DNA of 64,000 bases from an uncultured bacterium (GCA_963845185.1 CAWJRG010000009.1:96001-160000), one strand, 5' to 3'. Positions 1 to 64,000 are shown, counted from the first letter of the stretch. The notes: generated by a model from the letters alone, not told the origin. Numbers and translations are program-made.

Positions 1-406
1 ACGGTACCTGGATTTGGAGAAGTTCTTTCAAAGGTAGTGGCGTTTGAAATAGTTGATATAAATAGATTCTCTAAGGCAAAACGATTAGCGTCATATGCCG
101 GATTGGTTCCAAGCGAATATGCGAGTAATAAAACAATACATAGAGGTCCGATAATAAGGCAGGCAAACAAACATTTAAAATGTGCGTTTGTAGAAGCAGC
201 TTGGACAGCGGTAAGAAGTTCTTTGTATTTTAAATCAATATACTTGAACGTAAAAAGCCGCAGAGGTTCAAACAAGGCAATAATAGCAGTTGCAAGGCAC
301 ATGGCAGAAAATAATATTTAAAATGCTCAAAGAAAATCGTGGTTATGAAGAAAGGATATATAAAAAATATACTTATAGGCCGCTCTGTTTTCCCCTGAGT
401 CAGTAA
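1..406 (+). mobile_element. IS110-family (IS116/IS110/IS902) transposase, C-terminal part; begins before the window; one extra A at ~308-311
   Basis: Frame from base 1 reads TVPGFGEV...EIVDINRFSKAKRLASYAGLVPSEYAS...AFVEAAWTA...KAIIAVARHMAE, a typical Transposase_20 domain. Removing one A continues the frame as IIFKMLKENRGYEE to TAA at 404-406. Confidence 0.9.
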
Positions 407-549
407 ATCTTCTGGGCTGTGGGAGAGGTTAGAGGGCCTTAATTTGATTTGTTATAATGCCGGGTGAAAAGAACTGCGGCGAAGAGAAGGTTAATTAACA
501 TTTTAGCCCTTATACTTGGATTTGTGCTTGACAAGCCTTTTCAGAGAAG
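375..549 (+). mobile_element. IS110 right-end region (structured, mostly non-coding); element ends at about 545-550
   Basis: Stem GGCC-G-CTCT (379-387) / AGAG-GGCC (431-438). TTGACA -35 box at 528-533 near the end. The repeat-protein reading frame (GNNGLTNTAEY) resumes immediately after. Confidence 0.6.
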
Positions 550-3500
550 GGGAATAACGGTTTGACAAACACGGCGGAATATACCGACGACGGCACCACA
601 TGGTACGCGAATTTAACTTATACAGGAAATCCGTTCCCGGCAATGCAGGGAGCTGCAATGTGTGCGGACGGCAGTAACTTCTGGATTTTTGGAGGGAAAG
701 GTTTGGGAGATGTTCAACAGAACGGAATATACAAGTCTGTATCTGGGACTGTATGGGCAGCAGTTACGCCGGTTGCGACATTTACAGTAAGGTCATTCCA
801 CAAAGCGCTGTATTACAACAATTATTATTATATAATTGCAGGAGACATCGGCGGAGTCAACGGCTTTTTGAAGGATGTTTGGAGGTCACATGATGGTAAG
901 ACATGGACACAGATAACAAGTAACGCAGCATTCGGAGCCAGGAGACTGTTCGCGGCATTTGTATGGGATAACAGGATGTGGGTTGTAGGAGGAGAAGGTT
1001 CGCCGTCCAACAACGTATGGTGGTCGGTAGACGGGATAACATGGATAGAAACTGCAAGCGCAGGCGGTTATGATAATGCTTATTCATTACAGGGAATAAG
1101 TTATAAGAATGTGCCATATTTATTCACAAGCAGTGGCAATGTCTATGTTGGAACAATGTCTGATCTGAGCAATTGGTCGCAGATAACTACTACCGGTTAT
1201 ACGGATCCGATTAATTTTGCTTGGGTAGGAATAGCCGGCAATACAGGCAATCCGCATATGCTGGTAAGGGGCGGGGGCAACAATATGTGTTGCTCAAACA
1301 TAAATGACGGTACACCGAGTATAACACCGACAAGTACGTATACAAGAACATCTACTCCCACGAATTCGCCTTCGCCAACACGGTCGTTAACAAAGACACC
1401 GTCTGCAACATCTACGAATACACCTACAAGTACGCCAACATATACAATAACCTGTACGGCTACACCAGCATTGACAATAACTCCATTGACAAACATGTCG
1501 TTGTGGTCAAGCAGGACAGTAGGCACTGGAAATCTCGGTGCTGCGTATGACAAGGAACTGCACACAGGTGCGTGGATGCAGATAGGGGGAGTTTACAGAA
1601 GCATATTCATGACAGGCGGCAGCAGCGGAACGAGCTTGACAAACACTGCGGAATACACCAACGAGGGAGATGTATGGTACGCGAATGTAACATACACAGG
1701 AAATCCATTCCCTGCAATGCAGGGTGGGGCGATGTGTGCTGATGGTTCGTATTACTGGCTATTCGGCGGAAAAGATTCCAATAATAACCAGTTGAATGGC
1801 ATATACAAATCAATATCGGGTACGGTATGGGCAGCAGTTACGCCGGTAGCGACATTTACAGCCAGGTCATTCCACAAAGCGCTGTATTACAACAGTCACT
1901 ATTATATAATCGCCGGAGATAACGGTTCATTCCTGAAAGATGTGTGGAGTTCAAACGATGGAAAGACATGGTCGCAGGCAACAGCTAATGCGGCATTTGG
2001 AACAAGAAGGTTGTTCGCTGCATTTGTCTGGGATAACAGGATGTGGGTAGTAGGAGGAGAAGGTGCAGCGACAAACAACGTATGGTGGTCTTTAGATGGA
2101 ATAACATGGATAAAAACTGCAAGTGCAGGCGGTTATGACAATGCTTATGCACTACAGGGAATAAGCTACAACGGCGTTCCATATTTGTTCACGGACCAGG
2201 GACATATTTATGTAGGTACAATGTCTGATTTAAGCAGCTGGACGCAGGTGAGCACGACAAATTACACAAATCCCGGCAGTTTCGCCTGGGTAGGAATAGC
2301 AGGAAATACAGGAAATGCACATCTAGTGGTTGCTGGTGGCGGAAGCCAAGTATGCTGTGCGGAAATAAACGGAGGCACACCGACACTCTCGGCTACAGTT
2401 TCAAAAACATTAACAATATCCCCAACATGTACGAATACACCGACAAGTACGCCTACACACACAATAACCTGTACGGCGACACCTGCGTTGACGATAACGC
2501 CTCTGACAAACATGTCGTTGTGGTCAAGCAGGACGGTAGGCACTGGAAATCTCGGTGCTGCGTATGACAAGCAACTACATACAGGAGCATGGATGCAGAT
2601 AGGAGGCGTTTATAGAAGTATATTTTTAACCGGTGGCAGCAGCGGAACGAGCTTGACAAACACGGCAGAATATACAAACGAGGGAGATGTATGGTATGCA
2701 AATATAACATATACGGGAAATCCATTTCCTGCGATGCAGGGCGGAGCAATGTGTGCTGACGGCTCGAATTACTGGCTGTTTGGAGGGAAAAATTCCGGAG
2801 GAACCCAGTTGAATGGCATATACAAATCCTCAGATGGAAAAGTGTGGGCAGCGGTGACGCCGGTTGCGACATTTACGGCAAGGTCATTCCATAAGGCGCT
2901 GTATTACAACAACAACTATTATATAATTGCCGGAGATAACGGTTCGTTCCTGAAGGATGTGTGGAAATCCTCTGACGGCAAGACATGGTCATCAATAACA
3001 GCTAATGCAGCTTTTGGAATTAGGAGGCTGTTTGCGGCATTCGTATGGGATAACAGGATGTGGGTGGTGGGAGGAGAAGGTGTTTCGACTGACGTATGGT
3101 GGTCAATAGACGGTATAACGTGGATAGAAACGGCAAGTGCTGGCGGTTATGATAATGGCTATGCATTGCAGGGAATAAATTACAATGGCGTACCGTATTT
3201 GTTCACGGACCAAGGACATATTTATGTAGCTACGATGTCTGATTTAAGCAGTTGGACGCAGGTGAGCACGACAAATTACATAAATCCCGGCAATTTCGCA
3301 TGGGTAGGTATAGCCGGCAATACAACCAACCCGCACATAGTGGTAGCGGGCGGCGGCGGACAAGTCTGCTGTGCAGAAATAAATGGTGGCACACCAACAC
3401 TCTCGCCTACAATTTCAAAAACATCAACCATATCACCAACATCTACTATATCACCGACAAAAACTGTGACAATGACAATCACTGTTACAATGACAACTAC

Positions 3501-3858
3501 AATTGCCGCGGATATTTTTGCCGACAACCTAAAGAAACCTACGCTTACGCCGCAGGTGACTCCGCCTGAAAAAATATGTGAGAAGAATACGTACAACTTC
3601 CCGAATCCGTGCAATGGGCCGACAACAATAAGATTCTCCATGGATATGCCCGCAGATGTAAATATAGGAATATATGACATGAATGGCAAACTGGTTTGGA
3701 ACAAGAGCCTAAATGCAGGGGTGATTAATGAGGGCATAAACTATGTAATATGGGATTTGAAAAATGACGATGGTGTTGAAGTGTCAAACGGAGTATACTT
3801 TCTTGTGATCCAGGCAGAAGATAAGGTCGTAAAGAAAAAGATCGCCGTTATCAGGTGA
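550..3858 (+). pseudogene. 3' part of an IS110-interrupted secreted protein: three ~339-aa Kelch/BNR-like beta-propeller modules, Thr/Pro linkers and a T9SS-A/FlgD-Ig-like C-terminal domain
   Basis: ORF 562..3858 starts at a TTG in mid-repeat with no signal peptide. Repeats 2 and 3 have ~45 extra N-terminal residues (MSLWSSRTVG...TGGSSGTS-LTNTAEY). Motifs DVWxSxDGKTW; C-terminus NFPNP...IYDMNGKLV...NGVYF...KKIAVIR. Confidence 0.75.
562..3400 (+). repeat. Intragenic triple tandem repeat, period ~1017 bp
   Basis: ATGTCGTTGTGGTCAAGCAGGAC occurs at 1495 and 2512; the protein modules are highly similar. Confidence 0.95.
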
Positions 3859-3912
3859 GAGACAGAAAACAATAATGTTAAAACATTAAAGGCAGATTCA
3901 GTTAGTCAATAT

Positions 3913-3946
3913 AAGAAAGAGCGGATAGTAGTGTCCGCTTTTTCTT
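3913..3946 (+). terminator. Probable intrinsic terminator
   Basis: AAGAAAGAGCGGA ... TCCGCTTTTTCTT hairpin followed by T-rich sequence. Confidence 0.65.
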
Positions 3947-4055
3947 GTTTATAGCACGCATATTGTATTGCTATAAATTCTGAAATTATTAATGAAAAAC
4001 ACCTTCTTTTATGTTAAATTACTTCAAGTTTAATAAAAAAATAAAAAGGTCAAAA

Positions 4056-6431
4056 ATGCTAAAAAAAATTAAGGACGCTATAATATTATTAGTTTGTTTA
4101 ATTGGCATATTTCAATTGTATCTTTATACCATGGTTCCTGCGTTTAAGAGCAACGATTCGCCTGAAACAATAACTGCGTCATATACGCTAGGCTTTGGAC
4201 ATCCACCCAGTTATCCGCTATTTACAATGTCTGGAAAGGTGTTTTCGTTGTTGCCTGTCGGCTCGCCAGCCTTCAGGCTCAACTCATTTTCCATATTTCT
4301 TGCTTTGATGGTATTATTACTGTCTTATTTTATCATCAAACAAATTAGTTTCTATGTCTTCGGTTATGAAAATAAGATAATAAATTTTTTTGGCGTTTTT
4401 ATGCTTGCATTTTCTTATACCTTTTGGAACCAGGCAATTGAGGCAAAAGGCGGCATATATATATTTAATCTTTTTTTTCTAGCAATACTGATTTATTTGA
4501 GCCTGGAATTGTTTAAAGGATTTAATATTAGATATTTTTATCTTATGCCGTTCGTTTATGGGCTTTCGCTTGCCAATCACTGGCCGAGCATGATAATCCT
4601 TTCCCCTGTTTTTGGATACTTATTTTTTAGATACAGAGGGAAAATAAATCAGAAAAATATTATGACAATCTCATTGTTATTGCTCACCGGTTTAAGCCCG
4701 TATCTTTACATGCTGGCAAGAGGCGGAACAGACGGTATTTTTATTTTTACAGCAAGGCCAAATACATGGGACAATTTTTGGTGGACAGTATTAAGGGTCG
4801 GGTACGGCAACATCGAACCCCCTCCAACCTTACAACTATATGAAAATCAAATAAAAGAATTTTTCGCGCTTTTATTCAATAATTATTATATTCTGTGGAT
4901 TTTAATGTTTGCAGGCGGATATATCATGAATAAAAGGAATAAAAAACTTTTCTGGTTTTATTTAGGCGCAATTTTAATAATCATTTTTGCAGTCATTATT
5001 TACAATCGCACCGATGAAAGTTTGATGTGGGTTATCGATATTTTTCTTATCCCATCCCAATATATATTAATGTTATTTATTGTCACAGGCATATATTTAA
5101 TTCTAAAGCTTTTAAAACAAAAAATTTTCCGGTTCCTGTTTATATTTATTATTTTTATAACAATATTATTTATGGGATATAAGAATTTTGAAAAAAATAA
5201 CAGCAGGTACGATTTTCAGGCCTATGATTTTGGCTATAATATTTTAAAAACCATGGATAAGGATAGTTTATATCTTTGTGAAGGCGATTTTAATTATATG
5301 CCGTGTTCTTATATTCAGATGGTCGAAAAACAAAGACAGGATATAAAACTTGTAACCGTAGATCCTTTGCCTTTTAAGTGGGGAATGGATAATTTTACGA
5401 AAAAATATGGGAATATTCCGCTGAAGGAATTTGAACCTGTGTATAACTTGATTAGTATCATTAAATATTTTTCCGATAATAATATTGAAATATTTAAAAG
5501 TACTATTGCGCCACACATGGACGGATTAAAATTGGAATTAAATTTCAAACAAAAAGGATTGTTGAAAAAATATCTAAAAAATGACAAACCAATGTCGCCT
5601 GAAATATTCGAACTTTATTCTTACAATAGGGGATTATATGATAAATATATCGACTATAGCAGAATAACTTCAGAACTTGTTATGTGGTATCCTTATGGCA
5701 TGATGTCACAAGCTGATGATTTTTTATTTGAAAAGGAACCGGCCCAAGCAATACAACTTTATAAAAAAGCCCTGCTTTTCCCTTTTAAAAATGAAGTAAA
5801 AAATAGCGAATCGCATATTTATTATAATATGTCTTTTGCTTACAAATATTTGAATGATACAGATGACCAAATAAAGTATCTAAAAAAAACCATTGAAATA
5901 CAAAGAGATTATAACCAGGCTTACGAATTATTAGGCATGATTTATTACAATGAAAAGCTCTGGCCAATGGCAAAGGATATGTTTGAAAACGCAATAAAAT
6001 ACGGCAGTGAGAATAAGATGGTTTTACAACAGTATATAAATCAGATGGGATATATTGATATGCCAACACAACTTGAATCCTTATTTAATCAGGCTATTGC
6101 TTTATTGGCGGCCGGAAAGTATTTAAAGGCAATGGATTATTTTGATTTTTTACTCGAATACAGTTATAAGGCAAATGAAATATATAAAAATATAGGGGTA
6201 TATAATTTTAAAAACAATAATTTTGAAGAAGCATTAAAATATTTTCAGGAAGCAAGAGAATGGGATAAAACCGTAGGAATTTATGGATATATTGCATACA
6301 CATATTATAAATTAGGACAAACAGATAAAGCATTAGATACTTTAAAAGAAGGTATACAAACAGACGGAAACGACCCGCAACTGGTGAATTTATACAACCA
6401 AATTGAGCAGGCGGGAAAGAAAGAAAAATAA
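4056..6431 (+). CDS. DUF2723/TMEM260-like GT-C membrane glycosyltransferase with C-terminal TPRs
   Basis: DSPETITASYTLGFGHPPSYPLF motif, FWNQAIEAK, LSLANHW, multiple TM helices and a TPR tail. Start could be 4011 or 4056. Confidence 0.8.
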   Translation: MLKKIKDAIILLVCLIGIFQLYLYTMVPAFKSNDSPETITASYTLGFGHPPSYPLFTMSGKVFSLLPVGSPAFRLNSFSIFLALMVLLLSYFIIKQISFYVFGYENKIINFFGVFMLAFSYTFWNQAIEAKGGIYIFNLFFLAILIYLSLELFKGFNIRYFYLMPFVYGLSLANHWPSMIILSPVFGYLFFRYRGKINQKNIMTISLLLLTGLSPYLYMLARGGTDGIFIFTARPNTWDNFWWTVLRVGYGNIEPPPTLQLYENQIKEFFALLFNNYYILWILMFAGGYIMNKRNKKLFWFYLGAILIIIFAVIIYNRTDESLMWVIDIFLIPSQYILMLFIVTGIYLILKLLKQKIFRFLFIFIIFITILFMGYKNFEKNNSRYDFQAYDFGYNILKTMDKDSLYLCEGDFNYMPCSYIQMVEKQRQDIKLVTVDPLPFKWGMDNFTKKYGNIPLKEFEPVYNLISIIKYFSDNNIEIFKSTIAPHMDGLKLELNFKQKGLLKKYLKNDKPMSPEIFELYSYNRGLYDKYIDYSRITSELVMWYPYGMMSQADDFLFEKEPAQAIQLYKKALLFPFKNEVKNSESHIYYNMSFAYKYLNDTDDQIKYLKKTIEIQRDYNQAYELLGMIYYNEKLWPMAKDMFENAIKYGSENKMVLQQYINQMGYIDMPTQLESLFNQAIALLAAGKYLKAMDYFDFLLEYSYKANEIYKNIGVYNFKNNNFEEALKYFQEAREWDKTVGIYGYIAYTYYKLGQTDKALDTLKEGIQTDGNDPQLVNLYNQIEQAGKKEK

Positions 6432-6442
6432 AGCAAATCTGC

Positions 6443-6877
6443 TTATTTTATTTTTTTTGCCGGCAATGTATTTGAAGCTCCGTTCACATCACCCTCAAGC
6501 TGTTTAACCCACGCGTTATATTCAGGCTCGACTTCTTTTAAGCGTTCCTTTGCCTTTTTCACCCACTCGCTCTCCGGTGGGGTAAATAAATCAACAACAG
6601 TCTTATATTGAACATAAGCGTTTTTAAGGGAATTGTCATCCATAAGGAACTCATACTCGTTTTCGGTAATTTGTTTTTTATCAAGCTCGTCTTTGTAATA
6701 GGTGGCTTTTGCTTCCGGATTCTTATAAAAATTAAGAAACTTTTCGCCTTCCAGATATTCGCGTTTTGCCCTTCTCATGACGTCAAAATCAGCCAGCAGG
6801 AAAAATATTATTAAAGTAATCATTACTAAACCGGCTATAAAAAGGTATTCCTTGTTCTTTTCCTTGTTTTCAAACAT
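6443..6877 (-). CDS. Hypothetical membrane-anchored protein
   Basis: 144 aa ORF with an N-terminal TM helix and an AGGAGG RBS upstream on the minus strand. Confidence 0.75.
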   Translation of the reverse strand: MFENKEKNKEYLFIAGLVMITLIIFFLLADFDVMRRAKREYLEGEKFLNFYKNPEAKATYYKDELDKKQITENEYEFLMDDNSLKNAYVQYKTVVDLFTPPESEWVKKAKERLKEVEPEYNAWVKQLEGDVNGASNTLPAKKIK

Positions 6878-7317
6878 GATAGTTGTCCTCCTTATAATTT
6901 TATGGGCAAATTATAGAATAGAAAATATAATTTGTCAACAATCGTACTTCTGGATGATTTCGGGGAAGGGTTTTGAGGCCCTGTGCCGCTACGGCGGCCA
7001 ATATTATAAATTAATTTATGGATTTTTAACGTACAAAATTATCCTTTATATTTCATTTGATTGATTTAGCAAAATGACGGATTCTTCGGAAGTCAACCAT
7101 GATTTCAAAAAACAGGTTTTGAAATTCATCCTGTCCTGTCTGCAAAAAAATCAAAGACTTTATTAAAACTTTCCGGATAAGGCCTGAAAAAAAAGTTACC
7201 GGCTAAAGTTTACAAAATAATAACCGATATATAAACCAAAGGAGGCACTGGCACCAATGAAAACAGGCCTGATACGGAAAAATACCGCAAAATCAAAGGG
7301 GATAATCAAATTCGAGG

Positions 7318-7346
7318 TTGACACCCCAATGGAATTAAATTATAAT
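7318..7346 (+). promoter_or_regulatory. sigma70-type promoter
   Basis: TTGACA-17 bp-TATAAT perfect consensus, ~32 bp before the ATG at 7379. Confidence 0.85.
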
Positions 7347-7378
7347 TGTTATAACAAAACTCGGAAAGGAGTTTTACT

Positions 7379-8980
7379 ATGAAAAAAACACTCTTTCTAT
7401 TATTATTCCTGATACTGACAATCCCTTCATCACTGCTGCTGGCAGGCACCACTGGTCTTGTAAATGATTTTGAAGGGATTGATTCGGCAAACGGGCAGTG
7501 GCCTCCGACAGGAACATATAATGACATTTCAGCATGGGCAGCGGTATCGGTTTTTCCAAATCCCACACCTGTTTTCTGGCCATACTATCAGGACATAGCA
7601 ACACAGGGAGCTGACGCAGGTGCACCAGCTGCACCGCCAAATGGTAATGATATGATGAGAATTATATGGGATTACAGAACTTCTTATCTATGTTTAACCT
7701 TTACTTGTTTTGAGAATGCAACACAACCAAATCAAAAGAACTGGTCAAATTATGATTATATAAATTTTGTATTCGCTTCTAATCTGAGTGTTAATGGAAA
7801 GCCAAATGCTTCTCAATATGTAACAATTCTTGATGGAGCTGGAGGAGCAACTTCCGTTACTTTTACAACAATAAACAATGAACTGCCTATTATGGCCGTG
7901 ACTGATACAGCAGGAACTTGTGTGATGAATCAGCATCTGGCAGTATCAATGAATTACTTAGCAAATTATTATGATACTACTATAGGCAGATATTTTGACC
8001 CAACCAATATAAGTTCTTTTACAATAAATGCACCTGATATGACATATTCAGGTAATGAGATTGTCATGTATTATGATTATTTGACGCTTGGCGCACATTC
8101 AGGTTCAACGCCTTTTTGGAGTAATCCGCCTTCAGGGGTTACTGTTACTACTATTGGTACTATGCCGTTATGGACAAGTGTAAATATCAGCTGGACTGCA
8201 CCGGCTCCGACTACGGGACAATGTCCTATTACAGGATATCATATTTATAGGACAATTGGAAATGCAGGTTCAGCGGCTGGACCGTGGGTTTCGGTGGCAA
8301 TAGTACCTAATACTGTAAGTTTTACTCCAGATGCTTATCCTTATAATAATTTTGCAAGTACGGGAGGAACGTTTTGTTATAAAGTTTTAACATTGGATAA
8401 CGGGCCTGCAAACATAGGCTCGACAGGTTCAGGGGATATAATTTCAAACACAATAAATGCGACATTTGACGAGGCACCTTTAGCCAATGCAAATGCAGTG
8501 TGTATAACCCTTCCCCCTGTGCCGACAAACACTTCAACGCCTTGCCCTTTGTGCTCGCCGACAAATACACCTGCAGGTTGCGGGCCGCCAATTTGTACTG
8601 TAACTTTTACAGTTACTATGACGCCTATGCCGACCGCGACCGTCTGCGTGGGGTGCAATTTTAATAATGTCTATGTTTATCCCAATCCGTTTAATCCAAA
8701 TATGGGAACGCGGACATTTCATGTCGGCAATGTAGCAACTGGAACCAAGGTGTATATTTATGATATGGCAGGACAGCTTGTAAATGAGGGTGTGGTAGCA
8801 GCTACCAACGACCCGGCTTGTACTACATGTTACGAATGGGATGGAAAGAATAAAAACAATACTCTTGTCGTGACAGGGCTTTATTTTGTTGTGCTGGAAA
8901 GCGCGGACAACAAGACAACAAAAGTGCAAAGGGTTACTGTCTGTCACAAATGCAACCCTGTTTATATTCCGGGCCAATAA
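7379..8980 (+). CDS. Secreted protein with FN3-like domain, Cys/Thr/Pro linker and T9SS-A/FlgD-Ig-like C-terminal domain
   Basis: Signal peptide; ISWTAP...ITGYHIYR (FN3-like); VYPNPFNP...IYDMAGQLV...WDGKN...GLYF. Confidence 0.8.
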   Translation: MKKTLFLLLFLILTIPSSLLLAGTTGLVNDFEGIDSANGQWPPTGTYNDISAWAAVSVFPNPTPVFWPYYQDIATQGADAGAPAAPPNGNDMMRIIWDYRTSYLCLTFTCFENATQPNQKNWSNYDYINFVFASNLSVNGKPNASQYVTILDGAGGATSVTFTTINNELPIMAVTDTAGTCVMNQHLAVSMNYLANYYDTTIGRYFDPTNISSFTINAPDMTYSGNEIVMYYDYLTLGAHSGSTPFWSNPPSGVTVTTIGTMPLWTSVNISWTAPAPTTGQCPITGYHIYRTIGNAGSAAGPWVSVAIVPNTVSFTPDAYPYNNFASTGGTFCYKVLTLDNGPANIGSTGSGDIISNTINATFDEAPLANANAVCITLPPVPTNTSTPCPLCSPTNTPAGCGPPICTVTFTVTMTPMPTATVCVGCNFNNVYVYPNPFNPNMGTRTFHVGNVATGTKVYIYDMAGQLVNEGVVAATNDPACTTCYEWDGKNKNNTLVVTGLYFVVLESADNKTTKVQRVTVCHKCNPVYIPGQ

Positions 8981-9013
8981 ATTAATTGTATAAAAATTAT
9001 TAAGGAGATACTT

Positions 9014-10504
9014 ATGAAAAAAGCATTGTTGGTAATGTGTCTGTTGTTCGCAGGCATCAGTATATACGCTTCTGAATACGGCGGCGTTGTGGCAGCGCCT
9101 TACCTTAATCTCGGCGTTGGCGCGCGGCCGTGCGGCATGGGCGAGGCTTACATAGCCCTTGTTGACAATGTTGACGCTGTCTGGTGGAACGCGGGCGCCC
9201 TTGTGCAGGTTGAAAACCCCGAGTTTACTTTTATGCATAACCAGGCATTCGGCGGGACAAATTACGAGTATTTCGCTTTTGCAGAGCCTGCTTCACAGCT
9301 TGGCCTTGACATCTGGGGCACGATAGGCATAACAGCCCTGCTTGTGCGCGTTGAAGATATTACTTTTACAAAAGAAAATCCTGACGGGAGTTATTCGCAG
9401 GAATTCGCTGCTCAAAATAATGTTTACAGCTCAGGCGGCACTGTACTCGGCATAGCTTACAGCTGGCAGGCGGCAAAAATGTTCGCTGCAGGCGCCACAC
9501 TCAAATTAATCAACCAGCAGGTTGCTTCGGAAGACGGCTGGGTGCCGGCTATTGATATCGGCATCTTAACCCAGACCAATTTGACAGGTTTTAACCTCGG
9601 CCTTGTGTTCCAGAATATTAGTTTTACAACTTTAAACGGCGCGCCTCTTCCCATGAACCTGAAATTCGGCGTGGCGTACAAGCTGCCCCGCCTTTTTTCA
9701 TCCGAGCTTAACCCAAAGGATTTTTTAAACCTGGCACTTGACGGCATTTTGCCGATCAATCCGCCAAACCTGCCTTTTGGCCTGCAGGCCGGATTTGAAT
9801 ACGGCGGCAACCTTGATGACTGGGTACTGGTGGGAAGGGCAGGATACAGGTTTAACGGCAACCAATTCATAAGCGACCTGGGAGCTGTCGCGGGCATGAC
9901 CGTGGGCGGCGGCATAAGCAAAAACTTTTCAGGGGTTGACGCGGCAATTGACTACGCTTTCATACCTTACGGCATACTCGGCATGACAAACAGGATAAGC
10001 ATGACAATACTTGTGGGCCAGCCCACGCCTGTCCCGACAATGATTGGCCCGAAGCCGCCGAAAGTCGCTGCAGCAACCGCACAGACGCAAAAGGTGGTTG
10101 TGACCTGGAGCAATGAGCAGGCAGGCAAAGTAAAAGGATACAATATTTATATGAGCTACCAGGCAGGCGGCAAGTATTATAAGCTCACGCCAAACCCGGT
10201 GGATAAATACATGCTCGATGTCAAGCCTCTGAAAGCGGGAATAAGGAGCTTTTTTGTCGTGACAACAGTGGACAAAGCAGGCAGGGAGAGCAAGTACTCG
10301 AGCGAGGTATCAGCGGTCCCGAAAGGCGGGGGCGCGGGTTTTGTGCCGCCTCCATTGCCTTCAAAAACAACAAGCTATATCAAAGGCTCGGGCGCAAGCA
10401 AGAAAACATCAGCAAAGGGAAAAAGCTCAAAGACAAGCAAGACAAAATCAACAAAGTCAAGCTCGACCAAAAAGAAGAAAAAGAAGACTACAACGACGCA
10501 ATAA
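9014..10504 (+). CDS. PorV/PorQ-like (UPF0164) outer-membrane barrel fused to FN3 and a Lys/Ser-rich tail
   Basis: LNLGVGARPCGMGEAYIALVDNVDAVWWNAGAL PorV-like motif; IDYAF...RISM barrel end; VVVTW...GYNIY FN3; AAGGAG RBS. Confidence 0.8.
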   Translation: MKKALLVMCLLFAGISIYASEYGGVVAAPYLNLGVGARPCGMGEAYIALVDNVDAVWWNAGALVQVENPEFTFMHNQAFGGTNYEYFAFAEPASQLGLDIWGTIGITALLVRVEDITFTKENPDGSYSQEFAAQNNVYSSGGTVLGIAYSWQAAKMFAAGATLKLINQQVASEDGWVPAIDIGILTQTNLTGFNLGLVFQNISFTTLNGAPLPMNLKFGVAYKLPRLFSSELNPKDFLNLALDGILPINPPNLPFGLQAGFEYGGNLDDWVLVGRAGYRFNGNQFISDLGAVAGMTVGGGISKNFSGVDAAIDYAFIPYGILGMTNRISMTILVGQPTPVPTMIGPKPPKVAAATAQTQKVVVTWSNEQAGKVKGYNIYMSYQAGGKYYKLTPNPVDKYMLDVKPLKAGIRSFFVVTTVDKAGRESKYSSEVSAVPKGGGAGFVPPPLPSKTTSYIKGSGASKKTSAKGKSSKTSKTKSTKSSSTKKKKKKTTTTQ

Positions 10505-10534
10505 ATTTGCGCAGTATATTATAGATAAATTAAG

Positions 10535-10562
10535 GCAGAGGCACGCAGTAGCGTGCCTCTGC
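10535..10562. repeat. REP-like palindrome (GTAG-family variant), possibly also a terminator
   Basis: GCAGAGGCACGC-AGTA-GCGTGCCTCTGC; sister copy at 22134-22161. Confidence 0.7.
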
Positions 10563-10787
10563 AATTTAATGGTGACAAATAATTCTTGACAACTCGTTTA
10601 GTATTTCATAAAATCAACTTAATTTATTAGGTGGCAAATGATAATATTCCATGGGAAAAACAACAAAAGATTTAAATATAAAGATATACTGCATGTCCCG
10701 GACTTATAGCCGGGACTTAAATAAGATATCGTAATGTTTTGTTGTTGCATTCGATCCGACAGAATAAACACTACTAGGAGACAAATA

Positions 10788-11780
10788 ATGAAAAAAATAG
10801 TAATTGGTATTTTTGGTGTTTTAATAATAATTTTGACGGCGTGTTCAAAGAAAAACACCGCGTCAATCTTGCCTGCGTGGGAATCGTCGGTTATTTTACC
10901 GGGCACAAACTGGACACAAACGACGGCAAGTGCGAATTTCAGTGTAAGAGATGACCAGACAAGTGTAGTATACGAAAACAAAATTTGGATAATAGGCGGT
11001 GGCGGCAGTAGTTTAAAAAATGACATTTGGGATTCAAATAATGGCATAGAATGGGATCAAGTAATTGTAAATGCAGCATTTAGTGCAAGATGGGGCCATA
11101 CCAGCGTAGTTTATAATAATAAAATTTGGGTTATGGCTGGATATGATAATAATAGTTTAAAAAATGATATATGGTCTTCGGACGACGGCAAAGACTGGGT
11201 ATGTAATACAACAGCAGCGGCATTTAGTGCAAGATATAATCATACTAGTATAATTTATAATAATGAAATGTGGATAATAGCGGGGTTGGATAATAATAAT
11301 TATAAAAATGACGTATGGTATTCAAACGACGGAAAAAATTGGGGATGTACTATAACAGCAGCAGCATTTACTGCAAGACGAGGGCATACTAGCGTGGTAT
11401 ATAATAATAAAATGTGGGTAATAGCGGGGTTGGATAATAATAATAATTATAAAAATGACGTATGGTATTCAAGTGACGGCATAAATTGGACTCAGGCTAC
11501 AGGAACCGCAGCATTTAGTGCAAGGTTCTTTCATACTAATGTAGTATATGATAACAAAATATGGATAATAGGAGGATGGGACAACAGCAACAGTCTAAAA
11601 AATGATGTATGGTATTCAAATGATGGAATGAGCTGGATACGAGCAATAGCAACAGCGGATTTTAGCGCAAGGTATAATAGTACAAGTGTAATATATGACA
11701 ACAAAATATGGGTAATAGCCGGATCAAGTAAAAAAAATAATGTTTATTATTTTTTAAATGATATATGGTATTCTCTGTAA
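10788..11780 (+). CDS. Lipoprotein with six Kelch-like repeats (beta-propeller)
   Basis: AGGAG RBS, lipobox LTAC, repeats FSAR.HTSVVYNNKIWVIAG...KNDVWYSxDG. Confidence 0.85.
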   Translation: MKKIVIGIFGVLIIILTACSKKNTASILPAWESSVILPGTNWTQTTASANFSVRDDQTSVVYENKIWIIGGGGSSLKNDIWDSNNGIEWDQVIVNAAFSARWGHTSVVYNNKIWVMAGYDNNSLKNDIWSSDDGKDWVCNTTAAAFSARYNHTSIIYNNEMWIIAGLDNNNYKNDVWYSNDGKNWGCTITAAAFTARRGHTSVVYNNKMWVIAGLDNNNNYKNDVWYSSDGINWTQATGTAAFSARFFHTNVVYDNKIWIIGGWDNSNSLKNDVWYSNDGMSWIRAIATADFSARYNSTSVIYDNKIWVIAGSSKKNNVYYFLNDIWYSL

Positions 11781-11850
11781 TGCGCTTAAAATTATGGGTT
11801 TTATTGCATAATGAAAGTGACTTTTATAGATTGTGCGAAAAGGAGCAAAA

Positions 11851-13485
11851 ATGACAAAAATTGCAAGAATTTTTGTATTCTTTATTTTTATTATTATATT
11901 TCCTATATCAATATTTTCAAAATTTTATGTAGAGCTTGAGCCGAGTTTTAGTTTTCTTAATATGACTGATTATAATTCCTGTATTGACAGCGCAAATAAA
12001 GCAAATGACTCGCAAGGATATGTTTCAAAACTTGAAAAAATAAATTTTTCGTTCCTGCCTGATATTAATGTAGGTTTTTTAAGCGAAACAGACATGGGGT
12101 TATGGGGCTTTTACCTTAAAAACAACGCAATAATAAATTATGGAAGCGCAGGGAATGTTTTATCCTCCAGTAACACAAAAATCCGTACCTCGGATAGAAA
12201 TTTTACTGTATTTTATTCAGGGCTCGGCGCACGAAAATATTATTTTCCGGAGGAAGAAACTAAAATTAATGCTTATATAGGACTGGATGCAGGGGTTTAT
12301 TATTCGAAGAGCAATAGCATAAACGAAAATTCGTATTATTACGACGGCAGTCCTGCGTATTATGAAACAGAAGTATGGTCTTCTTTTTTTGCCGGAGGCG
12401 ACGCGGAAGCAGGCCTTGACTGGTGGTTTAATGACATATTAGGTTTGAATTTAAAAACAGGATACAGGCTTGGCATGGGTACTGTGCTTGTAAATACACA
12501 CAGCAATTTACAGGAATACGACGGGCTGCAACTTAAAAATAAAATTGATTACTCGGGTTTTTATATTGCAATAGGTACTATGTTTGCTTTCGGTATTCCG
12601 GGGCCGGATACAAGGAATACTGAATATGAAGTTAACGAAGATAAGCCATTTTCGGAATTAACTGCGGAATTTTATAATAAGGGTGTAAAATTATTTGATG
12701 AAGGGAACTATGAAGAAGCGGAGAAGCAATTTGAAAGCGCGGTAAAGCTTGACCCGGACAGCAAGCAGATAAACAGATACCTTACCGTGATAAGCAACCT
12801 GAAAGCAGAATCAAGCAAGCAAAACTCAATCGAAAAAAGGCTTGATGTTGCAGACAAATTAAGGGATGCCGGAAACCTGAGAGAGGCGCTGGTAAAATAT
12901 AAGGAATTGCTCGCTATTGACCCTGCAAACGAGCATGCGCTTTTTTATATCAAGGATTTTGCGGACAAATCCGTAAAATTCAGATCAAAGGCAGAAGAGG
13001 AATACGGCAAGAGTGACTTTAAGGCCGCTATACAGGATATTAATAAGGCGGCTGATTACGCGCCTGAGGATAAAGAGATAAGTGAAATAAAAGACAGGAT
13101 ATTAGAAAGTTTTTCTGGTAAAAAGGAAGCTGACAGGCTGTTTAACCAAGCGGTGGAGAATTTTCAAAAAGGGGAGTATGAGAAAGCAGTCGAACTGTGG
13201 GGCAAGGTTATAACAATGACGCCTGGAGACGAAGAAGCAAAAAAAGACTTGAAGATGGCGGAAAAAAAGCTCCTAGAAAAGGATAAAATAACAGGGGAGA
13301 GCGTGGAGAAAGCATTAAGCGAGGCAAAAGATATGCTCGACAAAGGCATATTGGATAAGGCAAAAAATAAATGCGAATATATATTACGCATGGATGCCGG
13401 CAATACCGAAGCAGCACAAATGCTCGAAAAAATAAATGAAATGGAAAATGTGAACAGTAGCGGAGATACCTTACAGAAAAGGTAA
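11851..13485 (+). CDS. Outer-membrane beta-barrel-like N-terminal domain plus TPR protein
   Basis: Signal peptide, alternating aromatic beta-strands (LGARKYYF, AGLDWWF, LKTGYR), then TPRs; AGGAG RBS. Confidence 0.7.
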   Translation: MTKIARIFVFFIFIIIFPISIFSKFYVELEPSFSFLNMTDYNSCIDSANKANDSQGYVSKLEKINFSFLPDINVGFLSETDMGLWGFYLKNNAIINYGSAGNVLSSSNTKIRTSDRNFTVFYSGLGARKYYFPEEETKINAYIGLDAGVYYSKSNSINENSYYYDGSPAYYETEVWSSFFAGGDAEAGLDWWFNDILGLNLKTGYRLGMGTVLVNTHSNLQEYDGLQLKNKIDYSGFYIAIGTMFAFGIPGPDTRNTEYEVNEDKPFSELTAEFYNKGVKLFDEGNYEEAEKQFESAVKLDPDSKQINRYLTVISNLKAESSKQNSIEKRLDVADKLRDAGNLREALVKYKELLAIDPANEHALFYIKDFADKSVKFRSKAEEEYGKSDFKAAIQDINKAADYAPEDKEISEIKDRILESFSGKKEADRLFNQAVENFQKGEYEKAVELWGKVITMTPGDEEAKKDLKMAEKKLLEKDKITGESVEKALSEAKDMLDKGILDKAKNKCEYILRMDAGNTEAAQMLEKINEMENVNSSGDTLQKR

Positions 13486-13609
13486 AAAATAAACTTAATA
13501 TCCTTTTATTTTAAATTTTTTTTAATCTTTCTGCACCTAATTTGTCTTTGTTAAATACTAACATCGAAAACTTAGATTGCCAATGCCAATTTAGTGGTTT
13601 AATTGTCTA

Positions 13610-13638
13610 TTGACTTTTTAATTTATAGATAATATAAT
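13610..13638 (+). promoter_or_regulatory. sigma70-type promoter of the hom operon
   Basis: TTGACT-17 bp-TATAAT. Confidence 0.65.
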
Positions 13639-13787
13639 CACAAACACCTAATAAAATTAAGGCAAATATGCGAATCAGCATAGCCAATAACTGAATTATT
13701 AAAGAAAAATATTTAAAAAGTCGCTTCCTGAACTATGGTTTTGTTTTACGGGAATTGCTATGATTTTTTATAAAAATTGAGGCAGAA

Positions 13788-15091
13788 ATGGGAAAAAAAG
13801 TTGTTAATGTAGGCTTAATCGGCTTCGGGACCGTAGGCACGGGAGTTGTTAAGCTCTTTAAAGACAACAGCGATATTATAAACAGAAAAGCCGGCATATC
13901 GGTGCGGCTGAAGTCTATCTGCGACATTAAGTTTAAAAAAGGGAAAAGCATTGGGCTCTTGAAATGCAGGCTGACGCGGGATGCCAGGATATTTTAAACG
14001 ACCCGGACATTGACATAGTCGTGGAGCTGATAGGCGGGTACAGGCCCGCGCTTGACTTTATACTGTCAGCCATGAAAAATAAAAAGCACGTGGTGAGCGC
14101 CAACAAGGCCTTGATAGCGAAATACTGGGAACAGATATGGACACAGGCCAAGAGGAACCGCGTTGAATTCATGGCAGAGGCAAGCGTCGGCGGAGGCATA
14201 CCGGTTATCATAGGCCTGAAGCACGGCCTGTCGGCAAACAGGATACTGAAAATAATGGCCATAGTAAACGGCACAACGAATTACATACTTACAAAAATGA
14301 CGCTTGAAAAAATGGATTTTGCCGCTGCCCTGAAAGAGGCGCAGGACAAGGGCTTTGCCGAAAAGATTGACCCTTCGCTTGACATAGACGGGTTGGACGC
14401 CATGCACAAGATAGTCATCCTCTCGTCAATGGCCTTTGGCAGGAGGGTGAAAGAAAGCGAGGTTTATGTAGAGGGCATAAGCAGGGTGGACAGCATGGAT
14501 ATAGAATACGCGCACGAAGAGTTCGGCTATTTCATGAAACTGCTCGCCATCGCGGAAAAAAGCAGGGACGGGCTTAACATAAGGGTGCACCCAACGCTGA
14601 TACCAAAGGACCATGCTCTTGCCGGCGTGAATTACGAGTTTAACGCCATAGAAATAACAGGAGACGCTTCGGGGAACATAGTTTTTTACGGCAGGGGCGC
14701 GGGCGAAATGCCTACGGCGTCGGCGGTGCTTTCGGATATCGTGGATATAGCAAAAGATATAGCGTCCGGCAATCCCGGGCAGATACATGAGCAGCCGGTT
14801 GGCGACAAAAAAATAAAAATAAAAAAGATAGGCGACATAAAATGCAAATATTACCTGAGATTTACTGTTGTGGACAAGGCTGGAGTGCTTGGAAAAATAG
14901 CCGATGTCCTGGGCAGGCATAATATAAGCATAAAATCAGTTATCCAGAAAGCAAGGGCAATACACAAGGAAGTGCCTGTTGTAATAATGACTTACGAGGC
15001 AAGGGAAGCGGATTTAAAGCATGCCCTTGATAAAATAGACGCTATGGATGTGGTGAAATGCAAGACAGTCTATTATAGAGTTGTTGAGTGA
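13788..15091 (+). CDS. hom: Homoserine dehydrogenase with ACT domain (split by a 1-bp deletion at ~13987, probably an error)
   Basis: GLIGFGTVG NAD-binding motif (13788 frame); VVSANKAL, EASVGGGIP, NGTTNYIL, GAGEMPTASAV (13964 frame). Confidence 0.93.
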
Positions 15092-15208
15092 TTAGGGAAT
15101 TGTAGAGAAGGTCGTCTCTGGGTTTCTTGGTTAATTTAAAACTTAGAGACAAAAAGACCAAGAAACTAAGAGATTTCACAATTAACTCCGAACACTGAAT
15201 GGAGAAAC

Positions 15209-16276
15209 ATGGAAACGTATAAAGGCGTAATAGAGCGATACAGGAAATACCTGCCTGTGACAAAAAATACGCCAATAGTGACGCTTCTTGAAGGCAATAC
15301 TCCCCTGATCAGAGTGGACAAAATAGCAAGGATGGCCGGTGAAAATGTCGAGCTTTACGTTAAGTACGAAGGGCTGAACCCGACCGGTTCTTTTAAAGAC
15401 AGGGGCATGACCCTTGCGCTTTCAAAAGCCAAAGAAAAGGGCGTAAGGGCCACGATATGCGCGTCCACGGGAAACACTTCGGCCTCTGCCGCAGCTTATT
15501 CTGCCAGGGCGGGAATAAAAAGTTATGTTATAATACCAAATGGATATATAGCCCTTGGAAAGTTGTCACAGGCATTGATACACGGCGCCATGGTCATAGC
15601 AATTGAAGGCAATTTCGATGCCGCGCTGGGCATAGTGAAAGACATATGCGACAAATACCCAATAGAGCTTGTGAATTCATTAAACCCTTTCAGGATAGAG
15701 GGACAGAAGAGCGGCGCTTTTGAAATAGTTGACGTGCTGGGCGACGCGCCGGATTTTCACGCCATTCCTGTCGGGAACGCGGGCAATATAACGGCTTACT
15801 GGAAGGGATACAGGGAATATAAATCAGCCGGCAAAGCCAAAAAGCTGCCGAAGATGATAGGATTCCAGGCAGCAGGTGCGGCACCCATAGTGCGCGGCTA
15901 TCCCATAGAGAAACCTGAGACTATTGCAACGGCAATCAGGATAGGTAACCCGGCAAGCTGGAAACAGGCAGAAGCAGCCAGGGACGAGTCCGGCGGCCTG
16001 ATAGACATGGTTACCGATGACGAAATAATAAACGCGTACAAAATGCTCTCGCAAAAGGAAGGGATTTTTGTTGAGCCGGCTTCGGCAGCTTCGGTTGCCG
16101 GGGTCTTGAAATATGCCCGGCGCGGCTATTTCCCCAAAAAGAAAAAACTGCGCATCGTGTGCGTCTTGACCGGGCACGGGTTAAAAGACCCGGACAGGGC
16201 TTTAAAGAGCGTGAATTTTAAGCCGAGGGTTGTCAAACCCGACGTAAAAGCAATAATGAAATTAATTAAAAACTAA
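15209..16276 (+). CDS. thrC: Threonine synthase
   Basis: EGLNPTGSFKDRG PLP lysine motif, CASTGNTSASAAAY, PVGNAGN. Confidence 0.96.
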   Translation: METYKGVIERYRKYLPVTKNTPIVTLLEGNTPLIRVDKIARMAGENVELYVKYEGLNPTGSFKDRGMTLALSKAKEKGVRATICASTGNTSASAAAYSARAGIKSYVIIPNGYIALGKLSQALIHGAMVIAIEGNFDAALGIVKDICDKYPIELVNSLNPFRIEGQKSGAFEIVDVLGDAPDFHAIPVGNAGNITAYWKGYREYKSAGKAKKLPKMIGFQAAGAAPIVRGYPIEKPETIATAIRIGNPASWKQAEAARDESGGLIDMVTDDEIINAYKMLSQKEGIFVEPASAASVAGVLKYARRGYFPKKKKLRIVCVLTGHGLKDPDRALKSVNFKPRVVKPDVKAIMKLIKN

Positions 16277-16542
16277 TACCGCTTGTCCTCGACGTAAACG
16301 TCCCGGACTGGAGCGGGTACAAGATAGCGTAATGTTTTGTCGGGTAGTTTTTATATTAGATGACTTATGGAAGCTACCCGCCAAATAGTCCACTGGACTA
16401 TTTGGCTGCCTGTACGGCTTGACAAAACAAACGCTATCATAGCACCGCTTGTCCTCGACGTAAACGTCCCGGACTGGAGCGGGTACAAGTTTCCGTAAGA
16501 TTTTGCCTTAGCTGTTGACGCTCGGCAAAATCAACGGACTCT
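16276..16542 (+). repeat. Structured intergenic repeat family, copies 1 and 2 (identical 46-bp heads at 16278-16323 and 16444-16489)
   Basis: ACCGCTTGTCCTCGACGTAAACGTCCCGGACTGGAGCGGGTACAAG twice, each followed by a long hairpin. Confidence 0.9.
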
Positions 16543-16556
16543 AAGGAGGAGACGAA

Positions 16557-17744
16557 ATGAAGAATATGGTTTTGACGGTATTACTTCTGGTATTTTCTTT
16601 CAGTGCATACGCCAAGAACGCTTTTGATTATTACAACGACGGCGTTGACAAGTATGACGCCAAGGATTATCAGGGCGCGCTTGCCTGTTTCGTAAAGGCG
16701 ATTAAAAAAAAGCCTGAATTCGCAAAGCCTTACAACAAGGCAGGGCTTTCTTACGCGGCAATGAACAATTTCGACCAGGCAATACTTATGTACAAGGAGG
16801 CGGTAATTGCCGACCCGAATTGCGCGGAAGCTTATTACAACATGGCAGTAGGTTACGAACTCGAACAAAAGCCGGCTCTCGCCGTGAAAAACTACACAAA
16901 GGCCATGGACCTGAACAATGACACGCATATATTTGTCAGGGCCTCGCTTAACCTTGCGATGCTGGACAGGGAAGAGGCAGAAAAGACAAAAAACCGCAGC
17001 AAAGACGACGATGCAATAACACTGTTAAGGAACGCGAGTATATATGAGCCGGATTTTGCCGAGCTTTACAATGAGGCAGGGCTGGTTTACCTGGATACGG
17101 AATTTTACGACAAGGCAGTAGAGCAGTTCCAGAAGGCCCTTGAAAAAGACCAGCATTATTCCGAGGCGTCCGTTAACCTGGCGGTTGCATACGAAAAGAA
17201 GGGAAACATTGCAAGGGCATTGAATCAATCGGAAGCCGCACTCAAGCTTGATCAGAATTTTCCGGGAGCGCAGTACAATTACGGCAACATGTGCATTTTG
17301 GACGGGTATTACGACAAGGCAATTGCGCACCTCACGAGGGCAACGGAGCTGAACCCGAAATTTGCAGAGGCGTATTACAGCCTCGGCAAGGCGTACATGC
17401 ATAAAAACATGTTCAAGGAAGCAGAGGATTCCTATAAAAAAGCCTTAAAAATAAACAAGACATTTACGCTTGCCAAACGCGCGCTCGGCACAATGGCAAA
17501 ACTTAAAAAGGATTTAAAAAGCCATATCAAGGCAAAACCCACGCCGGTTCAAGGGCAGGAAGGCGAAACAACAGCCAAGGAAGGCGAGGATAAAACAAGC
17601 GAAAACGGCGAAGCCGCGAAGACTGACGAAGGTTCCAAAAATGATTCTGGAGAAACCAGTGCAAAGGAAGGCGACCAGAGCCAGACGCAGCCCGATAACG
17701 GCGAAGAAGGGCAGGCAAAGCCCAAGGAAGAAGGCTGGGAATAG
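16557..17744 (+). CDS. Secreted TPR protein with acidic C-terminal tail
   Basis: AAGGAGGA RBS, signal peptide, multiple TPRs (AEAYYNMA, AEAYYSLG). Confidence 0.85.
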   Translation: MKNMVLTVLLLVFSFSAYAKNAFDYYNDGVDKYDAKDYQGALACFVKAIKKKPEFAKPYNKAGLSYAAMNNFDQAILMYKEAVIADPNCAEAYYNMAVGYELEQKPALAVKNYTKAMDLNNDTHIFVRASLNLAMLDREEAEKTKNRSKDDDAITLLRNASIYEPDFAELYNEAGLVYLDTEFYDKAVEQFQKALEKDQHYSEASVNLAVAYEKKGNIARALNQSEAALKLDQNFPGAQYNYGNMCILDGYYDKAIAHLTRATELNPKFAEAYYSLGKAYMHKNMFKEAEDSYKKALKINKTFTLAKRALGTMAKLKKDLKSHIKAKPTPVQGQEGETTAKEGEDKTSENGEAAKTDEGSKNDSGETSAKEGDQSQTQPDNGEEGQAKPKEEGWE

Positions 17745-17862
17745 GCTGCATATTAAATTTTAGGCTGAGATTTTTGAATTAAGAACAAAGATTGAACTCA
17801 AAATATGGTACTGATATAAAATCAATATCAAAATCACCAATAAAACATTTAATGGAGAAAAA

Positions 17863-19054
17863 ATGAAATATATTATACTGCTTGCCGACGGCATGGCTGA
17901 CAGGCCTGTGGAAGAACTTGGCAATAAGACCCCGCTTGAGGCGGCAAACACGCCTGCAATGGATGAGCTTGCCAAAAAAAGCACGGCAGGCATGGTAAAA
18001 ACCCAGGTAGAGGGCTATCCTTTCGGCTCGGACATAGGAAACATGACCATACTGGGCATGGACCCGCACGTGTATTATACAGGCAGGGCGCCGCTTGAGA
18101 CCGCTAATATGGGCATCAATCTTGAAGGCAACCAGGTCGCATTCAGGTGCAATCTTGTAACAGTAAAAAATAATATAATGGTGGATTACAGCTCGGGGCA
18201 CATAACAACCGAGGAAGCGAAGGTGTTAATAAAACTCCTTGATAAAAAGCTTGGAGGCAAGGATTACAGTTTTTATCCGGGCAAAAGTTACAGGCATATC
18301 ATGGTTATGAAGGGCGGCGATGAGGTCAAGACAACGCCTCCGCATGATATTTCGGGCCAGGATATAACAGCATACATGCCCAAAGGCAATAAAAGCAAGC
18401 AGCTGATACAGCTCATGCAGGATTCTGTTTTTCTGCTTGACGGGCACGAGGTAAATATCAAAAGAAGGGCAGACGGCAAGAACCCGGCAAACATGATATG
18501 GCTCTGGGGTCAGGGCAAAAAAATGGATTTGCCGAAATTAAAGGATAAATTCGGGATTACAGGAGCGGTCATATCTGCAGTTGACCTTGTGAAAGGCATC
18601 GGGATAATAATGGGCATGGACCCCATAGATGTGCCGGGCGCGACAGGGTATATAGATACAAATTATGAAGGAAAAGCCGCGTACGCCCTGCGCGCGCTTA
18701 AAAAAAATGATTTTGTGTTTTTACATGTTGAAGCGACGGACGAAATGGGGCACAATGGAGAATATCAACGGCAAAGTGCAGGCCGTAGAAAAGTTTGACT
18801 CGCTTATAGTAAGGCCGGTAATGGAAGGCATGAAAAAATTCGGCGAGTATAAGATAATGGTGACGTCGGACCACGCTACGCCGGTGAAGGTAAAAACGCA
18901 TACGGATGAGCCTGTTCCTTTCATGATTTTTAATTCTACAAGGAATACCGAAAACGGCCTGACGGGATTTACAGAAAAAGAAGTTACGGAAAAAAAGAGC
19001 ATCTATTTTGATAAAGGATGGGAATTATTCCCGTATTTTATCAGCGAGGCATGA
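17863..19054 (+). CDS. apgM: Cofactor-independent phosphoglycerate mutase family protein (ApgM / proposed homoserine kinase); 1-bp insertion at ~18761
   Basis: DGMADRP, KTPLEAANTP, GSD, HVEATDEMGH, then TSDHATP...HTDEPVP in the shifted frame. Confidence 0.88.
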
Positions 19055-19079
19055 TTATAATTCCGGAGGTTTATAAGCA

Positions 19080-20318
19080 ATGGCTTTGATAGTCCAAAAA
19101 TACGGAGGCGCTGCGCTTGCCACTCCTGAAAAAATACTCCGTGTAGCAGACAGGATAATAAAAACAAAAAGAAAAGGCAACAGCATGGTGGTTGTGGTGT
19201 CGGCGCCGGGCGATACGACGGACGATTTAATCAGGTTTGCAGGCGAGGTCGCGAAATCGCCGGACGCGCGCGAGCTTGACATGCTGATGGCCACCGGAGA
19301 GCAGAAGTCAATAGCGCTTATAAGCATGGCCCTGATAGATAAGGGCGTGAAAGCAAGGTCTTTCACCGGAGGGCAGGTCGGCATAGTAACGGACAGCAGG
19401 CATACAAAAGCAAGCATTTTAGGCATAAAAGGCATAGGTAAAATTAAACAGGCGTTAAGGCAGGGTTACGTGGCTGTTGTTGCAGGGTTCCAGGGCATAA
19501 CCAAAAAAGAGGATATAACCACGCTTGGCCGCGGCGGGTCCGACCTTTCGGCAGTAGCCCTTGCCAAAGCCACAAGCGCAGATGTGTGCGAGTTTTTAAA
19601 GGATGTAGAAGGCGTTTTTACAGCCAATCCGAAAGTTGTTCCTGATGCAAAAAAGATAAGCGAGCTTTCATATGACGAAATGCTTGAGCTGGCGAGCAGC
19701 GGAGCGGAAGTTTTAAACAACCGCTCTGTTGAAGTCGCGAAAAATTACGGCATTGTTTTACATGTAAGAGGCGCGTTTACAGACAAACCGGGAACAATAA
19801 TACGCAAGGAGGATAAAAAAATGGAAAAGATAGTGGTAAGCGGCATAACCTACAATAAAAACGAAGCAAAGATAACAATATTAAACGTTCCGGACAGGCC
19901 GGGCATAGCTGCCTTGATATTCAACAAGATAGCGGACAAGGATATAAATGTCGACATGATAATCCAGAATATAAGCCAGAAAGGCTCAACCGATGTCTCA
20001 TTTACGATTACAGCCGGAGATTTGAAAAAAAGCAGGAGAGTCCTTGAGGATATAGTGAAAAAGATAAAAGCAAAAGGTTTCATTGTGGACGACGGGATAG
20101 GCAAGGTCTCGATAGTAGGCGCCGGGATGAGGCAGCATACGGGCGTGGCGGCAAAAATGTTTAAGGCTCTTGCGGATGAGAAGATAAATATAGAAATGAT
20201 ATCGACGTCGGAAATTAAAATATCCGTTGTGGTAAAGCAAAAAGATATTGAAAAAGCAGTCAGGGTTATTCACAAAGCCTTTAACCTCGGAAAGAAAAAA
20301 ATATCAAAGGAAAAGTGA
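19080..20318 (+). CDS. lysC: Aspartate kinase (alpha subunit; probable internal beta start at 19821)
   Basis: VQKYGG, VVVSAPGDTTD, TTLGRGGSD, two ACT domains. Confidence 0.95.
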   Translation: MALIVQKYGGAALATPEKILRVADRIIKTKRKGNSMVVVVSAPGDTTDDLIRFAGEVAKSPDARELDMLMATGEQKSIALISMALIDKGVKARSFTGGQVGIVTDSRHTKASILGIKGIGKIKQALRQGYVAVVAGFQGITKKEDITTLGRGGSDLSAVALAKATSADVCEFLKDVEGVFTANPKVVPDAKKISELSYDEMLELASSGAEVLNNRSVEVAKNYGIVLHVRGAFTDKPGTIIRKEDKKMEKIVVSGITYNKNEAKITILNVPDRPGIAALIFNKIADKDINVDMIIQNISQKGSTDVSFTITAGDLKKSRRVLEDIVKKIKAKGFIVDDGIGKVSIVGAGMRQHTGVAAKMFKALADEKINIEMISTSEIKISVVVKQKDIEKAVRVIHKAFNLGKKKISKEK

Positions 20319-20330
20319 GGTGGAATAAAA

Positions 20331-20558
20331 ATGGCAGAAAACAACAACGTCCCGAGCCAGAACCAGACGCAGCCGCAACCGGCAGCCCAGCCCCAGCAGC
20401 AGGCAGCAAACAATGCCGCAGGTGCCGCGGAACAAACCAGGCCAAAAGAAACAAAAAAAGTTGAGGAGTTCTCGCTTATGTGGCATTTGCGGGTACTCGG
20501 AGTAATATACCTGGTACTTATTGTATTTTACGTCATTTTAAAGGTAACTTTAAAATGA
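20331..20558 (+). CDS. Small hypothetical membrane protein with Gln-rich N-terminus
   Basis: GAGGTG RBS, C-terminal TM helix, tightly packed between lysC and cimA. Confidence 0.65.
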   Translation: MAENNNVPSQNQTQPQPAAQPQQQAANNAAGAAEQTRPKETKKVEEFSLMWHLRVLGVIYLVLIVFYVILKVTLK

Positions 20559-22126
20559 GCAAGAAAATTTTTATTTACGATACGACGCTGCGTGACGGGG
20601 CTCAAGGGGCAAAAATATCATTAACGGCCGAGGATAAACTCGTTATAGCAAAAAAACTCGACGAGCTTGGCGTGGATTATATTGAAGGCGGATGGCCCGT
20701 AAAGGGCGTAAATGAAAAAGACATGGAGTTTTTCAGGAAAGTAAAAAAACTGAAATTAAAGAGCGCAAAAATAGCGGCTTTCGGCAGCACGAGAAGGGTT
20801 AAAAATAAAGTAAACCGGGACCCGTTTTTAAATACTCTGATTGAGGCAGACACGCCGGTAATAACAATATTCGGCAAAACATGGGACCTGCATGTGCAAA
20901 AGGTTTTAAATACAACAAACGGGGAAAATTTAAAGATAATAAGGGAATCAGTCGGGTATTTGAAAAGCAAGGGCAGGGAAATCATATTCGACGCCGAGCA
21001 TTTTTTTGACGGATTCAGGGCAAACCCGGAATACGCGCTCTTGTGCCTGAAAGCTGCGGAAGAAGGCGGTGCCGACTGGATAGTGCTGTGCGATACAAAC
21101 GGCGGCACAACCGTAAGTGAAATGGACAGGATTACAAAAGATGTGGCTGAAAATGTGGAAATCCCCCTGGGAATACACACGCACAACGATTCGGAACTTG
21201 CGGTGGCAAACAGCATAATTGCCGTAAACAACGGGTATACCCAGGTACAGGGAACCATCAACGGGTTCGGAGAACGCTGCGGGAACGCGAATCTTGTATC
21301 GATAATGCCCATACTTACATTGAAAATGGATTACGAAACAATACCTGAAAAGAATTTCAAAAAGCTTTCGGAAGTATCGCATTATATATATGATATAGCC
21401 AATATCCCGCCGAATGACAGCCAGCCTTTTGTGGGTAAAAACGCGTTTTCACATAAAGCCGGGGTTCATGCGGACGCGGTGATGAAAGAAAAAACATCTT
21501 ATGAACATATGGAGCCTTCGAAAGTCGGAAATCAGAGGCAGATTCTTATTTCGGACCAGGCTGGAATGTCAAGCCTCTTATACAAGGCAAAGGAACTGGG
21601 CGTCAGGCTTAAAAGAGAAGAGGAGAAAACAAGAGCGCTTATACTGGACATCAAGAACAAAGAAGCCGCAGGATACGAGTATGAAGGAGCGGACGCGTCG
21701 CTTGAACTTTATATTAGAAAGTATGTCTCGGGGAAAAAAGCTTTTTTTGAGCTTGACGGATATAAAGTAATTGTGGAGGAACACAGGGGAGAGATTTTTA
21801 CCGAGGCGACCGTGAAAATAAAAGTAAACGGCGAGACCGCGCATACCGTGTCCGAGGGCAACGGACCTGTAAACGCGCTGGATAATTCCCTGCGCAAAGC
21901 CATTTCGAAATTTTACAAAAATATCAATGAAATCAGGCTTGTGGATTTCAAAGTACGCGTTATAGAAGGCTCTTCGGGCACAGGCGCGAAAGTCAAGGTT
22001 TTTATTGAAAGTTCCGACAAAAAGGATGTCTGGACAACGGTTGGCGTATCTGAAAATATGATTGAGGCTAGCTGGATGGCGCTTGTTGACAGCATGGAAT
22101 ATAAGATTATGAAAGACAAAAAATAA
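20555..22126 (+). CDS. cimA: Citramalate synthase (LeuA/CimA family)
   Basis: YDTTLRDGAQ, YIEGGWP, FDAEHFFDG, HTHND, GERCGN and a C-terminal regulatory domain. Confidence 0.9.
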   Translation: MSKKIFIYDTTLRDGAQGAKISLTAEDKLVIAKKLDELGVDYIEGGWPVKGVNEKDMEFFRKVKKLKLKSAKIAAFGSTRRVKNKVNRDPFLNTLIEADTPVITIFGKTWDLHVQKVLNTTNGENLKIIRESVGYLKSKGREIIFDAEHFFDGFRANPEYALLCLKAAEEGGADWIVLCDTNGGTTVSEMDRITKDVAENVEIPLGIHTHNDSELAVANSIIAVNNGYTQVQGTINGFGERCGNANLVSIMPILTLKMDYETIPEKNFKKLSEVSHYIYDIANIPPNDSQPFVGKNAFSHKAGVHADAVMKEKTSYEHMEPSKVGNQRQILISDQAGMSSLLYKAKELGVRLKREEEKTRALILDIKNKEAAGYEYEGADASLELYIRKYVSGKKAFFELDGYKVIVEEHRGEIFTEATVKIKVNGETAHTVSEGNGPVNALDNSLRKAISKFYKNINEIRLVDFKVRVIEGSSGTGAKVKVFIESSDKKDVWTTVGVSENMIEASWMALVDSMEYKIMKDKK

Positions 22127-22133
22127 TTTTTAA

Positions 22134-22161
22134 GTAGAGGCACGCTATGGCGTGTCTCTAC
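22134..22161. repeat. REP-like palindrome, GTAG family
   Basis: GTAGAGGCACGC-TATG-GCGTGTCTCTAC. Confidence 0.75.
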
Positions 22162-22181
22162 AATGAAAAACAGGTGATAAT

Positions 22182-23306
22182 ATGAAATCGGAAGTTTATT
22201 TCACCCGCGTTGGCGCGCAGAATTTTAACGACAGCATACTCGACAGGCTGGTCAAAATGTTTGACAGGGTCGGGGCGGGAAGCATAATAAAACAAAATGA
22301 ATTTGTGGCAATAAAAGCCCATTTTGGCGAGGAAGGCAACGTGAGTTTTGTCAGCCCTGTTTATTACAGGGCCATAGCCGACAGGATAAAAAACTGCGGA
22401 GGCACGCCTTTTTTAACCGATACCAACACGCTTTATGTGGGTGAAAGGAACCATGCTGTAAAACACCTGAATGTCGCAATAAAGCACGGTTTTTCTTTCG
22501 CGACCATAGGCGCGCCTGTAATAATAGCCGACGGCCTGTTAGGCACGGATTTCATAGAGGTTCCTGTAAATAAAAGGCATGTAAAAAAAGCAAAAATTGC
22601 GTCTGCGGTTTACTGGGCGGATTCAATGGTGGTCGTAACCCACTGCAAGGGGCACATGATAACAGGAATGGGAGGCGCCATAAAAAATGTAGGGATGGGC
22701 TGCGCGGCCAGGGCGGGCAAACAGGAACAGCATTCCGGCACGCATCCGAAAGTGCTGAATAAAAAATGCACGGGCTGCAAACTTTGCGCGGAGTGGTGCA
22801 ATTTTCAGGCGATATCAATAATTGACGGTAAGGCTTTTATTGACGAGAAAAAATGCTCGGGCTGCGGCGAATGCATAGCAGTCTGCAGGTTTGACGCGAT
22901 TGACTCGAGGTGGGATGCTGAAGCCCCGCTTATGCAGGAAAAAATGGTCGAGTACGCCTACGCTGCCCTGCAAAATAAAAAGGATAAGGTTGTATATTTT
23001 AATTTTGTTATGAATGTTACTCCTGAATGCGACTGCATGCCTTCGTCGGATAATTTTTTAATACCTGATATTGGCATTCTGGCGTCTTTTGACCCTGTGG
23101 CGATAGACGCCGCGTCAATTGACGTAATCAACAAGGCAAAAACCATAAACGAGAATGTAAGCGATAAAAAAGGTTATGATTTAAGGCACAGTGAAAAGGA
23201 TAAATTTAAAATGGTTCATCCTGATATAGACTGGAAGTACCAGATAAACTACGCGGCAGAACTGGGCCTCGGCAACAAGGATTATGAACTGCTGGAAGTA
23301 AAATAA
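22182..23306 (+). CDS. DUF362 domain Fe-S protein with two 4Fe-4S ferredoxin motifs
   Basis: KAHFGEEGN, HCKGH...GGAIKN.GMG, two CxxCxxCxxxC motifs, DPVAID. Confidence 0.88.
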   Translation: MKSEVYFTRVGAQNFNDSILDRLVKMFDRVGAGSIIKQNEFVAIKAHFGEEGNVSFVSPVYYRAIADRIKNCGGTPFLTDTNTLYVGERNHAVKHLNVAIKHGFSFATIGAPVIIADGLLGTDFIEVPVNKRHVKKAKIASAVYWADSMVVVTHCKGHMITGMGGAIKNVGMGCAARAGKQEQHSGTHPKVLNKKCTGCKLCAEWCNFQAISIIDGKAFIDEKKCSGCGECIAVCRFDAIDSRWDAEAPLMQEKMVEYAYAALQNKKDKVVYFNFVMNVTPECDCMPSSDNFLIPDIGILASFDPVAIDAASIDVINKAKTINENVSDKKGYDLRHSEKDKFKMVHPDIDWKYQINYAAELGLGNKDYELLEVK

Positions 23307-23340
23307 TTTCGGAGTTTAAGATTTTAAACGGAGGTCGATT

Positions 23341-24135
23341 TTGAACAACAAAGGCATCGGCGTATTTGACTCAGGGCTCGGCGGATTGACGGTTGTAAAA
23401 GAAATAATGAATCTATTGCCGAAGGAGCAGATATTTTACATGGGAGATACAGCGCGGTTTCCGTACGGGACCAAGACAAAGGAAACTATAGTAAAATTTT
23501 CAAAGGAAATAACCGCTTTCCTCTTAAGAAAAAATGTAAAAATGATAGTTGTTGCATGCAATACATCGTCGGCGTTGGCTTTAAAAGAGCTGAAAAAGGC
23601 TTTTAAAATAGATATTATCGGCGTAATCGAAGCAGGGGCCAGGTCGGCTGTGGAGGTTACGAATAACAGAAAAATAGGCCTTATTGGAACAAGGGCAACA
23701 ATAGGAAGCGGCGCATATCGGGAAGCAATAAGAAAATATGACCCGAAGGTTAAAGTGTTTGTGAAAGCAACTCCTCTTTTGGTACCGCTTGTTGAGGAAG
23801 GCTGGCTTAATAATAAGATAACAGAAATGATCCTTGCGAATTATTTAAAAGATTTCAGGGAAAAGCAGATAGACACGCTTGTTTTAGGATGCACACATTA
23901 CCCGCTCTTAAAACCGCTTATAAGGAAAATACTGCCAAAAGTAAATATAATAGACTCGGCAAGGGAAATGGCAAAAACAGTGCGGGCGCTGCTGGAGGCC
24001 CGTGATATGACAGCATCAAAAAATAACAGGAAAAAATCAGCTTTTTTTGTTACCGATACGCCGGAAACATTTAATAAAATAGGCAGGATGTTTTTAAAAA
24101 AGGACATGATAGAAGCACAAAGAATAAGAATTTAA
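23341..24135 (+). CDS. murI: Glutamate racemase
   Basis: FDSGLGGLTV, ACNTSS, LGCTHYP. Confidence 0.96.
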   Translation: MNNKGIGVFDSGLGGLTVVKEIMNLLPKEQIFYMGDTARFPYGTKTKETIVKFSKEITAFLLRKNVKMIVVACNTSSALALKELKKAFKIDIIGVIEAGARSAVEVTNNRKIGLIGTRATIGSGAYREAIRKYDPKVKVFVKATPLLVPLVEEGWLNNKITEMILANYLKDFREKQIDTLVLGCTHYPLLKPLIRKILPKVNIIDSAREMAKTVRALLEARDMTASKNNRKKSAFFVTDTPETFNKIGRMFLKKDMIEAQRIRI

Positions 24136-24156
24136 TCAATTTCAGGGGCAAAATTT

Positions 24157-24522
24157 ATGTACGAATTGATGATAAAAGATGATTTTTCTGCGGCCCACAG
24201 CCTCCGGCATTACAGCGGAAAGTGCGAACATTTACACGGCCACAATTATATTGTTGAATTATATATAGAAAAGGAAAAACTGGATAAAACCGGTTTGGCA
24301 GTGGATTTTGTGATTTTAAAGAAGAAACTAAAAAAAATTCTTAATTCCCTTGACCACAAATATTTGAACAAGGACTGCGCATACTTCAAGAAAAACAATC
24401 CGTCTGCGGAAAATATAGCTAAATTTATTTATGACTCAATGAAATCTCAAATAAAAGGAACTAGATCCATGAAAGTGTGCGTTAATGAATCGGAAAACGC
24501 GCGGGCTTGTTATTACGAATAA
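24157..24522 (+). CDS. queD: 6-carboxy-5,6,7,8-tetrahydropterin synthase
   Basis: FSAAH, CEHLHGHNY, LDHKYLN, PSAENIA. Confidence 0.93.
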   Translation: MYELMIKDDFSAAHSLRHYSGKCEHLHGHNYIVELYIEKEKLDKTGLAVDFVILKKKLKKILNSLDHKYLNKDCAYFKKNNPSAENIAKFIYDSMKSQIKGTRSMKVCVNESENARACYYE

Positions 24523-24572
24523 TAATTTAAAATTGAGGATTATGCAGTATTTAATCCTTCCGGAGGAAATAA

Positions 24573-25301
24573 ATGCGCAAAGACGGGCGAAAGAATAATG
24601 AATTAAGACAGGTAAAGATAACCCGGAATTATACAAAATACGCCGAGGGTTCGGTTTTAATCGAGTTCGGGGAAACAAGAGTGCTTTGCAATGCAAGCGT
24701 TGCAAATGAAGTGCCTCCTTTTTTGAAAAACCATGGCACGGGCTGGGTAACCGCAGAATATGCAATGCTGCCAAGGGCAACAAATGTGCGTGTGCCAAGG
24801 GAAGGCGCCAGAGGAAAAATAAGCGGCAGGAGCCAGGAAATACAGCGGTTGATTGGCAGGGCATTAAGAGGCGTAACAGACCTAAAAAAAATAGGCGAGA
24901 GAACAGTGACCATAGACGCTGATGTTATTCAGGCCGATGGCGGGACAAGAACAGCAGCAATAACCGGTGCGTATATAGCTTTGCATGACGCTTTTGAAAA
25001 AATGATTAAAAAAGGGCATATAAAACAAAATCCTCTTAAAAATTATGTAGCAGCCGTAAGCGTAGGAGTTGTAAAAGGCGAGGTAATGCTGGATTTGGAT
25101 TACAGCGAGGATTCGTCAGCTGATGTCGACATGAATGTTGTGATGACTGATGAAAATGAATTTGTCGAAGTCCAGTCAACCGGCGAAAAGAAAACTTTTT
25201 CAGAAAAACAGTTGAGGGAACTTTTGAAAATAGCCAAGAAGGGTCTAAAAGAACTTATAATTATGCAAAAGAAGACGATAAATACCGTTTCGCGGGCTTG
25301 A
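24573..25301 (+). CDS. rph: Ribonuclease PH
   Basis: [31 protein letters not shown]. Confidence 0.97.
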
Positions 25302-25370
25302 ACTGCTTGAGGTAGTTATAAAATCATTATTCTGTCATACCGCTGTAAAACAGGAGGATAAGGAAAGTAA

Positions 25371-25991
25371 ATGGATGTAGTACTTGCCTCAAATAACAAA
25401 AACAAAATAAAGGAAATAAAACCAATTCTTAAAAATATGAAAATCCGCTGCTTTTCGCTTACTGAGGCTGGACTTAATATTAGTATAAGGGAAACAGGAG
25501 AAACACTAAAGGAGAATGCTGCGATAAAAGCCAGGGCAGTCCGGAAATATATAAAAGACAAGATAATAATTGCCGACGACACTGGATTGGAAGTTGATTA
25601 TCTGGCAGGCGCTCCCGGAGTATATTCAGCGCGTTTTGCAGGGCCTAAATGCTCATATTTGCATAACAATATAAAACTGCTAAAACTCATGAAAGACGTG
25701 CCAAAAAAAGAGAGAAAGGCGGTTTTTAAAACCGTTATATATATAATATTTCCAAATGGTTCCGAAAAATCCGTAACCGGCACAGTAAAGGGCTATATTG
25801 CGGAAAAAATGGCGGGAAACAATGGTTTTGGCTATGACCCTGTTTTTTATGTGCCGGAATTAAAAAGAACATACGCCGAACTCAGCCTGCTCCAGAAAAA
25901 CAGGATTTCACACAGAATGAAGGCAATAATAGCAGCAGGAAGCATGATAAATAAGTATAAAAGGGATGGTAGGATAAGGCCAAAAGGGTGA
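25371..25991 (+). CDS. rdgB: dITP/XTP pyrophosphatase (HAM1 family)
   Basis: ADDTGLEVD..APGVYSAR, GFGYDP, SHR. Confidence 0.95.
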   Translation: MDVVLASNNKNKIKEIKPILKNMKIRCFSLTEAGLNISIRETGETLKENAAIKARAVRKYIKDKIIIADDTGLEVDYLAGAPGVYSARFAGPKCSYLHNNIKLLKLMKDVPKKERKAVFKTVIYIIFPNGSEKSVTGTVKGYIAEKMAGNNGFGYDPVFYVPELKRTYAELSLLQKNRISHRMKAIIAAGSMINKYKRDGRIRPKG

Positions 25992-26123
25992 TTGAAAAGT
26001 TAATTCAAAACACTATTTACAAGGGGGAAATAGTTTATTTGCTTCTTATTCTAATAGTAAAAAAACTAAACTTTGCCTGCGGATTATCGTTTAAGACTTT
26101 CGCCGGATAAAATGATTTTTTTC

Positions 26124-26152
26124 TTGACAAATTTTTTTTAATACTATATTAT
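26124..26152 (+). promoter_or_regulatory. sigma70-type promoter
   Basis: TTGACA-17 bp-TATTAT upstream of 26222. Confidence 0.6.
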
Positions 26153-26221
26153 TTAATACATATCCAGGTTATGTAAGTAATTTTTTTATTTGAAACCAAT
26201 AGCACAAGTCTTGGAGGAGAT

Positions 26222-27262
26222 ATGAAACGCATAAGCTTAATAATGATATTATTTTTTTCCGCAACTTTGTTTTTGACATATAGCGCAGATAATGTTTATG
26301 CAAAAACAAAAAGGAAACATCATCATCTAAAGTCCTCAAAAAAACACACACAAAAGTCAATAGTTAATGGGAATTCATCGAGAAAGCTTGCAGGCGGGGG
26401 AACCGATTATAAAGTTGGGGCAAATATAATTGGAGTGGCTGACGATAATTTGAAGGAATTTACCTATATTGATATGGGTTCTACTCAAGGTGTTAAAAAC
26501 GGAGACAGATTTTTGGTACAGGGCAAGTATGGAAAAATAATGGTAGAGGTTGTTCAGGCTTTTTCTAAAATGTCTTCTGTAAAAGTAGTAGATAGCTGGC
26601 TTTTGGCAGAAGGGGATAAGGCTTCTTTTATCCCTGAAAGCATGTATCCAAGGGTTAAAGTAAAAAAATATAATATAGTTGAATTGACTAAACCAAGGCA
26701 TAAAAAATTGGCAAAAAAGAAAAAAACAGGATCTGCGGTTAGCGCACAAGCAGTTGTTGCACCAGCAGTACCCGGAGGGGCGGAAACGCCGCCGGCAGCA
26801 ACCGGGATGGAAGCGCCTCCTGGGATGGAAGCACCAGCACCTGCAGCACCGCAAGCATCAGGAGCGCCTGCAGCGCCACCCACGGCAGAAGCACCGCCGG
26901 GAGCGCCTGGAATGGAAGCGCCTCCTGGGATGGAAGCACCAGCACCTGCAGCACCGCAAGCATCAGGGGCGCCTGCAGCGCCACCAACGGCAGAAGCACC
27001 GCCAGCATCACCCGGGATGGAAACACAGGAAATGCCAGGCATGGAGGCTCCTCCGTCTATGGAAACAACAGAGCCGCCATCGCAGGCAAACGCAGGAACG
27101 GCTCCGGCAAAGTCTAACGCGAATTCAGCACCACCGGCTGCGGAACCCGGATCGCCAGGCTCTGCACCAGTACCGCCTGATTTATCAGGCGCGCCGGCTC
27201 CGGAGAGTACTGGAGGAACAAATGCTCCTGCAGCGGGGGAAGCATTACCGCCTTTACAATAA
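26222..27262 (+). CDS. Exported protein with FlgT-C-like small domain and Pro/Ala-rich repeat tail
   Basis: Signal peptide, YIDMGSTQGVKNGDRF motif, GMEAPP repeats; GGAGG RBS. Confidence 0.7.
   Translation: MKRISLIMILFFSATLFLTYSADNVYAKTKRKHHHLKSSKKHTQKSIVNGNSSRKLAGGGTDYKVGANIIGVADDNLKEFTYIDMGSTQGVKNGDRFLVQGKYGKIMVEVVQAFSKMSSVKVVDSWLLAEGDKASFIPESMYPRVKVKKYNIVELTKPRHKKLAKKKKTGSAVSAQAVVAPAVPGGAETPPAATGMEAPPGMEAPAPAAPQASGAPAAPPTAEAPPGAPGMEAPPGMEAPAPAAPQASGAPAAPPTAEAPPASPGMETQEMPGMEAPPSMETTEPPSQANAGTAPAKSNANSAPPAAEPGSPGSAPVPPDLSGAPAPESTGGTNAPAAGEALPPLQ
26803..27020 (+). repeat. 105-bp intragenic tandem duplication (35 aa)
   Basis: ATGGAAGCGCCTCCTGGGATGGAAGCACC at 26807 and 26912. Confidence 0.9.
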
Positions 27263-27318
27263 ATATAAGGGAATTAAAATAGGATATTATTAAAATTTTT
27301 AAAAAGGAGCGTGGAAAG

Positions 27319-28023
27319 ATGAAAGCAAAATTTTTTACAAAAGGTTTGGTTTTTTTGATCGCTGTTATTGTTCTTAGCGGAACCTTATTTGCCGCAGATG
27401 CCCAAAAGGCAAAACAGTATCTGGATTACGGGAATAAATACCTCAGCGCAAAACAATATGACAATGCCATAAAGTACTATCAATACAGTTTAAAACTCAA
27501 TCCCACTGATTCCGGGTATTATGCCCTTGGTATGGCATATTATTATAAAGGGCAGAAGCCGGAAGCGCTGAATTCTTTTCAATATGCTTTGAAAACCAAT
27601 CCGAATAATGCCAATGCAAAAAAGATGGTTGATTATCTGCAAAAGAGCGTCGGAGGCGGCGGGGGCGGCAATACGCAGGCACAGCAATATCTTGCGGCAG
27701 GGACCAAATATTTAAACGCAAAGCAGTATGATTATGCCATAAAATATTATGAAGCAAGCATAAAGATTGAGCCTACATACCAGGCATATCAATATCTTGG
27801 GACAGCTTATTATTATAAGGGAGATAATGACAAAGCAATCGAAGCATTTAATAATTCTCTTAAATTAAATCCGGACAATCCTGCCGTAAAAGGTGTACTT
27901 GCAAAACTTGGGGCAGGAGGTGGAACAACAGAGCAACCGAGAATTTCGAGCCAGATGGGAGTGCATCCTTTATTGCTGGCTGCTATTTTTGCAGGAGCAA
28001 TAGCGGCTTTGTTTCTGTTTTAA
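27319..28023 (+). CDS. TPR protein: two similar TPR modules, signal peptide, C-terminal hydrophobic helix
   Basis: AxQYL..G.KYL.AKQYD.AIKYY is duplicated around a poly-Gly linker. Confidence 0.85.
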   Translation: MKAKFFTKGLVFLIAVIVLSGTLFAADAQKAKQYLDYGNKYLSAKQYDNAIKYYQYSLKLNPTDSGYYALGMAYYYKGQKPEALNSFQYALKTNPNNANAKKMVDYLQKSVGGGGGGNTQAQQYLAAGTKYLNAKQYDYAIKYYEASIKIEPTYQAYQYLGTAYYYKGDNDKAIEAFNNSLKLNPDNPAVKGVLAKLGAGGGTTEQPRISSQMGVHPLLLAAIFAGAIAALFLF

Positions 28024-28045
28024 TCAAATAGCAGTAAATAATATA

Positions 28046-28081
28046 AAAACAGGTGTGGGTAACAGTGCCCACACCTGTTTT
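28046..28081. terminator. Intrinsic terminator, possibly bidirectional
   Basis: AAAACAGGTGTGGG...CCCACACCTGTTTT. Confidence 0.8.
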
Positions 28082-28139
28082 AATTTAAGAAATAATTAAG
28101 TGAAAATTTTTTAAATAATTTTTTGTGGGGTATATCACG

Positions 28140-28898
28140 ATGGAAGGAACATCACCAAACAAACCGCGCCTTAAGCATTATGGCATAGGGCATATTAAAA
28201 GGCTTAAAGACAGGTTTATGCAGGATAAAGTTTCAAAATGCGAAATAATTGAACTGCTTTTAAGCTACGTGATAAAAGGCAGGGATGTAAAATCGCAGTC
28301 AAAAGAAATTTTTAAGTTAAGCAGGGGATGCTTTAAAAATGTTTTGGATATTGCAGGCGGAAATAAAAAAATCAAGGGAATAGGCGGGGAAACAGAAATA
28401 TTTTTTAGGTTAATTAAAAAATTTTTTGACTGCATGGAAGAGGAAAAGTTTGTAAACAAGAAATACTCGGTAAAAACACAAGGGGACGCAATTAAATATT
28501 TTAAAAACATATGTTTATCATCCGACAGGGAGGAAGTGCATGCCGTATTTCTTGACGCTAAAAACAAAATTACAGGCCATAAAAAGATAAGCGAGGGCAC
28601 GCTATCCCAGTCGCTCCTTTACCCGCGTGAAATAATAAAAGAAGCAATTTCGCGGGCGGCTTTAAGCATAATAATCCTGCATAACCATCCAAGCGGTGAT
28701 TCGTCACCTTCGGAAAACGATAAAAAGATAACAAAAAGAATGCTTTTCGCGGCAAGGGAAATGGATATTATGCTGCTTGACCATATAATAATAGGCACAG
28801 AAACAGGCGAAGGCGATAAAGGATATTACAGTTTTTATGAAGAAGGTTTGATTGATAAATACAGGGAAAATTACAGATATGTTATGGAAAAAGAGTGA
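28140..28898 (+). CDS. radC: RadC/JAB-domain protein
   Basis: GTLSQSLLYPRE, HNHPSGDSSPSEND, LLDHIII. Confidence 0.92.
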   Translation: MEGTSPNKPRLKHYGIGHIKRLKDRFMQDKVSKCEIIELLLSYVIKGRDVKSQSKEIFKLSRGCFKNVLDIAGGNKKIKGIGGETEIFFRLIKKFFDCMEEEKFVNKKYSVKTQGDAIKYFKNICLSSDREEVHAVFLDAKNKITGHKKISEGTLSQSLLYPREIIKEAISRAALSIIILHNHPSGDSSPSENDKKITKRMLFAAREMDIMLLDHIIIGTETGEGDKGYYSFYEEGLIDKYRENYRYVMEKE

Positions 28899-28987
28899 AA
28901 ATTTATTTTTAAGTGGAAGGCTTATTTAATTTTATTGGAAATGCGTTTTAAATATCATATGGGATTGCCTGCATCACCGCACCTGCT

Positions 28988-31252
28988 TTAAAATGCCAGG
29001 TTGTCTTCGTCTTCGGTTTCTTCGTGCGGCTTTTTTACCTTTGCTGGTTTTCCTGCCTTGCCTTTGACAGGCGTGCCCGTGGTATTTTCGCCGCTTTCCT
29101 CATCGGACGTGAAGTTATCGGTTGCGCCTGAGCCTTGTTCCAGGTCCTGGTTCAGGAAATTATTTACCTCAACGCCGCTATGCAGATTGCAATTTTCATG
29201 CGGTTCGGTGCCTTCAACAAATGGCGCATCTATGGGATTGGGGCAGTATTTTGTCGCAAGCATGCCGGTTTTACTGCAAATTTTCTTAAATATTATATTG
29301 TCAGGCACGGGAAATTCCTGGTTCTGATTTGGAAACGCGTTCATCATGAACTCGGCCCATAGCGGGGCGGCAATAACTCCACCGGTCATATTTTTACCGA
29401 GAGGCTCTTTGGTATCAAAGCCTATCCACACGCCGACAACAATGTCAGGCGTGAATCCAATAAACCAGGCATCAGTAAAATCATTTGTGGTCCCGGTCTT
29501 TCCCGCACATATTCCGTTATATCCCATGTTCCTTATTGTCTGGGCCGTGCCGCGGTTGATAACATTTTCAAGCATGAAAGTTATTATATATGCCGTGGTT
29601 TCAGGTATAGCTTCGCTGAGTTTTGGAGAATGCTGCTCTAGGACTTTTCCGCCGCTGTCGTTTACCGATAAAATCGAAAGAGGTTCGACATACATGCCGC
29701 CGTTTGCGAACGTGCAAAAGGAATTTGTTAATTCAAGCAACGACAGGCTTGACGTGCCGAGCCCCATGGTTAAATCAGCTATCAACGGGCTTTTTATGCC
29801 AAGGCGCCGAGCGTATTTTGCCACTGTATCTATGCCAATTTTATTTTCGAGTTTTACCGTAACCACGTTTTTGGAATGAGTAAGGCCGTTTAAAAGAATT
29901 GTAGGGCCTGAAAATTTTCCGTTGACATTTTCCGGTTTCCATTCAGAGCCATCGTCATTTTTAAAAACGATGGGGGAATCGAGGATAACGTCCGACACCC
30001 TGAATCCGTTGTCAATGGCCGAAGTGTAAACGATAGGTTTAAAAGCCGAGCCGGGCTGCCGTTTTGACTGCACGGCGCGGTTGAATTCACTTTTTGAATA
30101 ATCAATGCCGCCAATCATGGCCTTTATATAACCGGTATGCGGGTCTATGGCTATCAAAGCGCCCTGCAGGGGATATTCGAGTTTTTTATTGCGGTTTTTT
30201 TCAAACTGTTTCTGCAGTTCGTTTATGCGGGCATTGAATACTTCCTGTGCGGTATCCTGAAGGACTGAATCGATTGTAGTATAAACTTTCAGTCCTCCTT
30301 TGTATATTTCGCTGTTGCCGTATGTTGTCTCAAGCTGCTGCCGCACATATTCGACAAAATACGGTGCGTTTTTAACCTCCAGTTTATGAAGCTCAATAGG
30401 CGCTTTCTCAGCCGCTTCTTTTTCTTCCGGAGTTATGTAACCAAGCTCGGCCATTTTTTCAAGGACGAGATTCCTTTTCTCCGTTGCCACTTCCGGATGC
30501 TCATAGGGATTAAACTGGGAGGGGGCCTGGGGAAGTGCGGCAAGAGTGGCTGACTCGGGCAGGGTCAATTCGTCAACATGTTTGCCGAAAAAAGTCCTGG
30601 CAGCGGCTTCAACGCCGTAAGCGCCGTTGCCAAAATAAACCTGGTTGCAGTAAAGCTCCAGGATTTCCTTTTTTGTGTAATATTTTTCAACCTGCAGTGA
30701 AAGCAGGGCTTCCTTTATTTTTCTGGTGAATGTGCGTTCCTTTGTCAGGAATAAATTCCTGGCAAGCTGCTGGGTTATTGTAGAGCCGCCCTCAACTATT
30801 TTTCCGTGAACAAGATTATTGATGGAGGCCCTCATTATGCCTTTAACGTCTATACCGCTGTGCTGATAAAACCTGGGATCTTCCTTTGCTATTATGGCGT
30901 TCTGCAGATAAAGCGGAATCTGGTTTAATTTCACTATTGTCCTTTGCTCCGTGTAAAGCTGGGACACAAGGTTGCCGTTTATGTCATAAACAGCAGTGGT
31001 GAGGTTGGGTTTATAGTTGCGCAGGTCGGCTATTTCCGGGACTTCCTGCATATAGGCGAAAAAAATTCCCGCTACGGTACCGAGGATGATAAAGATTGTC
31101 AATATAATTCCAACAATAATCACTTTTACTGATTTATCCATGCCCGGTTTACGGGAAGGCGATGGTGCTTTTGGTTTGTTGGGCGGGGTTATATTTCCGG
31201 AACCAGAATCACCTGAAGCTCTTCCACTGTAAATGCTTCTATATTCAACCAC
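28988..31252 (-). CDS. Class A penicillin-binding protein 1A (transglycosylase/transpeptidase)
   Basis: EDPRFYQHSG, GGSTITQQL, RKIKE, SAFK (SxxK), SKN, KTGT. Confidence 0.94.
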   Translation of the reverse strand: MVEYRSIYSGRASGDSGSGNITPPNKPKAPSPSRKPGMDKSVKVIIVGIILTIFIILGTVAGIFFAYMQEVPEIADLRNYKPNLTTAVYDINGNLVSQLYTEQRTIVKLNQIPLYLQNAIIAKEDPRFYQHSGIDVKGIMRASINNLVHGKIVEGGSTITQQLARNLFLTKERTFTRKIKEALLSLQVEKYYTKKEILELYCNQVYFGNGAYGVEAAARTFFGKHVDELTLPESATLAALPQAPSQFNPYEHPEVATEKRNLVLEKMAELGYITPEEKEAAEKAPIELHKLEVKNAPYFVEYVRQQLETTYGNSEIYKGGLKVYTTIDSVLQDTAQEVFNARINELQKQFEKNRNKKLEYPLQGALIAIDPHTGYIKAMIGGIDYSKSEFNRAVQSKRQPGSAFKPIVYTSAIDNGFRVSDVILDSPIVFKNDDGSEWKPENVNGKFSGPTILLNGLTHSKNVVTVKLENKIGIDTVAKYARRLGIKSPLIADLTMGLGTSSLSLLELTNSFCTFANGGMYVEPLSILSVNDSGGKVLEQHSPKLSEAIPETTAYIITFMLENVINRGTAQTIRNMGYNGICAGKTGTTNDFTDAWFIGFTPDIVVGVWIGFDTKEPLGKNMTGGVIAAPLWAEFMMNAFPNQNQEFPVPDNIIFKKICSKTGMLATKYCPNPIDAPFVEGTEPHENCNLHSGVEVNNFLNQDLEQGSGATDNFTSDEESGENTTGTPVKGKAGKPAKVKKPHEETEDEDNLAF

Positions 31253-31417
31253 TTTTTCGCTCCTTATACTTGATTTTTTTTTGAAAACAAACTCTATTTT
31301 AGTGTATTTTTACAAGGAATTCAACAGGAAAATGAGCAGAGGAAAATACAGCTTGAATAATAAACTGAAATTTGTTATATAATAGTGCATCAGTTTTATG
31401 ATTTTAAAATTACAAGT

Positions 31418-31494
31418 GGCGGCGTAGCTCAGTTGGTCAGAGCATACGGTTCATACCCGTAGTGTCGGGGGTTCAACTCCCTCCGCCGCTACCA
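31418..31494 (+). tRNA. tRNA with CAT anticodon, most like elongator tRNA-Met
   Basis: Cloverleaf: acceptor GGCGGCG/CGCCGCT, anticodon arm TACGG-TTCATAC-CCGTA, T arm GGGGG-TTCAACT-CCCTC, encoded CCA. G1:U72 pair means it is not the initiator. Confidence 0.95.
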
Positions 31495-31660
31495 AGTTTA
31501 CGAAATCATTGGAAGTAATTGCCTGCGTCATGCCCAACTGCCGGAAATAGTAAAGGAGTTGAAGCGAGCGGCACGCGGGCGATAGGCCCGAAAAGCGAGC
31601 AGGAGCGAGCGACAGTGCCGCGAGGTGAGACTACGCAGGCCCGGGTTAGGGCCGAAGGAG

Positions 31661-31678
31661 TCAACTCCCTCCGCCGCT
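31661..31678 (+). repeat. 18-bp direct duplicate of the tRNA 3' end (att-like)
   Basis: TCAACTCCCTCCGCCGCT at 31473-31490 and 31661-31678. Confidence 0.9.
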
Positions 31679-31713
31679 GGCAAATTTTTTCACGTATAAT
31701 ACGAGGGGGAAGA

Positions 31714-33126
31714 ATGAATCTTTATGAAAATGTCAAAAAGATTATAAATAATTACATTACCCCAAACGACAGGATACTTGTTTGCGTTTCAGCCGGGCCT
31801 GATTCAATGGCGCTTCTTGACATTCTTTATTCTTTCAAAGAGGCATATAAACTGTCTCTGTATGTTGCGCATTTTAACCATAAATTAAGAGGCAGGGAAA
31901 GCAAAAAAGATGAAGCTCTCGCGAGAAAAGCGGCGGCCGGTTATAAGCTGCCTTTTATCTGCGGCCGCATGGATATAAGGAAAGAAGCCAAAAGGCAAAA
32001 GGGCGGGATTGAAAAAACAGCAAGGGATGCGCGTTACAGGTTTTTTATCATGAGCGCGCGCAGATATAAAATAAATAAAATAGCCACGGCGCATACAAAA
32101 GACGACAATATTGAAACTGTCCTGTTCAGGTTTATAAACGGTTCCGGCATTTCCGGGTTAAAGGGAATCCCTGCTCAAAGAAGGATAAAGCCCGGGGATT
32201 TTGGATGCGATGATGCTTATTTAAAATATCCGGGGGTTTACATAATCAGGCCGTTGATTTCAATATATAAGAACGAACTCCTGCGGCACCTGAAAGAGAA
32301 AAAAATAAAATACAATATAGACAGGACAAATCGCGGGGTTGCATTTGCGAGAAACAGGATACGGAACAGGCTGATACCGCTGATAGAAAAGGAATATAAC
32401 AGAAATTTCAGGGAAAACCTGTCAAACGCGGCTCAAATTTTGACGGATGAAGATGAATATATGGAAGATATGGCCGGGAAACTGCTGCCGCCGGCAATAA
32501 AAAAGACGGCCGGGAAAATCCAGCTTGATAAAAAGATAAAAAGTTTCCATAAAAGCATAAGGATGCGGATTATAAAACTTGTACTTGAAAATATTTTGGC
32601 GCATAAAAGGAATATCAGCTTTAAATTGATCAGCGCAATAGACCGCCTGCTAAACAGCAGCAAAGATACTGCAGTGTCGCTGCCTGAGGGCGTCATGCTA
32701 AAAACAGGCGGAGAAAAATTAAGTTTTACCAGGAATACCGTTGCCGGCAACAAGGTGAAAAAAATATTATTATACGCCGTTGGGAAAGGAAAAAATGTAT
32801 CCGCCGGGGGTAGGAAACTGGAATTTAAAACAATAAAAACGCCGGGGAAAATCAGGTTCGGGGATAAATCAATTGCGTGGCTTGATGCTTCGAAAATCAA
32901 GTTCCCGATTTGCGTGCGGGCAAGAGAACAAGGTGATAAATTCATGCCTTTCGGGCTTGATAAAAAAGTCAGGCTTAAGAAATATTTAAACTCGCATAAG
33001 ATGAAAGGCCCTGTAATAATCGTGAAAGACAGGGAAAAAATACTGTGGCTTGCCGGCGACAGGATTGATGAACGCTGCAAAATTGATGAAAATACGCGGA
33101 AGGTTCTGAAAATTACAATAGATTAA
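31714..33126 (+). CDS. tilS: tRNA(Ile)-lysidine synthetase
   Basis: VSAGPDSMALL PP-loop, HFNHKLRG, ARDARY, TAHTKDDNIET, RNRIR and a TilS C-terminal domain; GAGGGGG RBS. Confidence 0.94.
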   Translation: MNLYENVKKIINNYITPNDRILVCVSAGPDSMALLDILYSFKEAYKLSLYVAHFNHKLRGRESKKDEALARKAAAGYKLPFICGRMDIRKEAKRQKGGIEKTARDARYRFFIMSARRYKINKIATAHTKDDNIETVLFRFINGSGISGLKGIPAQRRIKPGDFGCDDAYLKYPGVYIIRPLISIYKNELLRHLKEKKIKYNIDRTNRGVAFARNRIRNRLIPLIEKEYNRNFRENLSNAAQILTDEDEYMEDMAGKLLPPAIKKTAGKIQLDKKIKSFHKSIRMRIIKLVLENILAHKRNISFKLISAIDRLLNSSKDTAVSLPEGVMLKTGGEKLSFTRNTVAGNKVKKILLYAVGKGKNVSAGGRKLEFKTIKTPGKIRFGDKSIAWLDASKIKFPICVRAREQGDKFMPFGLDKKVRLKKYLNSHKMKGPVIIVKDREKILWLAGDRIDERCKIDENTRKVLKITID

Positions 33127-34123
33127 AAGTGATATCGGCGTAAATATAACCGCTGTTTAAGTAAGTGTTGTCGGTGTAATGGGCCCTGAGAACCTCGAAT
33201 TTTAAGCCCGCATCAATACTCTTGAATGTTTCTTTCATCGCAAATGAATACATTGCCGACAGGGCAAAATCATGCGAAAAATCATTGCTGGCCGTATTGT
33301 AACTAAAAAAATAGCTGTCATAAGTGTAAGTGAAAGTAAGAGTTAAATCCCACATTTTTTTCGACAGGCCTGTGTAAATAGTGCCATTCAAAAATTGTAT
33401 CGCTGATTTCAATGTCTGGGAGGCCTTATTTGTATTCAGCGATGTACCCGTCGCATCGACAACCTTTTGCGCGTTGAAATCATAGCTGTCCTTTGTCGCG
33501 CCAAGCCATGTATAAAAATCAAGGGGAAGGCCTGAGTTAATGCTTAAATCATTTATTGTATTGTTGAAGGATTTATCGTAAAAGGTATCGTTTATTGTAC
33601 CAGAATAACCTAGGGGCCCGGTGAAGGTAATGTTTGCTTTTGTTATAAGCTTTTCAGGGTTTCGCGACAGATAATAATCCACGGACGGGATATAATCCTC
33701 AAGGAACGGCAGGTCATAGGAAAGGCCCCCTTTAAATGTATTTGTCGTAAGAATTATTGGGACATTCACACTTGCCTTAACCGCAGTGGCGACACCTTTT
33801 ATTGTTACTGAAGTTTCAGTGACAGCTTGATAAAGCGCATAAGTCCTGGAACCGTTATAATTATAGTTAAAAGACAAGGTGAGAGGCTCTACGATATTAT
33901 AATAAATCGTTCCGCCGCCGCCAATGGACCCGTCTGCAGTGTTGGCCCTTGACGCGGACAGCGTCAGTAAATAATCAATTTCTTTTGATGCCGAATTCTT
34001 GAAAGTCAGGGTATCTATAAAGTAATGTAACGGGCCGACGCCGGCTTCTTCATCAATATAACCAGCATTAACACAAGTGAAAGTCCCTGTTACTAAAATA
34101 AGAAAAAGGATAAATTTTTTCAT
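33113..34123 (-). CDS. Hypothetical exported protein, possibly an outer-membrane beta-barrel
   Basis: AAGGAG RBS, signal peptide, amphipathic beta-strand pattern. Confidence 0.65.
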   Translation of the reverse strand: MKKFILFLILVTGTFTCVNAGYIDEEAGVGPLHYFIDTLTFKNSASKEIDYLLTLSASRANTADGSIGGGGTIYYNIVEPLTLSFNYNYNGSRTYALYQAVTETSVTIKGVATAVKASVNVPIILTTNTFKGGLSYDLPFLEDYIPSVDYYLSRNPEKLITKANITFTGPLGYSGTINDTFYDKSFNNTINDLSINSGLPLDFYTWLGATKDSYDFNAQKVVDATGTSLNTNKASQTLKSAIQFLNGTIYTGLSKKMWDLTLTFTYTYDSYFFSYNTASNDFSHDFALSAMYSFAMKETFKSIDAGLKFEVLRAHYTDNTYLNSGYIYADITFNLL

Positions 34124-34998
34124 GAATAAACTCCTTTTTAGACAAAAATATTTGTAAATCAAAAGAATTATATAGAAACAACTTAAATAAGCAATTAAAA
34201 TCTTTTATTTTTGACGTTTGGAGCGCGCGAATTGTTTACAGTATATTGCCGGGGAATTGAGTTTTGTCTTATTGCAGAGGCTTTTTTGATTCAAGAATTC
34301 AGTCGGAAAAAAGTAGAATCCGCCAATTTATTTAATTTAAAAAATTTATAAAATTTGCTCAAGTGCAAGAACTTATAAAAGATATAACAAACATATAACG
34401 TAATAATGTGCCTTTTGGCGCATTATGAAATAATTGACATAAAAATTACATTTATTTATCAATGATTTTGAGGAGGCATAGAAAATGCTTAATTATAAAA
34501 TGGGAAAAAGAAAGGCATAAAGATTAGATATGGAGAATTAAAATGAATAAAGAAAAAATTTTGGAGACAAATAATTGCAGGAAAAACAGTATTAGGGTGC
34601 CTGGGTTAATGGCTCACAAAGACAACATTATTCGGCATATGCTGTTTAAAATAAAAAACGAAAATATTTCGGGCTGGTTTTCATATTATATAAACGAAAG
34701 CCATCAGTTAAAAAATTCACAGGCTCACCTGGTTCTTACAATTATAATAAGCTTTTGCATTAGGCATTTTGTGAAGGCAATAATAAAGATTTTACACATG
34801 CCGCAGGCTGAAATGCATATTTTAACTACGCAATTAAACGCATATTGCAAGAAATACCTTTATAAATATAGCGTATTTAAAAATATTGTTAATTTTCTGC
34901 TTGATTTTATTCAAGTTTTTGTTTATGATTATTACAAAGTATATTGTTATTTGAAGTAGTTGTTTATAGTTTACTGCATACGCAGGAGGTTGTATATA

Positions 34999-37900
34999 AT
35001 GAGAAAAAAGATGACGAAATTTATCTTCTTGACTGCAATATTTATACTGTTTGCTTCGGCGATTTTCGCATTGACACCGAAAATTATAGTGGTGGCGCCA
35101 GGCGAAAGCTTTACAACAGGCTCTGGAAAATCGGGCACGCCATTACCCCAGACAGCAGGAGTATATTTTAACGTTACTGTTTACACAATAGACCAGGATA
35201 CATGGCAATATTACAATAACGGCGGTTCACAACAAGCCAGCATGACAGCATCCAACGTGAACGTAACTTTCCAGCCGCAAAGGCCGGTTATTAACCAGAC
35301 AGTTTCAAGCACGCAAGACTGCGCATATTACCCTGTAAGCACTTTGGCAAGCACAAGTATAGGTTCGTCGCAATATGTTACCATTACCAGCCAGGACGGC
35401 AGCAGCGTTGGTTACACCCCTATAACAGCCAGCAATTCTATCATACATATTTTTGACATAGCTTCTTATGCGTTTACAACAATAACAACCCAGACAGTAA
35501 CAACCCAGGCAGTAAGCAATCCTATTCAGGTTACGATAACAGCTTATGACTCAAACGGCGCCACGGTGACGTCATTTAATGGCCAGGCAAATTTAACAGC
35601 TTATTATACAGGCGGGAACGGTGATGCTACAGTTTCGCTGGGAGCCATTAATTTTACAAACGGCAAGTATATAGGTTCTTTTACCCTGGCCCAGTCAACA
35701 GCATCAGGGGAGACAGTTTACATACAATGCTCTTCAACCACTCCTCCTATCTCAAGCAATAATATCAGCAACCGCTTCTCGGTAAACCCGGGAGCTTTTT
35801 ACCAGCTTTTAATAATAGGGCCAGGACAGACATTTGCGCCGGGCAACCAGTTATTAAACGGCAGAGTCGGCGGCTCCACACAGACAAACACAGAGATGGC
35901 AGGCGTGCCTTTTTATGTTACGGTTTATGCCTGTGACGAGAACTGGAATAACATAACAGGCAATTCGAGCTGGGTTACCATGACTTCCACTGATTCGACT
36001 TACACTACATCTTCATTTGCGCTCGTAGCAGGCTTTAAAATTGTCCCAATTACTTTGGATACAGTAGGGGCGTTAGCACAGCAAAGCCTGATATCGCAAA
36101 GCATTAGCGTAACATCAAATACAGATTTTGTACCCATGACTTATAACAGCCTCGCAAGTTTTGCTTTCCAGCAAATAGGCACCCAGAGCGCAAGCCAGGC
36201 ATTCAGGGTTTCGATAACCGCGCTTGACGCTTATGGAAATACAGTCGGTAACTTTAGCAACAGCGTAAACCTTACAGCTTTAAGCGGCGGGGTAGCCATG
36301 AGTTCAGGACAATGGTCGCCGACAAGTGTTACATTCGCAAACGGGATATGGCAAGGCAATGTCATAATAAGAAGAATTTCGGTTCAGGCAACTTTGCAGG
36401 CGAGTTACAGTGGCACAACAGGAACAAGCAATATTTTTCAGGTCAACGCAGGCGTGGAGACTAAAATAGTGGTTACCGGGCCATCAACAGCAGTTGCCGG
36501 CAATCCGGTATTGATGAATGTTTATGTGTCTGACGCAAATGGGAATACAGTGGCTACAGGAGCAGGAAGCAGCGATATTATACAGATTACATCCACTGAC
36601 GCCCTTGCCACTATTGGAGGCCAGGCTTTGCCGCAATACGTGACACTTTCAGGAGGCGTCGGGTCTTTTAATATAGTCATGGGCACAGTAGGCACAGGGC
36701 CGCAGACTATCACAGGCACAGATAAGACAACGTCTCTTACTACGGGGAACGCCAACATCAGCGTGACTCCGGGCACCATGAGTTCTGTAGTATTTTCAAA
36801 CATAGGGAATCAGACAGCAGGCATTGCGGTCTCAGGCGGCATCACCATAACAACAGAAGACAAGTACGGCAATGCAACTCCGTATTCGGGGCTTTTGTAT
36901 GTTTCATCGCCTTTGACTGACTGGACAAATCCAAACGCGACGACAATATCAATAACAGCAGGCGGAAATAATAATGTATTTTTTGTCCAGCAGGAATACG
37001 CAGTAAGTTTTACAAGCCAGAGCTCGGCAGTTGTCGGATGCACATTTCACAGGGCCACTTACCCGCAATCAATAAGCATATTCGCGAGCACTCTTATTAC
37101 CGACGCTTTTTCTTCCACTCCGACAGGCCATCTTGGATGGAGCAACAGTTTCACGGTCAGCACAGGCGCCTCGTTTCAGTTGCAGGTTTTAGTGCCTGGC
37201 ATGAATGCAAGGCCTGGCACTGCCACTGGTTATTATGGACAGCCAACAGCAGAGGGAGTAAGCGTGCCTATTACAGTAACAGTGAACATGGTGGATAGCT
37301 GGTACAATATTACAAGTTCAACTGACCTTATTAGCCTCGACACAACTGACGATACTCATGCAGGGTCATCACCACCAGTGGGCCTTCCGATTTCAGGCCC
37401 GATTGGGACATACTACATATATGATGCTCAACCTAGCTCTGATTTTCAAATTATTGCAGCTGACTCTTCTCATCCTGTCACAATAGCGCAAGGCGAAACT
37501 CCATATATTACAATATTTAATATAAGCCAATTAATAGTTTCTGTTCCTACTGTCGGCACCCAGACTGTCGACCAGATGGCAGGCGTTGCTTTCTATATAA
37601 CTATAACAGCGTATTCTGCTTATCCAGTAACTGCAACCACATTTAACGGTACAGTAAATCTGGCTTCATCAACCAATTACAGCGCTTCCTTATATGTCAT
37701 AAGCCCGACTATATCAGCACAGTTTGTCAACGGTGTATGTGGCATGTGGATTACGGTTTACAAGGCAGATTCAACATACATAACCGGCAAACAAGTATTG
37801 CTGGAAGCAACACTGGGAAATGTTACAACTTACAGCAATCCTATCAATGTTGTGCCAAATGTCGGCACAAAAATAATGATTCTTGCTGACGGTATGTCAC

Positions 37901-40405
37901 CCGAACCGGGTTTATATGCTGTAGGAATCCCGGGATATGCAGGATACAGCGGTTCGCCAAATACAGAGATAGCAGGCAGGGCTTTTCCCATTGTGGTTCA
38001 AATAGTGGATGCCTATTATAACGGGGTAACCACAGTCTCAAATACAATAACTATTAATTCTACTGATACGCAGGCGCAGATAACTGATATTGGGACCCTG
38101 CCGCAAAGTAATATTCCAATAACTAATGGATACTTTACTGACGCGAACATGGTATTAAAAACAGTGGGCGCAAACGGGTTTCAGACCATTACAGTTCAAG
38201 ATTCAAATGTCAGCATTGGCTCAAACACAACGCCGAATATATATTTGCAGCACGCCGCACTGGCAGGATTTACAGTAGCGGCGCCGCCAGGCCCAATACT
38301 TGCGGGACAGTCTTTTAATATTAATGTAACAGCGGTTGACGCTTACGGCAATACTCTGGACAATGGCCAGGGCGCTACAGCATTTCCTGCCAATGACCCG
38401 GTAACCCTGAACGCTATTACCGGCGCAAATACCATATATCCGCTGCAGACATTTCTTTCAAACGGCACGATACAGGTACTCGTTACATTGTATGCATCAG
38501 GCTTGGATACAATTACAGCAAGCTGGGGAGGCAAATCCGGCACGAGTTTAGGGACTCAAATAAATGCGAATGTTTTCTATAGGCTGTGGATTGAAGGACT
38601 TGGAATGGCGCAAAATCCCGGAGTTTATTCTTTCGTGCCCCCGAGCGCTTATGGTTATAGTGATTTTTTAATGTATATTGGCATGCCTGTAACACGGTCA
38701 GTAAACGACAACAGTAATTCACCAAGCGGGTGGCCTTTTGAAGTTTACGCTGTTGATGAATATGGAAACCTGACAACTACAGGTGCTGATAATATACAAC
38801 TTATAACAAACGACCCTTACGCAATACCTGTGACAATCACGCCGATATCAGGAGACGTGGCGCCATTTCTCGTTATTTTTCATACTGCAATGGCAGGTGT
38901 AAGCGTTTCGGCAATTGATTTGAGCAATCCGGCAATCCTAGGATTTACAACTCCGGGATTCCCGACTACAGCCGGAGCTCCTTACGGCTTGCAGATAGTG
39001 CCCCCGGGAGAATATGTCTTGGCAGGCTCAGGCGGCATAGGAGCATATGGACTATGGAACAACGGCGTAACAGGCGTGGCAGATGCCCAGATTACCGGCA
39101 CTTATTTCCCTGTGTCAGTGCTGGCGTGTGACCAATTCGGCAATTTTACGTCAGGGGATAATAATGACGTTGTAGAAGTTACATGTACTGATTTATCACC
39201 TGCGATTCCAAATACAGGCACTCCTTTATTCGTTACTGTGGAGGCAGGCATCACAACATTTACAGCAAGGCTTATAACAGCTCACAGTTCACAGGTCATA
39301 ACTCTGGATGATTATACAAACAGCGTCACCATGAATCACAATCCGCTGTCGTTCGCATCCATAAGGGTTATTCAAAGCAGCGATTTAGTTTACAAAATAA
39401 TAGTAAATGGCGTATCAAATGTAACAGGAACAGAATCCGTGACTGTGACTGCTTATCCCGCGACTTTTAATGTGGAAGTTGAGCTGGTGGATGGAGTATC
39501 AGGCTTGCCGGTATCAGGCCTAAATGATGCCTTCGGGTTATATCCGGTGCTTGCTTCAAACTTAAACGCGCAAGGGCATGGCACTCTTGGAGTACAATTA
39601 GGCCAATTCCCACCGGGATTCCAGGGTGCAGTATGGCAGATAACAGGAACAGCAGGGGAAACATATACTGACTCTGAATCTATAAGGATATTTGTATCAG
39701 ACCAGACTAATACAAATGTGGATTCAGCATATTCGTGCAAGATAATTGTCGGAGCAAACCCGGCTACAGCCACGTTTACCCTGACAGCCAATCCGCCAAA
39801 TATCAGGGCAAATACTTCTTCGGTTATAAGCGCGCACCTTGTGGACGGAAACGGGAACCCGATAGTAGGCCAGACAGTTAACTTTTACATTTCGCAGGGC
39901 ACAGGCTCTCTGTCAACGTCCACGGCAAGTACGACAGCCCAGTACGGCGGCGGTTACCAGGACGCTTTCGGTTGACTTTATAGGATCTTTTGTAAACGGC
40001 AAGACTTCGGTTGTAGGATGGTTCCCCACATCAGCCGGGCCAAAATATGAAACAGTGACCGTGTCTGTATCACTTGTGGACCCGATAGACGGGGTTGTGT
40101 CGAATTATCCAAACCCGTTCAGGGCAGGTTTTGAATCCACAAATATTTCCTGGCTCATGACCACGCCAAACGACGTGAGCGTAAATATATATAATTTATT
40201 CGGAGACCTTGTGTACAAGACCTCGCTGACAAAACAGCAGGTGGACTCGCTCATACAAAATGAAGGGAATGTGGTTACCATACAATGGAACGGCAAGAAC
40301 AACAGGGGCCAGGTCGTGGGCAACGGCGGTTATATACTCATAGTGAATACGATAATAGACGGCCTGCCCAAGAAAATGGCCAGGAAGATAGCGGTGGCGA
40401 AATGA
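34999..40405 (+). CDS. Giant (~1800 aa) secreted Ig-like-repeat surface protein with invasin-like Big_1 and T9SS-A/FlgD-Ig C-terminal domain; 1-bp insertion at ~39960
   Basis: AGGAGGT RBS, signal peptide, repeated 'AG..F.VTV.A.D..GN' Ig-like units. Removing one G joins YQ-TLSVDFIG... to the ORF 40055..40405 (NYPNPF...KIAVAK). Confidence 0.85.
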
Positions 40406-40413
40406 TAATAATA

Positions 40414-40481
40414 AGTTTCCGGTTAACGGTTTAGAGTTTCCGGTCAAAGAGACAGTGAATAGGGAACTGGAAACTGGAAAC
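40414..40481. repeat. Short heptamer repeats in inverted arrangement
   Basis: AGTTTCCGG twice, then GGAACTGGAAACTGGAAAC. Confidence 0.55.
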
Positions 40482-40503
40482 ATAATATGAAGGAGGAAGA
40501 TAA

Positions 40504-41750
40504 ATGAAAAGATTACTGGCTGTAACAGCAGCAATATTGATACTGACAACCTTTGCTTTCGCGGCAGGGGATTACGGCACGCCGGGCGAGTTTCTGAACT
40601 GGGGCGCAGGCGCAAGGGCGCTGGGCATGGGTAGGGCATTTACCGGCCTGGCCGATGACGTGGCTGCCATTTATTATAACCCGGCAGGACTGGCGCAGCA
40701 AAACCCTTTCCAGATTTCGCTTATGCATGTGACTTTGTTTTACGACACCATGTACGATTTCGCCGCGGCGAGTTACCCGGTTTCAGGCATAGGGACTTTT
40801 GGCCTGGCTTACATAAGGCTCGGTCCACGAATTTTGACGGCAGGGATGAGAACTGGAACTCAACAGGCACCAACCAGTCAATATCAGACCAGGCCGTGAT
40901 ACTCTGCTACGCCAAGGACGTGCTTTCAAATTTAAGCGTGGGCATAAACCTGAAAGTGGTAAATGAAAGTGTTTTCAGTTACAGCGGCGCAGGGTTTGGA
41001 GCGGATATTGGCCTGCTTTTTTACCCGAACGAATACATAAATATCGGCCTTGACGTAATGAACGCGGTGCCGACTTCAATCAAGCTGCAGGACCAGGCTG
41101 AGGTACTGCCGCTTACAATAAAAGCCGGCATAGCATTGAAACTGCTGGGCGAGAGGATAATCCCGGTGGTGGATGTCCAGAAGGAAATGGATAATAAGGA
41201 TGTAAAGTTCATGTTCGGGCTCGAGGGATACCCGGCCCAGTTTATGGCCCTGCGCATAGGAATGGACGAGACCGAGCAGCTTACCGTGGGCGCAGGGGTA
41301 AATTTCATGAAATATTATAAAATCGACTACTCGTTTTCATCGGAAGCGCTCGGATATTCGCACAGGCTTTCGCTTACGATGGCTTTTGGAGGGTTTGACG
41401 TGAACCTGGCCGCGGACCCGAAGATATTCTCGCCTGTGGGAATAAGAAAGATAACTACCATTTCCATATACGCCATGACCAAATATGAAATCACGGAATG
41501 GGAGCTGGATGTAATAAACGAGGACGGCGACGTCGTGAGGACATACAGCGGCGAGGAAAAACCGCCTGCTTCGGTCATGTGGGACGGCAAGGACGACAGG
41601 GGGCTGCCTGTAGGCGACGGCGAGTATGTATGCCAGATGAAAGTCAAGGATAAGAACGGGAAAGAAATCAAGTCAAACGACGAAAAGGTAAAAGTGTCAA
41701 GCGCCCTGCCAATGCAGCCGGGCAACCTGGAAATACAGCAGGAGCAGTAA
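40504..41750 (+). CDS. PorV/PorQ-like barrel with C-terminal FlgD-Ig-like domain; 1-bp deletion at ~40823
   Basis: FLNWGAGARALGMGRAFTGLADDVAAIYYNPAGL; IDYSF...HRLSL; WDGKDDRG..VGDGEY. Confidence 0.85.
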
Positions 41751-41775
41751 ATAATAAAAAACCGTGTTTATAAAG

Positions 41776-41806
41776 AATTCCTCTCCCAAACAAGGGGAGA
41801 GGAATT
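41776..41806. terminator. Hairpin after the PorV-like gene (terminator or REP-like)
   Basis: AATTCCTCTCCC-AAACAAG-GGGAGAGGAATT. Confidence 0.55.
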
Positions 41807-41815
41807 GTTATTAAC

Positions 41816-41845
41816 TTGAAACCATAATATAGTTCATTGTATAAT
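41816..41845 (+). promoter_or_regulatory. Candidate sigma70 promoter upstream of the repeat array and TPR-exbB operon
   Basis: TTGAAA-18 bp-TATAAT. Confidence 0.45.
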
Positions 41846-41907
41846 AGGGTATATAAAAATAACCGGAACAAAAAGAAACAAACGGTATCTTAATGAATAA
41901 GAAGATT

Positions 41908-42250
41908 ATACCGCTTGTTCTCGGCCTGGCGGCCTCGAACTTGAGCGGCTTGACAGAGTTTGATTTTGCAAGTGTCAACAGCGAAGCAAAATCATTACTC
42001 TGACAAGTCCATGCGAAGCATGGAGTATAAATAATAAATGATGACTAACACCGCTTGTCCTCGGCTAAGAGCCTCGGACTGGAGCGGGTGTAAGATTTCG
42101 TAATACTTTGCCTGCGCCTGTTGACGGCTTGGCAAAGTAAACGCTTGGTTAATACCGCTTGTTCTCGGCCTTGTGGCCTCGAACTTGAGCGGGTATAAGA
42201 TAGCGTAATATTTTGTCGTCGTTTTTGGCTTGACAAAATAAACGCTATCT
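41908..42250 (+). repeat. Structured intergenic repeat family, copies 3-5 (41908-42028, 42048-42147, 42152-42250)
   Basis: Three ACCGCTTGTYCTC...TCGRACTKGAGCGG heads, each followed by a long hairpin. Confidence 0.9.
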
Positions 42251-42265
42251 AAAAAGGAGAAGGAT

Positions 42266-45200
42266 ATGCGAAAAAAGGGCATTTTAATAATTACATTGAT
42301 AGCGGCTTTTATCCTGTCCGGCTACGCCGCGGCCGACCAGCAAAAACCCCCGGACAACAAAGTTTTGGAATCTCTTTCCGACAACTGGTCACAGGTGACA
42401 GACGCATACAATAATTCAAAAGACGACAAGGATACAACTACCAGGATAGAAAACTTTATCCAGAGGTACAAGGATTCAAACAGGACAGAAGCGGCAGGCG
42501 CGCAGTACCTCGAAGGCAAGCTTAATTACAGGGCAAGGCATTACATGCTGGCTTTTGAAGAATACAAGAAAGTGCTCGATAATTTCGGCGGTACACCGTA
42601 CTGCGACAGCGCCATGTACATGATGGGCGAGTGCCAGTATAATATGGGGAAATTCAACGAGGCCATAGAGGCATGGCGTAATTTCCTGGGGAGCTACCCG
42701 AACAGCCTTTTTAAGATGGAGGCAAATTACGGCTTGGCGCTGGCAAACCTGAACCTGAAAGAATATAAAATAGCGGATAAAATCCTGTCGGATTTCCTTG
42801 ATTCGAACAAGCAGTATGAAAAAGACGACAGGGTGCTTCTTATCGGCGGCATTATTGATTATTACCTGGAAAGGTACGACTCCGCAGCGCAGAAACTCGG
42901 GGCGGTAAAGTCGTCGGAAACGGCTTATTATTACCTGGGCCAGAGTTTTTTAAAATTAAACAAGTACACGGACGCGGCAAACGCCTTTAAAAAAGTATAC
43001 GAAGAATTCCCGGCCAGCAGGTACGCGGAAAGCGCGCTTTACAACAAAGCCGAGGCTTTTTTCAAGGGCGAAAATTACACGGTAGCAGCCGGGGATTACC
43101 AGAACTACGTGAAAAGGTACCCGGAAAGCAAGCTGGCATCGTACGCGGATTTTAAAATGGCGTCGTCGCTTTTTAACTACGGCAGTTTCGACGAAGCTAT
43201 AGCCGCGTACAAGAAAGTAGTGCTTACAGGTTCAGACCCGAAACTCAAGGCTTTCGCGCAGTACCTCATAGGCGAGGCATACCTGAATAAAAAGGATTTC
43301 ACAAGAGCCGCCGAAGCGTATGATATTGTGCTTTCGCAGTACCAGTCCCAGTATGAGGCGGTCGGTGCGGCGGCGCTGAAAGCCGGGTGGTGCAACATAA
43401 GGCAGAATAAATTTGACAGCGCAATAACCGCGCTTAATGAGTTTACGAATAAATACATGACAAGCGACAATATAGCGCTGGGGTATTACCTCCTGGGCAA
43501 CGCGTATTATTTAAAAGGGGATTACAATACGCCGATTAATAACTACCAGTTTATCCTCGATAAGTTCAAATACTCTGACCTGTCAGAAGCAGCGCTTCTT
43601 ATGATAGAGCTTTGTTACACAAGCCAGCAGCAATACCAGCGGCTGATTACAACCGCGGCAAACCTGCTTGATATGATGTCGTCGAAATTCCAGTCTTCCA
43701 AAAGCAAGCTCCGCTCGCGCTCTTATTTTTACCTGGGGCTCGCGTACTATAATATAGGCATGTACGGGCCGGCAGCCAGCGCTTTCCAGCAGATAGTGGA
43801 TAAATATTACGACAGCGACATAACGACAGAGACAAGGGCAAACCTGGCGTGGTGCTATTACCAGCTTGGGCAGTACCAGCTCGCGAGAAGGATGGCAACG
43901 GATGTGGCGGAAAGCGACTACGCGAACAAGAAAATAAAGGCAGCCTGCGAAATCCTGGTGGGCCATACTTATTTCAGCGAAAAAAATTATGCAAAAGGCG
44001 CGGCTAAATACGGGGAATTTGCCCTTAACCACGAGAAGGACAAGGATATTGACCCGAACCAGAATATCGGAAGCCCTGTACCAGCAGGGCCAGATATATT
44101 ACATACAGGAATATTATATGGATGCCATAAAGTCATGGCAGGTGCTTGTGGGAAAATACCCGAAATCAAAAAGGGCGCCCGACGCGCTTTATAAAATATC
44201 CGACACTTATTTTAAGGCACAGAAATACGACGAAGCCATAGCCGGGTTCGAGGAAATAATAAAGAAGTGGCCGGACCTGCCTGTGGCCGAGGACGCCATG
44301 TTTTCAGTAGCGCAGGTTTATTATAATTCCGACAAGGAAGACAAAGCCATAGCGGCTTTCAAGCAGTTTACCGAGAAATACCCGAACAGCCTAAAGGCAA
44401 AAAACGGCATAGAAGGGCTGCAGACGGCTTATTTCAAGAAGGGCGAGAAAAACCAGGACCCGGAAACGCTGCTCGCATTTGTGGACAAATACCCGAATTC
44501 AAACCTGGCTGTGGACGCGCTTTATAAGGCCGGCGAGATTTATTTTCAGACTCAAAAATTCCAGAAAGCCATAGACGTATTTAACAGGCTGTCTTCCGAG
44601 CACCCCAACGATACCCTGGCAACGAACGCAAGTTATTACCTGGCTGCCTGTTACGAGGGCCTGCAGAAAACAGACGACGCAATAGAGGCTTACAAGACGT
44701 TTTTGAAGAATTTCCCGAAGCACGAACTGGCGTCCGACGTCATGTTCAGGCTGGCGACAGCCCTGTATAACGCCAAGAAATACCCGGACGCGATAATATA
44801 TTACGAGAAGACCATGGAGAAGTACCAGGGCACCGACTACGCGAAAAATTCGCTTTTTAACGCGGCGCTTTGCTACAGCGAAATAAACAAGATGGACGAG
44901 GCCATAGCCGATTACAGGACTTACGCCCAGAAATACAAAGACGACCCGAAATCAAAGGACATACCGGGCCAGATAGCCACCATATACCTGACGCAGAAGA
45001 GGTATAAGGAAGCCATAGATGCTTATACCGACATCGCGAAAGCCTCCACCAGCACGGCCGACGACACGAGAGCCGAGGCGTGGTACAGGATAGGCGATAT
45101 ATATAAGACAATGGAGCAAAACGATTCCGCAATAACAGCTTTCAGGAACCTTATAGATGTAAAGCCGGCCAACAACCAGTTCAGGGTATCGGCGCTGATT

Positions 45201-45386
45201 GCCATGGCGCAGCTTTATGAAGACAAGCAGGACTGGAAAAACGCGGTCGCTATCTATGAATATATATCTACAAGCGGTGCCCAGAAAGATTATACGGACG
45301 GAGCAAAATCCAGAATAAACGACATCAAGGCCGCGTATCCTGACGCATTCAAGGGAAAAGCGGCAACCAATAACGGACAAAAGTAA
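42266..45386 (+). CDS. Giant periplasmic TPR protein (~1040 aa, BamD/CpoB-like repeats); 1-bp insertion at ~44059
   Basis: Signal peptide and continuous 'YP.S..A..A.Y' TPR repeats across two overlapping ORFs. Confidence 0.85.
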
Positions 45387-45420
45387 AAAAAATTACAAAA
45401 TTTGAAAAGGAGGTCTTAAG

Positions 45421-46078
45421 ATGGGAAGCGGTTATGAAATAGACATAATGCAGGTCTTAAGAAGCAGTTGGGTCATAGTTTTAATGCTTTTTCTTTCAGT
45501 ACTTGTCGTAGCATTTACGATAGAAAGGTGGGTTTATTACCAGAGAACCAAACTTGATTCCGATAAATTCCTGGATAAAATAAAGGGTTTCATAGTGGAT
45601 GGCAAATACGACGAGGCTGTCGAATACTGCAGGAAAATGCCCGGTTCGATACCTATAGTCGTAAAGGCAGGCCTTGACAACAGGGATTTGCCGCGCGAGG
45701 AAATAGACAAACTCATGGAATCAATACGGCAGGAAGAAAGGATAAAGCTTGAACGCTACCTGGGCGTGCTAGGCACGCTCGGCAGCATAACGCCGTTCAT
45801 AGGACTTTTAGGCACGGTCCTCGGCATCATCAAGGCATTCCGCGACCTGGCGAAGCTCTGCCGGTGCAGGGCCTGAAGTTGTCATGGTCGGTATAGCCGA
45901 GGCTCTGGTAGCTACGGCAGTAGGACTTGGCGTGGCAATACCGTCGGTTGTTGTCTTTAATTTTTATATGAGAAAAGTAAAAAATATCGCGGTCGAGATG
46001 GAAGCGGTTGCCAGAAGGTTTATAATACTGCTGGCAAATTATGGAGAAGGGAGCGCACATGCAGGAAGGAAAAGATGA
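45421..46078 (+). CDS. exbB: MotA/TolQ/ExbB proton-channel protein; 1-bp insertion at ~45853
   Basis: LGTLGSITPFIGLLGTVLGIIKAF, then GIAEALVATAVGLGVAIP in the next frame. Confidence 0.9.
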
Positions 46079-46496
46079 AGCAGCAGATTCCATATCTGAT
46101 ATAAATATAACGCCACTTGTAGACGTATCGCTGGTGCTTGTCATCATATTCATGGTGACCTCGCCGCTGCTTGTACAGGCAGGGATAATAGTCGCTTCGT
46201 CGCGTACGACGGCTTCCGAAGGCCAGCATACAAAAGACGAATCCGTGAATATAAATATAACCAAAAAAGGCGTTACGGTGAATAACGAGAAAGTCACCAT
46301 GGACAAACTGGCGGAAGTATTAAAGGCAAGGATACCAAAGGCCAAAGACAAGATGGTTGTAGTCACGGCCGACAGGGACGTATTGCATGGCCAGGTTGTA
46401 AAGATTCTTGACATTTCGAAAATGGCAGGAGCGGCAAAAATAGCATTGATGCGGGACGATAAACTGCCGAAGAATGAAAAGAAAAAGAAAAAATGA
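46059..46496 (+). CDS. exbD: ExbD/TolR protein 1
   Basis: INITPLVDVSLVLVIIFMVT, ADRDV.HG.VV.ILD. Confidence 0.9.
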   Translation: MQEGKDEAADSISDINITPLVDVSLVLVIIFMVTSPLLVQAGIIVASSRTTASEGQHTKDESVNINITKKGVTVNNEKVTMDKLAEVLKARIPKAKDKMVVVTADRDVLHGQVVKILDISKMAGAAKIALMRDDKLPKNEKKKKK

Positions 46497-46500
46497 AAAG

Positions 46501-46535
46501 AGTGATAAGTGGCAGGTGGTAAGTGATAAGTGGTA
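46501..46535 (+). repeat. Heptamer tandem repeat (five copies)
   Basis: AGTGATA AGTGGCA GGTGGTA AGTGATA AGTGGTA. Confidence 0.75.
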
Positions 46536-46557
46536 AATAACTGAAGGAGGCAAGATT

Positions 46558-46977
46558 ATGTCAATGTCAGGCGGTAGCAGCGGAGCAGCGGAAGAACCGA
46601 TTTCCAGCATAAATATTACGCCGCTTGTAGACGTATCGCTGGTGCTTGTTATTATATTCATGGTGACTGCGCCTTTGATAAGCAGGCCGAAATTGTCGGT
46701 TATGCTGCCGAAAGCGTCGACCGACGAGTCGAAAAACGAGGAAAACGTCACAATAACCATAGACAAAGATTCGAAAATCGCAGTGGATTCCAAGACTGTA
46801 ACCACTCTCGATGAAATGAAAAACGAACTTGCCAGGAAAATCCAGATAGCGAAAGAAAAAGTTATAATAATAAAAGCAGATGAAAGCGTAGATTACGGAA
46901 CGGTCATTGACGCGATGGACGCGGCAAAAGACTCGAAGCCGAAAAAAATGTATTTTGCCACGCAACAAAAAAAATAA
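46558..46977 (+). CDS. exbD: ExbD/TolR protein 2
   Basis: INITPLVDVSLVLVIIFMVTAP, KADESVDYGTVIDAMD. Confidence 0.9.
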   Translation: MSMSGGSSGAAEEPISSINITPLVDVSLVLVIIFMVTAPLISRPKLSVMLPKASTDESKNEENVTITIDKDSKIAVDSKTVTTLDEMKNELARKIQIAKEKVIIIKADESVDYGTVIDAMDAAKDSKPKKMYFATQQKK

Positions 46978-46993
46978 CAGAAGGTGATTAACT

Positions 46994-47962
46994 ATGTTCG
47001 CGCATGATTTTGATACAAAAGGAGTAAGCGTATCCGTGAGTGTTTCCGTAGCCCTGCATGTGCTTGTGCTGCTCCTGGTCTTGTTTGTGCAGCACAGGAA
47101 CCTCATGAACAAGGAAAAATACATGCTTACGGAAGTCACCATGATAGAACAGGTGCCGGACGAGCAGAAACCGCAGCCGCAAGTGCAAATGCCAAAACCC
47201 AAAAGCGTGTTTGATATATTGAAAAATATAATACCAATAAAGCAGAAAACCAACCAGCTTGAACTAGCGAAACCGAAAATGCCGGAACTTTCAAAACCCA
47301 AAATTGAGCCTTTAAAACAACAGGCTCTGGACATGGACAAATTAAAGGCCGATAATTTAAAACAGCCGATGAAATCCATAGATATAGACAATGAAATAGG
47401 AAAGAAGAAATTATCCCCGGCCATGGTGGAGCAGGCCAAGTTACAGATGGCGCAGAAGCAGAACCAGCTCGCGCAGGCGCCGGCTTCGCTTAAACTTACA
47501 GAAAACAGCAAGCAGGGCAGCTGGCTGCCGGTGGCACAGCCACAGCTCAGCGGAAAGTCGTTTAACAGGAGCGCGGGCATTGCGGCAGCGCCCTTAAAAA
47601 TCGGCCAGCCAACTCCGGCTCCCAAAAAGAATGTAGAAGAGCAGTTGAATATACCGAAAGAAAAAGGCGCAGCTTTGCTCGTATCAGGGGAGATACAGGG
47701 GAGGAAAATAATAACCGCGGTCGCTCCGCGCTATCCGAGGTCACTGGAAGAGCAGGGAATAGAGGCGCAGGTCGCAGTGGATATAGTAGTAACAGCCAGC
47801 GGCAATGTCAAGGATAACGCCTATGTGAGCCTATCCTCGGGTTATACCGAGTTTGACCAGCCGGCACTTGAAGCGGCGAAGGAGCTGGTTTTCGCGCCGT
47901 TGAGCGGCAACGGGGAAGACCAGTCCGGCACGGTTTTATTCAAATTTCAACTTACGAGGTGA
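46994..47962 (+). CDS. tonB: TonB family energy transducer
   Basis: SVALH TM motif, Pro/Lys-rich linker, PRYP...GIEAQV...SSGY.EFD..ALEA TonB-C domain. Confidence 0.88.
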   Translation: MFAHDFDTKGVSVSVSVSVALHVLVLLLVLFVQHRNLMNKEKYMLTEVTMIEQVPDEQKPQPQVQMPKPKSVFDILKNIIPIKQKTNQLELAKPKMPELSKPKIEPLKQQALDMDKLKADNLKQPMKSIDIDNEIGKKKLSPAMVEQAKLQMAQKQNQLAQAPASLKLTENSKQGSWLPVAQPQLSGKSFNRSAGIAAAPLKIGQPTPAPKKNVEEQLNIPKEKGAALLVSGEIQGRKIITAVAPRYPRSLEEQGIEAQVAVDIVVTASGNVKDNAYVSLSSGYTEFDQPALEAAKELVFAPLSGNGEDQSGTVLFKFQLTR

Positions 47963-47969
47963 GAAGGAA

Positions 47970-48893
47970 ATGAAGAAACACGCTGTCATAATAATATTTG
48001 CCGTTTTATTCGCGGCGTATACGGTTTATGCCGACAACCCGGCGCCCACACCAACTGCGGAGCAGGCGGCAGGCGCTGCGGGAGAAGTCGTTTCTACCGG
48101 GCAGTTACAGCTAAAAATAGAAACAGAAAAGCCCGACATTGACGTGCATACAGACGCAAATGAAGTGGCGGAAGAAGTTGTGAAAACCGAAAGCAACATA
48201 CTGGGCCTGTCAATGGAGGACGTAAAAGACGTTAAAATGAGCCTGCCTGAGACGTTTCACAATTCGAGGGCGGATTATTCTCCGGAAATATCATACCTGA
48301 AGACGCCGCCGGTTTTTAAGCTCAGGCCCAAGATAAATTCAGGCATAGAACTTGAAAAATGGTCGTTTAAAATCACAGACCCCACCGGTTACGCGGTAAA
48401 AGTTTTAAGGGGAGGCGGATCCCTTCCTGACGAGATTGTGTGGGAAGGCTTTGACGATGCCGGCAACATAATAAAAGTCGGCGCGCCTTATTCGTATATT
48501 TTTACCGTAATGGACAAGGCAGGCAACCCGAATTCAATAATAGGAAACCCGAAAGTGGTGGACGCGATAAAGTACAAGAAGGAAGGCAAGACCTTTATCG
48601 TGATATCCAATAAATTCCTTTTCGACAAAGACAGGAAAGATACCCTGACGACGAAAGGCCAGCAGGTATTAAATGAGGTTGAAAATTACATGAAGATGGC
48701 GAATAATTTTCCGGTGACAATGCAGGTTTTTTCCGAAGACAAAGGGCTGGCTTCCGACCAGACGGCAACAATGGAAAAGGTTTTTACGGACGATTTGAAG
48801 CTCGGGAGCAAAATAATTTTGAAAGAAGAGATGTACGGCGACGCAAGCGTACCGAAAAATTACAGGACGATATTTATTATTAACAACGAGTAA
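47970..48893 (+). CDS. Exported protein with FlgD-Ig-like domain and possible degenerate OmpA-like C-terminus
   Basis: Signal peptide; WSFKI.D..G...IVWEGFDDAG resembles the C-terminus of the 40504 PorV-like protein; LFDKD...L...G.QVL. Confidence 0.6.
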   Translation: MKKHAVIIIFAVLFAAYTVYADNPAPTPTAEQAAGAAGEVVSTGQLQLKIETEKPDIDVHTDANEVAEEVVKTESNILGLSMEDVKDVKMSLPETFHNSRADYSPEISYLKTPPVFKLRPKINSGIELEKWSFKITDPTGYAVKVLRGGGSLPDEIVWEGFDDAGNIIKVGAPYSYIFTVMDKAGNPNSIIGNPKVVDAIKYKKEGKTFIVISNKFLFDKDRKDTLTTKGQQVLNEVENYMKMANNFPVTMQVFSEDKGLASDQTATMEKVFTDDLKLGSKIILKEEMYGDASVPKNYRTIFIINNE

Positions 48894-48927
48894 ATAACAC
48901 CCGATAAGCGGCATACAGGGAGAGGTT

Positions 48928-49500
48928 ATGCTATACATTAAATTAAGCGGAAACATAACGGAAAAAGAACGTGTGTCGGAATTGCAGGAAGAACTTATAG
49001 ACATATCAAAGATAAGCGGATGGCAATATGAAATAATAAGCGAGAATTTCCAAACGCTGACTTTTAAAGCAAAAGGCGATCCGGGTCCGAAACCTGAAAT
49101 CGACGAGACGGACGAGAATTTGATACTTTTAAACAGCGCCGATGTTTTCCTTGAGGGTATATCTGTTACTGTGGACGAATACAGCGACCCGTTGAGGATT
49201 ACCTTTGACAAAGACGGCAAACTGGCAAGCATAGTTTTTTATACCACCGACAGGCCGAAAGAAATATCCAACAAGCTAATAATTAAAAAATATGAATTCC
49301 TATATTTTCCCTATATCAAAATAGCCACAACAAATTATGAAAGCCATATTAAAATCACAAGGCTGCTTGATTACATCAAGAAAAAATACATAAAAGACCT
49401 TGAAGTAGTGGACAATTCTTTTTATTGGAACAACAGGGATGAGGAAGAATTAAAAGTAAAAATGTGGGAAGCCTTCCGCAACGACCAGATAATATCGTAA
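48928..49500 (+). CDS. Hypothetical protein
   Basis: 190 aa ORF with GAGG RBS, co-oriented at the end of the operon. Confidence 0.7.
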   Translation: MLYIKLSGNITEKERVSELQEELIDISKISGWQYEIISENFQTLTFKAKGDPGPKPEIDETDENLILLNSADVFLEGISVTVDEYSDPLRITFDKDGKLASIVFYTTDRPKEISNKLIIKKYEFLYFPYIKIATTNYESHIKITRLLDYIKKKYIKDLEVVDNSFYWNNRDEEELKVKMWEAFRNDQIIS

Positions 49501-49716
49501 TTTTTGTTCAATAAAATACAACCTTCCTGGAAAGCTGTTTTGCACATAATATATTTTTATTAAACTCCAGATTGTTGCCTCTAAAAACCGCTATATTTTT
49601 TGAGTATTTTGCTGTATATTATTCTAAAAGAAAGACTATTGACGGCTTATGAAGGGCAAAACCCCTTCAGTTGGGCAGAAAAGGCATATTTTAAAATATC
49701 AGGATGACTTCTATCC

Positions 49717-49743
49717 GTTAAATAGTCCACTGGACTATTTAAC
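49717..49743. repeat. 27-bp palindrome of the AAATAGTCCACTGGACTATTT family
   Basis: GTTAAATAGTCCA-C-TGGACTATTTAAC; sister copy at 16380-16406. Confidence 0.85.
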
Positions 49744-49796
49744 TATGCTACCGGAATATTTAACTCCCTTGTTAAGGAGGAAGAACGGAGATTTTT

Positions 49797-50774
49797 ATGA
49801 TAAAAACAATAGCAGTAATGACTACGGGCGGGGACGCGCCGGGAATGAATGCGGCCATAAGAAGCGTGGTGCGAACGGCAATCAGCTTTGACTTGGAAGT
49901 TTTCGGGGTGGAAGAAGGCTATGCCGGCCTTATGAAAAATTATTTTATTGATATGGGGCTTGAGAGCGTGAGCGGCATAATCAACAGGGGAGGAACTATT
50001 TTAAGGACAGTACGGTCGAAAGATTTTCATACAAAATCAAAAAGAGAATCAGGGTATGAGTATTTATACGAACATAAAATCAACGGCATCATAGTTATAG
50101 GCGGTGATGGCTCGCGCAGCGGAATGAATTTAATAACAAAAGAAACAGGAATACCTTCTGTTTTTATACCTGCATCAATAGACAACGACGTGTTCGGTAC
50201 GGATAATACCATAGGATTCGACACGGCAGTCAATACAGCGCTTGAGGCTATTGACAGGATAAGGGATACAGCCGCATCACACGAGAGGGTTTTTATAGTG
50301 GAAATAATGGGAAGACACCAAGGCTTTTTGACGCTTGAAGTCGGCATCGCAGGCGGGGCAGAGCTTATTTTAATACCGGAGTTCAAAGATAATATTAAAA
50401 TAGACAGGATATGCAGGGTGCTTGATGAAGGTTTTAAACGCGGAAAAAACAGCAGCATAATAGCCATGGCTGAGGGAGTAGGCATGTCGAGCGACATGGC
50501 GAGGGCAATAGGCAAAAAAATGGGTATTGACGCCAGATATACAGTGCTTGGTTATATACAAAGAGGCGGCGCACCAACAGCTTACAGCCGTAAACTAGGC
50601 CTTGTCTTCGGATATGAGGCCGTAGGCCTGCTAAAAAAAATGAAAAAAGGCCAAAGCAAAATGGTCGGCATACAAAACAACAAAATAATAACACCGGATA
50701 TAAAAGACGTCATAAACAAGAAGAAAAAGATAGACAGGGAACTGTACGAAATGAATAAAATTTTTGCGCTATGA
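49797..50774 (+). CDS. pfkA: 6-phosphofructokinase
   Basis: TTGGDAPGMNA, GGTIL, IGGDGS, SIDND, EIMGR, LGYIQRGG. Confidence 0.95.
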   Translation: MIKTIAVMTTGGDAPGMNAAIRSVVRTAISFDLEVFGVEEGYAGLMKNYFIDMGLESVSGIINRGGTILRTVRSKDFHTKSKRESGYEYLYEHKINGIIVIGGDGSRSGMNLITKETGIPSVFIPASIDNDVFGTDNTIGFDTAVNTALEAIDRIRDTAASHERVFIVEIMGRHQGFLTLEVGIAGGAELILIPEFKDNIKIDRICRVLDEGFKRGKNSSIIAMAEGVGMSSDMARAIGKKMGIDARYTVLGYIQRGGAPTAYSRKLGLVFGYEAVGLLKKMKKGQSKMVGIQNNKIITPDIKDVINKKKKIDRELYEMNKIFAL

Positions 50775-50783
50775 TATAAAATG

Positions 50784-50808
50784 ATACCCGATATTTAATA
50801 TCGGGTAT
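50784..50808. other. Perfect hairpin after pfkA
   Basis: ATACCCGATAT-TTA-ATATCGGGTAT. Confidence 0.6.
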
Positions 50809-50816
50809 GAAAACTG

Positions 50817-50921
50817 ATACCGCTTGTCTTCGGCCTTACGGCCTCGGACTTGAGCGGGTACAAGATTTCGTAATACTTTGTCTGCGCCTGTCGACGGCTT
50901 GACAAAGTAAACGAAATCTTG
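50817..50921 (+). repeat. Structured intergenic repeat family, copy 6
   Basis: ATACCGCTTGTCTTCGGCCTTACGGCCTCGGACTTGAGCGGGTA followed by CAAGATTTCGT...ACGAAATCTTG. Confidence 0.9.
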
Positions 50922-50933
50922 GGGAGAGACACA

Positions 50934-52331
50934 TTGATAAAAATCAAATTTTGCGGAGCGGCAAGAGAAGTGACGGGCTCAATGCACCTGCTGCAGAAAG
51001 ACAATTTCAATATTTTGCTCGACTGCGGCATGGAGGAAGGAAAAAGAAAGGAAAGTTTTGAGAGGAACAGCCATTTCCCTTTTGAACCGGCTACAATAAA
51101 TACCCTTATCCTGTCCCACGCCCATATAGACCATTCAGGCAACATACCTACCCTGATAAAGAAGGGTTTTAACGGCGTAATACACGCAACAGGCGCCACG
51201 AAAGGCCTGTGTGATTTAATGTTGCCGGACAGCGCACACGTCCAGCTGCGCGACCTTGAATATGTCAATAAAAGAAGGGAAAAACAGGGCAAAACCCTGT
51301 TTGAACCGCTTTATACGGAAAAAGACGCAGTTGAAAGCATGGAATATTTTCATATAAATGAAATAGACGAAAAGTTTGACCTCACAAATGACATAACTGT
51401 TGAGTTTTTAAACGCGGGACATATACTGGGCTCTTGCATGATGGTTATTTCAATCAACGAAAACGGTAAAATAATAAAGCTGGCTTTTACGGGAGACCTG
51501 GGAAGGAAAAACCTGCCTATGCTGCAGGACCCGGACAGGATAAGCGATATAGATTACCTAGTAATAGAAAGCACTTACGGCGGCAAGGATCATAAAGACA
51601 TATCCCTGGCTTATGACAGGGTAGCCGAAGTTATAAATGAAACTTACGCAAAAGGCGGAAAAATAATAATTCCGGTTTTTGCAGTCGAGAGGACGCAGGA
51701 AGTGCTTTTTGTATTAAACAAGCTTTTTATCCAGAAGAAAATTCCTTCATTGAAAATATTTGTTGACAGCCCGCTTGCCGTGGCCGTAACCGAACTTTTC
51801 GAAAAGCACCAGGAATGTTTTGACAAGGAGATGATTTATTTTTTAAATAACGGCGGAGACCCGTTTAACCGCGAAATGGTGCAGTACATAAAAACAGTGG
51901 AAGAATCAAAAGCGATAAATGATTTCAAGGGCCCGTGCGTGATAATGTCGGCAACAGGTATGTGCGAAGCAGGCAGAATCCTGCATCATTTGAAAAATAA
52001 TATAACAGACGCAAGAAATACGGTAATGATAGTAGGTTATCAGGCGGAGAATACACTCGGAAGGAAGCTTGTGGACGGGGTTAAACAGGTGAAAATATTC
52101 GGCGAAGAATATCAGGTAAACGCAAAAATAGAGGTTGTAAATGAGTTTTCGGGCCACGCGGGAAGCAGCGCGCTGGTAGATTTTATAAAATACGCCTCGT
52201 CGCCGAGGCTAAAAAAAATATTTTTGGTGCATGGCGAACCAAAACAGCAGGAAAAATTTATGGAAAGGCTTAATGCCGCGGGGATATATAATGTGATGAG
52301 TCCGGAGCTGGGATATGAAAGCGAGCTGTAA
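50934..52331 (+). CDS. MBL-fold beta-CASP nuclease (YSH1-like)
   Basis: GAAREVTGS, SHAHIDHSG, AGHILG, ESTYG, FSGHA, VHGE. Probable TTG start after GGGGAG. Confidence 0.9.
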   Translation: MIKIKFCGAAREVTGSMHLLQKDNFNILLDCGMEEGKRKESFERNSHFPFEPATINTLILSHAHIDHSGNIPTLIKKGFNGVIHATGATKGLCDLMLPDSAHVQLRDLEYVNKRREKQGKTLFEPLYTEKDAVESMEYFHINEIDEKFDLTNDITVEFLNAGHILGSCMMVISINENGKIIKLAFTGDLGRKNLPMLQDPDRISDIDYLVIESTYGGKDHKDISLAYDRVAEVINETYAKGGKIIIPVFAVERTQEVLFVLNKLFIQKKIPSLKIFVDSPLAVAVTELFEKHQECFDKEMIYFLNNGGDPFNREMVQYIKTVEESKAINDFKGPCVIMSATGMCEAGRILHHLKNNITDARNTVMIVGYQAENTLGRKLVDGVKQVKIFGEEYQVNAKIEVVNEFSGHAGSSALVDFIKYASSPRLKKIFLVHGEPKQQEKFMERLNAAGIYNVMSPELGYESEL

Positions 52332-52394
52332 TTATGCGCAACGAAATACAGAATGAAATATCCTTTGGTTTTAACAAACGATGCAGAGGCCAGC

Positions 52395-53048
52395 ATGATT
52401 AAATTCAACCATGTTTTTAAAATCTATGAGAAGAACATACAGGCACTGGAAGACATAAACTTTGAGGTCCAAAAGGGCGAGTTCGCGTTTATTACAGGCC
52501 CGTCGGGAGCGGGAAAAACAACCGTATTAAAGCTTTTATACAGGGAAGAAATCCCCGACATGGGCACGGTGCTTTTCGACAGCCAGGACACGGCGCATAT
52601 ACATAAAAGGAAACTCCCGTATTACAGAAGAAACATTGGATTTGTTTTCCAGGATTTCAAGCTGCTGTTCGACAGGACAGTTTTTGAGAATATAGCGCTG
52701 CCGCTTGTCATAACAGGGGCAAGCCGCGAGTATATAAAGAAAACAGTGGATGACTCAATAATCAGAATTGGACTGGCAGGAAAAGAAAAATTCACGCCAT
52801 GGCACCTGTCCGGGGGCGAAAAACAAAAAGTGGCGACAGCAAGGGCATTAATAACCGCACCGCCCGTAGTGCTTGCCGATGAACCAACAGGAAACCTGGA
52901 TGACGACAGCGCCAGGGAAATCATTAAAATATTTAGTGAAATAAACGAAAAGGGAACCACGGTTTTATTTGCCACACACAGCAAAGAAATAATGCAGGAG
53001 ATGGGCAAAAGGGTCATAAAATTGCGCGAAGGGAGGATAGTAGAGTAA
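52395..53048 (+). CDS. ftsE: Cell division ABC ATPase FtsE
   Basis: GPSGAGKTT, FQDFKLL, LSGGE, LADEPTGNLD; lies upstream of ftsX. Confidence 0.92.
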   Translation: MIKFNHVFKIYEKNIQALEDINFEVQKGEFAFITGPSGAGKTTVLKLLYREEIPDMGTVLFDSQDTAHIHKRKLPYYRRNIGFVFQDFKLLFDRTVFENIALPLVITGASREYIKKTVDDSIIRIGLAGKEKFTPWHLSGGEKQKVATARALITAPPVVLADEPTGNLDDDSAREIIKIFSEINEKGTTVLFATHSKEIMQEMGKRVIKLREGRIVE

Positions 53049-53923
53049 TGCTGGGAAAAGAAGTTTACCTGAATTTAAAAAGAAGCGGATTTATGAGCCT
53101 TATATCAATAGGCACGATAATAATGGCCATTGTTACACTGGGCGGTTATTATATCATCAACAGCAGCGTGAATTATTTTATATTGCATATTGAAAATAAA
53201 GTCGAGATAGTGGCATTTTTAAAGGATTCCTGCGAGAAAGGCAAGTGCGACAACATCATAACCGAATTACAGGCGATGCCGGATGTGGCAGAGGCGAAGT
53301 TTATATCAAAGGAAGACGCATACCAGCAGTTCTCAAAGGACGACGAGATAAGGAAAATACTGGACAGCATCGGCTCAAACCCGCTGCCGGATACAATAGT
53401 AGTAAGGCTGAAAAAATATACGGCAAAAATAATCAAAGACACGGTTAAATTTATTTCTTCCAAGGATGGCGTTGAAGACGTGCAGTACGGCGAAGAGGAA
53501 ATAGAGAACCTGATAAATATAATAAATGTGGTAAAAATCATCACTTTTGTGGCCGGCGTCATTTTTATATTATCGGCTTTACTGGTGGTTTCGAATATAA
53601 TCAGGCTCACGATATACGCCAGGCGCGAGGATATATACGTTTTCCAGATGGTAGGCGCGGACGATAATTTCATCCGCGCGCCTTATATCATGGAGGGCAC
53701 GCTGCACGGTTTTATAGGCGGTTTAATAGGATGGGGAGTTCTTTATATTGTGATAAACGTACTTATAAGCCGGATAAAAATGGAAACGGGCATGGATTTT
53801 TCCAAGTTTTACCTTTTTACTCCTTATTTTTTCTCCTTTAAATTCATGGTTGCCCTTGTGGCTACAGGGATGGGGCTCGGGTTCCTGGGCAGCCTGCTTT
53901 CACCGTGGAGAACCCTGAAGTGA
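53048..53923 (+). CDS. ftsX: Cell division permease FtsX
   Basis: NPLP, NIIRLTIYARREDI...VGA...FIRAP...EG. Confidence 0.92.
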   Translation: MLGKEVYLNLKRSGFMSLISIGTIIMAIVTLGGYYIINSSVNYFILHIENKVEIVAFLKDSCEKGKCDNIITELQAMPDVAEAKFISKEDAYQQFSKDDEIRKILDSIGSNPLPDTIVVRLKKYTAKIIKDTVKFISSKDGVEDVQYGEEEIENLINIINVVKIITFVAGVIFILSALLVVSNIIRLTIYARREDIYVFQMVGADDNFIRAPYIMEGTLHGFIGGLIGWGVLYIVINVLISRIKMETGMDFSKFYLFTPYFFSFKFMVALVATGMGLGFLGSLLSPWRTLK

Positions 53924-53925
53924 CA

Positions 53926-55095
53926 ATGACAAGGCGTGCGCTGGTGGCAGCTTTGTTTTTTTTAATGCTTGCTTTTACCGCATACGCGCAACCGGCAGAT
54001 ACGGCGGAAAAAAAGCAAAAAGAACTTATCAATGTAAAACAAAAAATACAAAATCAAAAAATAGTCATAACCAAGGAAAAACAGGAAGAGCAGATAACTT
54101 TCCAGCATATACAGGGGCTGGAAAAAAATCTCGATATTACACGCAAGGAAATGTCGGTATTTGAGAACAATATAAAAGTCGTTGAGCTATCCATAAAAGA
54201 CCTGGATGAAAAGATAAGGTTAAACGAAAAATTAAAAGCCGAAAAGGAAGAGGAAGTAAAAAAAGTATTAAGGGACCAATACAAAAAAGAAGGCAATAAA
54301 TATATCATGCTACTGTCTAAATCGGGAAATTTTTCCGAATTCATAGAAAGATACAAGTTTATGAAAATCTTAAGCAAAAAAAACGTAGAATTGATAGAAA
54401 CTTACGCGCAATTAATAGACGACCTGCAACAGAGCAAAAAACAGGTGCAGGATTACAGGAACGAACTTGCGGGAATAAAGCAACAAAAGGAAAAAGAACA
54501 CAAAAAATATTTAAACCAGAGCTGGGAAAAGCATGTGTTTTTAAAAAAGATAAAACAGGACATCAAAAAACGGGAACGGGCACTTACTGAGCTTGAAAAA
54601 AGCGCGAAAGGCTTAGAGACCCTGCTTGACGGCATGGAAAAAACTGCAATGGAAAGGGAATTCATCAGCAAGGGTACGGATGAAGTTTTTAAAAAATATA
54701 GAAAAAGGCTGCCATGGCCAGTAGACAGCAGCAATATTATAGTAAATTTTGGAAAATACAGGCACCCGCAGTTTAAAAGCATAGTTTATAACAGGGGCAT
54801 AGACATAGCCGCGCCTTATGGCTCGCCGGTTTATTCCATTTTTAAAGGCGTGATAAAATACGCAGATTGGTTTGAGGGCTTCGGCAAAATGGTTATAATA
54901 CATCATGGCAGCGGGTATTACACAATATACGGGCATATGTCTGATATAAGCGTAAAAGAAGGTGAGCTTGTGGACACAGGATCTGAAATAGGCAAAGTGG
55001 GGGATACTGAGTCGTTTTACGGCAATGAATTATACCTTGAGATACGCCGCGGGTCTGAGCCTGTAAATCCGCTGTTATACCTCAAAAGAAGATAG
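53926..55095 (+). CDS. envC: Murein hydrolase activator EnvC (coiled coil plus degenerate M23 domain)
   Basis: Signal peptide, long coiled coil, LPWPV, NRGIDI, YGH, LYLEIR. Confidence 0.85.
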   Translation: MTRRALVAALFFLMLAFTAYAQPADTAEKKQKELINVKQKIQNQKIVITKEKQEEQITFQHIQGLEKNLDITRKEMSVFENNIKVVELSIKDLDEKIRLNEKLKAEKEEEVKKVLRDQYKKEGNKYIMLLSKSGNFSEFIERYKFMKILSKKNVELIETYAQLIDDLQQSKKQVQDYRNELAGIKQQKEKEHKKYLNQSWEKHVFLKKIKQDIKKRERALTELEKSAKGLETLLDGMEKTAMEREFISKGTDEVFKKYRKRLPWPVDSSNIIVNFGKYRHPQFKSIVYNRGIDIAAPYGSPVYSIFKGVIKYADWFEGFGKMVIIHHGSGYYTIYGHMSDISVKEGELVDTGSEIGKVGDTESFYGNELYLEIRRGSEPVNPLLYLKRR

Positions 55096-55143
55096 GGGGT
55101 TGCAAGCAAGAACAGAGTAAGCATTCATTGTCCCAGCCTAGGC

Positions 55144-56250
55144 CTACTTTCTAACCTTATACAAAAACACGCTGCCTATGGTCAAAAACACGATATTCGA
55201 TATCCAAGCCGATAATAACGGCGATAGGACGCCGACTTTACCGGCCGACAGTCCTATTGTTATAAAACCCATGTAAAAAAATGATGTTATGACAGTAAAA
55301 ATAAAGCCCAGCGCAGCGTTGATAAAAGAACGGTGGGATGAAAACAAAAATGGAAGCGATACTCCCAGTAACGCCAGTATAAAAGTTGCAAAAGGGAAGG
55401 CGAGTTTTAAATTATAGTTTACCTCTTCCTCCCTGAAATCAAAGCCGCTCTCCTTCAATATGCTAATCAGTTTTTTCAGCCTAAAGATATTTATCGCGAG
55501 CGTGTCTTCGGGTGACCACTTATGTGCCACAAAATCAGATGGAGCGTCCACGGTATTGAGGTCGTAGGTATTAAACTGCTCGACGTGATCTTCCGTGTCG
55601 TTTTTAAAAGTCCTGAATACGCCGTTTGACAATACCCATTTGTTCGGCTGCCATTTTGCTTCCTTGGCGTCGAGCCGCTCTATGACATGCAGGTCCTTGT
55701 CTATCTTCATAATGCATATACCCCGCATTATGCCCAGCAGGCCGTCAAAATATTTTATATAGTAAACTCTGCCGTTACTGCCGAGCTTAGCGAGGTTGAA
55801 GCGTATCTCGCCTCCGGAGGCGGATTTTTTTTCTATGAGGGATTCTTTAATATAAGTTGCCTGGTCGTAAGTCATGGAAACAAAAGTTTCGTTCACAACT
55901 ATTGAGAGTATACTTATTATAAGCGAAAGTATCAGGACGGGCGCGGCGATTTTATAAAAGCTAATCCCGAGCGCTTTCATGGCAAGCAGTTCATTATGCC
56001 TGCTGAACTGGCTGAAAACGAAAAGTATTGTCAGGAGCATGGCAAAAGGTATGGATTCGGCGGCATAAAACGGAGCCTTGTAAAGGAAAAAACTCACAAT
56101 GAGCCAGACGGACGGGTTGTACTGCAGGAGCATTGGCACTTCGTCTATGAGCGTTGAAATAAGAATGAAAACCAATATGCCGACTGCTATTACAATGAAA
56201 GCTTGCAAAATCTCGCTTATTATATATTTATAAATTATTTTAAGTTTCAT
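55144..56250 (-). CDS. lptG: LPS export permease, LptG-like
   Basis: YjgP/YjgQ motifs: SRHNELLAMKALGIS, KLAFPF, AWISN. Confidence 0.85.
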   Translation of the reverse strand: MKLKIIYKYIISEILQAFIVIAVGILVFILISTLIDEVPMLLQYNPSVWLIVSFFLYKAPFYAAESIPFAMLLTILFVFSQFSRHNELLAMKALGISFYKIAAPVLILSLIISILSIVVNETFVSMTYDQATYIKESLIEKKSASGGEIRFNLAKLGSNGRVYYIKYFDGLLGIMRGICIMKIDKDLHVIERLDAKEAKWQPNKWVLSNGVFRTFKNDTEDHVEQFNTYDLNTVDAPSDFVAHKWSPEDTLAINIFRLKKLISILKESGFDFREEEVNYNLKLAFPFATFILALLGVSLPFLFSSHRSFINAALGFIFTVITSFFYMGFITIGLSAGKVGVLSPLLSAWISNIVFLTIGSVFLYKVRK

Positions 56251-57407
56251 GCGGTTTTACCGGGTTTATTAAGATTTTTCCGGCGTATTGCCGGGAAAAT
56301 AACCGGGACATAAAACACAAGCCCCAGGGCTCCAATGACGATGTTGGGAAGCCATACTGCAAGAAAATGGTTCATTTTACCGCTGTAACCGTAAGACTGC
56401 CCGATGGAAAGCAAAATATAATAAATAAATATCAGCACAAGGGAAATACTTATACCGGTTATCCTGCCGCCCTTGCGTGCTACAAGGCCTATTGGAATGC
56501 CGATAATGGCAAAAATAAACGTTGCAAAAGGGATAGATAGTTTTTTGTGAAGTTCCACAAGCAGGTTGTTCCTGTCATGCTTGCTGTCTTTTCCTTTTTT
56601 GAGCTCGGCTAAAAGTTCTTCGGCGGTCATCTCTCTCGCGCCTTTAAAATCCTGCTCGTTTTGGCGAGCCTGCAGTACGCCTTTTATATCGAGGTCCACA
56701 TAATTAGTGCCGAAAGCTATCTCGTTCATTTTAAGCGGCGTGGCATAGGAGCTTACCTGTATGGTACCGTCCATTAATTTCAAAGCAACCCTAAGGCTTT
56801 TTTCATCCGATATAAACTGCCCTGTTTTGGCAAATATTATCTTTGTGGGATCCTTTTCATCATTTTGGCCCTTCACAAAAACAATTATATCTTTTAATAA
56901 ATCATTCTTGCTGTCTTTTGAGCCTATGTAAAATATATAGTTGTCGAAATCGTTTATAAAGGTGTGCTCCTGAATCATAATGCTTGAGCGTTTTTTTACT
57001 ATTTCGTAATACACTTTCTGGTAGGTAAGATTCGCGTAGGACAATACATAATTGTTAAAAAGAACCATTACCATGGTGATAACAAGGGAAAGTATTATTC
57101 CGGGTTTTGCTATTGTAGAAACGCTTATACCGTTTGCCTGCATGCCGTTGAATTCATTGTCCTGCACAAGCCGGGAATAAGTCAGCAGGACTCCCATTAA
57201 AACCGCCATGGGCACGGTAACGGCGACGGTAGACGGCAGCAGCAGAAGCAGCAGTTTGGTCACGTTTAAAAGGTCCACGCCGTATTTTATCAAAAGGTCG
57301 CTCATTACAAACAGGGAATTCATTATAAGAAAGAATGTTAATATAAAAAATCCGATTGCAGAAACCAACAGCACCTCTTTTGCTATGTATTTATGGATAA
57401 TTTTCAT
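56247..57407 (-). CDS. lptF: LPS export permease, LptF-like
   Basis: SRLVQDNE...ANGIS, ELHKKLSIP, VWLPN. Confidence 0.85.
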   Translation of the reverse strand: MKIIHKYIAKEVLLVSAIGFFILTFFLIMNSLFVMSDLLIKYGVDLLNVTKLLLLLLPSTVAVTVPMAVLMGVLLTYSRLVQDNEFNGMQANGISVSTIAKPGIILSLVITMVMVLFNNYVLSYANLTYQKVYYEIVKKRSSIMIQEHTFINDFDNYIFYIGSKDSKNDLLKDIIVFVKGQNDEKDPTKIIFAKTGQFISDEKSLRVALKLMDGTIQVSSYATPLKMNEIAFGTNYVDLDIKGVLQARQNEQDFKGAREMTAEELLAELKKGKDSKHDRNNLLVELHKKLSIPFATFIFAIIGIPIGLVARKGGRITGISISLVLIFIYYILLSIGQSYGYSGKMNHFLAVWLPNIVIGALGLVFYVPVIFPAIRRKNLNKPGKTA

Positions 57408-57468
57408 TTTCCGTTTCCTTGCAGTTATTATATTCCGAATTGAAACATTGTTGAATCTAAAACAAAAA

Positions 57469-58938
57469 TTATTGCTTCGGCTGTGATGCCTGACTGCCCA
57501 AATAATCGCGGTCAAAATCAACATAAAATGTGTTTGTTAACTTATTATTCCTTTTTATTTCTATTTTGTCAACTATATCCGAGGACTTGAAAAATTTTCG
57601 CATTTCGTCATGTTCCCAATACTCCTGGTAAACATAAATACAGTTAAAATCAGGTATTTTTTTATAACTGTCCCAGAATCTGTAATTTTTATTTGATTCA
57701 TGCGGGACGAGAATATATACCTGAGGTTGACCTGGCAGATAAAAAGCCAGCGCACTTGCTATCTGATAGTGCCTGGCCGCAAAAAAGACGACGCCTTTAT
57801 CCTTATACCTGCTATAAATAAGGTTTACTTTTTCCGATAAATCTTTATACCCGTAAAATTTTCCTGTCATATCTGCTTTTTCAGGCAGGGGGATTACAGG
57901 GTATATTACCTGAGTATGTATTATCAGCAAAATAAAGAAGCCGGCACCATAAATAAAGTGCTTAACCCAGGATTTTTTTTTCATAATATAGTTCGTGGTC
58001 GTAAAAAACAGAGGAAAGAAAGCAAAAGCAGGCCAGTTTGCTTCTACCCTGCTTTTGAAACTTAATATAATAAAAGGAAGCATAGAGACTATGAAAAATA
58101 TTGAAAGCATATAATAGGGATTAAACCCGCGGTTTTTAAGATTTTTTACCAGTGATATGCCGAAAAAAGGAATCAGGAATATAGAAACCAGCACGAGCTG
58201 GCTTCCAATAAGCTCAAAAAAATATTTGAGATTAAGCAGTGATTTTGAGCCTGACTGGCTACGCAAAATAAGAAAATTCAAGGTCGCAAAATTATGATTT
58301 AAATTCCAGTAAATCACGGGTGACAGTGCCAGCAAAAAGAAAAGAGAGAAAAAAACAGGCCCTTTTATATATTTTTTATTAAACCCTGAACAAAAAAGGA
58401 AAATCAGCACTGCGGGATATATAATGCCGAGAGTGTATTTGCTCATGACTCCAATGGCCAAGATAATTCCTGCGTGAACCCAGCGTGCGTTATTGCCCGG
58501 ATCTTCCAGCACTCGAAGCATTTGATAAATAAAAAACGCGAAAAAAAATATCATTACTGTGTCGTGCATCATCAATACCGAGCCTGCGGAATAGATTATT
58601 GCCGAGTTCATAAACAGCAGGTTGAAAAAGTTTTCTTTTTTGGTTTTGTCTTCAGGGTACAGTTTGCTATATATAAGCACGGAAAGTATCATTGTTAAAA
58701 GTGATAATACGACGGTGCCGAGCCTGACCGTGAACGGCGTGTTTATCCGGGTAAAAAGCGTAAAAATAAATATTACCAGGGCAATTATCGGGCCCTGTTC
58801 ATAATAGCCTAAATCAAGGTGCCTTGCCCATTGCCAATAGTACGCCTCATCAGGCAGTAGGGGAAAAAGGTTGATATACACAAGCCTGAGAACCGTAATT
58901 GATGCTATGAAAACAAATATCGCTTTTTTGTAATTCAT
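57469..58938 (-). CDS. GT39/ArnT-like (PMT_2) membrane glycosyltransferase
   Basis: PDEAYYWQWARHLDLGYY, SKYT, PVIYWN, EANWP. Confidence 0.87.
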   Translation of the reverse strand: MNYKKAIFVFIASITVLRLVYINLFPLLPDEAYYWQWARHLDLGYYEQGPIIALVIFIFTLFTRINTPFTVRLGTVVLSLLTMILSVLIYSKLYPEDKTKKENFFNLLFMNSAIIYSAGSVLMMHDTVMIFFFAFFIYQMLRVLEDPGNNARWVHAGIILAIGVMSKYTLGIIYPAVLIFLFCSGFNKKYIKGPVFFSLFFLLALSPVIYWNLNHNFATLNFLILRSQSGSKSLLNLKYFFELIGSQLVLVSIFLIPFFGISLVKNLKNRGFNPYYMLSIFFIVSMLPFIILSFKSRVEANWPAFAFFPLFFTTTNYIMKKKSWVKHFIYGAGFFILLIIHTQVIYPVIPLPEKADMTGKFYGYKDLSEKVNLIYSRYKDKGVVFFAARHYQIASALAFYLPGQPQVYILVPHESNKNYRFWDSYKKIPDFNCIYVYQEYWEHDEMRKFFKSSDIVDKIEIKRNNKLTNTFYVDFDRDYLGSQASQPKQ

Positions 58939-59088
58939 TTTTACCTCGGAATAATATTATGGTGATATTAATAATAAAACAATATCAATAAGATAACAAT
59001 AGAAAAACACTCTTAATATTCAGGCTAAAAATTATCAGTTTTAAAGAATAGTTAAGCTGTTTATTGTATATAGACGCTATTTTATATG

Positions 59089-59117
59089 TTGAAACAGACA
59101 ATAATATATGGTATAAT
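59089..59117 (+). promoter_or_regulatory. sigma70-type promoter with extended -10
   Basis: TTGAAA-17 bp-(TG.)TATAAT. Confidence 0.65.
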
Positions 59118-59237
59118 TATGCTATATTAAAACGTTTTCGGGCTATTTGTATCGTTAAAATATAATGAAACTTTTTCATATTTTAGTTGTCTAAATATAT
59201 GTAGAAAAGAGATTTAATAAGATTCCAGGTGATCACT

Positions 59238-62200
59238 ATGAAGAAAAATATAAATTCATCTCTAAAGTTTTTAATAATAACCTTCATAGTATTATCATGC
59301 TTATTTTTAATAAATACCAAATATTTGTTTGCCGCACCGCCGCAACTTGAGATATCAGGGACTAGAATCGTCAGAGTAAGCGATGGCTGCGCAGTAAGGT
59401 TGGTAGGCGTGGATATATGCGGTCTTGAATGGGAGGAAAATGGTATGGGGCCGCCCAACGGCGCTGGCGGGGATATGACGCAGTCAATTACCGTTGCTGT
59501 CAATACATGGAAATGCAATATAGTGCGAATACCATTAGACCAGGATTTCTGGTTTGGCTATGATAACGGCACATCTTCTTCTTCAACAACACAGAATACA
59601 ACTTACGAGAGTAATTATAGAACTTATGTTACCAATGTGGTCAACGCGGCGTCGAACCTTAATTGTTATGCCGAACTTGATTTGCACTGGTCCGGCACCG
59701 GGTCGTGGGGGTCGTCTGTGGGTGCAGCACAACAGACTATGCCTGACAATAATTCTACAGCTTTCTGGGCAAGCGTTGCCGCGACATTTGCAAACAACCC
59801 GGCCGTTGTGTTTGACCTCTACAATGAGCCATATACTGCAAATGGCGTGACATGGACTACCTGGCAAAATGGCGGCTCAGCAGGGTCATTTAATACTCCG
59901 GGGTTCCAGTCTCTGGTACAGACTGTCAGGGATACCGGAGCAAAGAATGTAATCATAGTTGGCGGATTGGCCTATTCATACGATATGACAGGAATAGCAG
60001 GGCATGCACTTGTGGACAGAAACACAGGCAACACATTAAGCGGATACGGCATTATGTACGACGCGCATATATACGACAATAAGTCGGTCAACAACGCGAC
60101 TGGCTGGGATTCAAGTGTATCAATGTTGGTTCAATCAGGATACTGCGTAATGATAGGTGAATTTGGGCCTATGACAGACGGAAGCCAGGACAGTGGCACT
60201 GCATGCAATCCTTTTGAGTCGAGTCTAATTACATGGATAAACGGTTCAAACGCCGCGAATTATGATTATTCGGCTATGGGCTGGTGTTTTAATGATTCTG
60301 CCACTCCAAAACTGATATCAGACTGGAATTTTACAGCCACTACATGTCATGGTACCGATGTAAAGAACTGGCTTGCTGCAATAACGCAACCAACCTGCGG
60401 GCCAGCTTCGTCTCCAACAAACACTCCGAACATTACGCGTACTTTTACGCAGAGCCCCACACTGACTCAGACACCTACACTTACAAGAACATCAACATTG
60501 ACAGCAACCAGGACTTTTACGCCGACATTCACAGATACTTTTACTTTAACCATAACACCAACAGTTACTTATACGGCAACAAGGACAACAACACCAATAG
60601 CGACGATGACAATCACATCAACATGGACACCTACTGCAACAGGCACATTGACGGTAACAAGGACAAATACAGGAACATATACAGTTACTGGTACAAATAC
60701 ACCTTTGCCTACAGCAACTTTAACAGCGACAGCGACATACACGCAAACTCACACAGTTACATTGACTTGGACTAGTACGTTACAGAACACTATAACTTTG
60801 ACGGCGACAGGTACAAATACGCTATTGCCTACGTCAACAAGGACAAATACCGGCACATATACAATAACAGGCACAAATACGCTATTGCCAACAGCAACAA
60901 ATACAGCAACTCCTTCCTTAACGGCAATACGCACAAATACATCAACCCCGACTTTTACTACAACATCAACGTCGACATATACAGTTACATTAACTTGGAC
61001 AAGCACGCTGCAGAATACGGCAACTTTAACGGCAACACGCACAAATACCTTAACGCCAACATTTACTACGACGCCTACACCGACATATACAGTTTTATTA
61101 ACTTGGACAAGCACACTGCAAAACACGGCAACTTTAACAGCGACAGGCACAAGTACTACGACAAGGACGCCCACGCCGACGTATACAGTTTCATTAACTT
61201 GGACAAGTACACTGCAAAACACGGCAACTTTAACAGCGACAGGCACAAGTACTACGACAAGGACGCCTACACCTACGTATACAGTTACACTAACTTGGAC
61301 AAGCACACTGCAAAACACGGCAACTTTAACGGCAACAGGCACAAGCACTACGACAAGGACGCCCACGTATACAGTTACACTGACTTTTACATCGTCGGTT
61401 ACACCGACAAATACCAATTCACCTGTGGTGTCACCTACACCTACATTTACTAATATAGTTTTTACATGGACAATAACACAGACATTTACTATATCACCGA
61501 CAATAACAATGACAAATACACCTCTGCCGACTGGAACAAATACGGGGACACCTACGTTTACTACAACAAGGACAAACACAGAAACATCAACTTTTACTAT
61601 GACACATACGCCAACATATACAGCAACTCTGACTTGGACAAGCACAGCACAGAACACAGTAACTTTAACAGCGACGGGAACAAATACAGGGACACCTACG
61701 TTTACGGCAACAAGAACAAACACAGAAACATCAACTTTCACTATGACACATACACCAACATATACAGCAACTCTGACGTGGACAAGCACAGCACAGAATA
61801 CGGCGACTTTAACAGCAACAGATACAAATACACCGTTACCGACAAGCACAAGCACAAACACAACGACACCTACTTTTACAGCTACGAGGACAAACACAGC
61901 GACTGATACTCCGACAAACACGCCTTCATATACAGTAACATTGACTTATACATTGACGGTTACATTAACATTTACCAATTCGCCGGTGGTATCACCTACG
62001 CCGACATTTACTAATATAATATTCACGTGGACGATTACGCAAACATTTACGATATCACAGACAATAACAATTACAAACACTCCTACGCATACACCGAGCG
62101 ATACTCCAACAAATACACTTACTAATACAGAAACAAACACACCGGTAAATACAGCGACAAATACGCTTGTTAATACAAGGACAAACACGCCAGTAAATAC

Positions 62201-63311
62201 AGCAACTGATACACCAATTAATACAGAGACAAATACACCGGTTAATACTGCGACAGATACACCGATTAATACAGCGACAGACACACCGGTTGATACAGCA
62301 ACAGACACGCCGGTTGTGTCAGAAACACCGACTTATACAGCGACAATTTTTACGCCGACAATTTCACCGACATCGACCATAACGCCGACAATAACATTGA
62401 CAGATACGCCTTCAATAACTAATACAGTAACGTCTACTGCAACAGAAACAGAGACTTGGACAAATACATTATTACCTACACTTACAAATACGCCACAGAA
62501 TACCGCAACAAGCACAGTAACGCCTACTGTAGGAGCAAATCTTGTAGCGGCTATTACTATTTCACCAGGGAGTGCAATGATAGGGCAGGATATAACAGTA
62601 ATAATGCAGGTAGTAAATACAGGGACAAATGGCGTGGATAACTTGCAACCTTCAGCGCTGGCTCAAACAGGCGGTGGAACAGCTGTCCTTGTAAGTGGGC
62701 CCATGCCTGCAAGCACTGCAATAGTTTCAGATTCATCAGGATCATTTACGTGGGTATATACAGTGACTTCCGTGGCAGGAAATATAGCATTCAGCGGGTC
62801 GGCAAGCGGCACAGACGCGATAAACGGCACAATAGTATCAACTGCGATAGTGACCAGCAATCCATTAATATGCGTTACAGCCACAGCAACAATAGCAAAT
62901 TCAATTACAATTACCGTAACGCCGACATATACAATAACGCCTAGTATTACGACAACAAATCCAGTTGCGACAGCCAGCTTTACACCGACAAACCAGGTTC
63001 CTGTTTTCACTGCTACAGCCACATATGTAATTACTACGCAGCCGCCAGGGCTGCCAAGGATATATCCAAATCCAGTGAAAGACAGGTTTAGATATGTATT
63101 TCCCCTGACGGAAGATGCAGATATAGAAATAACTATATATACAGCGTCATACAGGTTGATAGCAAGATTTGACCAGAGACAGAGCGCAGGGTTAAACACT
63201 ATTGTAATTGACACACAAGGCATGGCAAACGGAACATATTTTATTGTATATAAGCAAAAAGGGCAGACAACAAATACAAAGAGAATTGATAAATTTATTG
63301 TATTAAAATAA
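59238..63311 (+). CDS. Secreted GH5 endoglucanase with very long Thr-alternating linker, Ig-like domain and T9SS-A-like C-terminal domain
   Basis: NIVRIPL, DLHW, FDLYNEP (acid/base), HIY, IGEFG (nucleophile); C-terminus IYPNP...ANGTYF...KFIVLK. Confidence 0.9.
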   Translation: MKKNINSSLKFLIITFIVLSCLFLINTKYLFAAPPQLEISGTRIVRVSDGCAVRLVGVDICGLEWEENGMGPPNGAGGDMTQSITVAVNTWKCNIVRIPLDQDFWFGYDNGTSSSSTTQNTTYESNYRTYVTNVVNAASNLNCYAELDLHWSGTGSWGSSVGAAQQTMPDNNSTAFWASVAATFANNPAVVFDLYNEPYTANGVTWTTWQNGGSAGSFNTPGFQSLVQTVRDTGAKNVIIVGGLAYSYDMTGIAGHALVDRNTGNTLSGYGIMYDAHIYDNKSVNNATGWDSSVSMLVQSGYCVMIGEFGPMTDGSQDSGTACNPFESSLITWINGSNAANYDYSAMGWCFNDSATPKLISDWNFTATTCHGTDVKNWLAAITQPTCGPASSPTNTPNITRTFTQSPTLTQTPTLTRTSTLTATRTFTPTFTDTFTLTITPTVTYTATRTTTPIATMTITSTWTPTATGTLTVTRTNTGTYTVTGTNTPLPTATLTATATYTQTHTVTLTWTSTLQNTITLTATGTNTLLPTSTRTNTGTYTITGTNTLLPTATNTATPSLTAIRTNTSTPTFTTTSTSTYTVTLTWTSTLQNTATLTATRTNTLTPTFTTTPTPTYTVLLTWTSTLQNTATLTATGTSTTTRTPTPTYTVSLTWTSTLQNTATLTATGTSTTTRTPTPTYTVTLTWTSTLQNTATLTATGTSTTTRTPTYTVTLTFTSSVTPTNTNSPVVSPTPTFTNIVFTWTITQTFTISPTITMTNTPLPTGTNTGTPTFTTTRTNTETSTFTMTHTPTYTATLTWTSTAQNTVTLTATGTNTGTPTFTATRTNTETSTFTMTHTPTYTATLTWTSTAQNTATLTATDTNTPLPTSTSTNTTTPTFTATRTNTATDTPTNTPSYTVTLTYTLTVTLTFTNSPVVSPTPTFTNIIFTWTITQTFTISQTITITNTPTHTPSDTPTNTLTNTETNTPVNTATNTLVNTRTNTPVNTATDTPINTETNTPVNTATDTPINTATDTPVDTATDTPVVSETPTYTATIFTPTISPTSTITPTITLTDTPSITNTVTSTATETETWTNTLLPTLTNTPQNTATSTVTPTVGANLVAAITISPGSAMIGQDITVIMQVVNTGTNGVDNLQPSALAQTGGGTAVLVSGPMPASTAIVSDSSGSFTWVYTVTSVAGNIAFSGSASGTDAINGTIVSTAIVTSNPLICVTATATIANSITITVTPTYTITPSITTTNPVATASFTPTNQVPVFTATATYVITTQPPGLPRIYPNPVKDRFRYVFPLTEDADIEITIYTASYRLIARFDQRQSAGLNTIVIDTQGMANGTYFIVYKQKGQTTNTKRIDKFIVLK
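60410..62530 (+). repeat. Low-complexity Thr-X repeats with 96-bp and larger nested duplications
   Basis: TWTSTLQNTATLTAT units (ACTTGGACAAG at 61101 and 61197) and 8-aa NTATDTP units. Confidence 0.9.
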
Positions 63312-63411
63312 AGACAAGAAATTTCATATAATATCATTATTGAAAATTGTCAAGATTTATGATTCTACTCTAAATTATCCGATTTTACATTACGAAAAAC
63401 AGTTCTGATAT

Positions 63412-63440
63412 TTGACAAATACTATTTTTTGATATATAAT
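63412..63440 (+). promoter_or_regulatory. sigma70-type promoter
   Basis: TTGACA-17 bp-TATAAT perfect consensus. Confidence 0.85.
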
Positions 63441-63503
63441 TATAATAGAATTAAGAAGTTTAATAAACAATTAACTTAAAAACATTGACGAAAGGGAAGA
63501 AAA

Positions 63504-64000
63504 ATGAAAGACAGAAGTATGTTATTAAAGATACTTTACCCTTTCATAGTGGTAATTTTTATTTTTTCAAGCCGGATTTATGCCGCTTTTCCATGGAATG
63601 TTACTTACCCTTACGGCATTAAAGCGACCAATGCAAATTCTTCAACAGTACAATCAATATTCACTACATGGTCAGGCGCTTGCGTGACGACTTATGGAAG
63701 TTACCAAAGAATTCAAGATCCTCAAAGCGGAAGCGATACAGTGTCGGAGGGCATGGGATACGGCATGCTTATGGCAGCGTATTTTTCAAACCAGTCCCTA
63801 TTTAATAACCTATGGCAATATAAGCAAGAATTTAATGATGCAAACGGGCTTATGAACTGGCAAATCAGTTCTTCAGGAGGGATAAGCTCAGGGTCAGCCA
63901 CTGACGGCGATGAAGACATAGCATTTGCCCTTGTTATGGCATACAGGGAGTGGGGTACTGGCGGCACATTTAATTACCTGACGCTTGCGCAGGCTGAAAT
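63504..64000 (+). CDS. Secreted GH8 glycoside hydrolase, runs off the window (missing from the ORF track)
   Basis: Manual translation: MKDRSMLLKIL...DTVSEGMGYGML...GLMNWQI...SATDGDEDIAFALVMAYREWG, which contains the GH8 catalytic motifs. Confidence 0.9.
   Translation, partial: MKDRSMLLKILYPFIVVIFIFSSRIYAAFPWNVTYPYGIKATNANSSTVQSIFTTWSGACVTTYGSYQRIQDPQSGSDTVSEGMGYGMLMAAYFSNQSLFNNLWQYKQEFNDANGLMNWQISSSGGISSGSATDGDEDIAFALVMAYREWGTGGTFNYLTLAQAE

Follow-up and report, generated by a model that had tools for sequence, protein, structure and literature searches.

A two-hairpin repeat of about 100 bases occurs as about 185 units (185 nhmmer matches) at 156 loci in the genome of an uncultured bacterium, and is confined to one bacterial order, where it may well act as an RNA-level module. 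The repeat most likely forms the final part of the 5' untranslated region of unrelated genes, with which it would be co-transcribed, and ends 0-7 nt before their Shine-Dalgarno sequences. The reading that we prefer, and hold as quite possibly but by no means certainly correct, is that of a portable structured module, co-transcribed as a leader or a small RNA, which spreads via some copy mechanism.

Within the window, the 64-kb stretch of DNA (64,000 nucleotides) that was analysed, a first-pass annotation had described a family of six + strand copies. All six were recovered with R1, a covariance model of the repeat used for the copy searches, along with a weak and diverged seventh at 10683-10780 (+ strand; R1 22.8 bits, E 4e-4; nhmmer 24.8 bits), which ends 9 nt before the ATG of a Kelch-repeat gene (10788). 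A fixed-length pattern for module A matched five times in the window, with 0.00 matches expected from 100 shuffles, and missed copy 6 because the tip of that copy is shorter. The earlier description in terms of modules A and B was right about the modularity; copies 2, 4, 5 and 6 are canonical pairs of hairpins A and B, and the other two need a correction. Copy 1 (16273-16438, + strand; R1 66.8 bits) has hairpins A and B with a further module, D, nested in the tip of B, and copy 3 (41905-42026, + strand; R1 39.5 bits at 41905-42007) has hairpin A, to about 41948, followed by a module C (41949-42026, + strand, 78 nt) that replaces hairpin B. Module D is a 66-nt two-hairpin insertion (16343-16408, + strand), and used as a BLAST query it had 34 matches genome-wide, counting its own site and some partial ones; they lie inside the tips of hairpin A or B. 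The module C query gave 14 BLAST matches, and the full-length ones directly follow the GAGCGG (or a near variant) that ends hairpin A.

Copy 1 begins at the stop codon of an upstream PALP-family gene (15209-16276; Pfam) and is followed by copy 2 (16439-16548, + strand; R1 95.4 bits), whose 3' end is TAAGGAGG; the ATG of a TPR gene lies just after it, at 16557. Copy 4 (42045-42148, + strand; R1 91.2 bits) abuts copy 5 (42149-42256, + strand; R1 105.9 bits), which stops before AAGGAG and is followed by the ATG (42266) of a TPR protein of 642 aa whose N-terminus resembles a signal peptide. Some 60 nt 5' of the three-copy array formed by copies 3-5 there is a promoter-like site (41816-41845, + strand; TTGAAA, 18 nt, TATAAT), called as a match to the consensus at 11 of 12 positions. 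Copy 6 (50814-50925, + strand; R1 113.1 bits) is found between a phosphofructokinase gene (49797-50774) and a gene for a beta-CASP protein of the metallo-beta-lactamase fold with a TTG start at 50934; a metagenome scan with the latter protein found no relative.

The structure of the repeat is supported by extensive covariation. In an alignment of 44 copies, 90.1% of cells are paired, compared with 31-42% in slid controls; double-sided changes occur at 19 of 36 pairs, and the covariation score was reached by none of 500 shuffles. Within hairpin A, a short outer stem covaries, an irregular lower helix or internal loop keeps its sequence (ACC-N-CTTGTC ... GACT-K-GA-R-CGGGT), and the tip, although hypervariable (116 tips gave 97 different sequences), is paired; in hairpin B, a long stem covaries around an AA/A internal loop. 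The exchange of TACC/GGTA for CACC/GGTG that had been noted at the outer pair is a genuine covariation (TA 75, CG 32, CA 14 and TG 2 in 132 copies). The more general claim that structure rather than sequence is conserved holds for P2, P3 and hairpin B but fails for the inner part of P1, where one side is conserved and the other varies uncompensated (column 9-43: GC 74, TC 26, AC 24; column 10-42: CG 87, CA 31). The sequence of the lower part of hairpin A is kept even across families, while all else changes. Candidates for a kink-turn, a hammerhead core and an internal sigma-70 promoter (TTGAGC, 15 nt, TAATAT) were each rejected by eye.

The predicted RNA folds have z-scores of -3.2 to -6.1, and the - strand of copy 6 folds as well as the + strand (-50.5 versus -50.4 kcal/mol). 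The first-pass annotation had also proposed that G-T wobbles favour the + strand, and this inference was mistaken: the + strand of the 132 copies shows 115 G·U against 188 A·C, or 110 against 133 when the two inner P1 pairs are left out, and the tip of hairpin A shows 23 against 24. Because there is no + strand excess of G·U and the - strand folds equally well, most individual copies show no RNA-specific constraint. Many copies may be decaying neutrally.

The genome-wide placement of the repeat revealed what the six-copy description had overlooked, namely the abutment of the units on a downstream Shine-Dalgarno sequence and their number, about 185 rather than six. Among 159 full-length units, 96 are followed within 60 nt by a Shine-Dalgarno sequence and by a start codon that opens a reading frame of 60 aa or more, and 90 lie in sense orientation within 20 nt of a Shine-Dalgarno sequence plus start codon. 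In 90 of the 96 the gap is 1-14 nt (mode 6-9). The other 69 full-length units comprise 23 units that are followed by another unit and 46 others, many of which are composite copies that reach a Shine-Dalgarno sequence further downstream. The downstream gene is on the same strand as the repeat at 138 of the 156 loci, which are spread over 8 of the 11 contigs. The genes 3' of the repeat are unrelated and mostly housekeeping, and presumably include lysA, argG, metK, rplC, atpA, murC, gatC and secG, names assigned by reading the N-termini. The fraction with a signal peptide, crudely estimated, is 29/90 as against 526/1698 in the background.

Similarity among copies ends at or just past the Shine-Dalgarno sequence, and the ATG is therefore outside the repeat. 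The junction itself is linked to subfamily: of 13 copies with ACGGACTC, 9 continue with TAAGGAG, and of 17 with ACGAAATC, 7 continue with AAGGGAGG (rows counted by hand). The ribosome-binding site may thus partly travel with the element, rather than being merely exposed by it. In one orthologous pair, homology with the empty-type site restarts exactly at TAGGAGA. The predicted accessibility of the Shine-Dalgarno/start region is slightly higher behind a repeat, at 0.557 (n=90) compared with 0.490 (n=250) for a background drawn from a crude list of open reading frames (p=1.5e-4). On the 5' side, the flanks of 119 non-tandem copies favour A at -3 (80), A (69) or G (44) at -2, and T (79) or C (39) at -1, a base that pairs within P1, and contain no longer fixed motif. 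In 22 of these copies, a -10-like hexamer has its first base at -13, compared with 0-11 copies at the other offsets up to -14.

Comparison with related bacteria shows that the repeat is retained at some loci and gained or lost at others. Four related genomes of two genera share it at a single orthologous locus, flanked by radC and a TPR gene, with compensatory changes at 10 of 32 pairs. Eight pairs of leader copies were compared, six of which (p2, p3, p4, p5, p7 and p8) have a swapped hairpin A or an inserted module D; the two clean orthologous pairs are identical at 104 of 109 positions, versus 89.7% in the coding flanks, and at 98 of 111, versus about 80%. In the pooled orthologues, several of which are not clean pairs, differences affect 128 of 566 stem positions and 66 of 278 loop positions, and are thus no rarer in stems than in loops, which speaks against selection on the fold. 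Copies have been gained and lost between relatives at 75-90% identity: loci L215 and L209a are filled in a relative and empty here, and the reverse is true at C10:883706. Tandem copy number also differs between relatives, and a decayed remnant of the repeat is present at C10:550423-550700. The copies of the sister family have no downstream gene. As judged from their sequence context, related bacteria seem to carry the repeat as apparent free-standing genes for small RNAs: a terminator-like hairpin follows 15 of 21 sister-family copies but only 25 of 159 here by an energy-based rule (a stricter regular-expression rule, which missed obvious hairpins, gave 8 of the 21), and by reading, a TATTAT-like box is found directly 5' of many of them. 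The module between this -10-like box and the terminator-like hairpin looks like a multicopy small-RNA gene.

The suggestion that the repeat belongs to no known Rfam family was borne out. Searches with Rfam 15 found only tRNA in the whole window at gathering scores, only sub-threshold noise around the copies at E up to 10, and only tRNA at nine loci of relatives at E up to 0.01. A literature search found no description of the repeat family, and a term search of one Goldbacteria genome paper found no passage on repeats or ncRNA. A loose pattern for the repeat matched 117 stretches from unrelated phyla in 596 billion bases of genome contigs, which were taken as chance matches, and a pattern for the A-B junction had no match in viral contigs. 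The repeat appears to match no described RNA or repeat family, with REP2 of Neisseria compared by its description.

REP2 is probably the nearest analogue. REP2 of Neisseria meningitidis, like the similar IR-A/IR-B of Borrelia plasmids, is characterized as a repeat of about 100-150 bp that is dispersed between genes and lacks terminal inverted repeats (PMC3184786). The same text places REP2, with its two internal stem-loops, immediately 5' of open reading frames, where it forms the 5' untranslated region and has the ribosome-binding site at its 3' end, counts 26 copies, 14 of them before co-regulated genes, and has the promoter, ribosome-binding site and ATG inside repeats of the REP2/Borrelia IR type (PMC3184786). 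As far as that description goes, the repeat analysed here is alike in its two stem-loops, its lack of terminal inverted repeats and its location immediately 5' of open reading frames, but differs in having about 185 units, an ATG outside the repeat, a -10-like box in about one-fifth of copies, and unrelated housekeeping genes downstream rather than co-regulated ones. It further differs in its strong covariation, tandem arrays, nested modules and sister-lineage stand-alone forms before terminator-like hairpins. The BOX elements of Streptococcus pneumoniae and the ERIC/IRU elements of enterobacteria are also modular, co-transcribed intergenic repeats with stable hairpins and a variable number of modules, and occur in either orientation with no fixed register to the ribosome-binding site. 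We know of no transposase that belongs to BOX or ERIC/IRU, and we take modules A, B, C and D to be unrelated to them.

Both classes originally offered for the repeat, a new cis-element or ncRNA family and a non-autonomous mobile element, are retained. The second could mean that the repeat is selfish mobile DNA, with hairpins that act in the single-stranded or cruciform DNA form, in the manner of REP, PATE or IS ends, so that its location reflects target choice or tolerance and its RNA has no role. We consider this somewhat unlikely, but it accounts for the gain and loss in both directions between relatives, the decayed remnant, the variable tandem number, the swapping of modules with D nested in hairpin tips, and the equal folding of both strands with no asymmetry of wobbles. 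The genome is also rich in insertion sequences (37 DDE_Tnp_1, 7 IS110-family matches and 6 group II intron reverse transcriptases). In addition, the 5' flank ends in the same trinucleotide as precedes GGAG in 9 of 63 cases, compared with 3.66 (sd 1.64) after shuffling; this weak identity, reached by 7 of 2000 shuffles, might reflect target duplication, although remnants of upstream modules may cause the signal. However, the idea of a co-distributed mobiliser next to the copies fared poorly. This genome, which is 99.4% complete, contains no Y1 transposase/RAYT (PF01797) and no TnpB (PF07282), which were found as controls in 6 and 8 of 14 genomes, respectively, and R1 had no match in three of the seven IS110-family places or in five of the six group II intron places. 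The elements moved by Y1/HUH enzymes, IS200/IS605 PATE and REP/BIME, share with the repeat a small hairpin-based form, an orientation bias and the lack of terminal inverted repeats and of clear target duplications. PATE insert 3' of a fixed tetra- or pentanucleotide beside the left-end hairpin; the repeat appears to have no fixed 5' tetranucleotide, only A then A/G, and is located upstream of genes, not behind them. Terminal inverted repeats that match a parent insertion sequence would mark a MITE, and none were seen by eye between the ends of the A1 consensus. Selfish DNA would also not readily explain the sense orientation to the downstream gene, the compensatory evolution at one orthologous locus in two genera, the conservation of orthologous copies above that of their coding flanks, or the resemblance of sister-family copies to promoter-RNA-terminator units.

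Alternatively, a global RNA-binding protein might bind hairpin A in a trans-acting network of the Csr/Rsm kind, with the stand-alone and tandem copies serving as small RNAs or sponges and the leaders as the regulon. The conserved lower part of hairpin A, the leader copies right at ribosome-binding sites, the units with terminator-like hairpins (the 15 of 21 in the sister families, and one here at C5:434919), and the arrays, of three units in the window and in the relative genome G014 and of seven units with a 100-bp period at C9:916541-917173, are all consistent with this model. We nevertheless find it improbable: there is no candidate protein, the target genes have no common function, and no shared motif was found in the hairpin loops, whose hypervariable tips lack the common GGA of Csr/Rsm hairpins even though the architecture of leaders and multi-unit RNAs is alike. 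The seven-unit array, moreover, is inside the long leader of a gene, and no terminator was seen after it. A riboswitch or RNA thermometer that senses one shared signal and controls the ribosome-binding site beside it could be imagined from the 5' leader position next to the Shine-Dalgarno sequence, the conserved internal loop and the tandem arrangements. It is very improbable, given that predictions make the Shine-Dalgarno sequence more accessible than background rather than sequestered, that no alternative pairing with it was seen, that the downstream genes are functionally unrelated and the sister-family copies have none at all, that the internal loops are small, and that the repeat has no match in Rfam. 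We give almost no credence to integron-type attC sites or another boundary of site-specific recombination cassettes. Such sites resemble the repeat in keeping structure more than sequence, in lying between genes and in having a long hairpin broken by unpaired bases. Nevertheless, the repeats are scattered over 156 loci on 8 of 11 contigs, including before core housekeeping genes, their consensus lacks the RYYYAAC and GTTRRRY cores, and the three tyrosine recombinase matches of the genome all lie outside the window.

Under the preferred reading of a portable structured leader or small-RNA module, the repeat would be transcribed and would act as a stabiliser and insulator. Hairpin A could provide a structured 5' end for the transcript, with the -10-like box phased just 5' of it in about one-fifth of copies, and its conserved loop might be the docking site for a putative lineage-specific factor. 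Hairpin B would tie up upstream sequence and so leave the ribosome-binding site single-stranded. Spread of the module may occur by copy-and-paste or by ectopic recombination, with neither visible terminal inverted repeats nor clear target duplications. A more elaborate version, which we think rather unlikely, is that A-B is what an undescribed copy-and-paste system recognises, and that this system sets a structured RNA cassette exactly at expression signals, ribosome-binding sites here and, in the sister family, terminator-like hairpins. The host would then have adopted the cassette as a genome-wide layer of post-transcriptional control, with a dedicated factor that binds the loop of hairpin A and is titrated by arrays and stand-alone copies.

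In this candidate lineage, these repeats account for many intergenic regions that are long and highly structured, and should be masked ahead of riboswitch and small-RNA screens. They also bear on an old question raised by REP2, that of how leader-type repeats with no transposase signatures originate and spread, and they allow the same RNA module to be compared between sister lineages, in one as a probable small-RNA gene and in the other as the leader of mRNAs. If about 3% of the genes in this organism do share one portable structured leader, the repeat would be either a highly successful genomic parasite that lands at an unusual kind of site or a general means of influencing mRNA stability and translation; in both cases, it would constitute a natural 'insulator plus ribosome-binding site' cassette.

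All six plus-strand copies (copies 1-6, beginning at window positions 16276, 16443, 41908, 42048, 42152 and 50817) can be read in the sequence, and R1, a covariance model of the A-B element (a repeat of roughly 100 bases, hairpin A followed by hairpin B), recovers 6/6 on that strand with scores of 39.5 to 113.1 bits, together with a weak seventh copy at 10683-10780. The motif proposed for module A (hairpin A) in the first-pass annotation fits five of the six copies as a fixed-length pattern, with 0.00 expected from 100 shuffles, and leaves one copy unmatched. Copies 1 and 3 are composite: the hairpin B tip of copy 1 holds a 66-nt two-hairpin insertion, module D (window 16343-16408), and copy 3 consists of hairpin A and then a different two-hairpin unit, the 78-nt module C (41949-42026), in hairpin B's place. 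Copy 1 begins at a PALP-family gene's stop codon, and copy 2 runs up to the ribosome-binding site of a TPR gene. The array of copies 3-5, which lies 60 nt downstream of a promoter-like site (11/12 consensus matches), stops at the ribosome-binding site of another gene, for a TPR protein; copy 6 is between a phosphofructokinase gene and a beta-CASP gene. The suggestion that no known Rfam family is involved was borne out, with no match to Rfam 15 at gathering scores in the whole window and, around the copies, nothing meaningful with the E limit relaxed to 10.

The window (C9:96001-160000) belongs to a 3.5-Mb genome, G000, of about 42% G+C, in which 52 copies of module A satisfy a strict regular expression and a profile built from these finds 185 units at E below 1e-3. 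The 185 units fall into 156 loci, comprising 136 single, 15 double and 4 triple loci and one seven-unit array with a 100-bp period (C9:916541-917173). Beyond that array, within C9:915900-916540, come some 250 nt and then a gene with a signal-peptide-like start, whose sequence may resemble that of a family 44 glycoside hydrolase. The 3' end of the profile is reached by 159 units. Of these, 96 are of the leader type: a Shine-Dalgarno sequence, start codon and open reading frame (at least 60 aa) all lie within 60 nt of the unit; the gap is 1-14 nt in 90 of these, with a mode of 6-9. This count is a lower bound, because the 60-aa cut-off drops short reading frames, as at C11:57210-57318, where a unit scored as geneless precedes a Shine-Dalgarno sequence and a hydrophobic reading frame of 29 codons. 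Of the remaining 69 units, 23 run directly into another unit, and many of the final 46 are composite, with a true end that also adjoins a Shine-Dalgarno sequence and start codon. The next called gene is co-oriented with the element at 138/156 loci downstream and at 130/156 upstream. Six units ending in ACGCTAT(A/G)A (C9:676580, C5:35490, C9:656610, C9:671476, C1:208468 and C5:32834) carry a shared GTTTTCAATTTTCAAT-like motif at the usual place of the Shine-Dalgarno sequence.

Covariation in the fold is strong. In A1, an alignment of 44 copies, a hand-drawn structure leaves 90.1% of cells paired, and pairing falls to 31-42% once the partners are slid as a control. Double-sided changes occur in 19/36 pairs, a covariation score matched by 0/500 shuffles, and the covariation of the outer pair noticed in the six copies extends to 132 copies (TA 75, CG 32, CA 14, TG 2). 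The tip of hairpin A is hypervariable but paired, with 97 distinct sequences in 116 instances, and often keeps a 2x2 pyrimidine mismatch. The initial view that structure is conserved rather than sequence holds only for the P2 and P3 stems of module A and for hairpin B, and not for lower hairpin A, which is conserved as sequence, other families included. Two pairs there lack covariation, one side being fixed and the other free (GC 74, TC 26, AC 24 for one; CG 87, CA 31 for the second). The further claim that G-T wobbles favor the plus strand failed, since 132 copies contain 115 G·U against 188 A·C combinations. With the two non-covarying pairs left out the numbers are 110 and 133, and in the hairpin A tip 23 and 24; the minus strand of copy 6 is predicted to fold as well as the plus strand.

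No terminal inverted repeats were seen in the A-B element. Bases 5' of the element are A/T-rich, A standing at -3 and A or G at -2. Of 119 non-tandem copies, 22 have a -10-like hexamer in phase at -13, where the remaining offsets as far as -14 give 0-11, so that a fifth of copies may begin at a transcription start. At the 3' end, similarity between copies stops at or just past GGAG, and the preceding few bases track the subfamily. In L195, a stretch fetched from a relative, homology with a C1 site holding a different repeat picks up exactly at TAGGAGA. That different repeat is a second short hairpin of ~37 nt, CCCTCTCCC-GTCA-AGGGAGAGGG, found in both orientations at C1:222290-222460 and about 20 other places; at C1 it sits just 5' of the Shine-Dalgarno sequence, where the relative has an A-B element. 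Target duplications, when looked for, showed a weak signal (9/63, against 3.7 in shuffles).

Turnover was followed through a junction-pattern search, which returned 29 units in 23 metagenome contig stretches from relatives 72-92% identical to G000, the comparison of filled and empty sites being restricted to those syntenic on both flanks. Sites filled in both G000 and the relative occur in L201, L200, L209 (two sites) and L205. Three are filled in the relative only (L215 versus C1:243946-244032, L209 at 408-505 versus C10:857812-857891, and L195 versus C1:222290-222429), and one in G000 only (C10:883706-883812 versus L200); C10:550423-550700 in G000 looks like the collapsed remnant of an element. 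The number of tandem units varies between relatives at several sites, and hairpin A can be wholly different next to a hairpin B, ribosome-binding site and gene that are still orthologous. In the two leader pairs that are clean orthologues, the flanks are less conserved than the element (104/109 positions in the element versus 89.7%, and 98/111 versus about 80%). When eight pairs are pooled, most of them not clean orthologues, differences are about as frequent in stems (128/566) as in unpaired positions (66/278).

Such gains and losses bear on the possibility that the A-B element is purely selfish hairpin DNA, a reading that we regard as unlikely but still of some weight. The mobile genes of G000 include 7 IS110-family matches, 37 DDE_Tnp_1 matches, 3 tyrosine recombinases and 6 identical group II intron reverse transcriptases; no Y1 transposase/RAYT or TnpB was found in this 99.4% complete genome. 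The six identical intron copies, at C9:700695-701384 and five other places, all outside the window, each give a reverse-transcriptase match of 142.1 bits, and the Rfam models group-II-D1D4-6 and Intron_gpII match in both intron loci scanned. The copy at C11:62007-62696 has an A-B unit no more than about 1 kb away. As for a mobiliser beside the copies, R1 detects nothing at the five other intron copies, out to 1.5 kb, or at 3 of the 7 IS110-family loci. A partial IS110-family transposase match (40.9 bits) is present at C9:95578-95796, about 200 bases before the window start. The A-B junction pattern is absent from the viral contig collection. Module D has 34 BLAST matches in the genome, its own site and some partial matches counted, and its copies sit inside the tip of either hairpin A or hairpin B, so that it behaves as a separate small insertion targeting hairpin tips. 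Module C has 14 matches, its own site counted, and its full-length copies lie directly 3' of hairpin A, abutting the terminal GAGCGG or a close variant of that sequence.

R1 detects the element in 10/23 other genomes of the same order, all surveyed genomes being from families other than the window's own, and in 0/17 genomes from other orders of the phylum. G001, from a third family, has the leader type, like G000. One sister family, and a single genome from another, show a different setting: reading of the copies revealed no Shine-Dalgarno sequence plus gene after them and a TATTAT-like box directly upstream of many. A terminator-like hairpin lies within a few bases 3' of 15/21 copies there, against 25/159 in G000. 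From sequence, these sister-type copies look like multicopy small-RNA genes; for the family, a protein-titration or small-RNA network seems improbable. One of these stand-alone loci, flanked by radC (divergent) and a TPR gene (convergent), is an orthologous site in four genomes of two genera, with flanking proteins 64-87% identical, and its units show compensatory changes in 10/32 predicted pairs and 2 broken cells. This locus provides the best evidence that the fold is selected locus by locus rather than solely in a master copy. The window has homologues of radC and TPR side by side at about 27337-28889, with no element between them. In L047 and L048, from two relatives (G003 and G021), hairpin-B-only units alternate with repeats of a short coding-like fragment with a Cys-rich end motif, a pattern that looks like tandem duplication of a gene 3' end plus hairpin.

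The downstream genes have no common theme; judged from their N-termini, they presumably include core housekeeping genes, and a crude signal-peptide score picks out 29/90 of them against 526/1698 in the background. Predicted accessibility of the Shine-Dalgarno/start region is slightly higher behind an element (0.557 versus 0.490, p=1.5e-4), and minimum-energy folds leave the ribosome-binding site open. That the elements act as riboswitches or thermometers is very improbable, and that they are integron-type sites scarcely credible.

A literature search found no description of the A-B family. The described repeat closest to it is REP2 of Neisseria, along with the IR elements of Borrelia, which are similar: both lack terminal inverted repeats, have two internal stem-loops, and adjoin genes on the upstream side with a ribosome-binding site at the repeat end (PMC3184786). 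Several things set the A-B family apart from REP2/IR: the number of copies, the lack of an ATG, target genes that are unrelated, covariation, nested modules, and a form that stands alone in a sister lineage. The reading that we tentatively prefer is that the A-B element is a co-transcribed portable leader, which would supply the transcript with a structured 5' end, insulate through its second hairpin, and offer a conserved loop as a putative docking site.
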